Source of the DNA: an uncultured virus (IMG/VR IMGVR_UViG_3300035424_000203)
Lineage: Duplodnaviria > Heunggongvirae > Uroviricota > Caudoviricetes
IMG/VR virus record: IMGVR_UViG_3300035424_000203
Direction: 5' to 3' (one strand)
DNA length: 64,000 nucleotides
In this document: positions 1-64,000 of the stretch, one piece after another
How the letters are laid out: every line of letters begins with the position of its first letter
How positions within the stretch are numbered: position 1 is the first letter of the stretch
The notes under the pieces: model-generated
The model's database searches: none
What the model was told of the DNA's origin: nothing
What the model saw: only the letters and a program-made list of their open reading frames with translations
Translations under genes and position numbers: made by a program

Positions 1-157
1 CACATTCTCCTTTCCTGCCCTTAGTATACCCTGATTTGATGTAAAATTCAACAGCATATTTTACAACGGTATTTTAGTGAGCGCCCCATATGGATTTCGA
101 GAGGCTCCCGGTCTTGAAAAGGACGAAGCACAGCAACACCGTATATCCCACGCAGGT

Positions 158-675
158 TCAGATAGCCCCCACCATGTCGCCGCCTGCCGCGATACCCTGT
201 ACCAGAACGGCGTAGATAGCCATGCAGACTATGATAAGCATCTCCTGGAACCCAACAGCGAAAAGGAACTTGAAATAGTTGTGCCCCATGTGCCCGGACT
301 CCCGGTTGGCGATAGTAGCGAAGGGGATAGGGGCAAGGCTGGTAATCAGGTAAATCTCTATCATGCGCCCGTAGACAATGACGAACACCACGATATTCAG
401 GGCCGTCATGGTGAACTGCACGAAGAAGGATTGCAGGAAGATTCCCAGCAGGGGACCAAGCTCCATTGCTTCAAGCTGGGCCTGCATGTTCTCCAGTGCC
501 TCCGGCGTGACGGCGGTGGAGCCCTGTATCAGCCCCGCCGACTGCTGCACTACATGCTGGGAGACGTCAAATACCGCCATGACGATGTTGAAGGTGTTGG
601 AGAGCACCAGCACGGCGGCGAAGGTCTTGAAAATCCATTTGAAGAATATCCAGGTGTCGAAGTTGTGGAGGTTGT
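158..675 (-). pseudogene. C-terminal part of an ICE T4SS VirB6-like membrane protein, 5' part lost at the IS21 end
   Basis: Hydrophobic ORF (NFDTWIFFKW...YGRMIEIYL...APIPFAT) resembling Firmicute ICE membrane proteins. The first ~20 codons of ORF 158..742 lie inside the IS inverted repeat. Confidence 0.7.
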
Positions 676-820
676 TGTGATTATTATCAAGCTTGGGAGC
701 CACTGCATTTTCACCATAATTATCATGCTTGAGAGTCACCATAAAATACTATATATAGTTTTATCACAAATGGTATGACTACCGTCATAGCCATGCCACC
801 GTTATTATAAACATCTGAAA

Positions 821-1585
821 TCAGCCTAATGAATCAATTACAGATTTTGCCCTCTTGGAATCGTACAGTTTTCTAAGATTATTATCTGTCGTAGGTATCG
901 TATAAGAGTCATGGATGATTCTGTCCATTATGGAACCTGCCTGTGTTCCTCCTCCCAGTTCCTCATGCCAGTCTTCTACATCGTATTGTTCCACAAAGAT
1001 TGTCGGACTGTTGCCACATCTTTGCTCTATGAGTTCATATATAAATTTCGATTCTCTCTCATTTATTTTATAGTTTAACCATTCGTCAATAATCAGAACC
1101 TTGTAATCCCCAAGTCTTTTCCTATACCTGACCTGCTCCCTGAGATTATCCTTATGGTTTTGGAAATGGTCCAGCATATCAGGCATTCTGATATAGCAGG
1201 CTCGCAGAGTCTGTTTACATGCTTCTACTCCAAGCACACATGGCAGGTATGTTTTTACTGCACCTGTCGCTCCTGTAATGATCAGATTAGTGGCAGCGCT
1301 TACAAAGCCCATGGAAGCGAGATTGACAATCATATCCCTGCTTATCCCCCTCGCCTCACAGTCAAGTGTTCCAAGACTTGCATTCGGATACTTCAATTCT
1401 GCATTCTTTGTGAGTCTCGCAATCAGGCGGTTTTGTCTTTCTGTTATAAGTTTTGCAAGCAGATGTTCCGGTCTGTCATTGTAGTTCAGATCTACAAGCG
1501 GCACATTTTTCTACTGATTTTCTATAACCGATACCAAGTCACCCAGTTCCAATACTGTTAATTGTTTCTTAAGTTCCATATTCAT
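821..1585 (-). pseudogene. istB: IstB AAA+ ATPase, interrupted
   Basis: Walker A degenerate (GATGAVKT), Walker B LIIDE, and MDRIIH motif. The upstream in-frame MELKKQL... segment is separated from ORF 821..1504 by an in-frame TAG. Confidence 0.85.
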
Positions 1586-2972
1586 TGCTTTGTGCCATCC
1601 TTTCTGTAATAATCCGCACCCCGCACAATGCCATGTTCATGCTTTTTTGCATCCTCGGGTTTTGCTTCATTCTTCCTGCACTTTGATATTTCCTTTATGT
1701 ATGGAATCAGCGTGTTGTATATGATCATATGGAAATCCTTTAAAGCCTTTCCGCAGGCTTCTTCTAGCATTTCCTCTCCATATATGCCTGCTATATCAAG
1801 GGCTGTCCTGGCATCCATAAGAGCCTGTTCCTTTATTTTTGCATGATCGTAGATCCTGCATACCACAGTTTTTGTATTGGAACCTATTTTTTATGCTTTT
1901 GCAGTGGTTGATTCCACGGTTTCAGGAACGTATAACGGATAAGGGGGGTGGGAGGCTTTCGCCCGTTTACCGTTTTTTATGCCTGCCGGAAGGCGCTTAT
2001 GTTCTGCAATAAGTTTATGTGGCGAATAAATATAAACCATTACGTTGTTATGCCTTACATCAACATATCTGTTCAGATAGTCACCGGGAACAGAGTACTC
2101 TCCTTTATCAAACCATATATGGGAGTCTGGACATAGGATCATTCACATATCTCAAAGAGCATCAGTGGCAGGGCCCTCAGCATCGGTTTTTCTTCGGTTT
2201 CAAAAATAATCTTTCTGCTTAGGTTTTCTGGCTTCTGCCGGCATGATTGCAACCTGATAATGTTCCGCAAAAGATAAATATGCATCATTCAAAACGATCT
2301 CCCCATGCTTCGGATGGGTGATAACTCCGGTTTTCAGGTTGTCGCATATGATCTTCAAGGGAGAGCCTTCAAAGAATTCAAGCATATGTACATTACAGTA
2401 CAGCCAGTCTGGCTGGTTCATGGATGCAGCAGCTTCAACATATGTATACTGGCTGTAAGGAAATGTTGCAACAAACAGATATGCTGTACATTCGGTATTC
2501 TTATCCGAATCGATATAACTCATTGTCGGACCTGACCAGTCGACTTCAAGTGCAACGCCCGGTTTATGCTCCACATGGCTGGTATAATTCCTGCTGACAG
2601 TATATCTTTTGTAGCCTCTGGCAAATGTAGGGTAGGAACAGGCTTTTTCCCCTCCATTCTTGCATTTTTCACAGTATTCCCCCAAAGAAGCACTCCGGTA
2701 ACCCCAACCTTACTGAGTTCACTATGAACATACGCATAGTCGACCGGGGCATAGCTGCTTTTGGGTTTGAACTTATCAGGATAAAAGAAATGATATAATT
2801 CATCGTCAGACATCATGAGAAGTTCATCCCATTCCTTGCGGCGCCCATCGGAAACCTGCCTGATCCGCGCAACAGAATCCCGGGGGACGCCAAGAACACC
2901 GGAAATCCCCCGGTCACTTAGATTTTTTTGAAGCAGCTCTATGATCTGCCTTACTCTTGTTTTCTTGAACAT
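1582..2972 (-). pseudogene. istA: IstA DDE transposase, fragmented
   Basis: Split over ORFs 2520..3044, 2200..2685, 1891..2142 and 1582..1866. Motifs EVDWSG, ICDNLKTGV, YSVP and C-terminal VRGADYY. Confidence 0.85.
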
Positions 2973-3152
2973 AAAGAAAACCTCCATAAAATGTATTTGA
3001 AGGATAGAATCCTTCATGAAATACAGTTTAAAAGAGGCTGACATGCCATATCAATATATACTAATGCAGACACTATATATAGTGGTGGCTCTCAAGCGTG
3101 ATAATACAGTAAATTTTAGTGGCTTCCAAGAGTGATAATAATCACTACCACA

Positions 3153-3515
3153 TTTTCTTTCTTTGGAACGCCCTTATCAGACCCGGCATCTTCTTTCTGG
3201 GCCACGGCTTTGCCGGGGATTGTCTGTTCCTTTTTGGGAGCGGATCTGTCACCTGCCGTCTCTTTGTCCTTTTCCGTCTTTGTTTCTCCGTTTCCTTTAC
3301 GGGAGAATCAGAAAGAGCGGATTTTCCGGTTGTTTCGCAGAGTTCTGAATTTCCTCCGCCTTAGCCGGTGTCGGTGATTCCTGCACAGGGATATCCGTCT
3401 GCTTTTCCTGCGCGGCCTTTACCGCTTTCACCATATCCGCCAGACTTTGCTTTCCGGATTCTTTTGCGGTATCGGTTTCCGGTGAGGGCGGTACTTTTGC
3501 TTTTTCATCAGCCAA
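3153..3515 (-). pseudogene. Truncated first gene of the conjugative element (Lys/Glu/Pro-rich N-terminus)
   Basis: ORF 3297..3515 has an RBS (aaggagg on the minus strand), then frameshifts and is cut by the IS. Confidence 0.4.
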
Positions 3516-3682
3516 TACAGATTACCTCCTTTTCGCGGCATGAAAAAAAGGCCCAACCTTTACGGTAAGGCCCGGTCAATGGGAACTGATATAATATTTT
3601 TCGCCTCCTTCCGGTCTATATATAGGGAAAAGGACAGGTCTGGCCTGTCCTTCCTCTGGCAAAGTAAGTAAATGTAGTTGTG

Positions 3683-4288
3683 CTATGAGACGGAAACAAC
3701 CTTTTCCTCATATTTAAAAATCTTTAAATCCGGGGCTTTCCGGCTTGTCCACTCATAAATCCCTCTGATGTGTTCTCCTGTTACATCGTGGCTAGGCATA
3801 CCGCCGGCCCTTCCGCCGAGTACATTTTTTCCTTTTAGCATATCCCATGAAAAATTATCGATAGGTTCTCTGGATACTAGGAAATTACCGGCGCGTTGGG
3901 TGAGCTGGGCGAAATTAACTACATAATCCTGTGCGCCTTCCAAATAGGTGTAAATCGTGCTTTCGCTTCCCATAAACCCGATATCGGCCTCTCCGGAAAG
4001 AACGGCTGTCATCGTTTTATCCGCGCCAAAACCTGTAACTAGAGTCAGGTCAATCCCCTCTTGGGAAAAATAACCTTCTTCTATTGCCACATACATTGGC
4101 GCATAAAAAATTGAGTGCGCCACTTCATTTAAAGTGACTTTGGCAAGGGAGCCGTCTGATTTACCCGCCTTATCCCCTGTGGATTTGCCGCATCCGGCTA
4201 ACGAGCAGCAGATGAGGATAAGGCATAGACAAAGTATGGTAAGTTTTTGTAGTAAAAGACAGATATTCCTTTTGCGCATTTTTTTCAT
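3683..4288 (-). pseudogene. NitT/TauT-type ABC substrate-binding lipoprotein, C-terminally truncated
   Basis: Lipobox LAGC and VTLNEVAHSIFYAPMYVA..GGRAGGMP. After ~3795 the sequence is unrelated, and the protein is far shorter than the usual ~330 aa. Confidence 0.75.
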
Positions 4289-4473
4289 AATCCCTCCAAA
4301 ATTGATAGATGTTTTATTATATAGAAAAGCCGGAAAAATGTGTCTGTACCAATTGCGGGTTTTGGCTGCCCCTTTATTCTTGGCTAGACATTCCTACACA
4401 AACTAGTATATAATATTCAATAAAAAGAAAGCCGGACGGGCGGTTTCCGGCTGTTGATGGAGGAAAGACAGAG

Positions 4474-5745
4474 ATGGGATTGATAAAAGCTATCAAAAAT
4501 GCGGTAAGTACAGCGACGGCAGACCAGTGGAGGGAGTATTTTTACTGTGATGCATTAAATAATGAGATTCTTGCAACAAAGGGGAAAAAGCGGGTCAGCG
4601 GAAAAGGAAGCAATACGAAAGGGGAAGACAATATTATCAGCAACGGTTCCGTTGTGGCGGTCAATGAGGGTCAGTGCATGATGATTGTAGATCAGGGGAA
4701 GGTGGTAGAGTTCTGCGCGGAAGCGGGGGAATTTGTATATGACACTTCTTCGGAACCCAGTTTGTTTTATGGTGACTTTGGGGAAAGCTTGGGCCGTACT
4801 TTTGAAATCATCGGCAGGCGTTTTACATTTGGCGGGGATACGGCGAAAGAACAAAGGGTTTATTTTTTTAATACAAAGGAGATTATGGGAAATAAATACG
4901 GAACGGCAAGCCCGGTGCCTTTCCGTGTAGTGGATGCAAATATTGGTTTGGACATTGACATTACTTTGCGGTGCAATGGGGAATATTCGTATCGGATTAC
5001 AGACCCTCTTTTGTTTTATAAAAATGTGTGCGGAAATATAACAGGGAATTTCACGAAAGATGAAATAGAGAGCCAATTGAAGACGGAATTGCTGACGGCT
5101 TTGCAGCCGGCATTTGCAAGGGTTTCGGAGATGGGTGTTAGGTATAGCTCTATCCCGAAGCATACTACAGAGATGGTGGGGATATTGAATGAGGAGCTTT
5201 CTGCCAAATGGTCGGAACTGAGGGGGATTTCTATGGTTTCCTTCGGGATGAATTCCATAAAGGCGCCGGAAGAAGACGAGGCAATGATAAAGGAGTTGCA
5301 AAGGACGGCAGTATACCGGAACCCCAATATGGCGGCGGCCAGCCTTGTGAATGCCCAGGCGGATGCGATGCGGGCAGCGGCTTCCAACACGTCCACAGGC
5401 CCTATGATGGCGTTTGCAGGCATGAATATGGCAAATATGGCTGGAGGCATGAATGCCAATGCGCTATTTTCTATGGGGCAGCAGCAGGTAGCAGGCGCTC
5501 CGCAGATGCAGCAGGGGATGAATGGCGGCCAGGGAGTTGGCAATCCTGGGAATGGAGCCGGCTGGGTATGTAGCTGTGGGCAGGTAAACAAAGGGAGATT
5601 TTGCAGCGAATGCGGACAGAAGAAACCGGCCGGAGAAGCGCTTTACCGGTGTGACAAATGCGGCTGGGAGCCGGAAGACCCTAAGAACCCACCGAAATTC
5701 TGCCCGGAATGCGGTGACCCTTTTAATGAAAACGATATTAGATAA
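4474..5745 (+). CDS. SPFH (band 7)-domain protein with C-terminal zinc ribbons
   Basis: 423 aa; SPFH-like core, Gly/Met-rich linker and CxxC pairs at the C-terminus. Confidence 0.8.
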   Translation: MGLIKAIKNAVSTATADQWREYFYCDALNNEILATKGKKRVSGKGSNTKGEDNIISNGSVVAVNEGQCMMIVDQGKVVEFCAEAGEFVYDTSSEPSLFYGDFGESLGRTFEIIGRRFTFGGDTAKEQRVYFFNTKEIMGNKYGTASPVPFRVVDANIGLDIDITLRCNGEYSYRITDPLLFYKNVCGNITGNFTKDEIESQLKTELLTALQPAFARVSEMGVRYSSIPKHTTEMVGILNEELSAKWSELRGISMVSFGMNSIKAPEEDEAMIKELQRTAVYRNPNMAAASLVNAQADAMRAAASNTSTGPMMAFAGMNMANMAGGMNANALFSMGQQQVAGAPQMQQGMNGGQGVGNPGNGAGWVCSCGQVNKGRFCSECGQKKPAGEALYRCDKCGWEPEDPKNPPKFCPECGDPFNENDIR

Positions 5746-5762
5746 GGATTAGACGAAATTTT

Positions 5763-8159
5763 ATGAGTATTTACGATACGTTGAACGAACAACAGAAACA
5801 AGGTGTATTTGCAGTAGACGGACCGGTATTGCTTTTGGCAGGGGCCGGCAGCGGGAAAACCCGCGTGCTGACCCATCGGATTGCCTATCTCATTGATGAA
5901 ATAGGGGTTCAGCCATACAATATTATGGCGATTACTTTTACGAATAAGGCAGCAGGGGAAATGAGGGAGCGTGTGGATTCGATTATTGGACACGGTTCCA
6001 GCCAAGTATGGGTGTCCACTTTTCATTCCACTTGTGTACGTTTTCTGCACAGATACATAGACCGGATAGGGTTTGACAATCATTTTACCATTTATGATAC
6101 GGATGACCAAAAGACAATTATGAAAGATGTCTGCAAACGTTTGCAGATTGATACGAAAATGTTGAAAGAGCGGACAATTTTGAATGCTATTTCATCTGCA
6201 AAGGATGAGCTGGTTTCCCCGGAGGATTATCGGCTGCAGGCGATGGGGGATTTCCACAAAGAAAAAATCGCCCAAGTGTACTTGGAATACCAGGCAACGC
6301 TTAGGAAAAACAATGCGTTGGATTTTGACGATTTAATCGTTAAAACGGTGGAATTGTTTAAAAGCTGCCCGGAGGTGCTGGAAGGCTACCAGGACAGGTT
6401 CCGCTATATCATGGTGGACGAATATCAGGATACGAATACGGCTCAGTTTGAACTAATACGCCTGTTGGCGGATAAGTACAGGAACCTTTGCGTGGTCGGG
6501 GATGATGACCAGTCAATTTATAAGTTCCGCGGTGCGAATATCAGGAATATCCTTGATTTTGAAAAGGTATATCCGGAAGCTACCGTGATTAAACTGGAAC
6601 AAAATTACCGTTCCACCCAGAATGTATTGGATGCGGCAAATGCGGTGATAAAGAACAACACGGGGCGTAAGGAAAAGGCTCTTTGGACGAAAAAAGGGCA
6701 AGGCAGCAAAGTGCATTTCAGGCAGTTGGATACGGCCTATGAAGAAGCGGAATTTGTGGCGGATGATTTGACGAGGAAAAAGAGGGGAGGCTCTGCGGAT
6801 TACGGCGATTTTGCGGTTCTTTACCGAACCAATGCACAGGCGCGTATGTTGGAGGAGCGGTTTATTCTGGAAGGAATCCCCTATGATGTGGTAGGCGGCA
6901 CGAATTTTTATGCCAGAAGGGAAATCAAGGACATGCTCGCCTACTTGAAGACGGTGGACAACGGCAGGGATGATGTGGCTGCAAAGCGGATTATCAATGT
7001 GCCGAAAAGGGGGATTGGAGCGACGACGATTGCCCGGGTACAGGATTATGCGGTCATGCGCAATATTAGTTTTTACGATGCCCTGCGGGAAGCGGACCAG
7101 ATTGTGTCAATCGGAAAAAGCGCCGGGAAGCTGGAACCTTTTGTAACGATGATTCAAAGCTTCCGTAGCAAACTGGAATTTTATGGATTGGAGGGGCTGA
7201 TTAAGGATATTATCGAATCGACCGGATATGTGAAGGAGCTGGAGGCTTCAGACGAAGAGGATGCGGAGGATAGAATCCATAATATCGATGAGTTAATCAG
7301 TAAAATTGTGGCATATGAAGAAACCCATGAGGGGGCTTCCTTAAGTGAGTTTTTGGAAGAAGTGGCTCTGGTAGCGGACATCGACCGGATAGAGGGCGAC
7401 AGCAGCAGAGTATTGCTTATGACATTACATAGCGCGAAAGGGCTGGAATTTCCGCATGTATATCTAACGGGCATGGAAGATGGGATATTTCCGGGGTATA
7501 TGGCGGTGACTTCCGACAGCGACGAAGATATGGAAGAAGAACGCCGGCTTGCCTATGTGGGAATCACGAGGGCAAAAGAGGATTTGACGTTGACATGCGT
7601 AAAACAGCGTATGCTAAGAGGGGAAACCCAGTATAATCCGGTGAGCCGTTTCGTAAAAGAAATCCCGGAGGAGTTGTTGGATCAAAAAGTGCCTTCCATA
7701 AAAAAATGGGATTTTAAGGAGTATGAAGAAGAATCCAGTGAAAAGTTAAGGTTCCGCTCAAAACCTTTTGGCATGGATTACGCCCAGTCAGGCAGCAGCT
7801 CTTCCGGAGACTGTGCATCTGAGAGTTATCAAAAAGTTTTCGATAAAACGAAAACTTATTCGGGTAAAGCAAAGCCAAAAGCTGTGGCAGTGCCGAAGCG
7901 GACTCCTGCAGAAAACCGTCCGTTCATAGCAGGCGGAGGGCTTGGAAGCCTAAAAGATGTAAACGGGCTGTCGAAAGGGGTGCCGGGGAACGGAGAAGTA
8001 AACTATGGAATCGGGGATAGGGTAAAACATGTGAAGTATGGGGAAGGCACCGTAATGAAGCTGGAAAAAGGCCCAAGGGATTATCAGGTGACAGTCGTAT
8101 TTGACGAAGCCGGGCAAAAAATTATGTATGCTGCATTTGCAAAATTGAAAAAGTTGTAA
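5763..8159 (+). CDS. pcrA: ATP-dependent DNA helicase PcrA/UvrD
   Basis: AGAGSGKT, VDEYQD, VGDDDQSIY, LEQNYRS, TLHSAKGLEF, EERRLAYVGITRA and a C-terminal Tudor-like domain. Confidence 0.96.
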   Translation: MSIYDTLNEQQKQGVFAVDGPVLLLAGAGSGKTRVLTHRIAYLIDEIGVQPYNIMAITFTNKAAGEMRERVDSIIGHGSSQVWVSTFHSTCVRFLHRYIDRIGFDNHFTIYDTDDQKTIMKDVCKRLQIDTKMLKERTILNAISSAKDELVSPEDYRLQAMGDFHKEKIAQVYLEYQATLRKNNALDFDDLIVKTVELFKSCPEVLEGYQDRFRYIMVDEYQDTNTAQFELIRLLADKYRNLCVVGDDDQSIYKFRGANIRNILDFEKVYPEATVIKLEQNYRSTQNVLDAANAVIKNNTGRKEKALWTKKGQGSKVHFRQLDTAYEEAEFVADDLTRKKRGGSADYGDFAVLYRTNAQARMLEERFILEGIPYDVVGGTNFYARREIKDMLAYLKTVDNGRDDVAAKRIINVPKRGIGATTIARVQDYAVMRNISFYDALREADQIVSIGKSAGKLEPFVTMIQSFRSKLEFYGLEGLIKDIIESTGYVKELEASDEEDAEDRIHNIDELISKIVAYEETHEGASLSEFLEEVALVADIDRIEGDSSRVLLMTLHSAKGLEFPHVYLTGMEDGIFPGYMAVTSDSDEDMEEERRLAYVGITRAKEDLTLTCVKQRMLRGETQYNPVSRFVKEIPEELLDQKVPSIKKWDFKEYEEESSEKLRFRSKPFGMDYAQSGSSSSGDCASESYQKVFDKTKTYSGKAKPKAVAVPKRTPAENRPFIAGGGLGSLKDVNGLSKGVPGNGEVNYGIGDRVKHVKYGEGTVMKLEKGPRDYQVTVVFDEAGQKIMYAAFAKLKKL

Positions 8160-8317
8160 ATTTATCAAATTTTTATAGTAAATTTTTGGAATTAGTGTTA
8201 TATTATATTATAGAAAAAAGGTTTGATGATTTTGCAGAAGTTGGAAAAGGTATCAATGATAATTTACGTCCTGCAAGGCAACAATAAACCAAGTAAAGAC
8301 GAAGAGAGGTATAGGTT

Positions 8318-8608
8318 ATGAACAGATTAAACAAATTAGAAGAATATATTGATATGTCGAGGATTAACGAGCTGTTAGGCAAGAAGGAAGAGGAAAAGAA
8401 GTGCAAATGCTGCGATACTGTACTTTGGATTTTGGCAGTAGTTGGCGCAGTAGCAGCAGTAGCTGGAATTGCATATGCGGTTTACCGTTATTTGAAACCG
8501 GATTATCTGGAAGATTTTGAAGACGACTTTGACGATGATTTCGATGATGACTTCTTTGAAGATGAAGATGATGAAGAAGACAGCCAGGAGGAAGATTCCG
8601 AAGAATAA
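8318..8608 (+). CDS. Small single-TM protein with acidic tail
   Basis: RBS gaggt, one hydrophobic helix, Asp/Glu-rich C-terminus. Confidence 0.8.
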   Translation: MNRLNKLEEYIDMSRINELLGKKEEEKKCKCCDTVLWILAVVGAVAAVAGIAYAVYRYLKPDYLEDFEDDFDDDFDDDFFEDEDDEEDSQEEDSEE

Positions 8609-8664
8609 CAGCTAAGAATTGTTGTTGGCAGGAGCAGGGAAATATCATATAGAATAGGAATAGG

Positions 8665-8698
8665 GCGGAATGTACGTACTTAGTACATTCCGTTTTTT
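8665..8698 (+). terminator. Intrinsic terminator
   Basis: cggaatgtac...gtacattccg followed by a T run. Confidence 0.75.
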
Positions 8699-8951
8699 AC
8701 CTTATAGGAAAGTCCTTCGCCAGAAGGAAATAAATTGAGGAAGAACCGGAGGTTCTTCATGAAGTGTTGAAGACACTTTTTTATCATATAGGAAAGTTCT
8801 CCGGATTTCCCATATGGCAAAAAGTAATAATCGCACTGCGGCAGAGGGGAAACATGTTGCTGCCGCGACCCGCCGCAGGCGGAGAATCCTGCAAGCAGGA
8901 TTCTTTTTTACCTAAGTTCCTTTTGGGGATTTTGTTGTTGAGGTAACAAAG

Positions 8952-9146
8952 ATGATAAATAAAGAGGCCTTGGAAAAAATACGAATATTGGAGCAGAAAT
9001 ATAAGGAAACTTGGGGTATAAATGTAGACTATACAATAATTCCGCCTGGAATGGCTCAGGAAAAGTTAGTTGAGGTTCTTGAAAGAATAGTAGACACAGG
9101 TGAAAGTATCATTGTAGGGTTTAGTAAGATAAAAAATAAACATTAG
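8952..9146 (+). CDS. Hypothetical 64-aa protein
   Basis: RBS gaggt and a plausible composition. Confidence 0.6.
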   Translation: MINKEALEKIRILEQKYKETWGINVDYTIIPPGMAQEKLVEVLERIVDTGESIIVGFSKIKNKH

Positions 9147-9284
9147 GGACACATTTATGAAAGGGGAATTGCCGGACTGCACAAAAAGTATTGGACAGGC
9201 TGTGCATTGCGTACCAAAGGGGAATGGGGATAAGAAGGTATAGGGTATAGGGATGAAGAATTAGGAAGGAGTGTATGGAAACAT

Positions 9285-10667
9285 ATGAAAAAGGGAGAAA
9301 TATTGGAAGGAACGGTAGAACGGATAGAGTTTCCAAACAAAGGGATTGTAGTGTGCGAGGAAGGAAGCTGTGTAGTGAAAAATGCGTTGCCAGGGCAGCG
9401 GGTTTCTTTTAGGGTGAGCAAGGCAAGGAAAGGGAAAGCTGAAGGGAGGCTGTTAGAAGTGCTGGAAAAATCCCCCTTGGAGACGGGGAGTCCGTGTTCC
9501 TGTTTTGGGGGTTGCGGGGGATGTACTTACCTATCCCTTCGGTATGAGGAGCAGCTTAGAATCAAAGAAGAACAGGTGAAAAAGTTGTTGGAATCTGTGC
9601 TGTGGAAGCAGAAAAAAAAATATGTGTATGAAGGAATCAAGCCGAGCCCGATGCCGTATGAATATAGGAATAAGATGGAATTTACTTTTGGAGATGAGGA
9701 AAAAGACGGTCCTCTGGCTTTGGGGATGCATAAAAGGGGAAGCTTTTATGATATCGTGACAGTAGATGGATGCCGGATTGTGGACGGGGATTATCGGAAA
9801 ATCTTAAAGTGTGCGTTAGATTATTTTTCGGATAGAAAGGTAAGTTTTTTCCATAGGCTGCGGCATGAAGGGTATTTGCGGCATTTATTGGTGCGGAAGG
9901 CGGCAAAGACAGGGGAAATATTAATTGCACTAGTGACAACGACACAGGAAGAACATGATTTAGCGCCTTTCTCGGATGCATTGCTGCAATTGGAACTGGA
10001 GGGGAAAATTGTGGGTATCCTCCATACAAAAAATGACTCGAATGCTGACGTAGTGCAGAATGAAGGAACAGAAATATTGTACGGGCAGGATTATTTTTAT
10101 GATGAACTACTTGGGTTGAAATTCAGGATATCGGAGTTTTCCTTTTTCCAAACGAATACTTATGGTGCGGAAGTGCTTTACAAGACTGTGAAAGATTATA
10201 TTGGGCTCTCTGCCAGAAGCGATAAAAAGATGCAGACGGTTTTTGATTTGTACAGCGGTACAGGAACCATAGCCCAAATGATGTCGGATGTGGCGGGGAA
10301 AGTAATCGGTGTGGAAATTGTGGAGGAAGCCGTAGAAGCAGCGCGGAAAAATGCGGAAATGAATCGTTTGGATAACTGTGAATTTATTGCCGGGGATGTG
10401 CTGAAGGTAATAGATGAGATAGATGAAAAACCGGATTTTATTATATTAGACCCGCCAAGAGACGGTGTTCACCCGAAGGCTTTGAAGAAGATTATAGGCT
10501 ATGGGGTGGAACGGCTGATTTATATTTCTTGCAAACCTACCAGCCTTGTGAGGGATTTGGAGGTGTTTTTGGAGAATGGATATGAAGTGGAACGGGCGGC
10601 AGCGGTGGATCAGTTTCCTTGGACGGCGAATGTGGAAACTATTTGCTGTTTAAGCCGCATAAAATAA
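9285..10667 (+). CDS. rlmD: 23S rRNA m5U1939 methyltransferase
   Basis: TRAM N-terminus, Fe-S CxxxxxCGGC, SFFQTN, DLYSGTG, LDPPRDG, YISC and DQFPWTANVET. Confidence 0.95.
   Translation: MKKGEILEGTVERIEFPNKGIVVCEEGSCVVKNALPGQRVSFRVSKARKGKAEGRLLEVLEKSPLETGSPCSCFGGCGGCTYLSLRYEEQLRIKEEQVKKLLESVLWKQKKKYVYEGIKPSPMPYEYRNKMEFTFGDEEKDGPLALGMHKRGSFYDIVTVDGCRIVDGDYRKILKCALDYFSDRKVSFFHRLRHEGYLRHLLVRKAAKTGEILIALVTTTQEEHDLAPFSDALLQLELEGKIVGILHTKNDSNADVVQNEGTEILYGQDYFYDELLGLKFRISEFSFFQTNTYGAEVLYKTVKDYIGLSARSDKKMQTVFDLYSGTGTIAQMMSDVAGKVIGVEIVEEAVEAARKNAEMNRLDNCEFIAGDVLKVIDEIDEKPDFIILDPPRDGVHPKALKKIIGYGVERLIYISCKPTSLVRDLEVFLENGYEVERAAAVDQFPWTANVETICCLSRIK
10623..10636 (+). repeat. attL core
   Basis: acggcgaatgtgga, identical to 18485-18498. 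Confidence 0.85.
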
Positions 10668-10704
10668 GGGTTTTTAAGGCTTTAGAGGGTGTGAAAATAG
10701 GTGG

Positions 10705-10726
10705 TTTGCCACCGATTTGCCACCGT
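10705..10726 (+). promoter_or_regulatory. Putative integrase arm-binding sites
   Basis: tttgccaccg twice; the same motif is repeated at 18348-18377 near attR. Confidence 0.7.
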
Positions 10727-10755
10727 AATTCTGAAAAACTACCCAAAACGTTAAG

Positions 10756-10799
10756 AGAGGGCTGAACAGCGGTGAACTTCTGCTGTTCAGCCCTCTTTT
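10756..10799. terminator. Terminator between rlmD and the integrase
   Basis: agagggctgaacagc / gctgttcagccctct, a 15-bp perfect stem. Confidence 0.8.
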
Positions 10800-10805
10800 G
10801 GTATT

Positions 10806-12083
10806 CTATGAAGTTTTCCGGCCTGCTGCCTGTTCAAAGAGATCAACGGAACGTGCCGCCATGACTTCCGTATCATGTACATAGGTCTGCAAGGTGGTCT
10901 GGATGTTGGAGTGGCCCAGCCGGGCCTGTACGTCCTTCACGTCAGCGCCGGATTCGATCAGTACCGTGGCGTGGGTGTGCCGCAGGGAGTGGTAATCAAA
11001 GGCAAGCAGCAGTTCCTTGTGGATCACCCGGGCACAATACTTGAAAGAATCCGTGGAAGTGTATTCCCCGTTTTCCGCTATGCAGACCATACGGACACGA
11101 GGCAAGGCCGATTCAACGCACTTTTGGATAGGAACAATGCGCTGCATATCATTCCCTTTTTCGTCAACCTCTTTTTTCAGGACGTGGATTGTATAATATT
11201 CACTGTATTTCAGTTCGTTTTTCAGCTGGGCGGTGCGCTCTTGTTTTAATGCCTGATAGAGGGTATCGCCAAACTTTACGGTGCGCATGGAAGACGCTGT
11301 TTTGGTTGTGGTGAAGTACCATGAGGAACGCATTTCCTTTTTCCCGGTCTTTTCCACGGCCTTGCGGACATCAGCCCCGAAGTTCCGCTTCACAATCTGC
11401 TTGTTGACGGTCAAGGTCTTGTTTTCAAGGTCTATGTCATCCCATGTCAGGGCAAAGGCTTCGCTGATCCGCAGGCCCGTATAAAATCCGATCATCAGGG
11501 GGATGTGGTAACGGGAACCAGCCGGGAACTTGTCAATGATCTGCTGCCATTCTTCCAGCGTCAGGATGATCCTTTCACGGGGCTTCTTCTCCACTTTGGG
11601 ATATTTTACATAGCGCATAGGGTTAGCCGGAAGATAGTGGAGCGGTTCAACGGCATAGTCCAGCGCCGCACCGAACACGGAGAGGATCCCGGTTATAGAG
11701 TGCTTTGCCAGCCCGTCCATTTTCAGCTTGTTGGCGTATTCCTGTAATGTGGCAGCAGTGACGGCCTTTAAGCGGTACTGGCCGAACCGGGGCTTCAAAT
11801 GCCCTTCCATGATCCGCAGATAGCCCACTTGTGTATTGTATTTCAGGTTCGGCTTGCAGTACAGATCATACCACTGATCCAGATAGTCCGATACTGTGAC
11901 GTTGGAAGGTTCAAACAGCTGCCCCGCATTATTGTATTCATTGATTGCTTTGGCAAGTGCCGCTTCCGCTTCCTTTTTGGTCTTAAAGCCGCCTTTTTCC
12001 TTCTTCTGGCGTTTGCCGTTAATTGTACCGAGGTCAAAATAATAAGACCATGTTGCACCACGTTTTCTTGTTCCACCTGTCAT
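10806..12083 (-). CDS. int: Tyrosine integrase with Arm-binding N-terminal domain
   Basis: GGFKTKKEA, TGLRISE, HSLRHT, RLGHS and TLQTYVH. Confidence 0.95.
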   Translation of the reverse strand: MTGGTRKRGATWSYYFDLGTINGKRQKKEKGGFKTKKEAEAALAKAINEYNNAGQLFEPSNVTVSDYLDQWYDLYCKPNLKYNTQVGYLRIMEGHLKPRFGQYRLKAVTAATLQEYANKLKMDGLAKHSITGILSVFGAALDYAVEPLHYLPANPMRYVKYPKVEKKPRERIILTLEEWQQIIDKFPAGSRYHIPLMIGFYTGLRISEAFALTWDDIDLENKTLTVNKQIVKRNFGADVRKAVEKTGKKEMRSSWYFTTTKTASSMRTVKFGDTLYQALKQERTAQLKNELKYSEYYTIHVLKKEVDEKGNDMQRIVPIQKCVESALPRVRMVCIAENGEYTSTDSFKYCARVIHKELLLAFDYHSLRHTHATVLIESGADVKDVQARLGHSNIQTTLQTYVHDTEVMAARSVDLFEQAAGRKTS

Positions 12084-12142
12084 AATTTACACCATTCCTT
12101 TCCATTCTGGCCGTGCGGCGGCTGTGGAAGGAAAAGGGCAAG

Positions 12143-12583
12143 CTATTGATCATGCTTTTCATCATGCAGATAGTTAAAAATTCGTAAATAAATATTCTCT
12201 TTGGTAGTACTTTCTAAAAGATTCATTTCAGCAGAACTTATATATATTTTCTGCCCGGATTCCTTTATGGTGATTTCCCACTTATCATCATAAGGACTTT
12301 CATTTATTTCATATCCCAGCAGTTCGAGATAGTCAAAAAAATGTGTTGTTTTCTTTAGTTCTTCATCCCAACCCATAAGGTAAGATGGGGATACCTGAAA
12401 ATGATTTGCTATTTGTTTGATCATATCAGGTGTAGGTGTCCGCTTTCCGTTTTCCCAATTAAAGACTGCATTTTGTGAAACATTTAATTTTTCAGCAAGT
12501 TGCCGTTGTTTTAAATTATGGTCTATTCGTAATTGCCTTAATTTGTGTGCTAAATCTGACATTGCAATACACCCCCTTACCAA
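12143..12583 (-). CDS. XRE/CI-like HTH repressor
   Basis: LRQLRIDHNLKQRQLAEKLNVSQNAVFNWENG...YLMGW; the likely start is MSDLAHK. Confidence 0.9.
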   Translation of the reverse strand: MVRGCIAMSDLAHKLRQLRIDHNLKQRQLAEKLNVSQNAVFNWENGKRTPTPDMIKQIANHFQVSPSYLMGWDEELKKTTHFFDYLELLGYEINESPYDDKWEITIKESGQKIYISSAEMNLLESTTKENIYLRIFNYLHDEKHDQ

Positions 12584-12589
12584 AGAATG

Positions 12590-12678
12590 ATAGCAAATTG
12601 GTGTATAGAAAGCAATTTGTTATTGACAAATATAGCATAATGGTGTTAAAATGTCAAGTACAAACACCATTATGCTAT
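12590..12678. promoter_or_regulatory. Divergent promoter/operator switch
   Basis: TTGACA at 12623 and TGtTAAAAT at 12644. Perfect 16-bp inverted repeat atagcataatggtgtt (12632-12647) / aacaccattatgctat (12663-12678), with a variant at 12590. Confidence 0.75.
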
Positions 12679-12699
12679 TAAAGAAAGGTAGGTAAAAGT

Positions 12700-12897
12700 A
12701 TGAGAATAAGCAGGGATAAAATCAATATTTGCATGGCCAGAAAGAAAATGACTGTTCAGGCTCTTGCAAATGCTTACGGTGTGAGCCGGACAAGGATCAA
12801 TGTTTTACTAAATCAAAGAGAAGTGTCAACGGTATCGGCTGGAAGAATGGCTTCTGCACTTGGTGTGGATGTAACTGAAATTTTGGAAACCAATTAA
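12700..12897 (+). CDS. Cro-like HTH protein
   Basis: 65-aa HTH divergent from the repressor, ending ALGVDVTEILE. Confidence 0.85.
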   Translation: MRISRDKINICMARKKMTVQALANAYGVSRTRINVLLNQREVSTVSAGRMASALGVDVTEILETN

Positions 12898-12932
12898 ACA
12901 GCGGTGCGGCGGCTGTGGAAGGAAAAGGGAGT

Positions 12933-13074
12933 ATGGAAGATATTCTAACAAAAAATTATTGAGATCCAAAAGCTACAGTCAGAAATTGACCATAGAACCA
13001 GAATAGAACAGGAAGCGCTGATCTGCCAGTGTAGGTTTAGTGAAGCGGTGGAACTTCTGGCTACATTAGATTAG
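12933..13074 (+). pseudogene. Small gene frameshifted in an A6 run
   Basis: Removing one A from 12950-12955 gives the ORF MEDILTKIIEIQKLQSE...LLATLD*, which has an RBS. Confidence 0.55.
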
Positions 13075-13094
13075 AAAGAAGGTGGCGCAAAAAA

Positions 13095-14984
13095 ATGAAT
13101 GATTTATATAAAGGCTACATAAAAACCAAAAACAAACAGGCAGCCGAAAAGTTCAAGGACAGGACGGACTTCAAGACGCTGGAACAGGTGCAGTCACTCC
13201 CGGAGTATGCCGGGATCCTTGCAAAAAATACCATGTTCATAGACATTGACGATCCTGAACAGTCTGAAATACTGATGGATATTGTGGAAGAATTTCAGCT
13301 GAATTGCCGGGTGATCTGTACCCGCCGGGGGAAGCATTTCATTTTCAGGAACACGCAGCTTCACCAGTGCAAGACACATACACGCCTTGCCATAGGTCTG
13401 ACTGCTGATATTAAGGTGGGTTATGTTGCGTCTTATGAAGTCCTGAAAACGGATGGAGAAGAACGTTTTTGTGAATGGGATGTTGAGCCGGGCGTGGAAT
13501 ATCAGGAAGTTCCTAAGTGGCTTTTGCCCGTGGGGAAGATCAAGGCTGAATTTCTGGATATGGCGGCGGGTGACGGACGGAATCAGGAATTGTTTAATTA
13601 TATCTTACGCTTGCAGAGCAACGACTACAGCGTAGAGGAAACACGGGAAGCGATCCGCATTATTAACAGGTTCGTCCTGAAGGATCCGCTTTCCGATCAG
13701 GAGATAGAAACCATTTTGAGGGATGACGCTTTCAAAAAGCCTGTGTTTTTCAACGGTTCCACATTTCTATTCAACAAGTTTGCTGATTATATCAGGAATA
13801 CAGACCATATTATAAAAATCAGCGGAAAGCTACACATTTACCGGGAAGGAATTTATATTTCTGACACTGCTGCTATTTTTAAAGTAATGCGGTCATATAT
13901 ACCAGCTATCAGGAAAAACCAGAAAGCGGAAGTAATGGACTGTCTGAATGACAATGCAGAAGAAAAACAGCCGGCTGATGCCCGTTATGTTGCTTTCAAG
14001 AACGGTATATATGACGTGGTAACGGACACCATGCAGGACTTTTCACCGAACATAGTAATGACAAACAAGATCCCGTGGGATTACAATTCAGCGGCGTTCA
14101 GTGAACTGGCTGACCATACGCTGAACAGGCTGGCGTGTGACGATCCTGCGATCCGTTCCCTGCTTGAAGAATGTATTGGCTACTGCTTCTATAGATCGAA
14201 TGCGTATAAAAGTTCATTCATGTTAACAGGAGATAAGGACAACGGAAAAAGCACATTCCTTGATCTGGTCAAGGCTGTTTTGGGTGAGGATAATATATCA
14301 GCACTGGACGCTAAAGAACTGGGGGATCGCTTCACCACTTCAATGATGTTCGGGAAGCTGGCGAACATCGGTGACGATATATCGGATGACTTCATGCAGG
14401 GATCGCAGGTCAGCATTTTCAAAAAGATAGTGACCGGGAACCGTATCAAGGCAGAAAGGAAAGGTCAGGATCCGTTTGAGTTCAATCCGTATATAAAGCT
14501 GCTGTTTTCTGCTAATGACATACCACGGATGAAGGATAAGACCGGGGCTGTGTTGCGCCGTCTGGTCATTATCCCCTTCAATGCGCACTTTACCAGTGAT
14601 CTGCCAGATTATGATCCAGAGATAAAAAAGAAGCTGCTTCAAAGTGAATGTATGGAATATCTGATCAAGCTGGGAATTGAGGGGCTGAAACGCATCACAG
14701 AGAACAAAGGCTTTACAAGGTCAGAAGCAACGGAACAGGCGGCCCATGAATATGACCTTATGAATGATCCTATTAAGGCATTCTTTTCAGAGCGTGACGA
14801 AGGTTATCTTTTCCGGGAAACGGTAACGGATGTTTATGCCGCTTACAAAGTATATTGTAATGAATCCGGGATCAATCCTGAAACAAAAATCATGTTTGGT
14901 AAATCTGTAGCAGATATGTTTGGAGTGGAAACCTACCCTACACGCGTAGGCGGGCAGCAGGTCAGGCGGTATAGAAAAAAGTAG
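13095..14984 (+). CDS. P4-family primase-helicase (prim-pol plus D5-like SF3 helicase)
   Basis: FIDIDD and RRGKHFIF in the N-terminus; GDKDNGKST, NIGDD and LFSAN in the helicase domain. Confidence 0.9.
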   Translation: MNDLYKGYIKTKNKQAAEKFKDRTDFKTLEQVQSLPEYAGILAKNTMFIDIDDPEQSEILMDIVEEFQLNCRVICTRRGKHFIFRNTQLHQCKTHTRLAIGLTADIKVGYVASYEVLKTDGEERFCEWDVEPGVEYQEVPKWLLPVGKIKAEFLDMAAGDGRNQELFNYILRLQSNDYSVEETREAIRIINRFVLKDPLSDQEIETILRDDAFKKPVFFNGSTFLFNKFADYIRNTDHIIKISGKLHIYREGIYISDTAAIFKVMRSYIPAIRKNQKAEVMDCLNDNAEEKQPADARYVAFKNGIYDVVTDTMQDFSPNIVMTNKIPWDYNSAAFSELADHTLNRLACDDPAIRSLLEECIGYCFYRSNAYKSSFMLTGDKDNGKSTFLDLVKAVLGEDNISALDAKELGDRFTTSMMFGKLANIGDDISDDFMQGSQVSIFKKIVTGNRIKAERKGQDPFEFNPYIKLLFSANDIPRMKDKTGAVLRRLVIIPFNAHFTSDLPDYDPEIKKKLLQSECMEYLIKLGIEGLKRITENKGFTRSEATEQAAHEYDLMNDPIKAFFSERDEGYLFRETVTDVYAAYKVYCNESGINPETKIMFGKSVADMFGVETYPTRVGGQQVRRYRKK

Positions 14985-15180
14985 CTTCTGTAGCCTTTTA
15001 CAGCTTATGTGTAGCTTGAAAAGATACTGTAAAATCAATAAAAAATGCAATCAGCTACGGAAGCTACATATATGTATAATTCCTTTAATATTATTATATT
15101 TTTATATTATTTTCTCTATCAGTATATCTATATTATATAAAAATAATAAGAAATAGGGTTTTTCTGTAGCTTGTAGCTGG
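14981..15180. repeat. Putative replication origin with gtagc(t) iterons
   Basis: About 7 copies of gtagc/gctac in both orientations around an AT-rich core, immediately after the primase gene. Confidence 0.65.
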
Positions 15181-15203
15181 TGACATAGAAGGGAGATAAA
15201 AAA

Positions 15204-15599
15204 GTGATTGAGAAAGGTTTTGTTGCTCATGCTGGTGGGCGGTATTTCAGGGCAAAGGAAGATGCAGTAATATGGGCTACTGTAATTGACAGCCCTACAT
15301 TTGATCTGCTGTTCAGGGAATGTGTGGTCATAGGGGCAGAACTTGTTGATGCGCCTGTAGTAGAAGGTATGATATATGTACTACGTCAGAACTTTGGCCG
15401 GTACTTGATCGTCATTATTGATCATGATTATGACAATGAGGAAAATGATCTTGCTTTGGCCGTATGGGTAGCGGAAGCAGAGGAAATAACAGTGGAAGAA
15501 ACGAATGCGCATACAGTGAAGAAAACATTTCAAAGGGTGGGTATTTGTTTAAGTGAACGTTCGGAAAGCGAACGTTCAGGAAGCGAACGCGAACACTGA
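15204..15599 (+). CDS. Hypothetical protein
   Basis: RBS gggag, GTG start. Confidence 0.55.
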   Translation: MIEKGFVAHAGGRYFRAKEDAVIWATVIDSPTFDLLFRECVVIGAELVDAPVVEGMIYVLRQNFGRYLIVIIDHDYDNEENDLALAVWVAEAEEITVEETNAHTVKKTFQRVGICLSERSESERSGSEREH

Positions 15600-15797
15600 A
15601 AGCGAACGTTCGGAAGGTGGGGAAGAACGCCGTATTTACTGGAAAGCGGCGGCTTCCCTGCTTTTTTATTGCGGTACTCCAATGTTGAAAAATACTGAAA
15701 TGAATACAGGAAAATGCTGACATGTGGCCAGAGGACGGCGGGGCTGGTAGCAGGACACGCCACAAGCCCCATATAGCTGCTTTCAATCCTGCTGCCA

Positions 15798-16001
15798 TTA
15801 TGCTGATTTTTCAAACGAATCCGCAAGCTGTTCAATCTGGTGCAGGTACTCAATCCCCACACGGATCGCCGCCCCTATTGACGGATGCAGTTCAGCCGCT
15901 TCCTGTGTCTGGTCTGCCATGGCCAAAATGTTCTTTGCGTCAGCCGCCATTACTGAAATAGTTGTTAAAATAGTGTCTGCTTTTCTTTCCTGTCCACTCA
16001 T
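15798..16001 (-). CDS. Hypothetical protein
   Basis: Overlaps the stop of the upstream minus-strand gene (ATGA coupling). Confidence 0.6.
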   Translation of the reverse strand: MSGQERKADTILTTISVMAADAKNILAMADQTQEAAELHPSIGAAIRVGIEYLHQIEQLADSFEKSA

Positions 16002-16501
16002 GCCCTGTTACCTGTTCCTTTCTTCCTGATCACTGTCCTGAACCGCTCTGTATGCTCCTGCGGCCTGTATTCCTCAACTGCTGCCACCATAACCACCGCA
16101 ACGCCCTTTTGGGTGTATGCCAGCACCGCATCCCCGGCAGATACCCGGTCAATGAGGTTCTCCGGCAGTTCCCATGTGTACAGCTTGCCGCCCTCTCTAT
16201 GGCTTGCCCTTATAATCTGCCTTTTTCCATATCTGGCAGGAACCAGCCGGATGCCCTGCTGCCTTGCCAAAAGATAACTTGTATAGCCGTCTATCAGATT
16301 GTTTTCACCGTCAAGGATAATATGGGATTGCAGATCCCCTTTCTCTGCAAAATACCGGGCCTTGCTCTGCATCTTATCCGCTCCGGGTGGATGCTCTGCA
16401 AAGCAGGGGAAAATCTTAATGTCATCCGTGGGAATGGTGAACGCTTCCCCGGATCCCTTCATGGACTGCTGCCATGTCTTACCTGAATATTCTGGAATCA
16501 T
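15998..16501 (-). CDS. Hypothetical protein, possibly ParB-N-like
   Basis: IILDGENNLIDGYTSYL resembles ParB/Srx motifs; RBS present. Confidence 0.6.
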   Translation of the reverse strand: MIPEYSGKTWQQSMKGSGEAFTIPTDDIKIFPCFAEHPPGADKMQSKARYFAEKGDLQSHIILDGENNLIDGYTSYLLARQQGIRLVPARYGKRQIIRASHREGGKLYTWELPENLIDRVSAGDAVLAYTQKGVAVVMVAAVEEYRPQEHTERFRTVIRKKGTGNRA

Positions 16502-16620
16502 TGTCTACCTCTCTTTACATGGGGCAGCAGGCGTGTTATACTTCCTGCATACCCCAATTTGACGATTGCCGGGTTACTTGCCCCTATCAGAGTTAGCGGC
16601 TCTGGTAAGGGCATTTTCTA

Positions 16621-16896
16621 TTATGCTATCGTGAATCTCCTGCTGCTGGTCTGTCTGCAATACTGGCTGTAGATTTCCGGCAGCGCCGCCTTTAACGCCT
16701 TGCCGTCCAGCCTGCTGCTTACGATCTCTTTCCAGCGGATCAGGAAGTTCTTTGTTTTCAGTTCGTCAAGGCCCTTTTCTTCAAGGTCGGCTTTCAGTTC
16801 GCCTTTGATAGCGTCAGCCTGTTCCTGAAGCTGTGCAATCTGCTCTTCCAGTGCGGACAATTTCTTGATGCGGTTCTCAATCATTCTCTCTGTCAT
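16621..16896 (-). CDS. Small coiled-coil phage-type protein, similar to 27939..28220
   Basis: RBS aaggag; N-terminal coiled coil, then SRLDGKALKAALPEIY. Confidence 0.75.
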   Translation of the reverse strand: MTERMIENRIKKLSALEEQIAQLQEQADAIKGELKADLEEKGLDELKTKNFLIRWKEIVSSRLDGKALKAALPEIYSQYCRQTSSRRFTIA

Positions 16897-17059
16897 GGTC
16901 TTAATCTCCTTTCGATTTCAAGAGGTTTCCAGCCCCGAAAGAATCTTCCTGACTATTGGTATCGCTCTGCTGCTCACTCACAGGTATATGGCTTTCGGTA
17001 TCGGGTGCTTTCGGCTTTCCCGGCTGTTCTGTATCTCTTGTTTATGATATTATTATAAT

Positions 17060-17152
17060 ATATGTGTGCCCATATGTCTATTGACGCATTTCACAAATAT
17101 ATGGGCACACATATCAGCGTTTTTTGTTTATTGTGTATATGGACACACATAT
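17060..17152. promoter_or_regulatory. Operator array (three ATATGGGCACACATAT-type sites)
   Basis: 17060-17075 and 17099-17114 form a perfect inverted pair; a 1-mismatch copy lies at 17137-17152. Confidence 0.75.
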
Positions 17153-17248
17153 TTACAAGTGCTATAATATCAGTGTAAGGTGGAAAAGGAACTTGGTTTT
17201 TTTTTTTTTTTTTCGCCGCCCCATTACCCAAAGAAAGAAGGTGAGACT

Positions 17249-17473
17249 ATGCCAGAAGAAAAGAAAAGTACATACACAGGCCAAACGGACGCAAGGCGAA
17301 AAGCCAGCGCAAAATACCTGAAAGAATCCGTTGAAGATATACGGATCCGTGTTCCCAAAGGTGACAAGGCCAAAGTTCAGGAACACGCCGCCAGCATGGG
17401 GGAAAGTACTAACGCTTTCGTTGTCCGGGCAATCAATGAGACTATGGAACGTGACACAAAAGGGAAAAGCTGA
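17249..17473 (+). CDS. Ribbon-helix-helix (Arc-like) regulator
   Basis: EDIRIRVPKGDKAKVQEHAASMGESTNAFVVRAI. Confidence 0.8.
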   Translation: MPEEKKSTYTGQTDARRKASAKYLKESVEDIRIRVPKGDKAKVQEHAASMGESTNAFVVRAINETMERDTKGKS

Positions 17474-17700
17474 CCGCCCAGCCCATGAAGCACCACACTA
17501 AAAGACTGCTGCCATCATATCCCCAGCATGGCAGCAGTCTTTTCTTTGCGCCCTGCCGCCCCATATACGCAACAAAACCATTCAGAGGGTTATTTATAGG
17601 GCAGCAGGATTGAAAGCACCGTCATATAGGCGGTGCTTTCCGTTTCCCTTGTGTTATATCCAATGATAGGCTAAAATAGGCTATATGAGGCTTATATGAG

Positions 17701-17943
17701 TTGTCAGAGGGGAGAAACGGGGGGCTGCTGGAAGTGTCAAATAACTGGTGCAAAAATAATGGATCTGATGCTGTCTGGTGGAAAGATACGCCTGATAGCG
17801 TAGGTGAATGGATGTTCAGTTTTGATAAAAAGCAGGAATTTAACCTTTTTGCAGATTATCCCCATAACCTGACTGCTGAACAGGTGCAGATTTTTGACAA
17901 AGAAAATCCTGAATGGGCTGATTTTTTCAAAGACAGGAAGTGA
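17701..17943 (+). CDS. Small Trp-rich phage-type hypothetical protein
   Basis: WMFSFDKKQEFNLFADYPHNLT...ENPEWADFF; the start may be further downstream. Confidence 0.65.
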   Translation: MSEGRNGGLLEVSNNWCKNNGSDAVWWKDTPDSVGEWMFSFDKKQEFNLFADYPHNLTAEQVQIFDKENPEWADFFKDRK

Positions 17944-17947
17944 GTGA

Positions 17948-18127
17948 ATGGGCGATAAGCTGTTACAGGCGTTAGATTTATATGAGAAAGCCTTTGATGA
18001 TTTTTTCCCGACTGTTCCCATGAGTGGACACACGGAAGAAGAAATAATTGACATGGTTGGTAAATGTGTTTCTGAAAAGAAAGATGTTTATGACATGGGT
18101 TATCTGGATCTGGAAAAGGTTTATTGA
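17948..18127 (+). CDS. Hypothetical 59-aa acidic protein (not in the ORF track)
   Basis: MGDKLLQALDLYEKAFDDFFPT...LEKVY*, packed between its neighbours. Confidence 0.6.
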   Translation: MGDKLLQALDLYEKAFDDFFPTVPMSGHTEEEIIDMVGKCVSEKKDVYDMGYLDLEKVY

Positions 18128-18136
18128 AGGGGTGAA

Positions 18137-18337
18137 GTGATGCGGATGTATATACCTGAATCTGAATTGAACAACGCTGATAATATGCAGCGGATCATGG
18201 ATATATTGGATGAAGTGCCGGATACAGACTTGCATTTTCTGGGCATGGTGACGCTTGATGATGCGGTACAGGCGATCCGGGAACTGGGGGAAGATAAAAT
18301 TGCGGATCTGCTTTGTGGCGGTGGTGCTGGTTCCTGA
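18137..18337 (+). CDS. Hypothetical protein
   Basis: RBS ggggtg, acidic 66 aa. Confidence 0.55.
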   Translation: MMRMYIPESELNNADNMQRIMDILDEVPDTDLHFLGMVTLDDAVQAIRELGEDKIADLLCGGGAGS

Positions 18338-18484
18338 TATGGTGGCATTTGCCACCCATTTGCCACCGTGCCACCGTACTTCATGGGATTCTATGGGCGG
18401 TAAACTGCTGAACTTCTTGAAAAATGTTCAGTTTTAGGGGCTTGTGGGAGCGCATGGGGCGTTAAAGGATAAGGCTATATATAA

Positions 18485-18498
18485 ACGGCGAATGTGGA
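18485..18498 (+). repeat. attR core of the small element and left junction of the large element
   Basis: acggcgaatgtgga. Confidence 0.85.
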
Positions 18499-18805
18499 GA
18501 CGTGCGTCTTATTAACCCATAAAAAACCTACATCATTTATTGAGGTTACAATGGACTATGAAAAGATTGTACCTAACCAAAAGCCAGGAAAAGCCACATA
18601 TAAGATGATAACGGACTATGTAAAAGAAAAATATGATCTTGTAGTGAAAAGCACAACAATAGCAGAAGTCAAACGCTCATTTGGTCTTGAAGTCGGAGAT
18701 TATAATATAAAGGATGAAAAAACAAATTATCGGAAAGAAAAAATCACACCAGATAAACGGAAAGCGGTTGAAGATGCACTAAGACATTTCGGAGTGATTG
18801 AATAA
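18494..18805 (+). pseudogene. Displaced RlmD 3' end with a mobile-element-type C-terminal extension
   Basis: Begins (N)VETCVLL, in register with rlmD ...ANVETICCL. KATYKMITDYVKEKY...ALRHFGVI resembles the extension seen on rlmD copies that carry integrated elements. Confidence 0.75.
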
Positions 18806-18928
18806 TTTGAGTATTTGCATAGGCACATATGCTGATAAAAAGTATGTGTGTCTATTTTTATGTTCAAATTTATCACTAATTGAAAAGCTCATTTCATTGG
18901 CAAATGGCAGAAAGGAGAATCAAAACCA

Positions 18929-19378
18929 ATGGCGAGAGTAAAAGCATTGTCAGCTTATAAAATGGCAAAACGTATATACAACAGGGAAGATAATGTTTAT
19001 GACAAGAAAGTAATTACAAAGCAATTGATTACAAACATTTTGCTTATGTATATGGACGAATGCCGGAAAGCATTAGCCGAAGGAGAGAGGATAGAAATAT
19101 CAAAAGTCGGTTCAATCATACCAGAAGTAAAAGTCCACGAAGGAAACTTTAATCTTCCCATGTGCAATAAAGACGGCGGCAATCCACCATATACAAAACT
19201 AAAGATAACACGGAATAATCTTTTAAATGAGACTATGAATAAGAATTTGCTTGGCAATATTGAAAACGGTATCTATGGACTGGATAAATTACCATTCAGC
19301 AAACAGCAAATGGATATTCTAAAGAAAAATGGATATATACCAGTAGATGCAGAAATTAAAAACGGAGATGATGAATAA
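18929..19378 (+). CDS. HU/IHF-like DNA-binding protein (divergent)
   Basis: ALAEGERIEISKVGSI matches the HU beta-arm pattern. Confidence 0.6.
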   Translation: MARVKALSAYKMAKRIYNREDNVYDKKVITKQLITNILLMYMDECRKALAEGERIEISKVGSIIPEVKVHEGNFNLPMCNKDGGNPPYTKLKITRNNLLNETMNKNLLGNIENGIYGLDKLPFSKQQMDILKKNGYIPVDAEIKNGDDE

Positions 19379-19818
19379 TGGCAAAGCATATTAAAAATAT
19401 GAAAGAACTTAATAAGGCATTACAGCCCGTAATGATGGGTATGGTAGACAAAATGGCAGAGAGAGTAGAGCAGACTTTGAATTACTTTCTGCAAAAATAC
19501 TACGACAGTTATGATCCGGTATATTACCGCCGTACATACGATTTCCTTCATTCCGCTATAAAAACAGAAGCTAAAGTAATAGGCAATAAGGTAGTTGCGT
19601 CTGTATATATCGATACGGATTCAATGGATAATTATTATGAAGCTACGGGTGAGGAAGTCGCTGCCTGGGCGAACCAGGGAACGCATGGAGGCACGATCCA
19701 GGGAAATAATACACCCCATGTTTGGGATGATACCATGCGTGAAACGATAGAAAACGGCGAACTATTGAAATTGGCAATGGATTATTTAAAGAGCAAAGGA
19801 TTTTCAGTAAGAAATTAG
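19378..19818 (+). CDS. HK97 gp10-like tail-completion/neck-type protein
   Basis: YYDSYDPVYYRRTYDFLHS...GTHGG pattern recalled from SPbeta-like tail regions. Confidence 0.5.
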   Translation: MAKHIKNMKELNKALQPVMMGMVDKMAERVEQTLNYFLQKYYDSYDPVYYRRTYDFLHSAIKTEAKVIGNKVVASVYIDTDSMDNYYEATGEEVAAWANQGTHGGTIQGNNTPHVWDDTMRETIENGELLKLAMDYLKSKGFSVRN

Positions 19819-19838
19819 AAAAAGGAAGGAGAATTACA

Positions 19839-20147
19839 ATGTTAGTATTGAAGAAAGAATTTATAGATCGGATGGCAGAAACGGGCGGTATTACAAAGAA
19901 GGCAGCAAAAGAAGGGCTTGAATTGTTTATTGAAACGCTTATGGATTGCATGGATGGGGATGAGAAAGTAATGATAAAAGGGTTTGGCAGGTTTGAAATG
20001 AGAACTGTCAAGGAGAGAAAAGGAAGAATGCCGCTAGGCGGTGAGGACTGTATTGTGCCGGAGCATAGGAAAATGAAGTTTTTTGTCAGCAGAGAAGTGG
20101 CTAAAAGAATGAGAACGGGTATGGAGGATTATTACATAGATGAATAA
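19839..20147 (+). CDS. HU-family DNA-binding protein
   Basis: KKEFIDRMAE...GDEKVMIKGFGRFE...GRMP...VPEHRKMKF. Confidence 0.9.
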   Translation: MLVLKKEFIDRMAETGGITKKAAKEGLELFIETLMDCMDGDEKVMIKGFGRFEMRTVKERKGRMPLGGEDCIVPEHRKMKFFVSREVAKRMRTGMEDYYIDE

Positions 20148-20427
20148 AGTACCAAATTGCGCTGAATGCGAATTTATGAAGATGTATAATATTTCATATA
20201 AGAATTATTATTGTGATCATGAAGACAGGATTAACGAAATGAGGGAATTGGGTGTGGATTATCCACCCAAAACAAGTCCCATGTGGTGTCCATTGAGAGA
20301 AAATAATAAGCAATATCAGAATGAGAAAGATTCAGATTTACCAGAAGCACCGAGATTAGAAATCTATCAAGAAACTTTTGGGGATTTAAAAAACATAACA
20401 AATGAATGGTATAGAAACAATGAGTGA
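20140..20427 (+). CDS. Cys-rich hypothetical protein
   Basis: CAEC...YCDH...SPMWCPL. Confidence 0.6.
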   Translation: MNKVPNCAECEFMKMYNISYKNYYCDHEDRINEMRELGVDYPPKTSPMWCPLRENNKQYQNEKDSDLPEAPRLEIYQETFGDLKNITNEWYRNNE

Positions 20428-20612
20428 TATAGTCAGTATGAATGATTTAAAATAAAATAATTACCATTACAGAGCAGTCAAAATAATCTGTAAAACCGAA
20501 ATTCAAGAAATTCTAATAACTATTAACAGTGTCGATTGTGTGTATCTACACAATAATTCCATTAAATGATGATGAAAATTGAATTTTCAAAGATTGATAA
20601 GGTCTGAATGAA

Positions 20613-21575
20613 ATGTTCAGTCCTATAAAAAGAGAAATAGTATTTATGTATTCTGAATTATTCAGAGCCCTATTTACTATGCGAAAAATGAAAAGGTGGT
20701 GTAGCTTGAAAGGGTACGTTTATAAATTTCTCAATAAGGATGAGAAAATAATTTATATAGGCAGTTGTGGTGATTTATTCAAAAGATTAAGACAGCATTT
20801 TGAACATGGACATTTAGGAGATTATTGTTATGACCAAGTTTTATATGTTGATTATGCAGAATTTAGAAGCAGGACAGAAGCATATATGTATGAGCAGTAT
20901 GAGATTGCAAAATATCAGCCAGAATTTAATGATAATGGCAAAATTGATGAAGATGTGGATTTAGAATATTTTGCAATAATTAAAAATCCTACATGGAACA
21001 GGTTATATGCAGAATCCAATTATGGGTATCGTTATGAAAAAGTATATACAAATTTCCTGACAGAGAATCCAAACAGGAAAGAACCTAACAGGGCAGATGT
21101 TATGTATGAAGCAGAAATATTGAAGCGTTTTAAATCTGAATTACAGGATAATAAGAAGATATTACACGATATGGAACTGTTACAAGCAAAATGTCCTACA
21201 TATTTATCTTTGATAGATAAAGTAGATTTAGAGATATTGATTCAGTGTATGCCAGAAGAAACAGTACATTATTCATATTTAGATTCTGTATGTCCAGAAA
21301 GAATGTCTGATACAGATTATGATGAAGTTTGCATTGATGGAACTATCAAGAAATTAGTAGACCAGTTACATAATTTAGAAGTCCATAGGTATTGTGGAAT
21401 GATATGTTGTTCTATTGGTGAATTTACTTTTGATTTTCCATATACAAAGCAATCAGATACAGCATTTTGGATTCCGGCATTAAATGATAAATCATTACAG
21501 GAAATAGAAAATAAAGCGGTGGAGATATTAAGTCAACGGAGAGATGGATATGAAGGGAATTTATTACAATTATGA
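20613..21575 (+). CDS. GIY-YIG nuclease-domain protein
   Basis: YVYKF...IYIG...KRLRQH...E...PEFN. The true start is probably the TTG near 20706. Confidence 0.75.
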   Translation: MFSPIKREIVFMYSELFRALFTMRKMKRWCSLKGYVYKFLNKDEKIIYIGSCGDLFKRLRQHFEHGHLGDYCYDQVLYVDYAEFRSRTEAYMYEQYEIAKYQPEFNDNGKIDEDVDLEYFAIIKNPTWNRLYAESNYGYRYEKVYTNFLTENPNRKEPNRADVMYEAEILKRFKSELQDNKKILHDMELLQAKCPTYLSLIDKVDLEILIQCMPEETVHYSYLDSVCPERMSDTDYDEVCIDGTIKKLVDQLHNLEVHRYCGMICCSIGEFTFDFPYTKQSDTAFWIPALNDKSLQEIENKAVEILSQRRDGYEGNLLQL

Positions 21576-21738
21576 TTTAGAGGAATGTAACTGGATGTTT
21601 AAACAGGGAGTACATCCTATAGGATGCGGTAAGCATGATAAGACAGGGAACACGTTTATTATCTTTATGCTGACAAAACAATATAGGCGGTTAGAAAAGA
21701 AATATAGGGAAGAAATACAAACAAAAAATAAACTATAA
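21544..21738 (+). CDS. Small phage hypothetical protein
   Basis: 64 aa, coupled to the upstream gene. Confidence 0.6.
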   Translation: MDMKGIYYNYDLEECNWMFKQGVHPIGCGKHDKTGNTFIIFMLTKQYRRLEKKYREEIQTKNKL

Positions 21739-21903
21739 TTTTATCCCCGTTAGGGGTAAGAATGGATCTCTTGTAGTAAAGAGTATCTCTTATAGTAGCA
21801 GTACCGAAATCAACACATTTGTGTACACTTGTCCTAGGTGGATTTGCAAAAAGTAACACGTTTGTGTACAAAACGGTACTTAGGAAGAAAGGGCGTAATT
21901 ATT

Positions 21904-23019
21904 ATGCTGAAATTATTTTTAGGAAGAACAAAAGAAATAAGCATTACGGAATTACCTGTAATGATGGTATTGAATGGTCTGCATAGTGGCAAGCACGATT
22001 ATCTGTTTACTTCTATATCTGAAATATCTTATACAATGACAGGATCATGGATTGACAAGAGGAATAATGACAGAAGATTATATAATGGCATCAAAGATGC
22101 TTTATCTACGCTTGCAGAAAGAAAAATGATCACAATATTAGATCAGAATGGAGACAACTATATTATTTCCAATAAGGGTTTAGAAGTAAATACAGATAAA
22201 GAAAAGTTTGTTGTAGTGGAATTATGGGAAATGCAGAAAATATTTTCAGAATCCAGTAAGCCTTTTAACGTGTTTACTTTCTATGTAAATCTGATAGGCA
22301 CAATCAATAATAAAACTAAAGAATGGCATATGTCTCAGGATGAAATGGTTTCATTATGGGGATCCAGTAAGCGTACTGTCAATGATTATTTGGAACAATT
22401 AGAGAATATGCATCTTATCTATGTGTATAGGCATAAAAAGCGTAGGGCGAATGGTACATATCAAAAGCTGAATAATTCATATGGTAGATATTGTGACAAG
22501 GAGGCTGTGATTGCTGAAGCACAGAAATATTCTGATACCATAGAATGTGAAGATTTTGTTGAAAAACTCGACAGAAGAGCGATCAAGCTGAGATACAATG
22601 CTTATTGCGAGGGTGCTAAGAAGTACATCAATAATCCTGTTGCCGTGATTGCATTATATAGGGAATGTCTGGCATATAATAAATCGCTGAAATACAAACC
22701 GGTAGAAGGTTATTATGATGGCGAGTATAAACAGGGTGAATTATTGAATTTATTGGTATTTCCTGATGAAGTAAGGAATGATGTTGATGATAACTGGGGA
22801 GAACCTGTCTCTATGGAACATAATTTCTCTGTAGAAGAAATACTGGATATGTCAGCAATGAGCGACAAAATTGGTGAACCGAAAGTTTCGGCTGACAAAG
22901 AGCAAAATCCGAAAATTTCAGATATAGCAGATAATAAAACTCATGGTGAAGATAATCATGAGTCTTTTTGTATTATTGGAAAGGATTCAGATTATATTGA
23001 TATAGAGGATTTGTATTGA
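21904..23019 (+). CDS. wHTH-containing protein, possible replication initiator
   Basis: MSQDEMVSLWGSSKRTVNDYLEQLENMHLIYV HTH; 16-bp direct repeats upstream. Confidence 0.55.
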   Translation: MLKLFLGRTKEISITELPVMMVLNGLHSGKHDYLFTSISEISYTMTGSWIDKRNNDRRLYNGIKDALSTLAERKMITILDQNGDNYIISNKGLEVNTDKEKFVVVELWEMQKIFSESSKPFNVFTFYVNLIGTINNKTKEWHMSQDEMVSLWGSSKRTVNDYLEQLENMHLIYVYRHKKRRANGTYQKLNNSYGRYCDKEAVIAEAQKYSDTIECEDFVEKLDRRAIKLRYNAYCEGAKKYINNPVAVIALYRECLAYNKSLKYKPVEGYYDGEYKQGELLNLLVFPDEVRNDVDDNWGEPVSMEHNFSVEEILDMSAMSDKIGEPKVSADKEQNPKISDIADNKTHGEDNHESFCIIGKDSDYIDIEDLY

Positions 23020-23256
23020 TAAGTATTTTGTGAGATTCAAAATGACCTACACAAATAAAAAGGTGCGTCAAATTAGACGCTGCTAAAACTGAATACAGCA
23101 TTTACAGAGACAGTATGAATCAATCGTATTGTCTCTTTTATTTATGAATAGGAATCGGAGCATACAGTCGGGATGCTCAATTATTAGCTGACCACAAAAT
23201 TGTGGTGAGTTATCTAAAAGACATATCGAAATTGAAAGGAATTTTTATAAGTAATA

Positions 23257-24468
23257 ATGAACAGAAAAGATTTAACAGGATTAGATACATCAAAATACAG
23301 ATATTGCAGTGAGTGTGGAAAGATACTGCCTTTGTGCCATTTTGAGGTGTCTTCTATCAATAAGAACAAAACAAAGATTTATAACCAGATATGCAAGCGG
23401 TGTGAAAAAAACAGGCAGTTGAAGCCTAAAATGCCTACAAAAATGAAAGTACTTGATGAAAATAACAATGTTCAGTTTGCCGAAGATATAGAAGAAAATG
23501 ACAATCCTATTAATGTGAAACTGATTAATGCATTTGAAACTTTTGTTCAGATTGAAGGTACATATAATTACTGGATTTCTAACTATGGAAGGGTGGTAAA
23601 TAATCTGCGGAATCCGTTTAAATATCATGTGCATAGTGTAGCAAATCATTATACGATGAATTTCTTTGATATTGATGGTAGCGCAAATATGGAAGATCAT
23701 TACACAAAGAATTTAATGGGTAAAATATTTCTGAAAAATCCTAATAATTACACAAAAATCTGGTTTATTGATGGTGATAAAAACAATTTTTATTATAAGA
23801 ATCTGGTCTATGTATCAAACAAAGATTATGATGATTTAATGTATGGCAGAAAGGACATTGATGATATTGAGATAAAACAAGAATATTATGAATACCCAAA
23901 CAAAGCCAGAAGTAAGGCGTATGCGGTTTATCAGGGCATATACAATAGATGTTATAAGAGGGATAAGTATACCAATTACCATGATTGTTACGATGGGGCA
24001 ACCATATGTAAAGAATGGCTTGAAAATCCAGAATTGTTTATTGACTGGTATTTAGAAAATTATTATCCAGTAAAAGATGAAATAATGGTGGTGGATAAAG
24101 ATTTATTTGGCAATGGGAGCAAAGAATATTCCCCGGATAATTGCTGTATTGTTCCCGTAACAATAAATGCAATGCTAACAAACTGCAAGAAACATGATAA
24201 TCCTGAGTATACGAATGCTGCCGATTTGCCTCTTGGAGTACGATACAATCCAGATACTCATATGTACTATGGGGAAATCACACCATTTGGTCATGATGAA
24301 CCAGCTAAACTTGAAGAATGGAATACACCAGAAGAAGCATTTGAGGAATATAGGATCATCAAAAAGGCAGATATTACGGTAATGGCTGTAAAGTATAAAA
24401 ATTATATTCCGCAGAGAGTTTTTGATGCTCTTATGCGTTATGAAGTAAAACCATATATAGAAGATTAA
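23257..24468 (+). CDS. NUMOD4/HNH-type homing endonuclease-like protein
   Basis: N-terminal CxxC pairs, YWISNYGRV, YNRCY...ICKEW...DKD...YSPDNCCIVP...LPLGV. Confidence 0.7.
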   Translation: MNRKDLTGLDTSKYRYCSECGKILPLCHFEVSSINKNKTKIYNQICKRCEKNRQLKPKMPTKMKVLDENNNVQFAEDIEENDNPINVKLINAFETFVQIEGTYNYWISNYGRVVNNLRNPFKYHVHSVANHYTMNFFDIDGSANMEDHYTKNLMGKIFLKNPNNYTKIWFIDGDKNNFYYKNLVYVSNKDYDDLMYGRKDIDDIEIKQEYYEYPNKARSKAYAVYQGIYNRCYKRDKYTNYHDCYDGATICKEWLENPELFIDWYLENYYPVKDEIMVVDKDLFGNGSKEYSPDNCCIVPVTINAMLTNCKKHDNPEYTNAADLPLGVRYNPDTHMYYGEITPFGHDEPAKLEEWNTPEEAFEEYRIIKKADITVMAVKYKNYIPQRVFDALMRYEVKPYIED

Positions 24469-24491
24469 AATTTAAGGAGGATTTTTTAACT

Positions 24492-24683
24492 ATGACAGAT
24501 TTTGAAAAGAAGATTAAAACCAAACTTATTGAAGATGAATATGCGGAGAAGTTTCATCGGTTAGATACAGAGGCATCCATAGCGTATATCAACCATGATA
24601 ATCAGGAATTGTGCAGAATTAATGAAAAAAGAGTACAGCTTGAAGCAGAGATGGAAGTTGAAAAGAATTTATTGAGTTATTAA
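24492..24683 (+). CDS. Hypothetical protein
   Basis: Strong RBS aaggagg. Confidence 0.7.
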   Translation: MTDFEKKIKTKLIEDEYAEKFHRLDTEASIAYINHDNQELCRINEKRVQLEAEMEVEKNLLSY

Positions 24684-24702
24684 GATTGGAGGAGATTTTA
24701 TA

Positions 24703-25143
24703 ATGAACAAAACAAATACAACAGATTCTACATTGAACATGATTAAATCAGTATGTGCGAAGCGTGACCGCAAGGAACGTGACAGACTTAGAGCAAACAG
24801 GCTTGAAATGGATAAGAGAGAAGAAGCCGAAAGGGAAAGAGTGCAACATAGTAACAATCTTCTCAATTCTTATATTGAAAAGGCAATGGCGAGAGAAGAA
24901 CAGCAGAAACAGAAACATAATCAGACATTACATAATATCCATGATGAGGGTGCAAAAAGAAAGTCAGAAGAAGCATACAGGACAAAAGAGATGGTAAGTG
25001 CAGTAAACAAAGGCTTCAGGAATGCGGAGAAAAAAGAAGAAGATAGTAAATCATGGGATGCTTTTATGGATCGGAATAGAAGATTGATGGATAAAGGGAT
25101 TGAATCGGTTAAGAGGGAACGGAGTAAGACGTATTTTAGTTGA
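24703..25143 (+). CDS. Charged coiled-coil hypothetical protein
   Basis: RBS ggagg; followed by a terminator at ~25169-25209. Confidence 0.7.
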   Translation: MNKTNTTDSTLNMIKSVCAKRDRKERDRLRANRLEMDKREEAERERVQHSNNLLNSYIEKAMAREEQQKQKHNQTLHNIHDEGAKRKSEEAYRTKEMVSAVNKGFRNAEKKEEDSKSWDAFMDRNRRLMDKGIESVKRERSKTYFS

Positions 25144-25680
25144 TTAGGGTAGTAGGGTGATTTATTATAAGGCATATTGGATGTAAAAGTCTGGTATGCC
25201 TTATTTTTTACGATTTTTTAGAGGGTGTGGTCTTATATAGTAGATACTTAAAATTTTCAGATGGAAACCTACCCCCTACAAAACTATGGCTATATTGGAT
25301 AATAATACTTTATCTGATATAGCTATTTTTTTACTGATTTACCAAAGCTAAATAAACACTGAAAATAATTGATTGTAGGAGCGATGTTTAGTATAATGTA
25401 TGAGGTAGCTAGCAAACATGAATGACGTAGGAAAGAATATGTTTAGTAAGAAGAATTTGTGTAGTGATATAATCCCATTTATTGTATGATTTCTTACATT
25501 TATTAGGATGCTATATATCCCAAAATCTGTATGTTTTCTTGCAGTTATTGGGATGCGGTGAAAAAGTTCGGGAAAATTGGCGTTCTGTATAGGGGTATAC
25601 GGTGGCATAGGGTGGTAATTATATGGGAGATTTAAACATACCCCTATATTTGATTTAGTATTAAAAGCGAGGAATAAAAA

Positions 25681-26064
25681 ATGAAGTATAAAAAATCATT
25701 AGTTTTAATTATTTGCATTATTTCTGTAATGATATTATTATCTGGGTGTGATGGAACCAATAAAAAAAGTGGTATATTTCAAAGTGAAGAAGAAATGTCA
25801 GAAATTCTTAATGGTACATGGAAAACAGGCGATACAGAATTTGATTTTATCTTGACTATTGAAAATGATAAGGCAAATTTGAGTATGGAAGGTAAAGATG
25901 ATGAAGGAGCAGAAGATATTGTTTATGTTCCTGATAAGGCATATTTTTATTATTCATATAATGATAGTGAAGGTAATGAATCCCAAAAACAATACAGCAT
26001 TGTTGTGGAAAATGGCGAATATGTAATTAAAGATGATAACTGGACTTTTAGAAAAGTAGAATAA
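25681..26064 (+). CDS. Lipoprotein (possible superinfection-exclusion type)
   Basis: Signal peptide with lipobox LSGC; the function is inference only. Confidence 0.75.
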   Translation: MKYKKSLVLIICIISVMILLSGCDGTNKKSGIFQSEEEMSEILNGTWKTGDTEFDFILTIENDKANLSMEGKDDEGAEDIVYVPDKAYFYYSYNDSEGNESQKQYSIVVENGEYVIKDDNWTFRKVE

Positions 26065-26633
26065 AAGAAAGTTTTATCCTTAATAATCAATGGTGTGTCT
26101 TTGAATTTTGGTTAGAATGGATGTGATGTATAAACTGATTAAGATATAATCATATGAATTAAATTTTAAGATATACATTTGATTATTAGTATTATATAGG
26201 TCGTATTTTTATATAGGGTATACCCCTTATATATGCAAATTGGTGTTGTAAACGGAAACATACCCCCTATTACTTCGAGGTCAAAAAATTAAGGTGACGT
26301 ATGAGAACAATAGATAGGGGCTTTAGTAGAATAAAGTCAGATTTTTATAATGTAAACCTACCCTAGTACACCCTTGCACCCACCACCCCTATACCATCAT
26401 ACAGACAGCAAACAAGCAATAAATCACCCAAAATAACCACGCTACAAGCCGATTCTAGCCACTTTCCAGGCGTTGCCCTAAAATGTATCAATGAAGCCAT
26501 TACAAGCCTTAAATAAGCCTAAAATCGCATGATAACCATACAATTACAAGTAAATAAACCGCACAAAAAAGACTATGAGCCATTAAGCGCATAGCCTTTA
26601 TTTTATATTATTGTTTATCTGTCTATTATGTTG

Positions 26634-26915
26634 TTATCTTTCCCAAAAGTAACCGCTTCCATCCTCAAAATACAGTTGCAAGCCGTATTCAGTAGCCGAA
26701 AAGTCAATAACTGTATTCACATCCACAATATCATCATTCAGCGGTATATAACCATCTGGTATGACTTCTTTTGTTTCTGTCACTGTCTGTACTTCTATTA
26801 TTGTTTCCGCTTGTGTTGTGCCTAACAGATAAGCACATACAAGCATAATTCCCATAGTTGCGATAATTCCAATAGCTTTAAATGTTTTCTTCATAGTCTT
26901 TGATCTCCTTTTCAT
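26634..26915 (-). CDS. Small exported or membrane-anchored protein
   Basis: Basic N-terminus plus a hydrophobic helix. Confidence 0.65.
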   Translation of the reverse strand: MKRRSKTMKKTFKAIGIIATMGIMLVCAYLLGTTQAETIIEVQTVTETKEVIPDGYIPLNDDIVDVNTVIDFSATEYGLQLYFEDGSGYFWER

Positions 26916-26925
26916 GAATGATATT

Positions 26926-27099
26926 TTATGATTGTTTCAAGTTAGGGCACAATCCTAAACCGCCATCAATGACAGGCACACGCCTAAAAGCGTTACGGTG
27001 TATGCAATCTTTCTTGTCGCAACATGTACAGTCGCATTTCTGAAATTCTTCAAAAGTCATTTTCCAGTTTGTGTTATTTTCAAAGTGTTCTTTCGTCAT
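26926..27099 (-). CDS. Small Cys-rich protein
   Basis: MTKEHF...CDCTCCDKKDCIHR...GGLGLCP, with RBS aaggaagg. Confidence 0.6.
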   Translation of the reverse strand: MTKEHFENNTNWKMTFEEFQKCDCTCCDKKDCIHRNAFRRVPVIDGGLGLCPNLKQS

Positions 27100-27200
27100 G
27101 TCCTTTATACCTTCCTTTTCATATATTTTTATTGTCAGGGTGTAGCCGTTGCGAGTGGTTACACCCTTATTTTTTGCTTGCAACATTTTGATTTTTATAG

Positions 27201-27719
27201 TTACGCTTCCAATAATATCTTTGTGTTTGTCTTTACCTTTGTACTGCCATAATAATTCTGAATTTCTTCCATACTTAAAGTTTTACGGCTCTTTTTCCTG
27301 AAATTTTCACTATGCCAAAACCACATTTTCTTTTGGCTTGCCCATTTGAACCCGATTTCTTTTAACTCTTTCTTATAGCTGTATGTATTGCCTGATACCC
27401 ACAGCCATTGACCGCATATAGTAATTTCAATTCCGTTAAAATTGATAATTTTCTGTAATGTCTCGCGCAATGCTTTGTCATTTTCCCAGTCATACATATT
27501 AGCATTAAAGTCTGTCTTTGTGTTGCTCTCTTTGTTGTCTGCTGATTTGCTTTCGTGTCTATTCTTTAATACTTTGAATAGTTTGTCATATTCTGCATTG
27601 ATTTCTTGTGTTGCTTGTGTGCTTCCGTTTGCATTGTCGGGGTGATACTTCTTTAATAAATCCCTGTACTGTCTTCTTAACTCTTCCAGTGTATTTACAT
27701 CTTTAAAGTATTTACTCAT
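27201..27719 (-). CDS. J-domain (DnaJ-like) protein
   Basis: YRDLLKKYHPD...QEINAEY J-domain, plus a C-terminal WLWVSG..GFKW domain. Confidence 0.85.
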   Translation of the reverse strand: MSKYFKDVNTLEELRRQYRDLLKKYHPDNANGSTQATQEINAEYDKLFKVLKNRHESKSADNKESNTKTDFNANMYDWENDKALRETLQKIINFNGIEITICGQWLWVSGNTYSYKKELKEIGFKWASQKKMWFWHSENFRKKSRKTLSMEEIQNYYGSTKVKTNTKILLEA

Positions 27720-27777
27720 GTGTGATTGCCTCCTTAAAAATATATGATTGATTGTTTTGTTGTTAAGTTAATTATAG

Positions 27778-27899
27778 TATGGGTACATATAAATTGTCAA
27801 TAAATATGTACCCATAAAAATACACAAAATTATGTACCCATATTTGTATATTTTGCATATTGATATGTACCCATATTTTTGATATGATATGGGTACAGA
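27778..27899. promoter_or_regulatory. Operator array TATGTACCCATA x5 in a divergent promoter region
   Basis: Copies at 27778, 27805, 27831, 27864 and 27888 (11/12). A sixth copy lies at 31346-31357, upstream of the RHH gene. Confidence 0.8.
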
Positions 27900-27938
27900 A
27901 ACAAACAACAAACAAAATCAAATCAGGAGGTAGCCATT

Positions 27939-28220
27939 ATGTGTATGACCAAAAAAGAATTAGAAGCAAAGGTACAGGAGTTTAGAAGCCTGAAAGCAAT
28001 GAAAGAAGAACTTGAAAACGAACTGAAAGCGGTTGAGTTTTCCATCATTGAATACATGACAGAAAATGAACTGGATACGGAAATCACCGACACGGCAAAA
28101 ATCACCTACAAGCCACAGAATCGGACAACATTAGATAAAGAGAAGTTGACAGAGATTTTAGGCGAGGACTTGAAACCGTTTGAGAAAACAACTTCTTACA
28201 ACGTATTAAGGGTGAAATAG
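27939..28220 (+). CDS. Small coiled-coil protein, similar to 16621..16896
   Basis: RBS aggagg; coiled coil, then RTTLDKEKL. Confidence 0.8.
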   Translation: MCMTKKELEAKVQEFRSLKAMKEELENELKAVEFSIIEYMTENELDTEITDTAKITYKPQNRTTLDKEKLTEILGEDLKPFEKTTSYNVLRVK

Positions 28221-28332
28221 TCCAGCAGTAAAGGGTAAATGGTTTTTGTGGGGTTCGATTCCCTGCATACCCTATCGGCTAAATAAAAGCCATATAAATC
28301 AATCAATATATTAACGAAAGGCAGGTAACAAC

Positions 28333-28593
28333 ATGAGATTATATGAATGCATAGTAGATGATGGGCAAAACGTATTCAAGACCTTGACAGCTTCTAAAAG
28401 TAAAAAAGAACTTCTTTCAGTTTATGGCGGTAATGGTTCTTTTGAAAAAATTACCGATGTAACAAAAGATTATTTTACCAATGAATCCTCTGATAAATTA
28501 GTTTCTGATTTACAAAAATGTGGTTGGGGTAAAGGTGAAGTTGAATTAATAAGGGCATTATTAGAAGAACATATAGACAAATTAAATAAATAA
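28333..28593 (+). CDS. Hypothetical protein
   Basis: RBS and operon position. Confidence 0.7.
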   Translation: MRLYECIVDDGQNVFKTLTASKSKKELLSVYGGNGSFEKITDVTKDYFTNESSDKLVSDLQKCGWGKGEVELIRALLEEHIDKLNK

Positions 28594-28652
28594 ATCCCCT
28601 GAAGAGTCTTTGAAAATTAAGACGAAACTACCCAGACAAGGGTAGTCGGGAT
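28594..28652 (+). ncRNA. Type I hammerhead ribozyme
   Basis: Stem I atccc/gggat, core CUGAAGA, stem II gtctt/aagac, GAAA, stem III ctaccc/gggtag and GUC cleavage triplet (cut after 28647). Confidence 0.9.
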
Positions 28653-28696
28653 AAGTGCACAATCCAAAACAAACAAAAATTTGGAGGTAAAACACT

Positions 28697-29272
28697 ATGA
28701 AAGGTATCGATCTTAAAAATATGAAGCCGTTGACAGCAGAAGAAAAGGCATTCAGCGCCGATATGGGAAACTATAATCAGTTTTTTAAGTACATGAAGAT
28801 AAACAAGTTAGACCAGGAAGAATGGTATGATATTTTGATTCTGCATTATTTAAGGGCAGTTAAGAAATATCTTAATATCCCACATTTACAGCAATATGAA
28901 TTTTCAACAATCCTTTTTAGAACGCTGGATAATGCGAGGATAAACTACTTTAGAGATATGAACAGAGAAAAAAGAATGCCATCGGGCGGTATAGTATCCC
29001 TTGATTGGGAAGAAGATTCTCTGAATGAAAAACGCACTGCACCTATGACATGGATTGATTTAAAACAGTCTGTAGAAAAAACTGTTATGTACCATGAAAT
29101 GATATCGGAAATACTTTCAAACTTGAATGATGTTCAAGCTGAAATTTTCAAAATGACAATGGAAGAATACAATCGTGAAGAAATTAAAAGGTATCTTGGA
29201 ATAAAAAAGGGTACATTTTGCAAACGGATGAGGGAAATTAAGCATGTAGTAATTGACTACCTCTCAATGTAG
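28697..29272 (+). CDS. Sigma-70-like (ECF-size) factor
   Basis: Region-2-like YLRAVKKY and a region-4 HTH at the C-terminus. Confidence 0.65.
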   Translation: MKGIDLKNMKPLTAEEKAFSADMGNYNQFFKYMKINKLDQEEWYDILILHYLRAVKKYLNIPHLQQYEFSTILFRTLDNARINYFRDMNREKRMPSGGIVSLDWEEDSLNEKRTAPMTWIDLKQSVEKTVMYHEMISEILSNLNDVQAEIFKMTMEEYNREEIKRYLGIKKGTFCKRMREIKHVVIDYLSM

Positions 29273-29285
29273 GGAGGTAGTCACA

Positions 29286-29843
29286 GTGGAAAATAAACAG
29301 ATTAGACCGCTTACACCAACGGAAAGGCAATATGCAACGGAAAATTATCACCTAATCAGTAAGTTTTTGAAACTGTCAAAACTGGATGCGGAAGAATTTT
29401 TTGATATTGTAGTTTTCGATTTTCTATTGAGTGTGGAAATTTACTTGAATAATGAAGCGTTGCGGGAAAAATGCAACTTTGAAGCCGTCTCCTATATGTA
29501 TATGAAACGTGCGGTATATAGGCATTTTAGGGAACAGAAAGCGCAAAAAAGAAGTTCTGAATGCGGTGCGGATATTAGCTTTAATGAGATAGATGCCTAT
29601 ATAGGGCAATCAATCAGCGGAATGGAAAATCTTTCATCATTGGAATATGACGAAACCATTAAACAGATAGAAAGCATTTTGACAGCAGAGCAACAGCGGA
29701 TTTTCTTTGATAAGCTACAAGGCTATACACTCAAAGAAATAGCGGAAAATAGTGGAATAAAGCCCAAAAGGGTATATAAACAGTTTGGAAGAATCAAAAA
29801 TGTTGTAGCTGATGTGATGGAGAGTCAGCGGTTATATGGATAA
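29286..29843 (+). CDS. Sigma-70-like (ECF-size) factor
   Basis: GTG start after ggagg; LTPTERQYATENYHLI...GYTLKEIAENSGI; paralog of the upstream gene. Confidence 0.7.
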   Translation: MENKQIRPLTPTERQYATENYHLISKFLKLSKLDAEEFFDIVVFDFLLSVEIYLNNEALREKCNFEAVSYMYMKRAVYRHFREQKAQKRSSECGADISFNEIDAYIGQSISGMENLSSLEYDETIKQIESILTAEQQRIFFDKLQGYTLKEIAENSGIKPKRVYKQFGRIKNVVADVMESQRLYG

Positions 29844-29863
29844 CAGAAAGGACGGAAAATATT

Positions 29864-30097
29864 ATGTTTAATTTCAGAATCATAGATACACCAGATGGAA
29901 ACCAGATCATAGATCGGAACCTTAAAACGCCATATAAAGCACTTACTACGCTTCAGATGGTGGAATATCTGGAAATGGATAACAGGCTTGCTTATATGGA
30001 CAGGGTGGAACGGAAAGCAAGAGCAGAGGCAGAGCGTAGACGGAAAATAGCAAGGAATCCTATATATAAAATGGCTTGTCTTTGTGGATTGGTTTAA
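29864..30097 (+). CDS. Hypothetical phage protein
   Basis: RBS and operon position. Confidence 0.7.
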   Translation: MFNFRIIDTPDGNQIIDRNLKTPYKALTTLQMVEYLEMDNRLAYMDRVERKARAEAERRRKIARNPIYKMACLCGLV

Positions 30098-30117
30098 TCG
30101 GAAAGGTGGTAATAAAT

Positions 30118-30426
30118 ATGCTTACATCAAAATTTTTCAATATGGGAAAAGTAGTTGTTACACATGGAATTAATGAAACTATGAAGGAAAACAGCCGATT
30201 TGCGGCAGAAGTCAATTTATCCTTACAGCGGTATGCGGTCAAAGATTGGGGAAATCTGGACGATGAAGACAAACAGGTGAATGAGGAAGCGTTAAAATAT
30301 CCTGATGATCTGTACTTATTGGCAGCATATGAGACTTGCAAGGGGGAAATCTGGATCATTACTAACCGCATATCAGAAAATGCCGGAGACAATGCTACAA
30401 CGGTATGTTTTCCAAGTGAAAGATAA
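30118..30426 (+). CDS. Plasmid/phage conserved small protein (DWG...D...N..AL...IWIIT family)
   Basis: KDWGNLDDEDKQVNEEAL...IWIIT...TTVCFP motif. Confidence 0.7.
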   Translation: MLTSKFFNMGKVVVTHGINETMKENSRFAAEVNLSLQRYAVKDWGNLDDEDKQVNEEALKYPDDLYLLAAYETCKGEIWIITNRISENAGDNATTVCFPSER

Positions 30427-30478
30427 TAGCGGATTTTGTGGACTGTCTGAAATATAGGCAGTCTACATTATTAGGAAG

Positions 30479-30772
30479 GTGGATAATATGAAAGAAAAAT
30501 CAGCATGGGATAAATTCTTTGATGATACGGAAGATATTCAATGTATTTCTTGTTTAGATGCTTATGTTCTGAAATATGCTATTGATGGTTGTTGGGTACA
30601 AATAGACAGACATTCAAGCGATAAGGATAGCAAATTTACGCTTAGTATAAGGGGATATGATGAAAATGATAATCGCTTGTATGAAAGTGATTTTAGCAAG
30701 AAATGGAAGGGAAAGAATGTCTACAATCAGGCATTGGTTAAAAAGTTTGTAAGCGGATATTTCTTTCATTAA
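30479..30772 (+). CDS. Hypothetical protein
   Basis: Operon position. Confidence 0.6.
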   Translation: MDNMKEKSAWDKFFDDTEDIQCISCLDAYVLKYAIDGCWVQIDRHSSDKDSKFTLSIRGYDENDNRLYESDFSKKWKGKNVYNQALVKKFVSGYFFH

Positions 30773-30781
30773 GAAAAGAAG

Positions 30782-31294
30782 GTGGATATTATGGCAATTT
30801 TATTAACAAACGGAAAATACTACATAGCACACAATAGGACTGGTGCGGTAATTAAAGTGGCAGATATAGAGCAAGCGCAAGATTTTTATTCAGTAGAGAG
30901 GGCAATTAACCAAAGAAACAGAACTCCTGGGAAATGCGCCGGATATTATTATATAGATACAGAAAAGTATAAAGCAAAAATTAAGCGGAAAAATTATTCT
31001 AATGAAGAACGGAAAATCATATACAATAAATCTGGTGGACGGTGCGAGTTATGCGGTCAGCGGTTATTGTTTGTGGAAATGACTTTAGAGCATATTGTGC
31101 CTTTATCAATGGGCGGTGAGGATTCTATGGAAAATCTGCAAACGGCTTGTTATGCTTGTAATCAATTCAAGAGTAACATTCTCCCTGATGATTTTATGGA
31201 TAGGATTATTAAGATATTCCTATATCAAACGGAAAAGAAGTGTAGTAAGGATATGAAACTAAAAATCATACATAAATTGATGGAAGCGTTATAA
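30782..31294 (+). CDS. HNH endonuclease
   Basis: CELCG...EHIVPLSMGG...NLQTACYACN. Confidence 0.9.
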   Translation: MDIMAILLTNGKYYIAHNRTGAVIKVADIEQAQDFYSVERAINQRNRTPGKCAGYYYIDTEKYKAKIKRKNYSNEERKIIYNKSGGRCELCGQRLLFVEMTLEHIVPLSMGGEDSMENLQTACYACNQFKSNILPDDFMDRIIKIFLYQTEKKCSKDMKLKIIHKLMEAL

Positions 31295-31429
31295 TAAATA
31301 AGCCGTTATAGATGGAAATTTTCTGTCAGCATCAAAACAATAAAGTATGTACCCATAGAAAATGATTGAAAATTTAACGTAAAAAGAGTATACTATATTT
31401 AGAACATAATATAGAGATTGGAGGAACAT

Positions 31430-31663
31430 ATGGTGGCACCGAGGACAGATAAGCAAAAGGATAGTCAGGATGCTTATATGGAAAAATTGCAGGATATAAA
31501 GGTCAGAGTACCTAAAGAATATTATGATAAGATTAAATCTTGTGCAGAATCTAAAGGATTGAGTATAAATAAACTGGTAATTTCACTTTTGGAAAATGAA
31601 ATAGGCGAAAAGATATTATCAATAAGGGAAAAAAACAAACTTGTAAAGGATTCACCAGAATAG
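31430..31663 (+). CDS. Ribbon-helix-helix regulator
   Basis: QDIKVRVPKE...AESKGLSINKLV; operator copy upstream. Confidence 0.8.
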   Translation: MVAPRTDKQKDSQDAYMEKLQDIKVRVPKEYYDKIKSCAESKGLSINKLVISLLENEIGEKILSIREKNKLVKDSPE

Positions 31664-31675
31664 GAGTGATGCTCT

Positions 31676-32152
31676 ATGCGGAAATTAAAGGTATATTTAG
31701 ACACATCGGTTATCAGTTATCTTTCACAGGAAGATGCGCCGGAACGCATGAAGGACACATTGGAACTATGGAAAGATTTTGTCAATGGAAAATATGACGT
31801 ATATCTTTCTCAGGTAACATTGGATGAAATAGAGAAGTGTTCCGAAAGTAAAAGGAATAAACTGTATGACTATTTGAGTGATATTGAGTACACCAAACTG
31901 GAAATTAATGAGGAAATCGTGGAACTTGCACAGAAGATCATTGATATGGGTATATTAAGACCGAAGAGTTTTGATGATTGTCAGCATATTGCCGCCGCTG
32001 TTGTTAATGCTTGTGACTGTATCGTGTCATGGAATTTCAGGCATATTGTAAATATCAAGACGATTAGGGGCGTGAGAGCGATTACTAATCTGGAAGGTTA
32101 CAAGGGAATAGATATTATCAATCCATCTGTATTATTAGAAAGCGAGGGATGA
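31676..32152 (+). CDS. PIN-domain (VapC-like) ribonuclease toxin
   Basis: VYLDTSVIS...DDCQHIAAA...IVSWNFRH. Confidence 0.9.
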   Translation: MRKLKVYLDTSVISYLSQEDAPERMKDTLELWKDFVNGKYDVYLSQVTLDEIEKCSESKRNKLYDYLSDIEYTKLEINEEIVELAQKIIDMGILRPKSFDDCQHIAAAVVNACDCIVSWNFRHIVNIKTIRGVRAITNLEGYKGIDIINPSVLLESEG

Positions 32153-32346
32153 TTATGGAAGCATTGATTATTAGTCCTGATTTTACCATTGAGGATATTC
32201 ACAAGATCAGGGAACAGAACTATGAACGGACAAAAGATATGACAGTAGCGGAAAAAGTTGCATATTACAATAATTCCGGCAAAGAAGCAGAAAGAGAGAT
32301 TGAACGGAGAAGGGCATTAAAGCACAAAGCTGTAGCGAGTATGTAA
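32149..32346 (+). CDS. Small protein coupled to the PIN gene, candidate antitoxin
   Basis: ATGA overlap with the PIN gene; 65 aa. Confidence 0.6.
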   Translation: MIMEALIISPDFTIEDIHKIREQNYERTKDMTVAEKVAYYNNSGKEAEREIERRRALKHKAVASM

Positions 32347-32426
32347 AAAACTTAACATTTTGGAATCAGCCTAACTTGTTTAGTCGGAAAATCAAAATGT
32401 TAAATATGAAGGAAGCACCAACGGAT

Positions 32427-32714
32427 TTAATTATCTGAAGGTGCTTCTTTTGCGTTCTGCTGCCTATTATGAATTTCATGAGTGGCAGATTGTAAATACA
32501 TATTTCTCCATGACATTTTGATGGATTGTTGCTTTAGTTCACTGATCCGCTTGTCTAAATACTTTTCAAGTCTATTCATGAGCCATTGAGGGATAAATTT
32601 CTCTGGTATCCTCTGAACGATGGAAAATGCTATGTCTTCCAGTCTGCTATGTAGTTTATGGAAAAAATCTTTTATATGGTTACGGTCTTTAAGTTCTATG
32701 TCTATGATAATCAC
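32427..32714 (-). CDS. Hypothetical protein
   Basis: RBS ggag, 95 aa. Confidence 0.55.
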   Translation of the reverse strand: MIIIDIELKDRNHIKDFFHKLHSRLEDIAFSIVQRIPEKFIPQWLMNRLEKYLDKRISELKQQSIKMSWRNMYLQSATHEIHNRQQNAKEAPSDN

Positions 32715-32927
32715 TCCATTCTTTATCTATGTACATCTATATGATACCTTCCAAACGGAAAATATACAATATTTACTCTGAAAATTCAGCAAATTATTTT
32801 TTAAATAAAGGGTCAATTTTGTTGAAAAAAAGGGTATTTATTAGTAGGTGGAAATATTAAAATTCAACAAAGTTGAAAAGAAACCTAAAAATAAAAATTC
32901 GACAAAGTTGAAACGGAGGTTGTTAAT

Positions 32928-33803
32928 ATGTACGATTTGGAAAAATTTGAGAAGTCCATGATAGAAGAAGGGATTGCCGATGGAACAATTCACACTTACA
33001 TCTGCCATATAAAGGAGTATTTTGATTGGCTGTTAGGAAGTGGTGAGGTGGAATTTAAGCGTTTGTATAGACAGAACATTCTTGAATATATTTCATATTT
33101 GAAAAATATAAAGAAGACAGATTATAAAACAGGTGAAAATCATCCGTTGAGTGGAAAGACAATCAATCTGAAATTAGTATCTATTGCAAAGTACAATCGA
33201 ATTATGCAGCCGGACGAAATTGTTATTAAGAAGAAGGACTATATAAAAATACATGAAAATTTAGTCAATCCTACGGATATAACGAAGGAAGAAGTAAATA
33301 CATTCCGGCAGAAACTACTACAATCTGAAGGTTGCTCCAATGTACGCAATTACACTATCGCAACGCTGATAGCATATTCAGGACTTAGAATATCGGAGGT
33401 GTTGGATTTAAAGTTACAAGACATTTCCTATCAAACATATGTGATCTTAGTTAGGAATGGCAAAGGTGGAAAACAGAGAAGCGTTATTGTAAATAGCAAG
33501 GTCATCAATGCCATAAGAGAATATGTGAAAATCAGAAAGCCTGAGATTGAAAGTGAATATCTCTTTTGCAATAAGCAAGGAAAGAAATTGAACAGGTCAA
33601 CTATCAATATTGCTTTTGCTTCGGTTAGTGACAGGATTACACCACATACATTAAGACATTTTTATTGTAGTAATGCTATGGAAAGCGGATTATTTACGAT
33701 ACAAGAGATAGCGGCACAAGCTGGACACTCTTCTTTGAATACCACTATGAAGTATGTGCATCCAAACTTGGAAAAGATAAAAGAAAAAGCGGAATTATTG
33801 TAA
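32928..33803 (+). CDS. XerC/D-like tyrosine recombinase
   Basis: SGLRISE, GKGGKQR, HTLRH, AGHSS and TMKYVH. Confidence 0.92.
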   Translation: MYDLEKFEKSMIEEGIADGTIHTYICHIKEYFDWLLGSGEVEFKRLYRQNILEYISYLKNIKKTDYKTGENHPLSGKTINLKLVSIAKYNRIMQPDEIVIKKKDYIKIHENLVNPTDITKEEVNTFRQKLLQSEGCSNVRNYTIATLIAYSGLRISEVLDLKLQDISYQTYVILVRNGKGGKQRSVIVNSKVINAIREYVKIRKPEIESEYLFCNKQGKKLNRSTINIAFASVSDRITPHTLRHFYCSNAMESGLFTIQEIAAQAGHSSLNTTMKYVHPNLEKIKEKAELL

Positions 33804-33883
33804 AATTTTTATCATAAGTGGGGGAAAATCATTTCTAAAAAGGGTATTTAGTATATAGAAGCACATGAAAAGGAAGTGAATCA

Positions 33884-34114
33884 ATGAGAAGAGTAACACA
33901 CTATCGGCAAGGATATAAAATTGTAATCAATAACAAGTTCTATGAAGTATCAGACGGAAAGACAATCACACATTTTGGAGAGTTGCGGCATAAACCGACT
34001 TTACAGGAAGTGTGGAATAAGACCGTAGGATTGGAGCAGGAGGAAAGATTTTCAAATGGAAAAAGAACAAAAGCCTATAACAATATGGACTGTGTTGCAA
34101 ATTGTTGTAGGTAG
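33884..34114 (+). CDS. Hypothetical protein
   Basis: RBS; a conserved promoter-like motif lies upstream. Confidence 0.6.
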   Translation: MRRVTHYRQGYKIVINNKFYEVSDGKTITHFGELRHKPTLQEVWNKTVGLEQEERFSNGKRTKAYNNMDCVANCCR

Positions 34115-34168
34115 CATTATAGCAGCAGTATTGATTATTTACACATAAACGGATGGAGGATAAACAGC

Positions 34169-34378
34169 ATGAGTAATAACAACATGGATATGACAAATAA
34201 CGAGCTTTTTCACTTGGGTATGGAAGTAGGACGGAAACAGTTAGCGGATCACATTCAGCATCAATTCGAGATTGGCAAGCCGGTAGAAATTAATGGGGAA
34301 TTATATTGGTTAAAAGATGCAAAGCAGAATCTAATGGATATTATGGACGATATTCAAAGCGCATGGGATGAAGAATAG
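34169..34378 (+). CDS. Hypothetical protein
   Basis: RBS ggagg. Confidence 0.65.
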   Translation: MSNNNMDMTNNELFHLGMEVGRKQLADHIQHQFEIGKPVEINGELYWLKDAKQNLMDIMDDIQSAWDEE

Positions 34379-34482
34379 GCGTTAAGTGTATTTATTGTAG
34401 CATCATTACGGTATGCATTTAATCCAAAAGAACTAAGAAACTATTTATTCATAAAACCAAAAGAAAACGGAGGTAACATAAT

Positions 34483-34785
34483 ATGAGGAAAAGCATTTTT
34501 GAAGTCATCACGGAATATGGGATGGACGAAGGGGTAAATGATATGCTGATGGGGAATGAGGAATATGGGAAGATACGAGAAAAGGAAGAACTGCTGGCAA
34601 AAGAGTTTGAGAGTTTTGAATTGACGGAGGAACAGCGCCTGACAGTAGACAGGATCATATCATCCTGCAATGAAAGCGGTGCACTATGTGGGAAAATGAC
34701 ATACCAGCAAGGGTTCAGGGACTGTGCTGCACTGCTGGTAGAGATTGGCATGATTAAGGATGGAAAGATGGAGGAACAGGCGTAA
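34483..34785 (+). CDS. Small helical mobile-element protein
   Basis: RBS ggagg; C-terminal YQQGFRDC motif. Confidence 0.7.
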   Translation: MRKSIFEVITEYGMDEGVNDMLMGNEEYGKIREKEELLAKEFESFELTEEQRLTVDRIISSCNESGALCGKMTYQQGFRDCAALLVEIGMIKDGKMEEQA

Positions 34786-35138
34786 TGGAAAAATCAATAA
34801 GAATTAGAGATATAAACTTTAAAGATTTAGAAGTGGTAAAAAAGAAATGTCTTTGGATGAATAAAGATAAGGAAGCTATATGCCGCTATAAAAACTTGTA
34901 TTCAATTGGAGATATTTTACAAGATAGCCAATATTCTAATCTGTTTTTTGAAGTTACTTATTTTTCGCATGGCGGGTGCATTTGTTGGTTATGGAATGAT
35001 TTAGGAGTTTTTGCATTTCGTGTTGGACATGTGCCAAGCGATTATAAAATAGAACAGTTTTTGAGTATGATAGAAAATTATCCATTAGCTATTTTAAAAG
35101 CAAAAATAGAAGAGGATTCAGCTAATGACAACAGATAG
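34785..35138 (+). CDS. Hypothetical protein
   Basis: Translationally coupled to the upstream gene. Confidence 0.6.
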   Translation: MEKSIRIRDINFKDLEVVKKKCLWMNKDKEAICRYKNLYSIGDILQDSQYSNLFFEVTYFSHGGCICWLWNDLGVFAFRVGHVPSDYKIEQFLSMIENYPLAILKAKIEEDSANDNR

Positions 35139-35300
35139 ACAGATGGTATGCTTATATTACATATGCGCTGGACTATGTAAGAAGGGCAGGAAATCGGATC
35201 ATGCCCATTACTGCCAGTATTGCAATAAGTAAAGGTAAGATATAAAAATCAGAAGAAGGAAAAATTAGAGAAAATACGGAAGGAAGAGAGGTATTAGAGT

Positions 35301-35489
35301 ATGAATATAATTAATATAGAAGAAATCCGTGCAAGTGATAGGCTGAAAAAAGAAAAGTGCAGCGAAGCAAAGGCGGCAATAAGGGATATATTGCCAGATG
35401 GACAGAAAGGGAAGTTTGATAAGGCCTTTGATGATATTATGGGGAAGGCGCTTAAGGGGGTAATTGTGAAGGAGAAAGATGGTGGGTGA
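35301..35489 (+). CDS. Hypothetical protein
   Basis: RBS gaggt. Confidence 0.6.
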   Translation: MNIINIEEIRASDRLKKEKCSEAKAAIRDILPDGQKGKFDKAFDDIMGKALKGVIVKEKDGG

Positions 35490-35593
35490 TGGCCGTTGGG
35501 TATCCGATGTGTTGGAAAAATATTGATAATGGCTAAATAGTTGATGAAAAAGGTAATAGGTTTTCAGTTTGTGAAGATGGAGGAATCGGCATA

Positions 35594-35803
35594 ATGGGAA
35601 GAGGGAAACCGTCAATAGGGTCAATGAAGAAGCCAGTTAAAAAAACAATCAGCAAGCAGGATAGAAAAGACTTAAAGATTCTGGCTGACGATTTTGGTCT
35701 TTTGTACAGGGGAGATGTGCAGGACATTATCGAAACATGTAAAAGTTATTCGGAAGGACAACAGAAGATCATGAGAGTATACACAACAGTATATTTGAAC
35801 TGA
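35594..35803 (+). CDS. Hypothetical protein
   Basis: RBS ggagg. Confidence 0.6.
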   Translation: MGRGKPSIGSMKKPVKKTISKQDRKDLKILADDFGLLYRGDVQDIIETCKSYSEGQQKIMRVYTTVYLN

Positions 35804-35835
35804 TTGCAAGTTAATTATGTGATTATAGATGGAGT

Positions 35836-37146
35836 GTGAAAAGTATGGTTATAGAAAATAAAAATTGGTTAAATGAATTATACAGTTGGTTACATAGGGC
35901 ATATAGAAACAAAGAAGATTTTAATGAATTTTGTGCTTTTATGTCCGACTTTAAAAAATGTGGCATTACGTATAGCGAACTATGTGCGGCATTAAGACGT
36001 TCTAAAAAAGTAACAGAAGATATTATTGAGTTGTCGATATTAGGAAGGGAAAATAAATGTTACAAGTATAGAATTTCAGAAAAGACATATGATAATCTTT
36101 ACGAAAAATCTCTTAGATTTCTTTCCCATATTGATATAATGACATTTAAGGATTTTTTAGAAAGAAAAGATTGTACGGAATACAAAGAATTTGATGTTTT
36201 TGTATCAGATCAATATAAGACAATTTCATGTAGGACTATGGATTATGAACCAGAATATACAGGAGAAAACATTTCATTTTTTGGGAATGTTAAAAAGAAC
36301 AAAAGCATTAGAAAGTTTTGCAAAATGATTGATAATTTGAATGTCAAAGAAGTAAATATGTTTGATATTTTTGAAATGTACAGAAGTGTTTATGCTTGTG
36401 TATGGTGTAGGGGTAATAAGCACCGCATAAAGGAATTGATTATATATGACGCTGTAATATCCTTTTTCAAATATTCAGAAGTTAAAAGAAAACAAGTTAA
36501 ATTCTTTGATTTTTTGACTGTGGAGATTATGAAAAAATATATAATGGGGCATAAAAAGTTGGATGTTACTAAAATGTTTCCGCATGATGATTTATTACCT
36601 TGCCCGTTTTGTGGAAAAGAACCACATATTTATATGAAAACATTCTGGTTTGATCTTGTAGTAACTATTGAATGTGATGATTGTTTTCATGTCATGAGTA
36701 AGTATGTAATAGAATCAAACATATTAGACAAAGAAAACAGGTTTTATATAAATTCATTTAAGGAAGTAATTGATGCGCTTGTTGAGAAATGGAATCGCCG
36801 CATAAAGAATGATGATATGTGGCTTGATGATGAAACATTACCTGAAGAACTTCCAGAATGTGAGCCTGATATGCCATCTAAAATTACATATGCAAACGGT
36901 TTGAAACGTTGTCCGTTTTGTGGAGCAAAGGCAGGATTCTTAAAAAAGAATAGTTCAGAGGGAAGGGATGGAAAAAGAGATCCAGATGGAATTAAGACGA
37001 TAAAGGTTGTATGCAGTAAAGGATGTTTTTCAGCTTCACATTTTGGAACACCTGAAAGAACACCTGATAAGGATACTATTGGATATATGGCTTATAGATG
37101 GAATCAGAGATATTATGGTGAGAACAAAAACAAGAATTCAGCATAA
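35836..37146 (+). CDS. Protein with two Lar (restriction-alleviation)-like zinc-ribbon domains
   Basis: LLPCPFCG...ECDDC...KWNRR and LKRCPFCG...VCSKGC...RWNQR. Confidence 0.75.
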   Translation: MKSMVIENKNWLNELYSWLHRAYRNKEDFNEFCAFMSDFKKCGITYSELCAALRRSKKVTEDIIELSILGRENKCYKYRISEKTYDNLYEKSLRFLSHIDIMTFKDFLERKDCTEYKEFDVFVSDQYKTISCRTMDYEPEYTGENISFFGNVKKNKSIRKFCKMIDNLNVKEVNMFDIFEMYRSVYACVWCRGNKHRIKELIIYDAVISFFKYSEVKRKQVKFFDFLTVEIMKKYIMGHKKLDVTKMFPHDDLLPCPFCGKEPHIYMKTFWFDLVVTIECDDCFHVMSKYVIESNILDKENRFYINSFKEVIDALVEKWNRRIKNDDMWLDDETLPEELPECEPDMPSKITYANGLKRCPFCGAKAGFLKKNSSEGRDGKRDPDGIKTIKVVCSKGCFSASHFGTPERTPDKDTIGYMAYRWNQRYYGENKNKNSA

Positions 37147-37181
37147 AATTGAAGAAAATAAGGAAGAGAGGTATTAGAGCA

Positions 37182-37736
37182 ATGAATGTAGATAATTTTA
37201 AGTTAAACAATGTTTTTGAGCATTATGCAAAAGTATATATGACAAAACCTGCAATTGCTGCTAAATATCAGCCATGAATGGAAAACGGCTTTTGCGTACA
37301 TTACAGCAATTTGGAAACAAAGAAAGATGAAACTATGAGATTTGAAGGAATTAGATTCTTTCCAAGTGAAGCGGATGCATGGGATTTTATCAACAAGAAC
37401 GAAAAACAGTATGCTATGGAAAATGGTAAACTGATTGAAACGGAAGTAATCTATGATGTACCAGAGCCAGTATTATATCGGAAAGATGATAATGCGAAGG
37501 AATTGGACGGTATTCACTTCTGTTTTGGGAAACATGCTTTTATCTCTGATGAATCAGAAGATTACGAATTTTACATATTGAATAGTCATTGTGATAATGA
37601 TGTATGGATTATACAGGATATGAACGGCTCTATCCGTGTATGGGATAATACTTCAGATGAATTGTTTTTCGGTAAGGAAAAGGATATTGTGTATGAAAAG
37701 ACGAGCGAAGGGGAATATCTGCAAGTTGCGGTGTGA
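37182..37736 (+). pseudogene. Hypothetical gene with an in-frame TGA
   Basis: ATG at 37182 with an RBS, 31 codons, TGA at 37275-37277, then ORF 37278..37736 in the same frame. Confidence 0.6.
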
Positions 37737-38828
37737 GTGTGGATAAAAAATTAACATTTTACATATAGTAAAGTATCAAGATTAGTGGTATAATGCAGTT
37801 GTTAGGTTTTTATATTTGGTATCATAGGCTGATTACCTATTGATATATTTGATTGATTTGGGGAGAGGTCATAGCTTCGGTTATGGCTTCTCCTATTTTT
37901 TTGTGTTTATATGGTATGTTGGAATTGATATGTAAAAGTCTGTGTATCAGTTTTGCATAGTTCGGTAGTGTTCGAGAAATTTAATTGTAAATGCTTGAAA
38001 CATAGGAAAATTAAGGATTTTTGTGCGGTTGGTTTAAATTGAATGCTGCTAGAGTGAAGAAAAATGTTTGATTTTTTGGATTGTTCGGTGGAGTGGTACA
38101 AATATTGTGATCTGATAAGCAAGAATGTGTTAAAAATACTGTATTTTCAATGATTTTCTCGTTTTGTGACTGCTGATAATGGGAACCTAAGATACAGCAA
38201 AATACCCTAAAATTGGGGTATCGGTATTAGGTTCGTGTTTGCATTGGTTTATAGCATGAAATTATAGTTAGTNNNNNNNNNNNNNNNNNNNNNNNNNNNN
38301 NNNNNATATAGAAATATATAAAGAAAAAAGTATATATTTTGTGGTAGGAATGATGAAAAGTGCTGAAAAGATAGGATTTTCAAGGGTTTTGAGGTAATGT
38401 TATTATGGAAAATTAATTATTCTGGTTGAGTTCGGAAATGATTAGAAATAATTAGATTAAAATAATTCAATAATATTTCCATTATATTGAAAAAAGTATT
38501 CTATATTCATAAACACTACCAATATCACAAATACAATATCTAGTGTCTGCATAAAAAATTTCATACCATATATTGACAAACTTCAAAAGCTGTGCTATCA
38601 TCACAAGCATACATAAGGAAGAATTATCAGATATACACTCGATTACAGCGAAGGATAACATACTAAACTTAGGACAAAAGACAAAGTATTGTTATTATTG
38701 TGCGTTTTTGGGTGTTTTTATTGGACTTTGAAGAAAGAATATATTATGGCGAAAATGCATCGGTTGGATGGGCGATAGATGACACAATTTGTATAACAAA
38801 ATTTAAAGAATATGAGGTGAAATGATTA

Positions 38829-39590
38829 ATGCAAATATATTGTTCATATAACCAAGAGTTACATGATTTTTTGAATAAAGTAGTTGGGCTAATCTTAGAT
38901 AAGTATGGGGCAATGCTTAATTTAGATACATTAGAAGAAATCGAATTGATTGATAAAAAAGAATTACCATATGAAACTGATGGGAAAGTACTTAGTAAAA
39001 GTAAAATTATTATTACTTCCAGGCTATATGAATTGCTTCCAACTTTAGAAATAGATAATTTAAGTAATAATGATGATTATGCAATGTTGAGAAAGACGTT
39101 ATATCATGAAATGGGGCATATAAATGATATGATGTTTATGCCTAAGCTTTATAATTGTGTATTAGTAGATTTTGAAAATAGAAATGTTAATGCAGATAGT
39201 ATATCAGCATTATTTTGGCTTGAATATCTCGCTGAGAAAAGAACAGCATTTTTTGAAAATGTATATAATTTGGAGATCTGTGATGAATTTGTAAAAAGGA
39301 AATGGCATTGCTCGATGATTGATCCATATGCACATTATGGTGAAAAGAATTTTTATTATCTGACAAAATTACTACCATATTTCATGGCAAGAACGAATCG
39401 GCAAGATTTACGACAGCAATATTTGAATCAGATTGAAAATAGGCTTTTACTTGAATACATAAATGAAATTGATACTGAGATAAGATTTCTGGAAGATAAG
39501 GAAATGTTTGATAATTTAGAGATTTTGAGAGGGGTGAATGAAATAATAAATAACTATTGTAAAAATCTTGTGAACAAATATAGAAGATAA
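38829..39590 (+). CDS. HExxH zincin-like protein
   Basis: LYHEMGHIND...EYLAE. Confidence 0.65.
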   Translation: MQIYCSYNQELHDFLNKVVGLILDKYGAMLNLDTLEEIELIDKKELPYETDGKVLSKSKIIITSRLYELLPTLEIDNLSNNDDYAMLRKTLYHEMGHINDMMFMPKLYNCVLVDFENRNVNADSISALFWLEYLAEKRTAFFENVYNLEICDEFVKRKWHCSMIDPYAHYGEKNFYYLTKLLPYFMARTNRQDLRQQYLNQIENRLLLEYINEIDTEIRFLEDKEMFDNLEILRGVNEIINNYCKNLVNKYRR

Positions 39591-39938
39591 GAAGATGTGT
39601 TTTTGGTGATGTGGTATAGTTGTATATAAAATTAATTTTGTCCGTCTTATCTCAAATAACAACAAATGGTTGCTGATTATTGGATACAAATATATCACTA
39701 TGATATGTGATTTGCTTAATAATTCAATGTAATTATAGTTGACATCGTTTCATGTATGTTTTAGATAATAGCACAATTGATACTTTAAAAATATTTTTTA
39801 TTTGAAATTTATATTAAATTTTAATGATTCAATAAATGGGTAAAATGAAAAGATAACTTCCACCTTGTAAGGATAACTTCCATGGCCAGGAGAAGAAGGG
39901 GTGGAATTTAGTTTTGCAAATCACCGATTTAATATATG

Positions 39939-39990
39939 GGTGAATTATTTTCAACTTTTTGTTGACTTATTTTCAACAAGGTGATATTAT
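39939..39990 (+). promoter_or_regulatory. Repressor promoter with two palindromic operators
   Basis: G(T/G)TGA-N7-TCAAC at 39939 and 39961; TTGACT-17-TATTAT. Confidence 0.7.
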
Positions 39991-40010
39991 ATCATATGAG
40001 GAGGTAAGAT

Positions 40011-40472
40011 ATGGAAACTATATATGAAAATATTAAAATGTTGCGCGAAAGTAAAGGGCTGTCACAAGATGCTCTTGCAGAACTTACAGGTTATACAAGT
40101 CGTTCTTCTATTGCAAAAATAGAAAAAGGATTAGTTGATTTACCACAATCTAAAATTATTGCTTTTGCCAAAGCTCTAGGAGTTACACCTATTGAATTAA
40201 TGGGGGTAAAAGAGAATCTTCAATTTGGTAATGCATATTTTGATGATTATGAATATACATTAGAAGAATTAGGTGTGATAAAAAAATTTGCTGAATTTAT
40301 AAGAAGTAATCGTAAAAAAGAAATACCAAAACAAAGATTTACTGATGTGAAGGAAGCTGTAGATTATTTAAAACATGAAACGTCTACTATTGCTGCTTTC
40401 AATGGTGATACTGCAAATGAAGAAGTAATATTGCAAATGGCAAATGCTATATACTCGAATCGAAAAAAGTAA
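40011..40472 (+). CDS. ImmR/CI-like XRE repressor
   Basis: LRESKGLSQDALAELTGYTSRSSIAKIEKG...ELMG. Confidence 0.9.
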   Translation: METIYENIKMLRESKGLSQDALAELTGYTSRSSIAKIEKGLVDLPQSKIIAFAKALGVTPIELMGVKENLQFGNAYFDDYEYTLEELGVIKKFAEFIRSNRKKEIPKQRFTDVKEAVDYLKHETSTIAAFNGDTANEEVILQMANAIYSNRKK

Positions 40473-40498
40473 ATAGAAATTCAAAAGGGGATATTCGT

Positions 40499-40954
40499 AT
40501 GAATGCTAATCCAAATACACAGAAAGAAATAAAACAAATTGTGGCCATTTTATTAAATAAGTATCATAATCGTGATCCATTTTTTATCGCAAGAAGTATT
40601 GGTATCGAATGTACCTTGTTAGATTTTAATGGAGAACTACCAGCTTTTTCAGAGCGGAGAAATGTTGATGATCGAGGTCGTATTTATATTAATCAAAAAT
40701 ATGGATCATATGCTAGGAAAATTCTTTGTGGTCACGAACTTGGACATTTGTGTTTGCATGGTGATTATAAAGATACTTTTTTCGATTCAGATATAGAACC
40801 TATAAAAGAGTATGAAGCAAATTATTTCGCAGTAATGTTGATGCCTTATATTATTTCAAACAAAACTATATTACATTTTTCTATTGAGGCTTTTAATAGA
40901 TATATGGTTCATCGCGTAAATTATGCAGAGCGGTTTGATATAATTAAATTATAA
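40499..40954 (+). CDS. ImmA/IrrE-family metallopeptidase (anti-repressor)
   Basis: RDPFFIA...HELGHLCLH...EYEANYFA. Confidence 0.9.
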   Translation: MNANPNTQKEIKQIVAILLNKYHNRDPFFIARSIGIECTLLDFNGELPAFSERRNVDDRGRIYINQKYGSYARKILCGHELGHLCLHGDYKDTFFDSDIEPIKEYEANYFAVMLMPYIISNKTILHFSIEAFNRYMVHRVNYAERFDIIKL

Positions 40955-41044
40955 GATTCTTTGAGTAGGAAAAAATTTGGTTTAAGGGAGTCTAAACGGA
41001 TAATATACCAGTTACTGGACATATAGAAGAAAGGAGCTGGTGTT

Positions 41045-41128
41045 ATGGTTACTTATTCGGTTTTAATTCAGTTTGTAATTATGCTTTGCGCAGTCATAAC
41101 TTTGGTTATAATTAGTAGTAAAAAGTAG
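41045..41128 (+). CDS. Putative type I TA holin-like toxin (27 aa, not in the ORF track)
   Basis: MVTYSVLIQFVIMLCAVITLVIISSKK with RBS aaggag; a convergent promoter lies downstream. Confidence 0.75.
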   Translation: MVTYSVLIQFVIMLCAVITLVIISSKK

Positions 41129-41223
41129 TGCCTGCTGTCTGGTAAACTAAGGCACTACTTTAATGAAGTTACATTTGTCAATAACTAGTATATTTTAGTT
41201 TTGACTCTCTTATTATCAAATAT

Positions 41224-41252
41224 ATTATAATAATGTTTTTTTATAAAGTCAA
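41224..41252 (-). promoter_or_regulatory. Sigma-A promoter for a putative antisense antitoxin RNA
   Basis: Minus strand TTGACT-17-TATAAT, pointing into the toxin 3' end. Confidence 0.7.
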
Positions 41253-41538
41253 CAGATAAAAAGAACTATAACAGATTATCAAGAAGAACTATATTTGGTG
41301 AGAAATTTTTAATAAAATACAGTATATGAATATTGGACTGAGGTTAATTCACGAAAAGATGTATATAACAACAAAAATAGAATACCAATTTCATAACCTG
41401 CTATCATGCATAAACATGGTAGCAGCCTTTATTAGACAAAACATGATAAATTTTCTAAATCCAATATATTTAAATACTCTTGATCATATATGCGAATTGA
41501 GATATAATATGACTATAATAAAAAATGGAGGAAAACAG

Positions 41539-41820
41539 ATGGAAGCAATCAGGCCGTCTTCAGATTTAAGAAATCATTATAATGAAATATCCAGGCAATG
41601 CCATGAGGAAAGGAATCCTGTTATCATTACGGTAAATGGGCGTGGTGATACCGCTATATTGGGGTTGCAGGATTATTATCAAATGAAATCAGAACTTGAA
41701 TTGCTGCGTACACTGGCAGAAGCGGAAGAAGATGTTGTGAATGGCAGAGTAGCACCAATGCAAAGTACATTTGATGATATACGCAAGTCGCTTTTAGAGG
41801 GGAAATCTAATGAAGTATAA
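41539..41820 (+). CDS. Phd/YefM antitoxin
   Basis: IRPSSDLRNHYNEIS...PVIITVNGRG; the start is set by RBS ggagg. Confidence 0.9.
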   Translation: MEAIRPSSDLRNHYNEISRQCHEERNPVIITVNGRGDTAILGLQDYYQMKSELELLRTLAEAEEDVVNGRVAPMQSTFDDIRKSLLEGKSNEV

Positions 41821-42121
41821 AATTACCAGGACAGATAAAGCGGATGAACAGCTAAGGGATATCATATTTTATATCGCAGAGGATTCCGGGAGCATAGACA
41901 TTGCGTTGAATTACCTGGACAAGGTTGAGGCCGCAATCAGTCGCTTAGAAGAATTCCCAATGTCTGGCAATAAGCCAAGGTATTCTATTTTGCGAAAGCA
42001 GGGTTATAGAGTTCTTATTGTAGAGAGACATCTAGTATTTTATAAAATTAATGAGGACAAAAAAGAGGTTATTATATATGCGGTTGTGGATAGCAGGCGG
42101 GAATACAGGAATTTGATATAG
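41810..42121 (+). CDS. RelE/ParE toxin
   Basis: ADEQLRDIIFYIA...LEEFPMSG...GYRVLIVERHLVFYKI. Confidence 0.9.
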   Translation: MKYKITRTDKADEQLRDIIFYIAEDSGSIDIALNYLDKVEAAISRLEEFPMSGNKPRYSILRKQGYRVLIVERHLVFYKINEDKKEVIIYAVVDSRREYRNLI

Positions 42122-42271
42122 AAGGAAATACTTTAATTTCATAGAGACAAAAAACTACCAATGTGCATACCATTAATGCCCGGAGGTAGTTTTTTTCATG
42201 TAATAAGCCCAGATTATACAACATTCCACTTCGCATCAAATCCCATGATTAAAATTTGGCAAGCAAGATAA

Positions 42272-42321
42272 GAACATAGGTTCGAAAACCTATTGACAAA
42301 TGCAAACACATGTTCTATACT
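42272..42321 (+). promoter_or_regulatory. SOS (LexA-box) promoter
   Basis: GAAC-atag-GTTC at 42272 and AAAC-acat-GTTC at 42304; TTGACA(42293)-17-TATACT(42316). Confidence 0.75.
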
Positions 42322-42847
42322 TGTTTCCAATGAAACACAAAAAGACCCATCCTCAAACGGTGCGGGAACACCATCGGACAGGTCTTCATACATACACACA
42401 AATTCAATGCCTGAAAGGCTAGAATTTGAATAGCAGAAACGCTATTGAATTAATTATACACAATCTATAAGCAATTTCAAGCGTTTCTGCAATTAATCCC
42501 ATTAGCAGTTTGGAAAATATTTAGAGAATTTTGGTAACTGCATAGAAAAGATGTGAATTTTATTATTTATAGAAGTAGAAAGAAATAATTAATTTTCTTT
42601 TTAAGTGGGGAAAAGTCCATTTAAAAAGGGTATTTATATTTGAAAGAGAAAATTAATGCGATTTAGAGAAGTAAATATTAGGAGGGATGCTTATTGAGAG
42701 AGTGTAGGGCTGAAATAGCCTGATATTTTTTAGATTTTAGTGAACTGGCTTTTACCAATAAAAATAAATGTTGATAACAAGAAAGGTTCATTAAGATACA
42801 AATAATTTACAAGTTGCATGTAGAAATATTACAGGAAGGAGAAGCGG

Positions 42848-43105
42848 ATGGAATTAACGAGAGTGGATTATATAATCATGAAATATCTTAAAAAGAAAGG
42901 AAGTACTACATATTTTGAAAGTATGACACTGAAGGAAATAATGAGTGCAATAAAGATATCAAGACCAACATTGTATCGAAAAATGGTCAATTTACAAGAA
43001 CATGGTTATGTAGGGAAAGGCTGTAAATCAACAAATGCGGATACATTCTTTTTATCTGCAAAAGGTATTCAAATCATAGAAAATGGAGGGATGGCTAATG
43101 ATTAA
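42848..43105 (+). CDS. Winged-helix protein (TubR-like by position)
   Basis: MTLKEIMSAIKISRPTLYRKMVNLQEHGYVGKG; overlaps the start of the tubulin-like gene. Confidence 0.7.
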   Translation: MELTRVDYIIMKYLKKKGSTTYFESMTLKEIMSAIKISRPTLYRKMVNLQEHGYVGKGCKSTNADTFFLSAKGIQIIENGGMAND

Positions 43106-44165
43106 GAAAGATGTGTTTGTAGTAGGTATTGGTTTAGGTGGCAGTAGGGTAGGGTGTGATTTCCAACAGAAAAATTATGATTCATATCTTATCAATGGTT
43201 CACTTCAGGATAACAAAACACTTCCAGATGCAAAAAATATGTTGGTATTGGAGGGATATGATGGATTGGCAGGGGACAGAAGCCTTGCTTTTGAAGCGCT
43301 TAAAAACAATAAGGATATTTTGCAGAAAGTAATGGGTATTGAAGAAAAGGTTATTCTGCTTGTTGCTACTGGTGGTGGAACTACAGGAAGCGGATGCATT
43401 ACTCATTTGGCTAATATCATTTGTGGGAAATTACCAGATAAGATAGTGTGTGCGTGCCTTATGATGCCAAGGTCAGATGAACCTATTCAAAAAAGACTAA
43501 ATGCCTATAATGCAGCAAAGGAATTAATGGAGATTCCAGAAATGGGCGCACTGATATTTATAAGTAATGAAGCATGTGATTCAGAGTTAAATAAAATCAA
43601 TTACAATCTGGTAAACATGTTGGACGCATTTTTTACGGATGATTCATCATCCAATGTCTCTAACTTTGATGATTCAGAGAAGTTGAAAATGTTGTCAGAT
43701 CATGGTGCTTTTGTAATTGCTATGCGCTCAGGCAAAACAGATCCACAAGATATAAGTAAAATTAGAAAGGTATCTACACAGGATATGGTGAATGCCTTGA
43801 CTGCAAAGAATATTTTTCTTCCTATCAATAATGATGGCATTGTTGCCCATATAGGGATCATTAACCAGAAGGACAACCATATTGAGGAAAAGGAAATTGT
43901 GACAGCAATAGGGATACCTGAAAATATATTCACTGGCAATAACGGTAATGTAAATATTGTTTGTGCGTCAGGCTTGGGATTCCCAACAGAATATATCGCT
44001 AAAATGGGAAAGAAAGCGATTGAAGAACAGAAACAACGCCTTGAAAAGAAAAAATCATCCAGTATTCTTGATGACTTAGAAGAGTTAGAGAATGAACTTC
44101 CGGAACAAAAGCCGGTAAGCAAACGCAGGGAGATAAGTTTTGATTTGTTGCGTGAACTGGATTAG
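43098..44165 (+). CDS. Tubulin/FtsZ-family GTPase (TubZ/PhuZ-like)
   Basis: VVGIGLGGSRV, GGGTTGSG signature loop, NFDDSE T7-like loop and a charged C-terminal tail. Confidence 0.85.
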   Translation: MIKKDVFVVGIGLGGSRVGCDFQQKNYDSYLINGSLQDNKTLPDAKNMLVLEGYDGLAGDRSLAFEALKNNKDILQKVMGIEEKVILLVATGGGTTGSGCITHLANIICGKLPDKIVCACLMMPRSDEPIQKRLNAYNAAKELMEIPEMGALIFISNEACDSELNKINYNLVNMLDAFFTDDSSSNVSNFDDSEKLKMLSDHGAFVIAMRSGKTDPQDISKIRKVSTQDMVNALTAKNIFLPINNDGIVAHIGIINQKDNHIEEKEIVTAIGIPENIFTGNNGNVNIVCASGLGFPTEYIAKMGKKAIEEQKQRLEKKKSSSILDDLEELENELPEQKPVSKRREISFDLLRELD

Positions 44166-44318
44166 GACAGTAAATATATAGGTATTACATAACTATTTTG
44201 CTGGATAGAGTAGGTAGTATATAGGCTTTTTACTATTTTTTATGCAGATTGATGTAGAAGTAAATAATGGGTGGGATTTCCCGTCTCACCCAACAAACAC
44301 AATAAAGAGGAGGATTCA

Positions 44319-44475
44319 TATGTTAGCAACGATATTACAGACATTACTTAAATTAAGCGTATTATTTGGTCTTGTTTTCATGATAGTATGTACAGTATTT
44401 GTGATTGCTTGCATCATCAAAGGTGATATCAAGATCAATATAATCAGGAATGAGGCTGAAAAAGAGAATGAATAG
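44319..44475 (+). CDS. Small membrane protein
   Basis: MLATILQTLL... with a hydrophobic helix and RBS gaggagg; start coordinate approximate. Confidence 0.55.
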
Positions 44476-44572
44476 GCAGATATTTATGGAATGTAGAAGT
44501 ATACAGTGGTAAGACCATTATGGACTGACCATTGATATTAAAATAAAACATAGAAAAAGGAGATCAAACATC

Positions 44573-45286
44573 ATGACAAACAAAGAACACAGCATTATTA
44601 TGGGGTATTTCAACAACAAGAAGGTATCAAGAGAAGAACTGGAAAAGCTGCTGGATTTTGAGAATCTGACAATGGAAGCAAATACAGCATCCGAAATCTC
44701 AAAGCTACTTAAAGAATCGCCAGAAGTTGAATCTGATCCACAGAGAGTAATCAGGAATTTCGTGCGTTTTGTAAGAGAAAGAAGCGGTTCTGGTGAGATT
44801 ACATGGGATGAATTCATTTCAAGACTTAAAGAATCAGGACTTGAATATTCAGATTTTGGCATTAGAGTACAAAGATTTAGCAAAACAGCATATTGGGAAG
44901 TCTTTTTCAACCACTTTAGCACGACTGATTCTGAAGATGGCGTTGTGAAACTGACTTTTAATCAGGAGTACTACGAAGAGACAGAAAGAGAAAATGCTTA
45001 TGAAATTTTATTTGAGCATGACATTGATACGGATTCAGAAGAAAGCGGCATTGTGTCACAGATTGCTGCCAAGTGGGATAGTTTATCGGAAGATGATAAG
45101 GACAGTATGATTTCTGCTCTTGATGCGATTTATGCTACCCACTATGTAGACAAGTCGAGAGTGGACATTATGAGCAATGAAGTCAAAAAAATCACAATGT
45201 CCAATGCTGATTTAGTCCCGGAAGTGGGCTTACGGGATTACAGTATCGAATTTACAGACGGAGATTTTATTGGTTTGAGGTTTTAG
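44573..45286 (+). CDS. Acidic hypothetical protein
   Basis: RBS aaggag, 237 aa. Confidence 0.75.
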   Translation: MTNKEHSIIMGYFNNKKVSREELEKLLDFENLTMEANTASEISKLLKESPEVESDPQRVIRNFVRFVRERSGSGEITWDEFISRLKESGLEYSDFGIRVQRFSKTAYWEVFFNHFSTTDSEDGVVKLTFNQEYYEETERENAYEILFEHDIDTDSEESGIVSQIAAKWDSLSEDDKDSMISALDAIYATHYVDKSRVDIMSNEVKKITMSNADLVPEVGLRDYSIEFTDGDFIGLRF

Positions 45287-45395
45287 ATGCAGAAGTAAAT
45301 ATTGTAGCAATCACAAGGCGGTATATTTATATTTCACAATATGCCGCCTATTTAAAGAAAAAAACAATGTAACACAAATCGGAGGACAAAATCTT

Positions 45396-45728
45396 ATGAA
45401 AGAGAACATAATAAACAGCCTGAAAAAGCTGTTTTCAGGTGCAACAGGCGCAATAAAAGTAACTTACCATACAAGCAGATCATATGACATCATTAAGTTT
45501 GATATGCTGGGATACCAGATAACAGAAGAAAACGGCATAATTACAGTTTATGACGATAAGGACAGCCAGGTATATGCGCCGAAAACAATAACCATAGATC
45601 CATTAACAGTAGATTCCGTTGTCTACAAAGATGATAAATCTGACAGTCAAAGGATAAGCAGTAGAAATGTGGTTATCCATATGACAGATAAAAGTCGGAT
45701 TGAATTAGGTACAATGGCAATCGGATAA
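45396..45728 (+). CDS. Hypothetical protein
   Basis: RBS ggagg. Confidence 0.7.
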   Translation: MKENIINSLKKLFSGATGAIKVTYHTSRSYDIIKFDMLGYQITEENGIITVYDDKDSQVYAPKTITIDPLTVDSVVYKDDKSDSQRISSRNVVIHMTDKSRIELGTMAIG

Positions 45729-45827
45729 GAGATTATTACATAAAGGTTACAGGAAATTTATATAAGCATAGCAATATCTTGACAATATTTTTCAGATTAA
45801 ATTCAAAGAAAAAGGAGAAGTAATTAC

Positions 45828-46196
45828 ATGAGCAGACGAATAACAGATGTATCTAATTTAGTTGAAGTTGTTGAAAATAAGATGATTTCTGTAGATAGCG
45901 TGGAGTGTAAGACTAAATTCAGTGCCGATATGACAGAAACAAATCAGATTACACCAAATAAATTCATAGAGTCTATTCAATTCATGAATGAAACCATATT
46001 TAAAGATGCGATTGACTTCTTTTATGAGTTTACAGACACAAATAACATCCTCATTGAATGTGGAATGAAGAATATATACATGGAAGAATATTATCGTGTT
46101 AAGTGTTCTGTTTATGATGGTGTATCAGCAAAAGAAGTAGATAAAAAGTTGAGAGAAACCATTTTTGACAGAATGGATAAGAAATTAGCAGTGTAA
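45828..46196 (+). CDS. Hypothetical protein
   Basis: RBS aaggag. Confidence 0.7.
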   Translation: MSRRITDVSNLVEVVENKMISVDSVECKTKFSADMTETNQITPNKFIESIQFMNETIFKDAIDFFYEFTDTNNILIECGMKNIYMEEYYRVKCSVYDGVSAKEVDKKLRETIFDRMDKKLAV

Positions 46197-46284
46197 ATTA
46201 GTATCGAATGTAGAAATAGATAGTGGTGGATGTAAAAACTTTTGACAAGCATTCACCACTTAAATCAGATTGGAGGAATGAGAT

Positions 46285-47547
46285 ATTAGTAACACAGAAA
46301 GAAAAATTAAGATTGTTGATGACATTATGGGAAGCGGAAAAAGTACAATGGCAATAAATCATATTAATGCTAATCAAAATAAGAAGTTTTTATGTATCGT
46401 GCCATTATTGAAAGAATGTGAAAGATATGAGAAAAAAACAAGCATTGATATTATAGATCCTGAAAAATGGGGATCAAAATGGAAACATTTTAGATGGCTT
46501 GTCGAAAATGACAAGAATATTGTTACAACTCATGCATTAATTCAAAAAATGGATTTAGACATGCTTGAATTACTAAAGAGCAAAGATTATTCACTTATGA
46601 TTGATGAATGCCTGGATGTCTTATCACCTTATAAAATTAGTAAGGATGATATAAAAATAATATTTAATGAACATCTTGTATCGTTGGATGAAAATGGATT
46701 TTTGGTATGGAATGAGGATAAAAAACCATATAAAGGTGTATATGGAGATATAAAAAGACTATGTAGTTTCAAATCCTTAATGGGATTCAAAAAAGACAAC
46801 AGTGACGAGCTGGCAAGGATTTTGATGTGGAATTTTCCAGTTGATTTCTTTAAGTGCTTTGAAGAAAGTTATATTTTTACATATTTATGGGATGGCAGTA
46901 TTCAGAAATCATATTTTGATATACATGGTATAAAATATGAAAAATATATGCTTGGTGAGAATAAAAAACTTATTCCACATAATAAAACTTTGGAATATGA
47001 AAAGAGAAGAAAAGCTATTGATTTGANNNNNNNNNNNTATGACGGTAAATTTAATGATATTGGTATGAAAATAGGAAAATCAAATCCATTATCTAAATCA
47101 TGGTATGAAGATAAAAGAAAAAAGAATGTTTCAATTTTTAATCAATTAAAAAAGAATACTGAAAATTATTTTAGGACAGTTACAAATACAAAATCTTTTA
47201 ATAACATGTATACGGTGTTTAAACCATATTGTAAATATATTAAAGGTGAAGGTTATGCAAAAGGATTTGTGTCATGTAATGCAAGAGGAACAAATGAATT
47301 TCGAGAGAAAAAATCTTTAGCATATTTAATCAATTTCTTTATGCAACCAGACATCAAACAATTTATAGACCACTACCATATAGAATTTGATGAAGATTTG
47401 TATGCTTTATCAGCATTATTGCAATGGATATGGAGAAGTCAAATCAGAGACGGACAACCTATTGATATTTACATTCCAAGTGAAAGAATGAGGATGTTGT
47501 TAAAATTTTGGATGGAAGAATGTCAAGAGTTAAAAAATATTGCTTGA
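46285..47547 (+). CDS. SF2 helicase-like (origin-binding/replication-type) protein
   Basis: IVDDIMGSGKST, IDEC and LLQWIWRSQIRDG. Probable ATT start; contains an 11-N gap. Confidence 0.7.
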   Translation: MSNTERKIKIVDDIMGSGKSTMAINHINANQNKKFLCIVPLLKECERYEKKTSIDIIDPEKWGSKWKHFRWLVENDKNIVTTHALIQKMDLDMLELLKSKDYSLMIDECLDVLSPYKISKDDIKIIFNEHLVSLDENGFLVWNEDKKPYKGVYGDIKRLCSFKSLMGFKKDNSDELARILMWNFPVDFFKCFEESYIFTYLWDGSIQKSYFDIHGIKYEKYMLGENKKLIPHNKTLEYEKRRKAIDLXXXXYDGKFNDIGMKIGKSNPLSKSWYEDKRKKNVSIFNQLKKNTENYFRTVTNTKSFNNMYTVFKPYCKYIKGEGYAKGFVSCNARGTNEFREKKSLAYLINFFMQPDIKQFIDHYHIEFDEDLYALSALLQWIWRSQIRDGQPIDIYIPSERMRMLLKFWMEECQELKNIA

Positions 47548-47862
47548 GAAAAATGTGGAAAATGGAAGCAAAAAATTCCACATTTTGCTTCAGAAATTCC
47601 CATTTTATAAGGGTTTCAGAGGTCGTTTCCTAAAGAAAAGAATAGGGAAATAGAAGTAAAAAATATTCATCTGCTTACAAAAACATATCATTATTGGACA
47701 GACTGACATATTGCGAACCGCCGCCCTTTGGCGGTGAAGCAATTGACAGGATGCTCCAATAATAATCACTGACTAAATTCAGAAAAGGACAGCTCTGCTG
47801 GACTTTGAGGAATTTAGGCTGTGTCTACTGTCAGAGACAACATAAAAGGAGATTGATTATTT

Positions 47863-48189
47863 ATGACAAAACAGGACAAAGAAAATTTACAGAATAAAAA
47901 ACTAACAGATTCATTATTGATATCATGTTTAGCAGCTTGTGAGCCAGTAATAAGTAAAAACGCATATTTAGAGAAGAAATGGTGTCATGACTATACAGGT
48001 TATGGTGGATATCAGGCAACACGCATACAATGGATGGGATATAGGGAGAAATTGCGTTCTTTATTGTTACCTATATATTCTATGAAAATGATTATTCAGA
48101 TGACTAAAAGTTGTAAAGATAAGGCAACTCAAAAGGAAGTAAAAGAGGTAATTAGTTTGATAGAGAAGAATGATTATGAGTTGGTTTAG
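47863..48189 (+). CDS. Hypothetical phage protein
   Basis: RBS aaggag; flanked by a 14-bp inverted repeat. Confidence 0.7.
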   Translation: MTKQDKENLQNKKLTDSLLISCLAACEPVISKNAYLEKKWCHDYTGYGGYQATRIQWMGYREKLRSLLLPIYSMKMIIQMTKSCKDKATQKEVKEVISLIEKNDYELV

Positions 48190-48290
48190 TCCCTGACAGT
48201 AGGCAGCCACCGCAAGCGGTGACTGATTAGTTCGCAATCTGGCGATTGCTCACTTTGATAATTTTTGGATGAAGAAGGAGAATAAGTAAA

Positions 48291-48725
48291 ATGTTTAGAT
48301 ATGTTTATGAAGTTGCACCTATTGATTTTTTTGATGGAACTATATCAATCGGAAAATATATTGATAGTATTATATCTGAATTGTCATGGTATAAGGATTT
48401 ATTGTTGGATGTTCCTGAGTGGTATGAAGAAGATCACATGGATATAAATTTTTGTAACAACATGTTTGAAGATACTCCTATGGATGGTAAACATGCATTT
48501 TATAGATTAAAGAGAATTGGAAAAGAAATAAAGTGTATTTGTGAGTATTTCAATATAAAAAAAGAGAAAATTGATAAGAAAAGAATAAGAGTTTTTTCAG
48601 TACCAACAGATGGAGAATGTACAGTTTCATATATGGTGAAGACAAAAAACAATGGGACAACATATATATTTTCTAATGTCTATTTTCCGTTTTTGGACAG
48701 TGGAAACAATGTTGAAAAAATTTGA
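48291..48725 (+). CDS. Hypothetical protein
   Basis: RBS aaggag. Confidence 0.7.
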   Translation: MFRYVYEVAPIDFFDGTISIGKYIDSIISELSWYKDLLLDVPEWYEEDHMDINFCNNMFEDTPMDGKHAFYRLKRIGKEIKCICEYFNIKKEKIDKKRIRVFSVPTDGECTVSYMVKTKNNGTTYIFSNVYFPFLDSGNNVEKI

Positions 48726-48856
48726 TTGAACTAATTATATATGGCCTGTCAGTTAGATAGGTAAAGAGAATTACAAGGATATTCCTTATCTCTGCCATTA
48801 GGATTTTTTAGGAGCGGTTGGTTTAAATAAAGCGGATTGATATGTAAGCAGGAAAG

Positions 48857-51292
48857 ATGGTGGGTGTGATAGAAAAAGAAATAACAAAAACATCAATGTT
48901 AGTGAATTATTTTACAGAAGATGGACTAATAAAGAATACAGGTATATCTAAGGAATATTGGGATTTTGTAGTATTCAAGGAGTTAGTGGACAATGCGCTG
49001 GATGCAATAGAGCCTGTAGCAGATAAAAATGTCTATATCAATATAGATACAAAAGATAAACGGTTACAAATATTTGATAATGGTAAAGGTATTTCCATAG
49101 AAACTATAAATGATATATATGATTTCTCTTACTTTGTGAGTAAGAATAGAGATTATATTACTCCCAGCCGTGGCAAACAAGGCAACGGATTAAAGACGAT
49201 TATTAGTATTTGTTATCTAATGGGATACAGATTACTTTGGCATACGTCTGAAGGATCTGTAATTGAAAACATCATTGATGATACAGCAATTCAGGATGGG
49301 AGAGTGCTGTTTCAAACGATACGGCATGGTAATAGTATGCAGAAAGGTATTGAAATTGTAGGCTATAAGAATACGAATGACCCAGTAAGGGAAAAGAATA
49401 TTCAAAAGTTCTTCATGTGTAATAAGGACGTGAGTTTTTATTATACCTATGACAATGTTCTAAATGTGTTAAATGCAAAACTGGATGCTGTAAATAGGTC
49501 AGGGAATACGTCAATATCATTTTATGATATTAAAGCATTTAAGGATTATATCCTAAAAACGCAGGATGGAAATATTACATATAAAAAATTTTTGAAAATG
49601 TTTGGCAGTAGGGTAAGTGATGCAAGTTCGATTAAAGGGAAAATTAAAGACATTGATTTTAACGGTAATGAATTTATAGAAGACTTTATTAAGCTGAAAT
49701 CATTACAAAACAGTAAAAAATATACTATTTTAAAGTCACATATGATTGAACTGAAATATTCCCTAAATACAGAAATTCTGATGCAAAGGGATAAGAATAC
49801 TAATGAAATTAAGACATATGTTCCTTGCATCATAGAGTTTGAAGTTGAAAAGGTGGACTTAAAAAATGATAAAAGATATTATGCGGAATGCACATGCTTT
49901 ATAAACAATACAATAAGTTATGATGATAGCTGGAGCATTGTATTTGATGAAGGATTTTATGATTTGGGTATGAGAACATGCCATAGTTCTAAAAATTTAA
50001 CCGGATTGTTTGAAAATTACAATGATTATAGATTTGTGTTTCACTTTATTTCGCCATATTTTATTTTCAAGGATGCAGGAAAGACGGAAATTGACATAAC
50101 CAGTATAATTACGGATTTGACTAAAGAATTGAGGAAAGCACTGGCAAAAGAGAAGAAAAGATATGATTCCAGTATAGAGAAGCCTATACAGAATACAGAT
50201 CTGCTTAGGCCATATATGGATGATGCATTTAGCTTAGCAAGCACAAATGGAAAATATGCCATAACAGCAAGGCAGATGTGGTATAAAATACGTGAAATAT
50301 CGGGTGCGCCTGATGAAGCCTATACAGCATTTACACAAACAGTTTTAACAGAGTGGATCAATAACCATCCAGAATATGAAGATAAGATAAATTTTGCAAA
50401 TAGAGGAGTATTCTATATTGGTGATAAGCAAGATGGTTTGGGGACTGCCAATGTCAGGAATTTCATAAATAATATCAGCAAGGCTTCAAATACATTTAAC
50501 TGCTATGGCGGTGTAAGTGATAATGTGTATATAGATGATAATTTCAATGTGGAGTATAAATATGATAAGGTATTATACATTGAAAAGACTGGATTTGATG
50601 CAATATTCAAGGCTGAAAAAATCGGTGAAAAATATAATATGATGATTGTATCAGGTCAAGGATTTTCTACAAGGGCAGCAAAGACATTATTGCATGAAGT
50701 TCATAATAGAGGATTGAAGTTGTATTGTTTGCATGACTTGGATATTTCAGGCATATTTATTTTAAATTCATTCAAGAATACCAACATCAAATTTAAGTAC
50801 GAAATTCCTATTGAGGATTTGGGAGTTACTTTTGAAGATGTTGAAAAGTATGGGATTGAGCCTGAAAAAGTTGAAATCAAGGAAGAGGAATCTAAAAAAT
50901 TGTCTTCGCTCCCATATGAATATCAGCACTTTTTTAATGCTGGGACTATGTATAGGCGTGTGGAATTGAACGCATTTACAACGGAGCAGATGCTTGAAAT
51001 ACTTGATAAAAAGTTATCATCTACCAATAACCTTCCTACAATCAATTTGGAGAAATCGTTGAATGTGGATCATAATGCAATCAAACAGGCAGCATTTATG
51101 CGATTGATGGCAGATAAATATAAAGAGCAGCTGGACAAGATACATTTGCCTATTGATTTATCAGCTTACAATGGCAGATATACCGTTGCAATGGCAAAAA
51201 AGGAAATCCCACAGATTGAAAAGGAATTGATTGCACAATATCAGCGAGAGATAGAAGAAAAACTTAACATTGATACTTGGAAGGTATCTTGA
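48857..51292 (+). CDS. Fused type IIB topoisomerase (GHKL ATPase plus WHD/TOPRIM; topoisomerase VIII-like)
   Basis: KELVDNALDA, DNGKG, RGKQGNGLK; ARQMWY; IEKTG...SGQGF...HDLDISG...RVELNA. Confidence 0.8.
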   Translation: MVGVIEKEITKTSMLVNYFTEDGLIKNTGISKEYWDFVVFKELVDNALDAIEPVADKNVYINIDTKDKRLQIFDNGKGISIETINDIYDFSYFVSKNRDYITPSRGKQGNGLKTIISICYLMGYRLLWHTSEGSVIENIIDDTAIQDGRVLFQTIRHGNSMQKGIEIVGYKNTNDPVREKNIQKFFMCNKDVSFYYTYDNVLNVLNAKLDAVNRSGNTSISFYDIKAFKDYILKTQDGNITYKKFLKMFGSRVSDASSIKGKIKDIDFNGNEFIEDFIKLKSLQNSKKYTILKSHMIELKYSLNTEILMQRDKNTNEIKTYVPCIIEFEVEKVDLKNDKRYYAECTCFINNTISYDDSWSIVFDEGFYDLGMRTCHSSKNLTGLFENYNDYRFVFHFISPYFIFKDAGKTEIDITSIITDLTKELRKALAKEKKRYDSSIEKPIQNTDLLRPYMDDAFSLASTNGKYAITARQMWYKIREISGAPDEAYTAFTQTVLTEWINNHPEYEDKINFANRGVFYIGDKQDGLGTANVRNFINNISKASNTFNCYGGVSDNVYIDDNFNVEYKYDKVLYIEKTGFDAIFKAEKIGEKYNMMIVSGQGFSTRAAKTLLHEVHNRGLKLYCLHDLDISGIFILNSFKNTNIKFKYEIPIEDLGVTFEDVEKYGIEPEKVEIKEEESKKLSSLPYEYQHFFNAGTMYRRVELNAFTTEQMLEILDKKLSSTNNLPTINLEKSLNVDHNAIKQAAFMRLMADKYKEQLDKIHLPIDLSAYNGRYTVAMAKKEIPQIEKELIAQYQREIEEKLNIDTWKVS

Positions 51293-51341
51293 TAAGTAAG
51301 TTTTCAGATTTTGTTAGGTTTTATATGGAGAATATAAATAT

Positions 51342-52031
51342 ATGGACAATAGTAAATTCACAGTGATTAAAGGGCAGAACAATAAATCTGCCCTTAGTAA
51401 GCAGAAATGGGAATTATACAAAGATGCTTATGATCGACTTTTGATAAAGTGTACTGCCAATAAAGAGAATAATAATATATCTGATACTTTATGCATGATG
51501 TTCTTTTATGGAACAAAATATATCACGTTAAAAAATCGTGCTAATCAAAAAGGAATCTTTGAAGAAAAAGTATTGTATTATGATGAACTTATGGAGGATT
51601 TCAACTTTATTGAATTATTATATCAGATATTAGGGCATTTAACACTGAAACAGATTATGGGGATTTTCCCAATCGAAAAGGAATTTGATGGAGAAAAGTA
51701 TGGTTGTAAAGATTATTTCTATACCATTAACCATCTGAAAGGTATAAATCCTGACGATCTGCTTTGTAACCAGTTCAAAGATATAAATGATTTCATGTGG
51801 ATATATTATAATCGTGATATTTTTAAATTGGAAGTTGCACAAATTGATATAGCAAGCGGTATTAGGCAGTGTCAAGGATATAAAAGCATTGCCCAGGAAT
51901 GGGCAGAAAAAGAGGGAATAGGCTTTATGACTATTTCAACAGATGGAACCATGAAGGATAGCAATGGTGAGAAAATCGGCAAGATTAAGCCGAATAGTGG
52001 TTTTAAAGTGGTGTCAGACAGCACAAAATAA
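51342..52031 (+). CDS. Hypothetical phage protein
   Basis: FPIEKEFDGEKYGCKDYF motif; RBS. Confidence 0.7.
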   Translation: MDNSKFTVIKGQNNKSALSKQKWELYKDAYDRLLIKCTANKENNNISDTLCMMFFYGTKYITLKNRANQKGIFEEKVLYYDELMEDFNFIELLYQILGHLTLKQIMGIFPIEKEFDGEKYGCKDYFYTINHLKGINPDDLLCNQFKDINDFMWIYYNRDIFKLEVAQIDIASGIRQCQGYKSIAQEWAEKEGIGFMTISTDGTMKDSNGEKIGKIKPNSGFKVVSDSTK

Positions 52032-52383
52032 GGTCAAAGCGGGGGATAAATGCTGAAAATATGCGATTTATTCCCCTAAAATGCCTAAAAACAGGCATTT
52101 GCGGAGGGTGTTTTGCCAATGAAATAACCATTTCAATAAGTGGTAGTTTGAGTATGATTTTTAATAGAAGTTTACACAAAAATGCAGAAGAAATAAATGG
52201 AATGTAAAAAGGCTATTACATAATAATTCCAATATTGATACAAGAAATTACGTTGCTTATTACATGGATAAAGTTTTTATAAAAATTTTTCCTATAAATG
52301 GGGAAAATGAAATAGAAAATGTGTATTTATTATTGGAGCATATAATAAGCAATGACTAAAAGCGACTAAAGAAAGGCGATTCA

Positions 52384-55300
52384 ATGAATAATGAAAATGT
52401 TTTAAAAGCAAAAAAAGAAGGATTTGTACCTGTACAGTATAGGATTATCAATCTTACATCTGATGAGATTGTCAATAGTGTCACAATTAATGGAACTATG
52501 ACAGTATATAAAGAAGATGGAAAATCTTATGAAAGAAAAGCAGAAATACATAAGGTTACACCATATACTATAGATGAATTGAAAGAAAAAAATATGCTGA
52601 TTACGGTTGCAGATGATATTTTGTTCTATGAGATTAGGAAACTAAAAGGATTAAACGACACAACTAAAACACCAAATCAACAACAATATGACGCATATTT
52701 AGAAGTTAAGAAAATGCGAAATAATATTAAAGAGATGAAGAGGGCAGATGAACCAGATATTGAATCTATTCTAAAAGAAACAAAAAGATTAGATAAATAT
52801 TTGTTTGTTAAAGATGTAATCAGTGTTGAGAATCGTTCTGGAGATTATAAAAAATTTGGCGTAAAAGGATTTTATTATGGTGATGTATTATATACAAGAA
52901 ATTCTGCATCCAGTAGTAATTTAAAGGGCAATACAGTACAGTTTGTTAGAGATGATTTGAATATAAAGTTACAGCCGATACTACAAGCAGGACACAAGGA
53001 CATTTCACAAGAAGCATTAGTTGTTCCTGAAAAGTATGGGGCATATATGGGTTTATCAACAACAGGAGTAACATTTGTTAGTAGTCCTAGAGTATGTGTA
53101 ATTCCAGATTTTGAGCATTTGACTTTTGATGATGAAGTATATTTTGTTACTAAAAAAGGTGAGATTATAAAAAAAGAAGCTATAAATACTGTTGAATATT
53201 CAATAGAAATGCGGAAATTCAAAGATACTGGTAATGATGGTGAAACAGTATATATGAATAGCTTTGATGGGATGGGATTAGTTGATCCGACATTTTTAAA
53301 AATGAAATGGCAGCAGGAATTACATTTATCTTATACCCCTTCAGCCTTAAATATGAGAAGTAAAAGCGTAAAGGGATTATTAGTGACATTTCCTTTTAAA
53401 GAACTTGCACAGGAATTAGGAAGAGAGTACACAACTGATATATTAGGACAAAAAATGCGGATTAAAGACATTGATGTATTTTTAACAATAAGTCAATGGA
53501 AAAACCATTCATTGTATGATGATGATTTTAGAATTTATGAGCGAAATATAGATAATGTTATTTGGGGAGTACAACGTGTTTCACCCAAAAGAGATAAAGA
53601 TAATGTTAAACTGAATTATCAGGCAGAACAAACGAGCAATATTCAATCGGATACTGATATAGAAAGACTTTGTGATCCGACTGGGAAATATTTTGAACAG
53701 ATGGCAGAGGGTAATGATGCGGTAGTTCTTTTTAGTTTAATGAATGACATTATTATATCCAATGAAGACAATATGGAAATTGAATGTGTAGAAAATGTGA
53801 CAGAGAGCGAGGAAGACTTTTGGAGCAGTGTTGATACAACGCCATTTAATAAAGCACTGCTGAAAAATCTCGATTTACTACAAGATACATATGTCAGAGG
53901 ACAAATAAAAAAGAATTTGGAATTTGCTTTTAAGCAAGCTAAAGTAGGGAAATTGTATACGGCGCATAATTCAAATTATCAATTTATGATTTCTGATCCA
54001 TATGCTTTAGCACAATGGGCTATATTGCGAGATGAAATAGCAGATGAAAATGGTAACTATCCAACATCTCCCATGAGGAATGGAAAGGATAAATTTTATT
54101 TTGGATTGATTAAGCCATATCATATTTATAGTAAATATTGGTTAGATAAGAAAGTTGAAAAGGTGGATGCGTGTAGAAGCCCAATGACGGACATAGGAGA
54201 ACATAATCTTCTTACTATATCTAATAATGAAAACACAGATAATGATGCTTTTGAGAAAATGAAAAAGTATTATAGGTATATTTATAGTGGAATCATTTAT
54301 AGCGTACATGATATTTCAACGGTAATACACAGTGATTCAGATTGGGATAGTGATTGTGTATTAACAACGGATTTTGATGTGTTGATTGATTGTAGATGGG
54401 ATGTGCCGCCTGTTATGTATGAAAAAGGCTTATCCAAAATGGATAAGAGAGTATATAATGTTAAAACGGCGGTTGAATCTGATTTGAAAGGATTTGGAAA
54501 CAAAGTAGGCGTGTATTCTAATATGAGTACAAATTATTTTGCAATGCTTCCCATGTTTAAAGATGCTGAAAGGGTAAAGATTATCAATCAAATTAAGAAA
54601 TTGCGTTTTATAATTGGAGAAGAAATTGACAGTACAAAAACAGGAAAAAAGCCAGATATATCAATGGATTTCATATATCAATCTGAAACCAAAGATATGA
54701 GCATGGAAGAAAGAGAAAGTGTAAAAGAACATAATAGATTTACACCAGAGTTTCCAGCTTATTTTTGTAGGTATTTAGATGAAAAGAAAGATCGTCTTTT
54801 TCAAAAGTATTATAAAATATGTAGCCTTATATGCCAAAAAGAAACATTTATGACTATGGAAAAGTTCTTGGATAAAGCACAAAACGGTGATTTGGAAAAC
54901 GAAAGCGAAAAAGATTTCCTTCGTTTCTTCTTAGATAATAGTCCATTACTATTAACAGATTGTACCATGAATAAGGTTTGTTGGTACTTTGAAAAGTTGG
55001 AGAAAGAATTAAAGGGGAAATTTAAAATAAAAGATGATAACTATATTCTTTTATCCTATGCTGATGAAGTGGAAGTTGATAAAAAATCCAAGAATATAAT
55101 TAACAAAACATTTTCATATTATAGAGACATGATACATGAAATATGGAATGAAGCTAGATATGGAAATAATTGTTACAATACGGATAAAAAGAAAACATAT
55201 GTAATTAGTAAAAGAGAACAGCTTATTAAAAATTGTAGAAAGGACTTAGAAAAAATAGAAGTAAATCCTATTAAACTATTTAATATTATTGTTTCCGTTC

Positions 55301-55476
55301 TAAGAGAGCAAAAAAATCTTGAAAGCGTAAATAAATTTATCTGGAATATATTTGATGAAGATATTGTAGATATTATTCCAGAGGGTAAAAGAAAAATCAG
55401 TATGTTTGAAGTGCAAGATGGTGATATGGAAATTTTAGGACGTAGATTTAAAGTTATCGAGGAGGAAATAATATAG
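52384..55476 (+). CDS. YonO-like single-subunit two-barrel RNA polymerase
   Basis: 1030 aa; FDGMGLV, KGLLVTF, CRSP, catalytic-like HSDSDWDSD, VGVYSN and EIDSTKTG. Confidence 0.8.
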   Translation: MNNENVLKAKKEGFVPVQYRIINLTSDEIVNSVTINGTMTVYKEDGKSYERKAEIHKVTPYTIDELKEKNMLITVADDILFYEIRKLKGLNDTTKTPNQQQYDAYLEVKKMRNNIKEMKRADEPDIESILKETKRLDKYLFVKDVISVENRSGDYKKFGVKGFYYGDVLYTRNSASSSNLKGNTVQFVRDDLNIKLQPILQAGHKDISQEALVVPEKYGAYMGLSTTGVTFVSSPRVCVIPDFEHLTFDDEVYFVTKKGEIIKKEAINTVEYSIEMRKFKDTGNDGETVYMNSFDGMGLVDPTFLKMKWQQELHLSYTPSALNMRSKSVKGLLVTFPFKELAQELGREYTTDILGQKMRIKDIDVFLTISQWKNHSLYDDDFRIYERNIDNVIWGVQRVSPKRDKDNVKLNYQAEQTSNIQSDTDIERLCDPTGKYFEQMAEGNDAVVLFSLMNDIIISNEDNMEIECVENVTESEEDFWSSVDTTPFNKALLKNLDLLQDTYVRGQIKKNLEFAFKQAKVGKLYTAHNSNYQFMISDPYALAQWAILRDEIADENGNYPTSPMRNGKDKFYFGLIKPYHIYSKYWLDKKVEKVDACRSPMTDIGEHNLLTISNNENTDNDAFEKMKKYYRYIYSGIIYSVHDISTVIHSDSDWDSDCVLTTDFDVLIDCRWDVPPVMYEKGLSKMDKRVYNVKTAVESDLKGFGNKVGVYSNMSTNYFAMLPMFKDAERVKIINQIKKLRFIIGEEIDSTKTGKKPDISMDFIYQSETKDMSMEERESVKEHNRFTPEFPAYFCRYLDEKKDRLFQKYYKICSLICQKETFMTMEKFLDKAQNGDLENESEKDFLRFFLDNSPLLLTDCTMNKVCWYFEKLEKELKGKFKIKDDNYILLSYADEVEVDKKSKNIINKTFSYYRDMIHEIWNEARYGNNCYNTDKKKTYVISKREQLIKNCRKDLEKIEVNPIKLFNIIVSVLREQKNLESVNKFIWNIFDEDIVDIIPEGKRKISMFEVQDGDMEILGRRFKVIEEEII

Positions 55477-56360
55477 TGGCGAGTAATTATAAGATTAATT
55501 GGCAGGACAAGTATCTTTGTGATACTATCCTTGCCAATAAAGATAATTTGGACGAAAATAGATTGAAATATGAGCGTAATTTTTGGACGGCATTATTAGT
55601 CAAACATTATATTGTATATGATTTATGCAATGGATCAACAGACATTTTAAAATTAAATGAAGTATTGGAAAAGCATAAAAAGGAAATAACAGCAAAAGCC
55701 AAAGAATATGTTAATGATGATTCAAGAGTAGAAAGTATAATTAAGGGGATAAAGAAGAATATAGACGATTTAAAAGATACAGATAAAGAAAATAAAAGGG
55801 TATTCTTTGCTGATAAACCAGTTGTGATTTATAGAAGTGAAATAGACACTATTCAACAAATCGGGAAAGATTTTACATATAATTCACAATTTGGGAAAAG
55901 ACCAAGAGAAATTTTACAGAAAATTATTTCTGTATTGCTTATATGGCAAAAAGCATATCAAAATCAATATGAAACAAAGCAAGAATATGTTCCTGTTATT
56001 GAAGAAAAGATTAATAATTCAAAGATTTTTTCTGATAATGGTAGCGAGAGTGGAACAAGAATAAAAAATTACCAGACACTTCTAGAAAGTGGATTAATAG
56101 AATATTACAGACCAGAGATAGAATATAGAAAAAGAAAGAAAAATCCAATTTATCTGTACAAAATTCCATTTATAAGTTATAATGAAAATGGTACAGATGA
56201 AATTGTTCTAGTTATTAATAAGTTTGAATTGCTGTGCGAACAGATGTTCAGCGGATTTAATGATAAGTTGTTTGTAAACGAATGTCAGAAGTGCGGGAAA
56301 ATGTTTGTAGCGAGACGAAAAAGCACAAAAAACTGTGATATTTGTAATAGACACTATTAA
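55476..56360 (+). CDS. Protein with a C-terminal zinc ribbon, coupled to the RNAP gene
   Basis: CQKCGK...CDIC; its GTG overlaps the RNAP stop. Confidence 0.75.
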   Translation: MASNYKINWQDKYLCDTILANKDNLDENRLKYERNFWTALLVKHYIVYDLCNGSTDILKLNEVLEKHKKEITAKAKEYVNDDSRVESIIKGIKKNIDDLKDTDKENKRVFFADKPVVIYRSEIDTIQQIGKDFTYNSQFGKRPREILQKIISVLLIWQKAYQNQYETKQEYVPVIEEKINNSKIFSDNGSESGTRIKNYQTLLESGLIEYYRPEIEYRKRKKNPIYLYKIPFISYNENGTDEIVLVINKFELLCEQMFSGFNDKLFVNECQKCGKMFVARRKSTKNCDICNRHY

Positions 56361-56718
56361 ATTGGTTATAATTCACATAAAATTTTGAAGAAAATTATAT
56401 AGATTGTACATATACAAAATGAAATAAATGTGTTATGATTAAAAGTTTCGCAAAAGTCTTTTTAATACCCCTTATAAAATAGGGGTTTTTGTCGTGTGCT
56501 TATCCAAGTTATTATATGGTATATAAAATGTTTTATTATGGCTATATATAAGTTGTGGAGACTGTATGTAGTGTTATATATGGTTTGTGGAGACTATATA
56601 TAAGTGGTAGCATGGTTTAACATTGCAACTATGCCAACTTCATAGTTGTTAATATATATCGTAATAGCACTTACGGTTGAATATCTCGTAGGTGCTATTT
56701 TTGTGGAAGGAGTTTTAA

Positions 56719-56892
56719 TTGTTAAAAGAATCAGTAATTGATTTTATCAACAAAAAGGGTGTTAAGAAGTCCTTTATAGCAGATCAAATAGGACTTACCC
56801 CGTCTCAATTCAGCCTATGGCTGCATGGTAGATTTAGTCTAAATCAAAGTGTAAAAAATAAGTTGGAGAAATATATCAAAGAAAATTCATAA
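56719..56892 (+). CDS. Small XRE-like HTH protein (57 aa, not in the ORF track)
   Basis: TTG start, RBS aaggag; KGVKKSFIADQIGLTPSQFSLWLHG. Confidence 0.7.
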   Translation: MLKESVIDFINKKGVKKSFIADQIGLTPSQFSLWLHGRFSLNQSVKNKLEKYIKENS

Positions 56893-56991
56893 AAAACATA
56901 TCTTATTCTAAATGTTTCATTAAAATCCCATTATACATTATTCGATATTAGATAACTCTGCCAGTAAAAAAAGACAGGAGGAATTTTAATA

Positions 56992-57990
56992 TTGAAGAAA
57001 AAGGATACTGTATTAAGATATAGAAATATATCAATTTACCGTAGGGAAGTATTAGAGAAGGTAAACATTAAAAGTGTAGAATGTTTGCAAGCATATTTAA
57101 AAAATCTGACATTGGGGAATTTAAAACCTGAAACGATAGAGAATAATATTGCGACAATTATCAGGTGGCTTGAATATATTTATGAAGAATTGGATGATAA
57201 ATGTATTCTTGATATGACGATAGAAGATATAGAAGAATATGCGTATTATTTAAAATCCAAAAGAGATAATAGACCTCAAACAATTTCAAGAGTTTTGGCA
57301 GTTATCGAAGATATATATAATTATCTTTTGAAAAAGGAAATGGTTAAAAGTAATCCAGTTTCTTATGTAAAACGTCTAAAAGATATAAGACGAGAATACG
57401 AAGTTAAACGGATATTTTTAACAGAAGAACAGGTTGAAAATTTAAAATTGAAATTAGAGGAATACGGAGATATACAATTACAAACTTATATAAACTTTGC
57501 TCTTTCAACAGCGGCTAGAGCCAATGCGTGTGCAACACTCAAATGGGAACAAATTAATTTTGATAAGCGCATGGCAACGGATGTTATGGAAAAGAAATCA
57601 AAGTTGGTTACATTGTTTTTCAATGAGTATACAAAAAGTCTGCTTTTAAAATTACAAGATTATAGAAAAGAAAAACATATAAATGATGGTGGTTTTGTAT
57701 TTATCTCCAATAAATATAGATATTATGAAGATACAGGTGAAAAAACACATATAAGTTCTTCGACATTAGGGAAATGGGCGAACAGAGCAGGTGAAATGAT
57801 AGATGTTCCTGATTTGTCACCACATGACCTAAGAAGAACTGCTGCCAATTTATTATTACAAAGAGGTGGTGATATTGGAGTTGTTTCACTACTTTTAAAC
57901 CATGAAAATATTTCTACAACCTTTAAATACTATATCAATAAATCACAAAACGAGTATTTAAAAGAATACAAAGATAAGTTCGACTTTTAA
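56992..57990 (+). CDS. Tyrosine recombinase (SPbeta YomM-like position)
   Basis: STAARANA, PHDLRR, LLNHE and FKYY. Confidence 0.85.
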   Translation: MKKKDTVLRYRNISIYRREVLEKVNIKSVECLQAYLKNLTLGNLKPETIENNIATIIRWLEYIYEELDDKCILDMTIEDIEEYAYYLKSKRDNRPQTISRVLAVIEDIYNYLLKKEMVKSNPVSYVKRLKDIRREYEVKRIFLTEEQVENLKLKLEEYGDIQLQTYINFALSTAARANACATLKWEQINFDKRMATDVMEKKSKLVTLFFNEYTKSLLLKLQDYRKEKHINDGGFVFISNKYRYYEDTGEKTHISSSTLGKWANRAGEMIDVPDLSPHDLRRTAANLLLQRGGDIGVVSLLLNHENISTTFKYYINKSQNEYLKEYKDKFDF

Positions 57991-58009
57991 AGTCGCTTAT
58001 ATAAAGCAT

Positions 58010-58038
58010 AAAAAGACAGTCTTCGGATTGTCTTTTTT
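58010..58038 (+). terminator. Intrinsic terminator-like hairpin
   Basis: aaaaagacagtc-ttcg-gattgtcttttt. Confidence 0.7.
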
Positions 58039-58073
58039 ATTGCAAAAATAAAAATAATAGGAGGTCATAATTT

Positions 58074-61000
58074 ATGGCACAAGAAAACTTTTGGATTGAT
58101 CTGGTTGCTACTCTAAAAAAGGCACAGAGTAAAAAACAAGTTCAGTCTGATGCAAAGAATTTGGGAGAAATAAAAGTACCCCTGATTGGAACGCTTAGTA
58201 AAGCTAAGACAAAGGCACAATTAAAACAGGATTTAGCGTCACTAAATGGAACGATAAATCTAACAGGAAAAGTTAATCAAAAAGGTATCGTTACATCGGT
58301 ACAACAGGCAACTTCACAGGCACAGGCGGCGGCAGACAAGAAAAGTATTCAGGTAAGTATGAATCTGAAGAAAGATAAACTTATCAATGACATTAAAATA
58401 CTTGGTCAGCAGAATACGAAAATGTTTAAAGATGCTAATATGTCTGCAAAGTATAATTCTTTATTGGATAATGCAAAATTAGCAACATCAAGTAAAGAGA
58501 TTGCCAATTTAAGATTGCAGTTATCAGCTATGCGGTCAGAAATTAAAGCTACTAATTTAAGTGGATTGACTCTTGGCGATACGTTCAAGAAAACATTCAA
58601 ACGTGCTACAGAGTTATTTACTGGTACTGGTGGAGTAATGTTGTTGTCTCAACAGATGCGTAAAGCATGGACAGAAGCTATAAATTTAGACAAGGCATAT
58701 ACTGATTTGATTAAAGTGCAAGATGAATTGTCGAGGGGCAATTATCCTACTTACTTGGAACAGTGTAATAAAAAAGCACAAGAATTAGCATCCACTCAAA
58801 AAGCATTAATTGAAGGTGCAACGGAATTTTCTAAATCTGGTTATACAAAAACAATAAGTGATGGCTTATCAGAGAAATCAACGATTTTAGCCAATGTTGG
58901 TGATATGAGTGCGTCTGATAGTGCAAAAGCAATTATTTCTGATGTACAGGCATATGATGTTGTAGATGGCTATGATGATGTAATTGATAAAGCCAATGCG
59001 TTAATCGACAAGTATAATGAGATTGGCAATACTGCAAGCATTACAACAAGTGAGATTGCTAAAGGTGTACAAACGGTAGGTTCGGTTTTTGCAGATGCAA
59101 ACACTTCTGTAGATGAATTTATTGCATTATTAGCGGCTGGTAATAGGCAATATCAGGATGCAGATGCTTTAGCATTAGGTCTTCGTACTGCGGCATTAAG
59201 GATTCGTGGATGTACAGCAGAGTTAGAAATGATGAATGAAGAAACGGAAGGTGTATATACTTCTGCATCTAAATTAGCTGAAAAGATTGAAGGTCTTACT
59301 AATGTTAATGGTACTGGTGGGGTAAAAATACTCGAAGATGATGAAGAAACTTTCCGCAGTATTTATGAAATTTTTCTTGATATTTCAAAAGTATATAAGG
59401 ATATGTCGGATACTGACCAGAGCGCACTTCTTGAATTGATAGCGGGCAAACATAGAGCTTCTGCAATTTCGGCAACTCTGAATAATATGAGCGAAGCACA
59501 AGAAATTTATCAGAGAAGTTTGGAATCGACAGGATCGGCTCAAAGAGAGTATGACAAGTATCTTTCATCAAGCGAGGCAGCGTTAAACCGCTTTAAAGCA
59601 AGTATGACGGAAACATATCAGTCTGTAATTGACGGTAAGACAGTAACAGGATTATTAAATTGTGGAAATGCGACTTTACAATTTGTAAATAGTCTTGGAT
59701 TAGTAGAATCTACACTAAAAGGACTTATTGCTATTGGTGTTGTAAAAGTTATTACTACATTATCCGCAGCATTTAAAGCATCCGCAATTCAGGCAAGCAA
59801 TTTTGGAACGGCATTAAATACTGTTAAAAATATGTCTACAATGACAAAAGGCACAACTGATTATACTAATGCTTTGAAAACCTTAAAAGCAGTATCTATT
59901 GGTTTATCAGAAACACAGTTAAAACAGGTTTTGGCAAGTAAAGCATTAAGTGAGTCTGATCGTATAGCAATTTTACGGACAACTGGACTTACAAAAGCAC
60001 AGGCACAAGCTAAACTTGCACAAATGGGCTTAACTCAATCTACAAATGCACAAACGGCAGCAAACGGAGCGGCAACAGCAAGTACATTTAGTCTTACAGC
60101 GGCGGTAAAAGGATTTGGTGCGAGTTTAAAGGCAGCCTTTATGAGCAATCCAGTAGGAATTGCAATTATGGCATTGAGTACAGTTATTGGAATGGTAACA
60201 TCTGCAATAGATTCAGCCAATCAGGAAGCAGAAGAAGCAAGACAGAAAGCCAAAGATGCGGCTGATACAGCAAGTACGTTATCAAATGAAATTTCCGAAC
60301 TAACAGGAAAATATTTAACTTTATCAAATGCGGTTCAGACAGATAAATCTTCAAAAGAGGATTTAATGACTGTACAGGAAGAATTGATTAAAAAACTTGG
60401 AATTGAAGGAGAAACTATTGATTCTTTAATTGCAAAGTATGGTTCATTAGACGAAGCTATAAAACAAGTGACGCTTGATGAATTAGGAAATATGGAAAAT
60501 GATCTTGTTGCAGGAGTAAAAGCGGCAGAAGATGAATTGAAAGAAATAGGAAAAGATTATGAACATTTTTATAGTCTGACAAATAGAAATCTTTTATCTT
60601 CTAGCGGTGAAGATGCAGTAAGAGCATACAGTGTATTAAATGAAGCTGGTATTATTGATAAAGGTTCTTATGGAACTGGTGGAGGTTCTATTGTATTAAC
60701 AGGTGATGATAGTACGGTAGAAGGAATCCTTGAAAATTATCAGAAATTGCAAGATGCTATGAAAGCATTAAGAGAATCTGATGAATTTACAGAAGAAGAA
60801 CTAAAAGATAATCCGGTATTTTTACAAATTTATAATCGTGTTCAAGAAATGAGAGAGTTTGTAGATGGTTATAATGATGCTATTACAGACTTAAATCAGA
60901 ATGTAGCACAGCAACAAATGTTAAGTTCTTTAAAGGGGATGGAATTACCTGATACAGAAGAAGAATTTAATGCTTTCAGAGACAATTTAGTAAAGACAGC

Positions 61001-64000
61001 ACAAAGCAGTAATGAATTTATAGGTTCACAGAAAGATATTGAAGAGGCTATAAATGGTTATCTTGCAACAGTTCCACAGTTTGCTGGTTATTATGGAGAG
61101 TTAAGTAATGCGGTAGAAAATGCCACAGAAACTATAAATCAATCGACAGAAGACATTTCAACAAATAAGGAATCACTAGAGGATATTATAAAGCAATATC
61201 CAGAACTTATTAAAAAAGCAACAGTCGGCAAATTGGATGAAGATGTATTAACGTCAACGGATCAATATGCAGAATTATTATTAAAAGTTGGATTAAGTGC
61301 TGATAGTTCTAGTAGTGATGTTAAAAAGTTAGTAGAACAGATTCAGGCAGTTGCGGATAATAACTTAATTGATAATTTAAAAGCAGTATCGGATGATTTT
61401 GAATCATTAGGTGATGTATATAACACTCTAATGAATAAGGGAGAATCACTTTCTATTGATAATTTAGACAGCGTTCAAAATGTGTTCGGAGATTTGGACA
61501 TGTTTGATGAATGGGTAAGGAAGGTAACAGATGCAGAGACAAGTACAGAAGATTTGCAGCAAGCATTTGATGACTTGGCTACTGAATACCTTAATACAAG
61601 TGAAATTTTCCAATCGTTCCTTGCACAGCTTACAGAACAGAATAAGGAATACTATGCTACACAGCTACAGGCAATGGGTGTTGAAAACTATGAAGAAGTC
61701 ATCTCCTATGCACAGGCACTAAATGAAGCAAAAGAAGTCTTATCGCAGTCAAGCTTAGGGTTTGGGGATGCCACCCAGGATGAAATAGAATCCCTGATTG
61801 CAGAGGGGGCATATTTAGGGCTCACCGCAGATTTGATACTGGCACTATATGATGCTAAAGTTGCGGAACAGGCTGCCACCCTTGATACTTCCGCTGATTG
61901 CGAGAACCTTATCGCCTTAGCCGGTGACACCGACAAGACAAGCAGGTCTATCCAGCTGCTTACCCATCTAATGGATATCTATAACGGGCTTGAAAGCGGG
62001 GCTTATGATGGGAACCGTTTGTTGCGGGAAGAAGCACTTGCAGAAGTCGACAGGATAAAGAAGGAGCTGGAAGGGCTTGCAAATGGGGAGGCGAAGGGTT
62101 CCCCGATTGAACCTACTGTCAAGCTGGGGGCTAAAGGGAGGTCAAGCGCAAAATCCGCCGGCAAGGAAGCGGCTGATACTTATCTTGAAGCATTTGAAAA
62201 GGAATTAAAAGACCTTGATGACCTGAAAGACCGTGGGAAAATCACGGAAAAACAATACCTGGATGCACTCCGCAGACTCTACCTAAAATATTTCCGCGAC
62301 AAGGAGAAATACCTAAAGGAATACGAGAAATACGAACACCAATACCTTGATGGCATGAAATCCCTCTATGAATCAGCATTCAGCTACATCACGAAGCAGG
62401 TCGGCAAGCGTATTGATGCATTAAATGATGAAAAGGATGCTGCCGTGTCCGCGCTTGAAGCGGAACGTGACGCAAGGCTTGAAGCCATAGAGGCGCAGAA
62501 GGAACAGCTTGAAAATGAGATAGAAGGCATCGAGAAGAAGATAGATGCCAAGGAAAAAGAAATCAAGGCGATGCAGGACGCAAATGAGGAACGCAAAAAA
62601 GCCGTTGATTTGCAGAAAGCGGAATATGAATGGCAGCGTATGCAGAACCAGAAGACCGCAAATGTCTATAAGGATGGGCAGATGGTATATGGAGCCGACA
62701 CGTCTGGAATCCGTGATGCCAAACAGCAGGTGGAAGACGCAAGGCTGGAAATAGACATCTCCAAAATCGAAAAGGAAATAGGCTTGCTCGAAGACCAGAA
62801 AGGCTTATTGGAGGAACAAATCGACTTGCTGGACAAGCAGGCAGACCAGATAAACAAATATTACGACAACCTCATCAAACAGACAGAATCACACTATGAT
62901 GCCATGATAAAGGGCATGGAGGACTACAAGTCGCAGTTCGAGGAATTGACAGATCTGCTTGAGGATGCACAGATGGAGGCGGCACTCTCTGAACTCGGCA
63001 TTAACATGGACGCGCTCCTAAGCGGCTCGCAGGAGGAATTTGAAAAGCTGAAAACTGCATATATCGGCATCCTTGCGGACATGGGCCGTGGGAATGAGGG
63101 CGTCATAGACCAGCTGTCAAGGCTTTCCGGTATCAGCACACAGTCCATTAGCTACCTTGAATCCACCAAGGATGCGTTTGATGGGCTTGGGGATGTGGCA
63201 TTGGGAGGGCTGGGGGAAAGCATTGACGGCATAGGCGAATCCGTAGGCGCCCTCTCCACAAGCGCAGGCGAAGCATCCTCTGCTGTCTCCGGGATGCAGA
63301 CGGACGTGGATAAAGCCACGCAAAGCGTTGCACCGCTGAATACGGAGCTTAGCAGCCTAAAGACGCTAATCACAGAGCTTATCGGGCTGCTTGACGGCAT
63401 CAAGTTCCCTGAAATCGGCGATGAAGGCTATGCGCAGAAGCTAAAGGATATCGCACAGGCATTCGGTGAAGTCGCATCGAAATGCAATGAATTTAAAAAC
63501 ATAGACTTCTCTTCCATTATAGGCACCCCCGAACCTGGCATGGATGGGGATGAAATGCCTAGCGGGGATGGCATGGGAGGGGCGGCTGGAACCGGGTTCA
63601 TGGGGCTTGCAGCAGCCATCAATGAAGCGGTTACATCCATCGGCGAGCAAATGGGCAACCTCGAAACGGCGTTGGACAAAGGGAATAGCCACTTTAAAAA
63701 GCAGATGGCTGTCATCAATGACGAATATATCCCAGCATGGGAGGATCTTCAGACACGGCTTGCTGAAATAATCGGCGTAGGCAGCGGTGGTGGCGACAAC
63801 AAAGAAGGCAAAGGGGATAAGGGGGCAGGAAGCAAAAGCGGGAACACTGAACCTGGCGGGAATGATGGCAGCATTATAGATATTATGCAGACAGGCGGGG
63901 ATGCAGTTGACGCAAAGCTGGAAGACCCTTGGTTGAAAGCATTCAACGACTTTGCAACGGACGGCGACAATTCCATCCAGACAATATGTAATAAAATTAT
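58074..64000 (+). CDS. Phage tail tape measure protein, partial (>1970 aa, absent from the ORF track because no stop occurs in the window)
   Basis: RBS aggagg, MAQENFWIDL...; TP901-type core (LDKAYTDLIKV...EFSKSGY...IDKYNEIGN...ALRIRG...IAGKHRA). The frame was spot-checked at 58656 and at the window end. Confidence 0.85.
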   Translation, partial: MAQENFWIDLVATLKKAQSKKQVQSDAKNLGEIKVPLIGTLSKAKTKAQLKQDLASLNGTINLTGKVNQKGIVTSVQQATSQAQAAADKKSIQVSMNLKKDKLINDIKILGQQNTKMFKDANMSAKYNSLLDNAKLATSSKEIANLRLQLSAMRSEIKATNLSGLTLGDTFKKTFKRATELFTGTGGVMLLSQQMRKAWTEAINLDKAYTDLIKVQDELSRGNYPTYLEQCNKKAQELASTQKALIEGATEFSKSGYTKTISDGLSEKSTILANVGDMSASDSAKAIISDVQAYDVVDGYDDVIDKANALIDKYNEIGNTASITTSEIAKGVQTVGSVFADANTSVDEFIALLAAGNRQYQDADALALGLRTAALRIRGCTAELEMMNEETEGVYTSASKLAEKIEGLTNVNGTGGVKILEDDEETFRSIYEIFLDISKVYKDMSDTDQSALLELIAGKHRASAISATLNNMSEAQEIYQRSLESTGSAQREYDKYLSSSEAALNRFKASMTETYQSVIDGKTVTGLLNCGNATLQFVNSLGLVESTLKGLIAIGVVKVITTLSAAFKASAIQASNFGTALNTVKNMSTMTKGTTDYTNALKTLKAVSIGLSETQLKQVLASKALSESDRIAILRTTGLTKAQAQAKLAQMGLTQSTNAQTAANGAATASTFSLTAAVKGFGASLKAAFMSNPVGIAIMALSTVIGMVTSAIDSANQEAEEARQKAKDAADTASTLSNEISELTGKYLTLSNAVQTDKSSKEDLMTVQEELIKKLGIEGETIDSLIAKYGSLDEAIKQVTLDELGNMENDLVAGVKAAEDELKEIGKDYEHFYSLTNRNLLSSSGEDAVRAYSVLNEAGIIDKGSYGTGGGSIVLTGDDSTVEGILENYQKLQDAMKALRESDEFTEEELKDNPVFLQIYNRVQEMREFVDGYNDAITDLNQNVAQQQMLSSLKGMELPDTEEEFNAFRDNLVKTAQSSNEFIGSQKDIEEAINGYLATVPQFAGYYGELSNAVENATETINQSTEDISTNKESLEDIIKQYPELIKKATVGKLDEDVLTSTDQYAELLLKVGLSADSSSSDVKKLVEQIQAVADNNLIDNLKAVSDDFESLGDVYNTLMNKGESLSIDNLDSVQNVFGDLDMFDEWVRKVTDAETSTEDLQQAFDDLATEYLNTSEIFQSFLAQLTEQNKEYYATQLQAMGVENYEEVISYAQALNEAKEVLSQSSLGFGDATQDEIESLIAEGAYLGLTADLILALYDAKVAEQAATLDTSADCENLIALAGDTDKTSRSIQLLTHLMDIYNGLESGAYDGNRLLREEALAEVDRIKKELEGLANGEAKGSPIEPTVKLGAKGRSSAKSAGKEAADTYLEAFEKELKDLDDLKDRGKITEKQYLDALRRLYLKYFRDKEKYLKEYEKYEHQYLDGMKSLYESAFSYITKQVGKRIDALNDEKDAAVSALEAERDARLEAIEAQKEQLENEIEGIEKKIDAKEKEIKAMQDANEERKKAVDLQKAEYEWQRMQNQKTANVYKDGQMVYGADTSGIRDAKQQVEDARLEIDISKIEKEIGLLEDQKGLLEEQIDLLDKQADQINKYYDNLIKQTESHYDAMIKGMEDYKSQFEELTDLLEDAQMEAALSELGINMDALLSGSQEEFEKLKTAYIGILADMGRGNEGVIDQLSRLSGISTQSISYLESTKDAFDGLGDVALGGLGESIDGIGESVGALSTSAGEASSAVSGMQTDVDKATQSVAPLNTELSSLKTLITELIGLLDGIKFPEIGDEGYAQKLKDIAQAFGEVASKCNEFKNIDFSSIIGTPEPGMDGDEMPSGDGMGGAAGTGFMGLAAAINEAVTSIGEQMGNLETALDKGNSHFKKQMAVINDEYIPAWEDLQTRLAEIIGVGSGGGDNKEGKGDKGAGSKSGNTEPGGNDGSIIDIMQTGGDAVDAKLEDPWLKAFNDFATDGDNSIQTICNKI

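What the first reader, a model, noticed from the sequence alone, without database searches (positions are those of the whole stretch)
18499..64000. SPbeta-like element with its own RNAP, tubulin, topoisomerase and tape measure but no visible head or tail-tube module
Seen: RNAP, zinc-ribbon gene, HTH, recombinase and tape measure follow each other directly (52.4-64 kb). HU, a neck-like gene and HU sit alone at the left end. Known: in SPbeta the terminase, portal, capsid and tail-tube genes lie between yonO and the yomM/yomI region. Inference: this could be a large capsid-less satellite or helper-dependent element that keeps replication, segregation and transcription machinery and supplies only its own tape measure. 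The long key ORFs are intact, which argues against simple decay.
Basis: partly seen in the sequence, partly recalled or inferred. Interest (0 to 1): 0.9.

Follow-up and report, generated by a model that had tools for sequence, protein, structure and literature searches.

The report
Headless phage-plasmid hybrid element at rlmD
A 54-kb mobile element in a mouse-gut bacterium keeps a phage's own RNA polymerase, a tubulin, a rare plasmid topoisomerase and a giant tail ruler gene. It has no genes for a head, tail tube or lysis, and the tail genes look like leftovers of deletions.

Summary
From 18,485 to the window end lies one low-GC element (about 32% against 45%) at the 3' end of rlmD. Its gene order is YonO-type RNAP, zinc-ribbon protein, HTH, tyrosine recombinase, tape measure (TMP).

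No terminase, portal, capsid, tail-tube, baseplate or lysis gene was found in any of four places:
- the window (56 proteins by Pfam, 60 by PHROGs);
- the 3.5 kb beyond it, read from a 100%-identical metagenome contig;
- the only close relative (G001), whose ~51-kb copy has host genes on both sides;
- the two N runs.

The "own tape measure" idea is weakened. The Dit-like gene after the TMP stops matching its 403-aa relatives at codon 263, at a ~20-bp microhomology junction. In G001 the TMP itself is cut at codon 1183.

The rest of the element is intact, with dN/dS of 0.04-0.26. It mixes SPbeta-type genes with plasmid genes: TubZ, topoisomerase VIII and toxin-antitoxin pairs.

Most likely (0.5) it is a grounded phage-plasmid derivative that cannot build a virion. 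A helper-dependent satellite remains possible (0.25).

By-product: compact RNAP-plus-tail clusters without heads sit between core genes of other Lachnospiraceae.

The parts
9285..10667 (+). Host rlmD (23S rRNA methyltransferase). Its 3' end is the integration target.
   Evidence: NCBIfam TIGR00479 rumA 2e-87. In G001 the element abuts the rlmD 3' end directly.
10623..10636 (.). First copy of the 14-bp direct repeat ACGGCGAATGTGGA (att core).
   Evidence: Exact repeat at 10623 and 18485. There is a single copy in G001, at the rlmD/element junction.
10637..18484 (.). Separate 7.9-kb island inserted between rlmD and the large element. It has a tyrosine integrase (10806-12083, minus strand) and a P4-family primase (13095-14984).
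   Evidence: NCBIfam Xer-like hits and TIGR01613 primase_Cterm 9e-58. It is flanked by the 14-bp repeat and is absent from G001.
18485..20427 (+). Left end of the large element: 103-aa gene, HU-like 149 aa, 146-aa gene, HU 102 aa, 95-aa gene. The 146-aa gene's homologue lies directly before the TMP in viral contigs G002 and G003.
   Evidence: Pfam Bac_DNA_binding 1e-19 and 8e-4. phrog_16108 2e-5. tblastn 29-34% to G002 and G003. The fold search gave no significant match.
20613..24468 (+). GIY-YIG nuclease (320 aa), a 393-aa putative replication initiator, and a 403-aa phrog_953 'HNH endonuclease'-family protein.
   Evidence: Pfam GIY-YIG 1e-8. Weak phrog_186/345 hits. Atlas lead to RepL/HTH clusters, score 0.93. 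phrog_953 2e-30.
28697..29843 (+). Two adjacent sigma-factor-like genes (191 and 196 aa).
   Evidence: Pfam Sigma70_ECF 7e-7. phrog_1740/351 'RNA polymerase sigma factor'.
31418..32152 (+). Arc/CopG-like plus PIN-domain pair, a putative toxin-antitoxin system.
   Evidence: Pfam Arc 6e-4, PIN_3 2e-7.
32928..33803 (+). Xer-like tyrosine recombinase (291 aa).
   Evidence: Pfam Phage_integrase 2e-31. phrog_1 2e-39.
40011..40954 (+). HTH repressor plus M78 (ImmA/IrrE-like) metalloprotease pair, the likely induction switch.
   Evidence: Pfam HTH_3 5e-14, Peptidase_M78 6e-9. The same gene pair sits directly before the RNAP in the G171 cluster.
41326..42121 (+). Phd/YefM-ParE toxin-antitoxin pair.
   Evidence: Pfam PhdYeFM_antitox 9e-12, ParE_toxin 3e-15.
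42848..44165 (+). Winged-helix TubR-like gene (85 aa) plus tubulin-like TubZ (360 aa), a partition module.
   Evidence: Pfam Tubulin 8e-9, TubZ_C_3 4e-5. G001 carries a divergent tubulin at the matching place (phrog_17961, 'tubulin PhuZ' 2e-10).
46327..47547 (+). 406-aa YonV-like helicase candidate. It contains an 11-N run at 47027-47037.
   Evidence: phrog_2467 4e-62. Atlas on residues 1-233 gave YonV_C/ResIII/DEAD clusters at 0.88-0.96. DNA contigs bridge the N run with 3 letters fewer.
48857..51292 (+). Topoisomerase VIII-type single-chain type IIB topoisomerase (811 aa).
   Evidence: Pfam HATPase_c 1e-7 plus TOP6A Toprim 3e-10. PDB Topo VI A subunit 4e-4. The tblastn hits fall in 5 plasmid records, 3 of them plasmids that the Topo VIII papers name; there was no match in 50,697 phage records. 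ExxxNxxD and DxD motifs are present.
51342..52031 (+). 229-aa phrog_6329 protein, function unknown, lying just before the RNAP.
   Evidence: phrog_6329 5e-33. 96% identical in G001.
52384..55476 (+). YonO-family single-chain RNA polymerase (1030 aa).
   Evidence: phrog_8308 6e-57. tblastn matches annotated yonO of Goe12 and Goe13, and also PMBT24 and c-st. A DxDxD motif lies at 651-655. 98% identical in G001, dN/dS 0.046.
55476..56360 (+). 294-aa protein with a C-terminal CxxC...CxxC zinc ribbon. Its start overlaps the RNAP stop.
   Evidence: Sequence read directly. 97% identical in G001, dN/dS 0.05.
56719..56892 (+). 57-aa HTH-like ORF.
   Evidence: Sequence read directly. 32% identical (E 3e-4) to a 64-aa ORF between RNAP and TMP in metagenome locus L073.
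56992..57990 (+). Tyrosine recombinase (332 aa) directly before the TMP. This is the position that xerC_2 (yomM) holds in Spbetavirus Goe12.
   Evidence: Pfam Phage_integrase 2e-24. Goe12 map. 99% identical in G001, dN/dS 0.044.
58074..64000 (+). Tape measure protein, 2212 aa in full. It ends 712 bases beyond the window. It is a mosaic: residues 1-1183 are G001-like (98%) and residues 1355 to the end are G002-like (81%).
   Evidence: Pfam and PHROGs. Extension through L049. Comparisons. dN/dS 0.06 over residues 1-1183.

Best explanation
The stretch from 18,485 to about 8 kb past the window end is one integrated element of about 54 kb at the 3' end of rlmD.

Its genes come from two kinds of source.
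- Temperate-phage early and transcription genes of the SPbeta/c-st kind: a YonO-type RNA polymerase with a zinc-ribbon partner, a YonV-like helicase, HU, two sigma-like genes, an ImmR/ImmA-like switch and a giant tape measure.
- Plasmid maintenance genes: TubR/TubZ, topoisomerase VIII, a RepL-like initiator, a Xer-like recombinase and two toxin-antitoxin pairs.

It has no recognisable packaging, head, tail-tube, baseplate or lysis genes, so it cannot build a virion. The TMP block is a leftover of a late operon that is being cut away by deletions or illegitimate recombination.

Inferred, not shown: the element is held in the chromosome by a large serine recombinase at its right end, which was seen only in the relative G001. 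It is kept by toxin-antitoxin addiction and by selection on its early genes. If it excises, it may replicate and partition like a plasmid.
For: 1. Absence of the module.
- Pfam on 56 of 56 and PHROGs on 60 of 60 window proteins gave no head, tube, baseplate or lysis family.
- No unexplained ORF is longer than the Lar-like 436-aa protein; the 406-aa and 393-aa proteins have helicase and initiator leads.

2. Beyond the window.
- L049 is 100% identical over 5691 bases. It shows the TMP stop, a 108-aa gene and a 277-aa gene.
- The first 263 residues of that 277-aa gene are 100% identical to a 403-aa post-TMP protein of viral contig G002.
- After that come the same HNH-like paralogs as in G001, at 95% nucleotide identity.

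3. Deletion scars.
- The junction at L049 7560-7579 is a ~20-bp microhomology between the Dit-like gene and the paralog array.
- G001's TMP stops matching at residue 1183, at a different junction.

4. G001's copy is bounded on both sides.
- Left: rlmD. Right: serine recombinase (590 aa), IS200, RhuM, a second serine recombinase, then thioesterase and MatE host genes with GC of 0.49-0.54.
- No structural gene was hit among the 15 right-end and 28 G001-specific proteins.

5. Real phages of the family carry 18-25 kb of head, tail and lysis genes between the RNAP and the TMP: PMBT24, G003 and Goe12.

6. Plasmid side.
- The topoisomerase's tblastn hits fall in 5 plasmid records, 3 of them plasmids that the Topo VIII papers name, and in 0 of 50,697 phage records.
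- Tubulin is present in both copies.

7. The element is a real, recurring sequence.
- 14 mouse-gut runs from at least 6 studies hold the RNAP-TMP block at share 1.00 (10 of the 14 are marked as possible sources of this DNA and so are not independent).
- Two DNA contigs run 5.8 and 8.2 kb beyond the window end. The latter matches the length predicted from G001 for the right end.
Against: - All 19 genes compared between the window and G001 are under purifying selection, with dN/dS of 0.04-0.26. This includes TMP residues 1-1183 (0.06; 27.5 non-synonymous against 114.5 synonymous changes). Both copies already share the head-less RNAP-recombinase-TMP junction.
- No gene is broken outside the late region.
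- The element is 94-98% identical across two hosts whose flanking genes are only 67-77% identical. It therefore moved between species, and a plain dead remnant should not do that unless an intact ancestor infected both.
- No intact relative with a head module was found.
- Family scans can miss very divergent structural proteins. Several proteins of 229-294 aa remain unexplained.
- The window's own right end was not read beyond +3.5 kb.
Confidence: 0.5

Rival explanations
1. A helper-dependent, satellite-like mobile element. It excises, replicates and partitions on its own (initiator, helicase, Topo VIII, TubZ). It is packaged and spread by the virions of a related SPbeta-like gut phage such as the G002 type. 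It may use its own RNAP and TMP to steer or exploit the helper's late functions.
For: - The head-less layout is shared by both known copies and predates their split, yet all genes compared are under purifying selection.
- The element is far more alike (94-98%) than its two hosts (67-77%) and sits at the same att site.
- A 1.1-kb stretch is 98.3% identical to a G002-type phage contig, so the two have met in one cell.
- Identity along the element is mosaic, and loose ends in metagenome contigs point to a pool of exchanging relatives.
- At about 54 kb it is roughly a third of the genome size implied by CheckV for G002 and G003.
Against: - No small terminase, capsid-size redirecting gene or other known hijack gene was recognised.
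- The TMP is truncated in G001 and the Dit-like gene is truncated here, so these cannot be a required contribution.
- No G003-type terminase or portal was found in G001. G001's only phrog_2 terminases lie on other contigs.
- The backbone genes were not found in IMG/VR viral contigs with 4 of 4 queries.
Confidence: 0.25
2. An integrated Topo VIII-type plasmid that picked up a fragment of a phage or tailocin late region (RNAP to TMP) by recombination. On this reading it never was a complete phage.
For: - Topo VIII is reported only from free or integrated plasmids (passages of PMC4117785 and PMC7671362).
- It has no match in 50,697 phage records.
- TubZ, toxin-antitoxin pairs and a Xer-like recombinase are plasmid-type genes.
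- RNAP-next-to-TMP blocks without heads exist as separate units in other Lachnospiraceae.
Against: - SPbeta-type genes are spread over the whole element and not only in the RNAP-TMP block: HU and the 146-aa gene at the left end, and the YonV-like helicase at 46 kb.
- Tubulin also occurs in the phage-plasmid c-st. This is recalled from memory; c-st appeared here only as an RNAP hit.
- No relaxase or conjugation gene was found.
Confidence: 0.15
3. A complete SPbeta-like prophage whose head and tail genes simply lie beyond the window end or in assembly gaps.
For: - The TMP runs off the window end.
- The window holds two N runs.
- 4.7 kb of the DNA known to follow the window was not read.
Against: - The next 3.5 kb hold a truncated Dit-like gene and then rejoin G001's right-end array.
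- G001 reaches host DNA about 6 kb further on.
- A head and tail module of this family needs 18-25 kb.
- The N run at 47,027 is bridged by DNA contigs. The one at 38,273 is spanned by the alignment to G001.
Confidence: 0.03

Closest known systems
Bacillus phage SPbeta and Spbetaviruses (e.g. vB_BsuS-Goe12)
   Same: - A YonO-family RNAP and an HU gene.
- A tyrosine recombinase shortly before a giant TMP of more than 2200 aa.
- A large serine recombinase at one prophage end (seen in the relative G001).
- A YonV-like helicase lead.

   Different: - The 27 CDS (about 18 kb) that Goe12 has between yonK and the recombinase are missing.
- There are no post-TMP tail genes and no lysis genes.
- Protein identity is only about 23%, and there is no DNA match.
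- The element carries TubZ and Topo VIII.
- The host is a Lachnospiraceae bacterium.
Lachnospiraceae phages with a YonO-type RNAP (Enterocloster phage PMBT24; viral contigs G002 and G003)
   Same: - Same host family.
- The RNAP is followed by a small partner gene, and HU is present.
- A homologue of the 146-aa gene lies before the TMP.
- TMP C-terminus 64-81% identical. The first 263 residues of the post-TMP 277-aa protein are 100% (G002) and 86% (G003) identical, 98.3% at the DNA level to G002.

   Different: These phages carry terminase, portal, capsid-region, holin and endolysin genes between the RNAP and the TMP, and baseplate genes after it. The backbone of the window element is otherwise unrelated to them.
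Topoisomerase VIII-bearing free or integrated plasmids (Gadelle et al. 2014; Takahashi et al. 2020)
   Same: - A single-chain GHKL plus Toprim type IIB topoisomerase.
- The tblastn hits include plasmids those papers name.
- The element is integrated, with recombinases and att repeats nearby.

   Different: Those papers describe plasmid contexts. The word 'phage' does not occur in the main text of the 2014 paper, and 'prophage', 'tail' and 'RNA polymerase' do not occur in the 2020 paper. Here the gene sits 1.1 kb before a phage RNAP and TMP.
Phage satellites (P4, PICI, cf-PICI, PLE)
   Same: - An integrated element that lacks most or all virion genes.
- It has its own regulation and likely its own replication.
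- It occurs in different hosts at one att site.
   Different: - It is five to ten times larger.
- No recognised packaging or capsid-redirection gene.
- It carries an RNAP, a tubulin and a topoisomerase.
- Helper dependence is untested.
- The neighbouring 7.9-kb island (integrase plus P4-type primase) looks more like a classical satellite than this element does.
Grounded or defective prophages such as the B. subtilis skin element (recalled, not tested here)
   Same: A large phage-derived insert, bounded by a large serine recombinase, that has lost its virion genes but is stably kept.
   Different: The element here is shared between species at 94-98% identity. It has plasmid partition and topology genes, and all of its remaining genes are under purifying selection.

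Membership tests
SPbeta-like temperate phage | YonO-family single-chain RNA polymerase | tested here: met
   phrog_8308 6e-57. tblastn matches annotated yonO at 23% identity.
SPbeta-like temperate phage | Terminase, portal, capsid and tail-tube genes downstream of the RNAP | tested here: not met
   None found in the window, in +3.5 kb, or in the bounded relative G001. They are present in Goe12, PMBT24 and G003.
SPbeta-like temperate phage | Giant tape measure preceded by a tyrosine recombinase | tested here: met
   A 332-aa recombinase lies 83 bases before a 2212-aa TMP. Goe12 has xerC_2 2.6 kb before yomI.
SPbeta-like temperate phage | Holin and endolysin genes | tested here: not met
   No lysis-category PHROG or lysin Pfam hit in 60 and 56 proteins.
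SPbeta-like temperate phage | Large serine recombinase at a prophage end | tested here: inconclusive
   Present in G001 (590 aa, phrog_95 6e-115). The window's own right end was not read.
Phage satellite | Lacks the genes for an own capsid and tail | tested here: met
   As above.
Phage satellite | Genes that redirect or exploit helper packaging (small terminase, capsid-size factors, pac or cos site) | tested here: not met
   No such family was hit. Unknown small ORFs remain, so this is a failure to find and not proof of absence.
Phage satellite | Packaging and transfer depend on a helper phage | not testable with these tools
   Needs virome data or an induction experiment.
Topoisomerase VIII (type IIB, single chain) | N-terminal GHKL ATPase fused to an A-subunit-like Toprim part in one protein | tested here: met
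   Pfam HATPase_c at residues 39-136 and TOP6A Toprim at 572-692. PDB Topo VI-A 4e-4. Motifs present.
Topoisomerase VIII (type IIB, single chain) | Closest relatives are the described Topo VIII proteins | tested here: met
   tblastn: H. jeotgali plasmid at 94% coverage and 9e-27, then Pseudomonas sp. Leaf58 and P. polymyxa M1 plasmids. All three are named in PMC7671362 or PMC4117785.
Topoisomerase VIII (type IIB, single chain) | 5Y-CAP domain with a catalytic tyrosine | not tested
   No domain model or alignment was run for it.
Tailocin (phage tail-like bacteriocin) | Tail tube, baseplate/tip and lysis genes without head genes | tested here: not met
   The window element has only a TMP and a truncated Dit-like gene. 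The compact clusters in G171, G398 and G229 fit much better.
Phage-plasmid (c-st type) | Full virion gene set together with plasmid partition genes, kept extrachromosomally | tested here: not met
   TubZ is present, but there are no virion genes and the element is integrated at rlmD.

The most novel reading that the evidence does not exclude
A new class of very large (about 54 kb) helper-dependent elements of SPbeta-like gut phages. They keep their own single-chain RNA polymerase, tubulin partition system and topoisomerase VIII but no virion genes. They either ride in the capsids of related phages, or use the retained RNAP and TMP/Dit fragments to interfere with the late gene expression or tail assembly of such phages.
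Probability: 0.2. Interest if true: 0.85.

Novelty: new variant of a known kind. Interest (0 to 1): 0.55.

Why it matters
- Defective prophages are common. This one joins three rare machines in a single element that has no virion genes: a YonO-type RNA polymerase, a tubulin and a topoisomerase VIII.
- Topo VIII has so far been reported only from plasmids.
- The element has crossed between two gut Lachnospiraceae while all its remaining genes stayed under selection.
- That makes it a good case for asking what a phage RNA polymerase does once its late genes are gone.
- The side result may matter more. YonO-type polymerases in the 'main genomes' of Firmicutes were left as an open point in the YonO paper (PMC5467207, passages read). 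In 3 of 3 genomes examined in full here, they head compact tail-only clusters between core genes. These look like flexible-tail bacteriocins driven by their own polymerase.

Tried and rejected
- **Whole genome of the window.** None is held. Metagenome loci cannot be reached by handle.
- **Close backbone relatives in IMG/VR.** Nothing found for RNAP, TMP N-terminus, the 229-aa protein or Topo VIII. Megablast of 44-64 kb against phages found nothing.
- **More copies in species genomes.** RNAP homologues occur in 17 of 401 genomes of the family sample and 8 of 122 of G001's genus. Only G001 is close.
- **Fold of the 146-aa gene.** The model had pLDDT 65.5. There were no matches at E <= 0.001 in PDB or BFVD. 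The best named BFVD rows were a 'tape measure chaperone' at E 0.03 and neck or HK97 gp10 rows at E 0.08-0.2. This is a weak lead only.
- **Fold of the 262-aa 'virion structural' protein of G171.** The model failed at pLDDT 28.9.
- **PDB sequence searches.** Searches with the RNAP and with the 393-, 294-, 253-, 237- and 229-aa proteins gave nothing usable.
- **Loose ends of metagenome contigs.** An example is one at 56,896, just before the recombinase. One was looked up in viral contigs and all 13 listed in every stored locus, with no match. The co-resident relatives could not be traced.
- **RNA contigs.** In X15 and X16, both from one study, contigs cover 44.0-46.2 kb at depth 33-68, the RNAP at 1-5, and 58.0-60.7 kb not at all. 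These are contigs from libraries that may hold DNA, so this is only a hint about expression.
- **Joint in X5.** The joint from 53610 to 58421 has a side of only 20 letters and was set aside.
- **Rejected reading: chimeric assembly.** The same joins occur in L049, in contigs of two runs and in G001.
- **Rejected reading: the missing module elsewhere in G001.** G003-type terminase and portal queries found nothing there.

Full report
**What is in the window**

The first 10.7 kb are host DNA with GC of 0.41-0.48. They include pcrA (5763-8159) and rlmD (9285-10667). GC then falls to 0.28-0.38 from about 18.5 kb to 62 kb. No tRNA gene is present.

A 14-base direct repeat stands at 10,623, inside the rlmD 3' end, and again at 18,485. 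The 7.9 kb between the two copies carry a tyrosine integrase next to rlmD and a P4-family primase. They are absent from the relative described below. This stretch is therefore a separate small island, and the large element starts at 18,485.

**The observation**

- 52384-55476 encodes a 1030-aa protein of PHROG 8308. tblastn links it to the annotated yonO RNA polymerase of Spbetaviruses Goe12 and Goe13 (23%). It also matches phage BUCT082 (28%), Enterocloster phage PMBT24 and Clostridium phage c-st.
- Its stop overlaps the start of a 294-aa gene that ends in CxxC...CxxC.
- A 57-aa HTH-like ORF follows, then a tyrosine recombinase and, 83 bases later, a tape measure.
- HU-like, 146-aa and HU genes sit at the left end.
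- TubZ with a small winged-helix partner lies at 42.8-44.2 kb.
- An 811-aa GHKL+Toprim protein lies at 48.9-51.3 kb.

Pfam on 56 proteins and PHROGs on 60 proteins returned no terminase, portal, capsid, tail tube, baseplate, holin or lysin.

**What lies beyond the window**

No genome is held for the window. A metagenome contig, L049, matches window 58310-64000 at 5691 of 5691 bases and runs 3504 bases further.
- The TMP ends there at 2212 aa.
- A 108-aa gene follows, then a 277-aa gene.
- Then come members of a family of 'HNH endonuclease' PHROG 953 paralogs.

Two DNA contigs from public mouse-gut runs extend 5.8 and 8.2 kb past the window end. I could not read their sequence.

**The close relative**

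A scan of species genomes found one close copy, in an uncultured Lachnospiraceae genome (G001, contig C17).
- Its flanking pcrA and rlmD are 67-77% identical to the window's.
- Long parts of the element are 92-98% identical, including one gap-free block from the topoisomerase C-terminus to TMP residue 1183.
- In G001 the element abuts the rlmD 3' end directly.
- It runs about 51 kb to a 590-aa large serine recombinase. After that come IS200, a RhuM gene, a second serine recombinase and host genes (thioesterase, MatE), at GC of about 0.5.
- The 15 right-end proteins and 28 G001-specific proteins gave no structural or lysis family. They did give a divergent tubulin, a primase-like protein and an AAA+ ATPase.
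- L049 rejoins G001's right-end array at 95% identity. From this, the window's copy should end about 8 kb past the window. That matches the longer contig.

A head and tail module of this phage family needs 18-25 kb. There is no room for it.

**How real phages of the family look**

- In Spbetavirus Goe12 the order is yonO, yonN (HU), yonK, 27 further CDS over about 18 kb, a tyrosine recombinase, four small genes, then yomI (TMP).
- In Enterocloster phage PMBT24 the RNAP is followed by HU, terminase, portal, capsid, major tail protein, holin, a RuvC-like gene, the TMP, baseplate genes and a lysin.
- Viral contig G003 has the same logic. A homologue of the window's 146-aa gene lies directly before its TMP.

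The window's order (RNAP, zinc-ribbon gene, HTH, recombinase, TMP) is this layout with the whole block between the RNAP region and the recombinase missing.

**Scars**

- The 277-aa protein after the TMP is 100% identical, over its first 263 residues, to the 403-aa protein that follows the TMP in viral contig G002. It is 86% identical to that of G003. That protein is homologous to a PMBT24 protein annotated 'baseplate hub'.
- At the DNA level the match to G002 is 98.3% over 1128 bases and stops at L049 7579. The match to G001's paralog array starts at 7560.
- The shared 20 bases are a microhomology. This is the mark of a deletion or an illegitimate recombination.
- G001 has a different junction. 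Its TMP matches the window's up to residue 1183, then runs 63 unrelated codons and stops. Two extra paralogs follow that the window lacks. Neither copy can be derived from the other by one deletion.
- The window's TMP is itself a mosaic: G001-like to residue 1183 and G002-like (81%) from residue 1355.

**Selection and spread**

For 19 genes shared with G001, dN/dS is 0.04-0.26.
- RNAP: 0.046.
- Zinc-ribbon gene: 0.05.
- Recombinase: 0.044.
- TMP residues 1-1183: 0.06, with dS of 0.17.

The head-less RNAP-to-TMP junction is collinear in both copies. It therefore predates their split, and the element reached the two hosts long after the hosts diverged.

It does not settle the matter, for two reasons. 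Identity along the element jumps between 52% and 98%. Contigs in the same metagenomes also match parts of the stretch and then diverge. Blocks are therefore being exchanged with relatives that I could not trace.

**The plasmid side**

- The 811-aa protein has the GHKL N-box and a Toprim DxD motif.
- It matches the Topo VI A subunit in the PDB.
- Its tblastn hits in 72,556 plasmid records are a Halalkalicoccus jeotgali plasmid (94% coverage, 9e-27), Pseudomonas sp. Leaf58, two Paenibacillus polymyxa records and a Synechococcus plasmid.
- The first three organisms are named as Topo VIII carriers in the passages I read of PMC7671362 and PMC4117785.
- It has no match in 50,697 phage records and no PHROG.
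- With TubZ, two toxin-antitoxin pairs, a Xer-like recombinase and a RepL-like lead for the 393-aa protein, about half of the element reads like an integrated plasmid.
- The 406-aa protein resembles the YonV helicase family of SPbeta. This is an Atlas lead on residues 1-233.

**Verdict**

The element is real, recurrent and truly without virion genes. The simplest reading is a phage-plasmid hybrid that has lost its late operon and whose remaining tail genes are still being trimmed. I put this at 0.5.

A helper-dependent, satellite-like life is the main rival, at 0.25. It explains the spread between species and the selection. It lacks any recognised hijack gene, and the truncated TMP in G001 counts against it.

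An integrated Topo VIII plasmid that captured a late-region fragment is third, at 0.15. A complete phage hidden beyond the window is all but excluded, at 0.03.

**Side result: compact clusters without heads**

I fetched 20 kb downstream of the RNAP from 14 other Lachnospiraceae genomes that have an RNAP homologue.
- In 8 of the 14 a TMP homologue starts within about 3-8 kb.
- Only 1 of the 14 showed a terminase first.

Three of the eight were examined in full (G171, G398, G229). Each is a compact cluster of 18-25 kb lying between core host genes such as queA, uvrB, infB, rimP and polC.
- Each holds the RNAP, three to six genes of at most 303 aa, a TMP of 1700-2100 aa, homologues of the post-TMP tail genes of G003 and, in G229, an amidase.
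- G171 also has an HTH/M78 pair in front.
- None has an integrase, replication gene or ORF large enough for a terminase or portal between the RNAP and the TMP.
- G003-type terminase and portal queries found nothing anywhere in five such genomes. The same terminase query detects a 28%-identical homologue in G031.

G001 carries such a cluster as well, on contig C33. Its RNAP is 75% identical to those of G002 and G003. It is followed by structural homologues, a holin, a lysin and a TMP, with the head block of G003 missing.

These look like flexible-tail bacteriocin loci with their own polymerase. My two literature searches on related terms found no description of them ('tailocin' + 'Lachnospiraceae'; 'SPbeta' + 'satellite' + 'tape measure'; search listings only).

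Noticed in passing
window 10623-18498: A 7.9-kb island flanked by a 14-bp direct repeat. It carries a tyrosine integrase (10806-12083, minus strand) and a P4-family primase (13095-14984). It is inserted at the rlmD 3' end in tandem with the large element and is absent from G001. It looks more like a classical small satellite or integrative island than the large element does.
   Followed up: partly
L115-L116 (G171:C16 about 17.2-39.2 kb); L104-L106 (G398:C1); L111-L112 (G229:C1); L129-L130 (G001:C33): Compact 18-25-kb clusters between core host genes, without head, integrase or replication genes. Each has a YonO-type RNAP, a few small genes, a giant TMP, Dit-like and tail-tip genes, and in G229 an amidase. 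In G001:C33 a holin and a lysin lie between the structural genes and the TMP, and the contig ends shortly after the TMP N-terminal part. They resemble flexible-tail bacteriocin (F-type tailocin) loci with their own polymerase. A TMP lay within about 8 kb of the RNAP in 8 of 14 loci examined.
   Followed up: partly
L026, L027, L081 (G003, about 43-61.7 kb in reverse orientation); L021, L084 (G002); L116 3863-12895 (G171); L111 12075 on (G229): In several relatives the TMP reading frame comes in two or three pieces. These are separated by 1-10 kb of other genes, often on the opposite strand (small zinc-ribbon and unknown genes; phrog_2598 proteins in G003). The nature of these inserts is unexplained.
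   Followed up: no
window 23257-24468; L049 7732-9194; L015 12307-15774 (G001): A family of PHROG 953 'HNH endonuclease' proteins. There is one full-length 403-aa copy near the left end, and an array of three to five shorter copies holding only the C-terminal half near the right end. Both deletion junctions fall at or in this array.
   Followed up: partly
window 44001-46200: Contigs from two metatranscriptome runs of one study match at 100% and cover the genes just after TubZ (77, 237, 110 and 122 aa) at depth 33-68. Cover of the RNAP is much lower, and 58.0-60.7 kb has none. These are contigs, and DNA carry-over is not excluded.
   Followed up: partly
window 44598, 47602, 47842, 48842, 54582, 56896 and others: DNA contigs in the same mouse-gut metagenomes match part of the stretch at 95% or more and then run on into unrelated sequence. 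One does so at 56,896, just before the recombinase. Mosaic relatives therefore co-occur in these samples, but none could be traced.
   Followed up: partly
window 38273-38305 and 47027-47037: Two runs of N (33 and 11 letters). The second lies inside the 406-aa helicase-like gene, and public contigs bridge it with 3 letters fewer. The first is spanned by the alignment to G001.
   Followed up: yes
window 821-1504: An IS21-type IstB helper ATPase gene. It scores below the NCBIfam cut-off (144 bits against 200). No IstA was looked for in the host flank.
   Followed up: no
L015 4032-10025 (G001 right end): Two large serine recombinases (590 and 560 aa) lie 2.5 kb apart, with IS200 and a RhuM-family gene between them. 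This is either a recombinase pair or a second small element in tandem.
   Followed up: no

Follow-up and report, generated by a model that had tools for sequence, protein, structure and literature searches.

The window analysed here, a 64,000-nucleotide stretch of DNA from an uncultured member of the Caudoviricetes (IMG/VR IMGVR_UViG_3300035424_000203), carries a two-gene unit on its plus strand, in which a gene for a large RNA polymerase is followed by the gene for a smaller protein, hereafter the partner (Table 1). Both open reading frames named in a preliminary description of this DNA, the second of them overlapping the first and encoding a CxxC-containing protein, are borne out. The overlap amounts to 1 nt, the G of the polymerase stop codon TAG (55474-55476) being the first base of the partner's start codon. 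Translational coupling of this kind would tie synthesis of the partner to that of the polymerase. The polymerase gene adjoins structural genes and lies within a dsDNA tailed prophage. The 31-nt motif upstream of it is present in four plus-strand copies in the window (32810, 33820, 42606 and 52299) against 0.02 expected, and is a candidate phage middle promoter for the polymerase-partner pair. Immediately beyond the terminator-like hairpin that closes the unit lie two direct repeats, GTGGAGACTRTAT. A search for late promoters recovered GTGGAGACTRTAT in these two exact copies only, and looser matches did not rise above the chance level.

Table 1. Features of the polymerase-partner locus, numbered from the first letter of the window.
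Feature	Position	Strand	Basis
31-nt motif copy GGGGAAAA-N9-AAAAnGnGTATTTA, ~55 nt upstream of polymerase start	52299..52329	+	motif alignment
Polymerase gene, 1030 aa, ATG start, single-chain two-barrel RNA polymerase (YonO/QDE-1 type)	52384..55476	+	ORF, homology, predicted fold
Metal-loop codons D653-W-D655-S656-D657	54340..54354	+	alignment columns
Polymerase residues 767-854, helical segment, predicted dock for partner winged helix	54682..54945	+	co-fold interface
Shine-Dalgarno GAGGAGG of partner gene, within 3' end of polymerase gene	55459..55465	+	read from sequence
Partner gene, 294 aa, GTG start: helical N-domain, winged helix, C-terminal Cys4 zinc ribbon	55476..56360	+	ORF, AF2, profile
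Partner winged-helix domain, residues 116-235	55821..56180	+	structural alignment (VIA-align)
Partner zinc ribbon CxxC-x13-CxxC, residues 270-290	56283..56345	+	4 Cys invariant in 37 rows
Intrinsic-terminator-like hairpin and T run closing the two-gene unit	56467..56492	+	6-7 bp stem, 3-4 GC pairs, then TTTTTGT

Judged by homology and predicted fold, the first gene encodes a two-barrel RNA polymerase of the YonO/QDE-1 type, in keeping with its earlier description as YonO-like. The protein matches phrog_8308 (E 6e-57) and SPbeta YonO (BLASTP E 1e-14, 23% identity), the family profile scores YonO at E 8e-76, and tblastn matches it to 37 phage records, yonO of SPbeta-like phages among them. At an E-value cutoff of 1e-3, the family counts 3429 representatives. 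Structure prediction, proposed earlier as a check, gave an AF2 model (pLDDT 84.3, pTM 0.83) whose top Foldseek matches, at E values near 1e-14, are QDE-1 (5fsw_A, E 6.7e-15) and RDR2 (7roz, E 9e-15), followed by phage P74 gp62, P32 gp64 and the crAss phi14:2 RNAP. The matches to the PF05183 enzymes QDE-1 and RDR2, the best structural ones, range from E 7e-15 to 3e-13 and extend over about 950 aligned columns at roughly 12% identity. The model is consistent with two double-psi beta-barrels in one chain and a QDE-1-like overall fold, as judged from the match of the whole model. When sequence alone was compared with the PDB, the polymerase gave chance matches only (E > 0.1) and the family profile retrieved RDR2 weakly (E 7e-4). 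A Pfam search of the window polymerase returned no match at E up to 0.1, and the gathering score of PF05183 (RdRP) was not reached; a precomputed PF05183 match exists in 28 of 51 homologues, and its absence from the window protein reflects the reach of the Pfam model, not the fold. A contig scan for the polymerase locus returned a single match, 98% identical, on a contig labelled uncultured Lachnospiraceae MAG, a similarity so high that nothing about conservation follows from it. In an Rfam search, a possible group I intron in the split polymerase gene of one further locus (L089) reached 14 bits, where the threshold is 50.

Apart from one Gly of the metal loop, the catalytic residues are kept. 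A 43-row family alignment places the metal triad D653/D655/D657 of the window motif HSDSDWDSD on DWDSD, with Ser656 at the usual Gly position, and so supports the register described earlier, with all three aspartates retained and Ser standing in for Gly. The same alignment overrules the BLASTP register against YonO, which set DSDWD opposite DNDGD, two residues off. Among 150 representatives, D653 is Asp in 148 (2 gapped), D655 in 134 (16 gapped) and D657 in 133 (16 gapped, 1 Asn), while the first-barrel residues D295, K330 and K373 are kept in 147, 149 and 150, respectively, and R598 and P600, an Arg-x-Pro before the triad, in 150 of 150 each. All five of these additional residues are present in the window polymerase and, going by the residue pattern, would correspond one to one to residues of Rpb1/Rpb2. 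The 1030-aa chain would be expected to polymerise RNA by a two-metal mechanism, with D653/D655/D657 of the second barrel and D295, K330 and K373 of the first as its catalytic set, along with R598 and P600. The Asp triad is essential in YonO, as described in PMC5467207.

The preliminary description had also called the loop non-canonical and its Gly near-invariant, and here the wider alignments across homologues tell otherwise: the Asp residues of the triad are conserved and the fourth position is variable. Gly occupies that position in 24 of the 42 rows of alignment A1 and in 93 of 134 family representatives, the other 41 having Ser (11), Tyr (11), Phe (9) or another residue (10), and its state changed at least 28 times on the tree. 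The list of eight invariant residues in PMC2919709 does not include the loop Gly. Cellular RNAPs conserve it, as does QDE-1 (DYDGD, PMC2919709). This conservation is what could lead one to suspect an inactive or altered enzyme in which Ser656 disables the catalytic loop or shifts metal use. Such a defect is highly improbable, given how often non-Gly residues occur and recur at this position in the family, given that DWDSD is found in all seven rows of the window clade (full-length ORFs, 81-98% identity), and given that the remaining catalytic residues are all intact. Ser656 thus appears to be an ordinary variant, tolerated, common and recurrent rather than a striking departure, and Gly no defining feature of the family. 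The significance of the substitution is limited to the "universal" metal-loop Gly being dispensable in this lineage.

Which template the enzyme reads is best approached through YonO, a DNA-dependent RNA polymerase that transcribes the late genes of SPbeta (Forrest et al. 2017, PMC5467207). Like the window enzyme, YonO of this B. subtilis prophage is a single-chain two-barrel polymerase with the same Asp triad, homologous to it and encoded right before the region of late or structural genes. By analogy, we infer that the window enzyme is DNA-dependent and would transcribe the late (structural) genes of its phage. It is conceivable that the enzyme is instead an RNA-dependent RNA polymerase that makes double-stranded or antisense RNA and does not transcribe phage DNA, as its nearest solved folds are QDE-1 and RDR2, PF05183 matches are frequent among its homologues, and relatives are named "RNA-dependent RNA polymerase" in phage records. 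QDE-1 and RDR2, which share the DbDGD-type loop, use RNA templates and function in silencing. We nevertheless regard this as very unlikely, since those database labels are automatic transfers from Pfam, the gene resides beside structural genes in a dsDNA tailed prophage, and YonO, the sole family member tested, is DNA-dependent and serves late transcription (PMC5467207). The window enzyme and YonO do differ: YonO is an 839-aa protein with a DNDGD loop and has no separate partner across the 134-kb SPbeta genome, whereas the window enzyme has 1030 residues, a DWDSD loop and a separate partner of 294 aa.

The AF2 model of the partner has a pLDDT of 79.3. Its C-terminus reads C270-x2-C273-x13-C287-x2-C290, all four Cys being invariant in 37 aligned partners. 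The family pattern of the zinc ribbon is CxxC-x(11-14)-CxxC, and in most members the ribbon has a basic tail. This Cys4 ribbon may constitute a second functional module next to the winged helix. The window partner is divergent in sequence. A homologue search with it returned close relatives only (at least 62% identity), and it has no PHROG or Pfam family match, neither to TFIIE nor to any other Pfam family; phrog_30716 is matched by 21 of the 37 aligned members of the partner family. A profile built on 35 partners of other loci recognises it at 34 bits, with a composition bias of 23 bits, colinearly over residues 29-292 and only with the HMMER filters off, the default bias filter having discarded it; pairwise phmmer against 35 partners gave one match, L060. 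The nearest Atlas clusters hold unnamed, mostly viral proteins of 247-256 aa (score 0.95), and full-length fold matches in BFVD reach E 1.5e-8 to 3.7e-7. In size and position the window protein fits the partner family as a whole, whose members have about 210-300 aa and are encoded beside a YonO-type polymerase gene.

A Foldseek search of the partner against the PDB found nothing at E up to 1e-3, the best matches being Fur/PerR-type regulators at E 0.07. VIA-align on the winged helix gave Fur (Z 7.6), the ORC2 winged helix (Z 7.5) and archaeal TFE (1q1h, Z 6.7, rmsd 2.8, 84 of 85 residues aligned, 18% identity), the latter at a score shared by numerous unrelated winged helices. The fold matches further include winged-helix subunits of Pol III as well as TFIIE-alpha. 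All of these lie below Z 8 and therefore indicate a generic fold only. TFE and TFIIE-alpha are RNAP-bound factors with the same domain order as the partner, an extended winged helix and then a zinc ribbon, although the partner has an additional helical N-domain of about 110 residues. The resemblance may be taken as a lead, not as a sign of homology. We know of no winged-helix/zinc-ribbon partner for QDE-1 or RDR2.

That the CxxC gene encodes a coupled subunit, as proposed earlier, is supported by conserved adjacency, by natural fusions and by a co-fold that passes its controls. Of 80 viral loci, 74 have a partner homologue next to the polymerase, and in 56 it lies directly downstream on the same strand; the partner gene usually overlaps the polymerase gene by a few nucleotides; these 80 loci include many near-duplicates, and 35 of them supplied the partner profile used for detection. 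The partner lies on the opposite strand in 15 of the 80 loci and the partner of TR-TP1 is devoid of a zinc ribbon, so coupling is not universal. The same two-gene layout is seen in Bacillus phage BUCT082, where the gene for a polymerase of 924 aa (DFDYD) is overlapped by that for a partner of 278 aa (partner profile E 2e-65), and in Enterocloster phage PMBT24, whose polymerase has 831 aa (DFDGD) and whose partner has 240 aa (E 5e-17). Their polymerases are 24-28% identical to that of the window, and their partners are annotated merely as "hypothetical protein". An HU-like gene follows the pair in both phages, but not in the window.

Polymerase and partner also occur as one chain. P0140 (1173 aa), found on 5 contigs, consists of a polymerase fused to a whole partner, and a second member, of 1176 aa, is present on 1 contig; the whole-partner profile detected P0140, whereas a profile of the zinc ribbon only missed it. 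In SPbeta YonO and phage Perkons, a separate partner is absent and a zinc ribbon is fused to the polymerase C-terminus instead. Residues 798-836 of YonO, a partner-type ribbon with a basic tail, match the zinc-ribbon-only profile at 25.8 bits (E 2e-6), residues 811-849 of the Perkons polymerase match it at 31.6 bits (E 5e-10), and the YonO tail aligns with the BUCT082 partner at 40% identity over 48 aa (BLASTP E 6e-7). The word "zinc" does not occur in the main texts of PMC5467207 and PMC2919709, nor do "ribbon", "cysteine" and "C-terminal" in that of PMC5467207, whose supplementary alignments, like those of PMC2919709, could show the YonO cysteines.

Co-folding of polymerase residues 405-1030 with the partner, another check proposed earlier, gave a score of 0.63, while the best of 3 controls reached 0.05. 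Solved complexes attained that mark in 116 of 157 cases and mismatched pairs in 2 of 215, counts that hold only roughly here, where our own alignments were used. Contact agreement between runs was at least 81% and the pLDDT of the partner at least 82. The predicted interface comprises polymerase residues 767-769, 790, 805-824 and 848-854 and partner residues 174-226, including helix 192-204 and the wing of the winged helix. The winged helix would thus dock on the helical segment 767-854 in the C-terminal domain of the polymerase; as the polymerase was truncated for co-folding, the complete chain might hide this surface. The interface maps to profile positions 682-765, which are missing from Perkons and from YonO, the latter matching positions 30-681 and 810-913 and thereby lacking the entire docking segment (682-809). 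Winged helix and predicted docking segment are therefore absent together, a co-loss based on two polymerases and maybe on a single evolutionary event. Perhaps the partner never touches the polymerase and is a free-standing DNA-binding regulator that controls the late operon or the polymerase gene, combining a winged helix with structural zinc in the manner of Fur/PerR. The best fold matches would suit such a role, and the two GTGGAGACTRTAT repeats past the terminator could be its operator sites. However, three observations speak for physical association and make a regulator of this type improbable: the polymerase fusions, the controlled co-fold, and the absence of the docking segment where the winged helix is missing.

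The scenario that we favour, and consider reasonably probable, is that of a two-subunit phage RNA polymerase in which the partner serves in initiation or specificity and which transcribes late genes by analogy with YonO. Its computed basis consists of homology and fold, the retained catalytic residues, the linkage of the genes, the fusions and a predicted interface. The partner, as a putative specificity subunit, would most likely serve the start of transcription, either by recognising promoters or by opening DNA. A small phage protein, gp226, gives promoter recognition to another divergent two-barrel enzyme, the AR9 nvRNAP. Non-canonical phage RNAPs such as this one are multi-subunit and beta/beta-prime-like, and the likeness of gp226-type specificity subunits to the partner is one of idea. 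Purified YonO elongates without any partner (PMC5467207), indicating that the partner is not needed for catalysis, while the need of YonO for a factor and its mode of promoter recognition are left open in the main text of that study. In the literature on YonO and SPbeta from 2018 on, we found no report of a factor, and a separate literature search gave no paper that joins a two-barrel phage RNA polymerase with a zinc ribbon.

The partner could also bind the polymerase and act after initiation, in elongation, processivity, termination or antitermination, or aid folding or assembly, without being a promoter-specificity factor. Linkage, fusions and co-fold indicate association only, not the step of action, and cellular RNAPs have elongation and cleavage factors that contain zinc ribbons. 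Moreover, the predicted contact occupies helix 192-204 and the wing, the usual DNA-reading surface of a winged helix, and leaves less of it for a promoter. We still consider a later step of action unlikely, since YonO alone is already highly processive and its unanswered question is promoter recognition (PMC5467207), and since the basic tail on the zinc ribbon of most members is suited to nucleic-acid contact.

With the partner placed at initiation, a more tentative proposal can be made, which we hold at somewhat below even chances. YonO-type RNA polymerases may ancestrally have been two-subunit enzymes, composed of a catalytic chain and a winged-helix/zinc-ribbon factor for promoter recognition or DNA opening, TFE/TFIIE- or sigma-like in its role. 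On this view the "single-peptide" YonO would be derived: winged helix and docking segment would have gone, and the factor's zinc ribbon, fused to the C-terminus of YonO, would have stayed as the source of its promoter specificity. Among RNA polymerases with kinship to the cellular enzymes, YonO is the model of a minimal one, and the partner, which accompanies most members of the family, is a readily testable candidate for the promoter-finding function missing from it. If confirmed, the pair would represent a compact, orthogonal transcription system of two proteins, and the partner would add to the winged-helix/zinc-ribbon initiation factors that are neither archaeal nor eukaryotic.

The window polymerase belongs to a known family, and it is almost certainly the YonO/QDE-1-type RNA polymerase that the preliminary description took it for. 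It has no Pfam match itself (PF05183 is present in 28 of its 51 homologues from a large protein collection), and it matches phrog_8308 in a PHROG search (E 6e-57) and YonO of the Bacillus subtilis prophage SPbeta in BLASTP (E 1e-14, 23% identity across residues 161-713). By tblastn it matches 37 phage records, among them yonO from SPbeta-like phages as well as genes annotated 'RNA-dependent RNA polymerase' in Enterocloster, Thomasclavelia and Psychrobacillus phages. YonO in turn reaches E 8e-76 against the profile of the window polymerase family, which numbers 3429 representatives at E up to 1e-3, of which 1249 still match at E up to 1e-30. An AF2 model built on the family alignment (the window polymerase and 42 of the 51 homologues, nine near-redundant rows being excluded) has pLDDT 84.3 and pTM 0.83, and it comes closest, among solved structures, to QDE-1 (E 6.7e-15) and to plant RDR2 (9e-15 to 2.6e-13), followed by phage P74 gp62, P32 gp64 and the virion RNAP of crAss-like phi14:2; cellular beta-prime subunits match at E above 0.06 only. 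At the level of prediction, the QDE-1 match speaks for a double-psi beta-barrel fold.

The catalytic loop is less unusual than it first appeared. The sequence HSDSDWDSD allows two DxDxD registers, of which BLASTP against YonO picked DSDWD; this register was rejected, since D653, D655 and D657 form the conserved triad in the family alignment and the loop therefore reads DWDSD, its 'Gly' position being occupied by Ser656 as initially described. Among the 134 representatives that span the loop (from the 150 best at 50% identity), all three aspartates are kept in 133. The Gly, which had been considered near-invariant, is not so in this family: it occupies position 656 in 24 of 42 alignment rows (S 14, Y 2, F 2; one row truncated) and in 93 of the 134 representatives (S 11, Y 11, F 9, L 4, M 2, T 2, K 1, A 1). 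On a FastTree phylogeny of 181 sequences, computed with the loop columns excluded, the raw minimum is 28 changes between Gly and non-Gly and 13 between Ser and other residues, and Gly is absent from the list of invariant residues given in PMC2919709. DWDSD is kept in all seven rows of the window polymerase's own clade (81-98% identity), and D295, K330, K373, R598 and P600, invariant or nearly so among the 150 representatives, are all present. From these comparisons we conclude that Ser656 is a tolerated, recurrent variant, ordinary for this polymerase family, with the enzyme itself very probably active. Some relatives have the polymerase divided between two ORFs, as in L089 (2094-3032, MT835481) and in 17 of 80 viral loci (e.g. 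L022, L033, L040, L058). The L089 break falls inside the catalytic codons, with the first ORF ending ...SDADFD and the second beginning M-GDISL, and the insert of roughly 940 nt codes a NUMOD4 + HNH_3 homing endonuclease; it is probably a mobile intron targeting the most conserved site, although the Rfam group I model gives 14 bits only.

The long polymerase gene is indeed overlapped by the CxxC gene, by a single base: the last base of its TAG stop (55474-55476) is the first base of the partner's GTG. Given this shared base, the GAGGAGG ahead of the partner start and the hairpin with T run downstream, the two genes form a compact, translationally coupled unit (see table). The unit sits in a phage region of low GC (about 30-35%), which starts near 18-20 kb of the window, where GC drops from ~45% to ~32%, and which also codes sigma-like proteins, HNH endonucleases, two tyrosine recombinases, a TubZ-like protein and a tape-measure protein. 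TubZ-like tubulins are used in partition by plasmid-like prophages. The second recombinase separates the polymerase unit from the tape-measure gene, and two genes upstream of the polymerase lies an 811-aa protein in which a GHKL ATPase domain is fused to a Topo VI-A/Spo11 Toprim, without a PHROG match. An antitoxin-like/toxin-like overlapping pair also lies within the prophage. The higher-GC left part of the window, with a third integrase and a primase, looks like a separate small integrated element.

Features of the window and predicted domains of the partner
Feature	Position	Strand	Remarks
Polymerase gene	52384-55476	+	ATG ORF, 1030 aa
Partner gene	55476-56360	+	GTG ORF, 294 aa
GAGGAGG	55459-55465	+	ahead of partner start
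Hairpin + T run	56467-56492	+	downstream of partner
GGGGAAAA-N9-AAAAnGnGTATTTA, four copies	32810-32840, 33820-33850, 42606-42636, 52299-52329	+	in gaps upstream of genes
GTGGAGACTRTAT, two exact copies	56555-56567, 56587-56599	+	32 nt apart, just past terminator of the unit
Sigma-factor-like genes, overlapping	28697-29272, 29253-29843	+	phrog_351, phrog_1740; second: Sigma70_ECF E 7e-7
Tyrosine recombinases	32928-33803, 56992-57990	+
Third integrase + primase	10806-14984		D5_N/DUF5906
Antitoxin-like/toxin-like pair	41326-42121	+	phrog_2268; phrog_2455 and phrog_5232
TubZ-like tubulin	43083-44165	+	Tubulin E 8e-9, TubZ_C_3 E 4e-5
GHKL/Toprim fusion	48857-51292	+	HATPase_c E 1e-7; Toprim E 3e-10
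Tape-measure-like ORF	58074-63998	+	>1975 aa, runs off window; phrog_4211 E 7e-48
Partner helical N-domain	residues about 10-100		AF2 model
Partner winged helix	residues about 116-235		AF2 model
Partner small beta module			holds C270, C273, C287, C290; AF2 model

The partner matches neither Pfam nor PHROG, a word-based search returned close homologues only, and a literature search found no published description of it. Modelled by AF2 on a 37-row alignment, it reaches pLDDT 79.3 and pTM 0.78, and the four cysteines of the beta module are invariant in 37 of 37 rows. Foldseek against the PDB gave no significant match (best, Fur, E 0.07), and VIA-align of the central domain gave Fur (Z 7.6), ORC2 (7.5), a Pol III subunit (6.9), TFIIE-alpha (6.8) and TFE 1q1h (Z 6.7, rmsd 2.8, 84 aligned). 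Since every Z lies below 8, the model shows a winged helix in the sense of the general fold only. The whole partner matches 245-261-aa uncultured siphovirus proteins of assorted automatic names in BFVD (E 1.5e-8 to 3.7e-7), and the nearest Atlas clusters are unnamed and mostly viral.

Most of 80 viral contigs (the best 80 of 196 polymerase relatives) have an overlapping downstream ORF of 230-275 aa with CxxC...CxxC at its end, and a profile of 35 such ORFs aligns colinearly with the window partner across residues 29-292 (34 bits with 23 bits of bias, with filters off only). A profile of the 37-row partner alignment finds a homologue in 74 of the 80 loci, a partly circular count as 35 loci had contributed to the profile and near-duplicates are numerous among the loci; the profile owes nothing to L002-L005 or to the opposite-strand loci, whose hits are therefore independent. 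The homologue lies on the same strand within 200 nt downstream in 56 loci and 227-707 nt downstream in three, and on the opposite strand in 15 (~2.6 kb upstream in L034, the sole locus converted to + strand coordinates). Two of the six loci without a homologue end <800 nt from the polymerase, and in another two the upstream flank, which is the partner's place in their clade, is missing. The pair also occurs in phages BUCT082 (a Spbetavirus) and PMBT24, annotated as hypothetical only. Partner architecture varies: in L002-L005, a clade 41% identical to the window polymerase, the homologue lies within a downstream open frame of about 480-500 codons (about 9308-10828), and the partner of Thomasclavelia phage TR-TP1 (L088:3798-4427) has 209 aa and no zinc ribbon.

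In some relatives the two proteins are one. The family representative P0140 (1173 aa) consists of the polymerase (residues 2-914) followed by the whole partner (920-1169; E 9e-32), and since it is present on 5 contigs and a second fused member (1176 aa) on one, a sequencing error is unlikely. A partner-profile search of the whole 134 kb of SPbeta found no separate partner, its sole match being the yonO 3' end. YonO residues 798-836 form CxxC-x13-CxxC with a basic tail and match the zinc-ribbon-only profile at 25.8 bits (E 2e-6 among 4154 sequences), right behind 53 entries that are all partner ORFs or homologues. The last 75 residues of YonO match the BUCT082 partner in BLASTP (E 6e-7, 40% identity over 48 residues), and YonO 742-796 corresponds in alignment to the very C-terminal end of the BUCT082 polymerase. 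Thus YonO carries a partner-type zinc ribbon fused to the polymerase end, whereas the window encodes a separate 294-aa partner; the 857-aa polymerase of Psychrobacillus phage Perkons, with an HU gene directly after it, has the same fused ribbon (31.6 bits, E 5e-10), again unlike the window. The words 'zinc', 'ribbon', 'cysteine' and 'C-terminal' are absent from the main text of the YonO paper (PMC5467207).

Because P0140 links the polymerase C-terminus to the partner, polymerase residues 405-1030 were co-folded with the whole partner, each with its own alignment. The score is 0.63 (runs 0.63, 0.63, 0.73) against 0.05 for the best of three controls. Of 157 solved complexes 116 attain that mark, as do 2 of 215 mismatched pairs, which is a rough yardstick here given the custom alignments. 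The runs share at least 81% of contacts, with partner pLDDT at least 82, and since PDB searches turned up no similar complex, the predictor is unlikely to have reproduced a known structure. On the polymerase the confident contacts involve 767-769, 790, 805-824 and 848-854, and on the partner 174-226, where helix 192-204 and the wing form the predicted surface. In profile coordinates the polymerase side of the contact falls at 682-765; YonO covers only 30-681 and 810-913 of the profile, Perkons has the same gap, and the segment is kept in BUCT082, PMBT24 and TR-TP1, whose partners have the winged helix. Both polymerases without a winged-helix partner, YonO and Perkons, also lack the predicted docking site, a co-loss in two sequences, possibly of one ancestor, that supports the predicted interface independently of the model. 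The coupled zinc-ribbon partner of the preliminary description is supported by overlap, cysteines, linkage, fusions and co-fold. It is likely that the partner associates physically with the polymerase, and close to an even call that it acts in initiation or specificity.

A 31-nt motif, GGGGAAAA-N9-AAAAnGnGTATTTA, has four copies against 0.02 expected and is a candidate phage-specific promoter, whose copy about 55 nt upstream of the polymerase gene may drive that unit. The GTGGAGACTRTAT copies precede a small HTH-like ORF, a tyrosine recombinase and the tape-measure gene. Given the two sigma-like genes, the phage may run a cascade from host RNA polymerase to phage sigma factors to its own RNA polymerase. 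Most likely, host RNA polymerase, perhaps with the two sigma-like proteins, would transcribe the polymerase-partner unit, coupled translation would make both proteins together, and the partner winged helix would dock on the polymerase C-terminal domain. According to two reports, YonO is DNA-dependent and is itself the enzyme that transcribes the SPbeta late operon, starting just downstream of yonO, and the means by which YonO recognizes promoters is not known (PMC5467207, PMC8270828). With YonO taken as the model, the polymerase-partner complex would transcribe the late genes of the phage.
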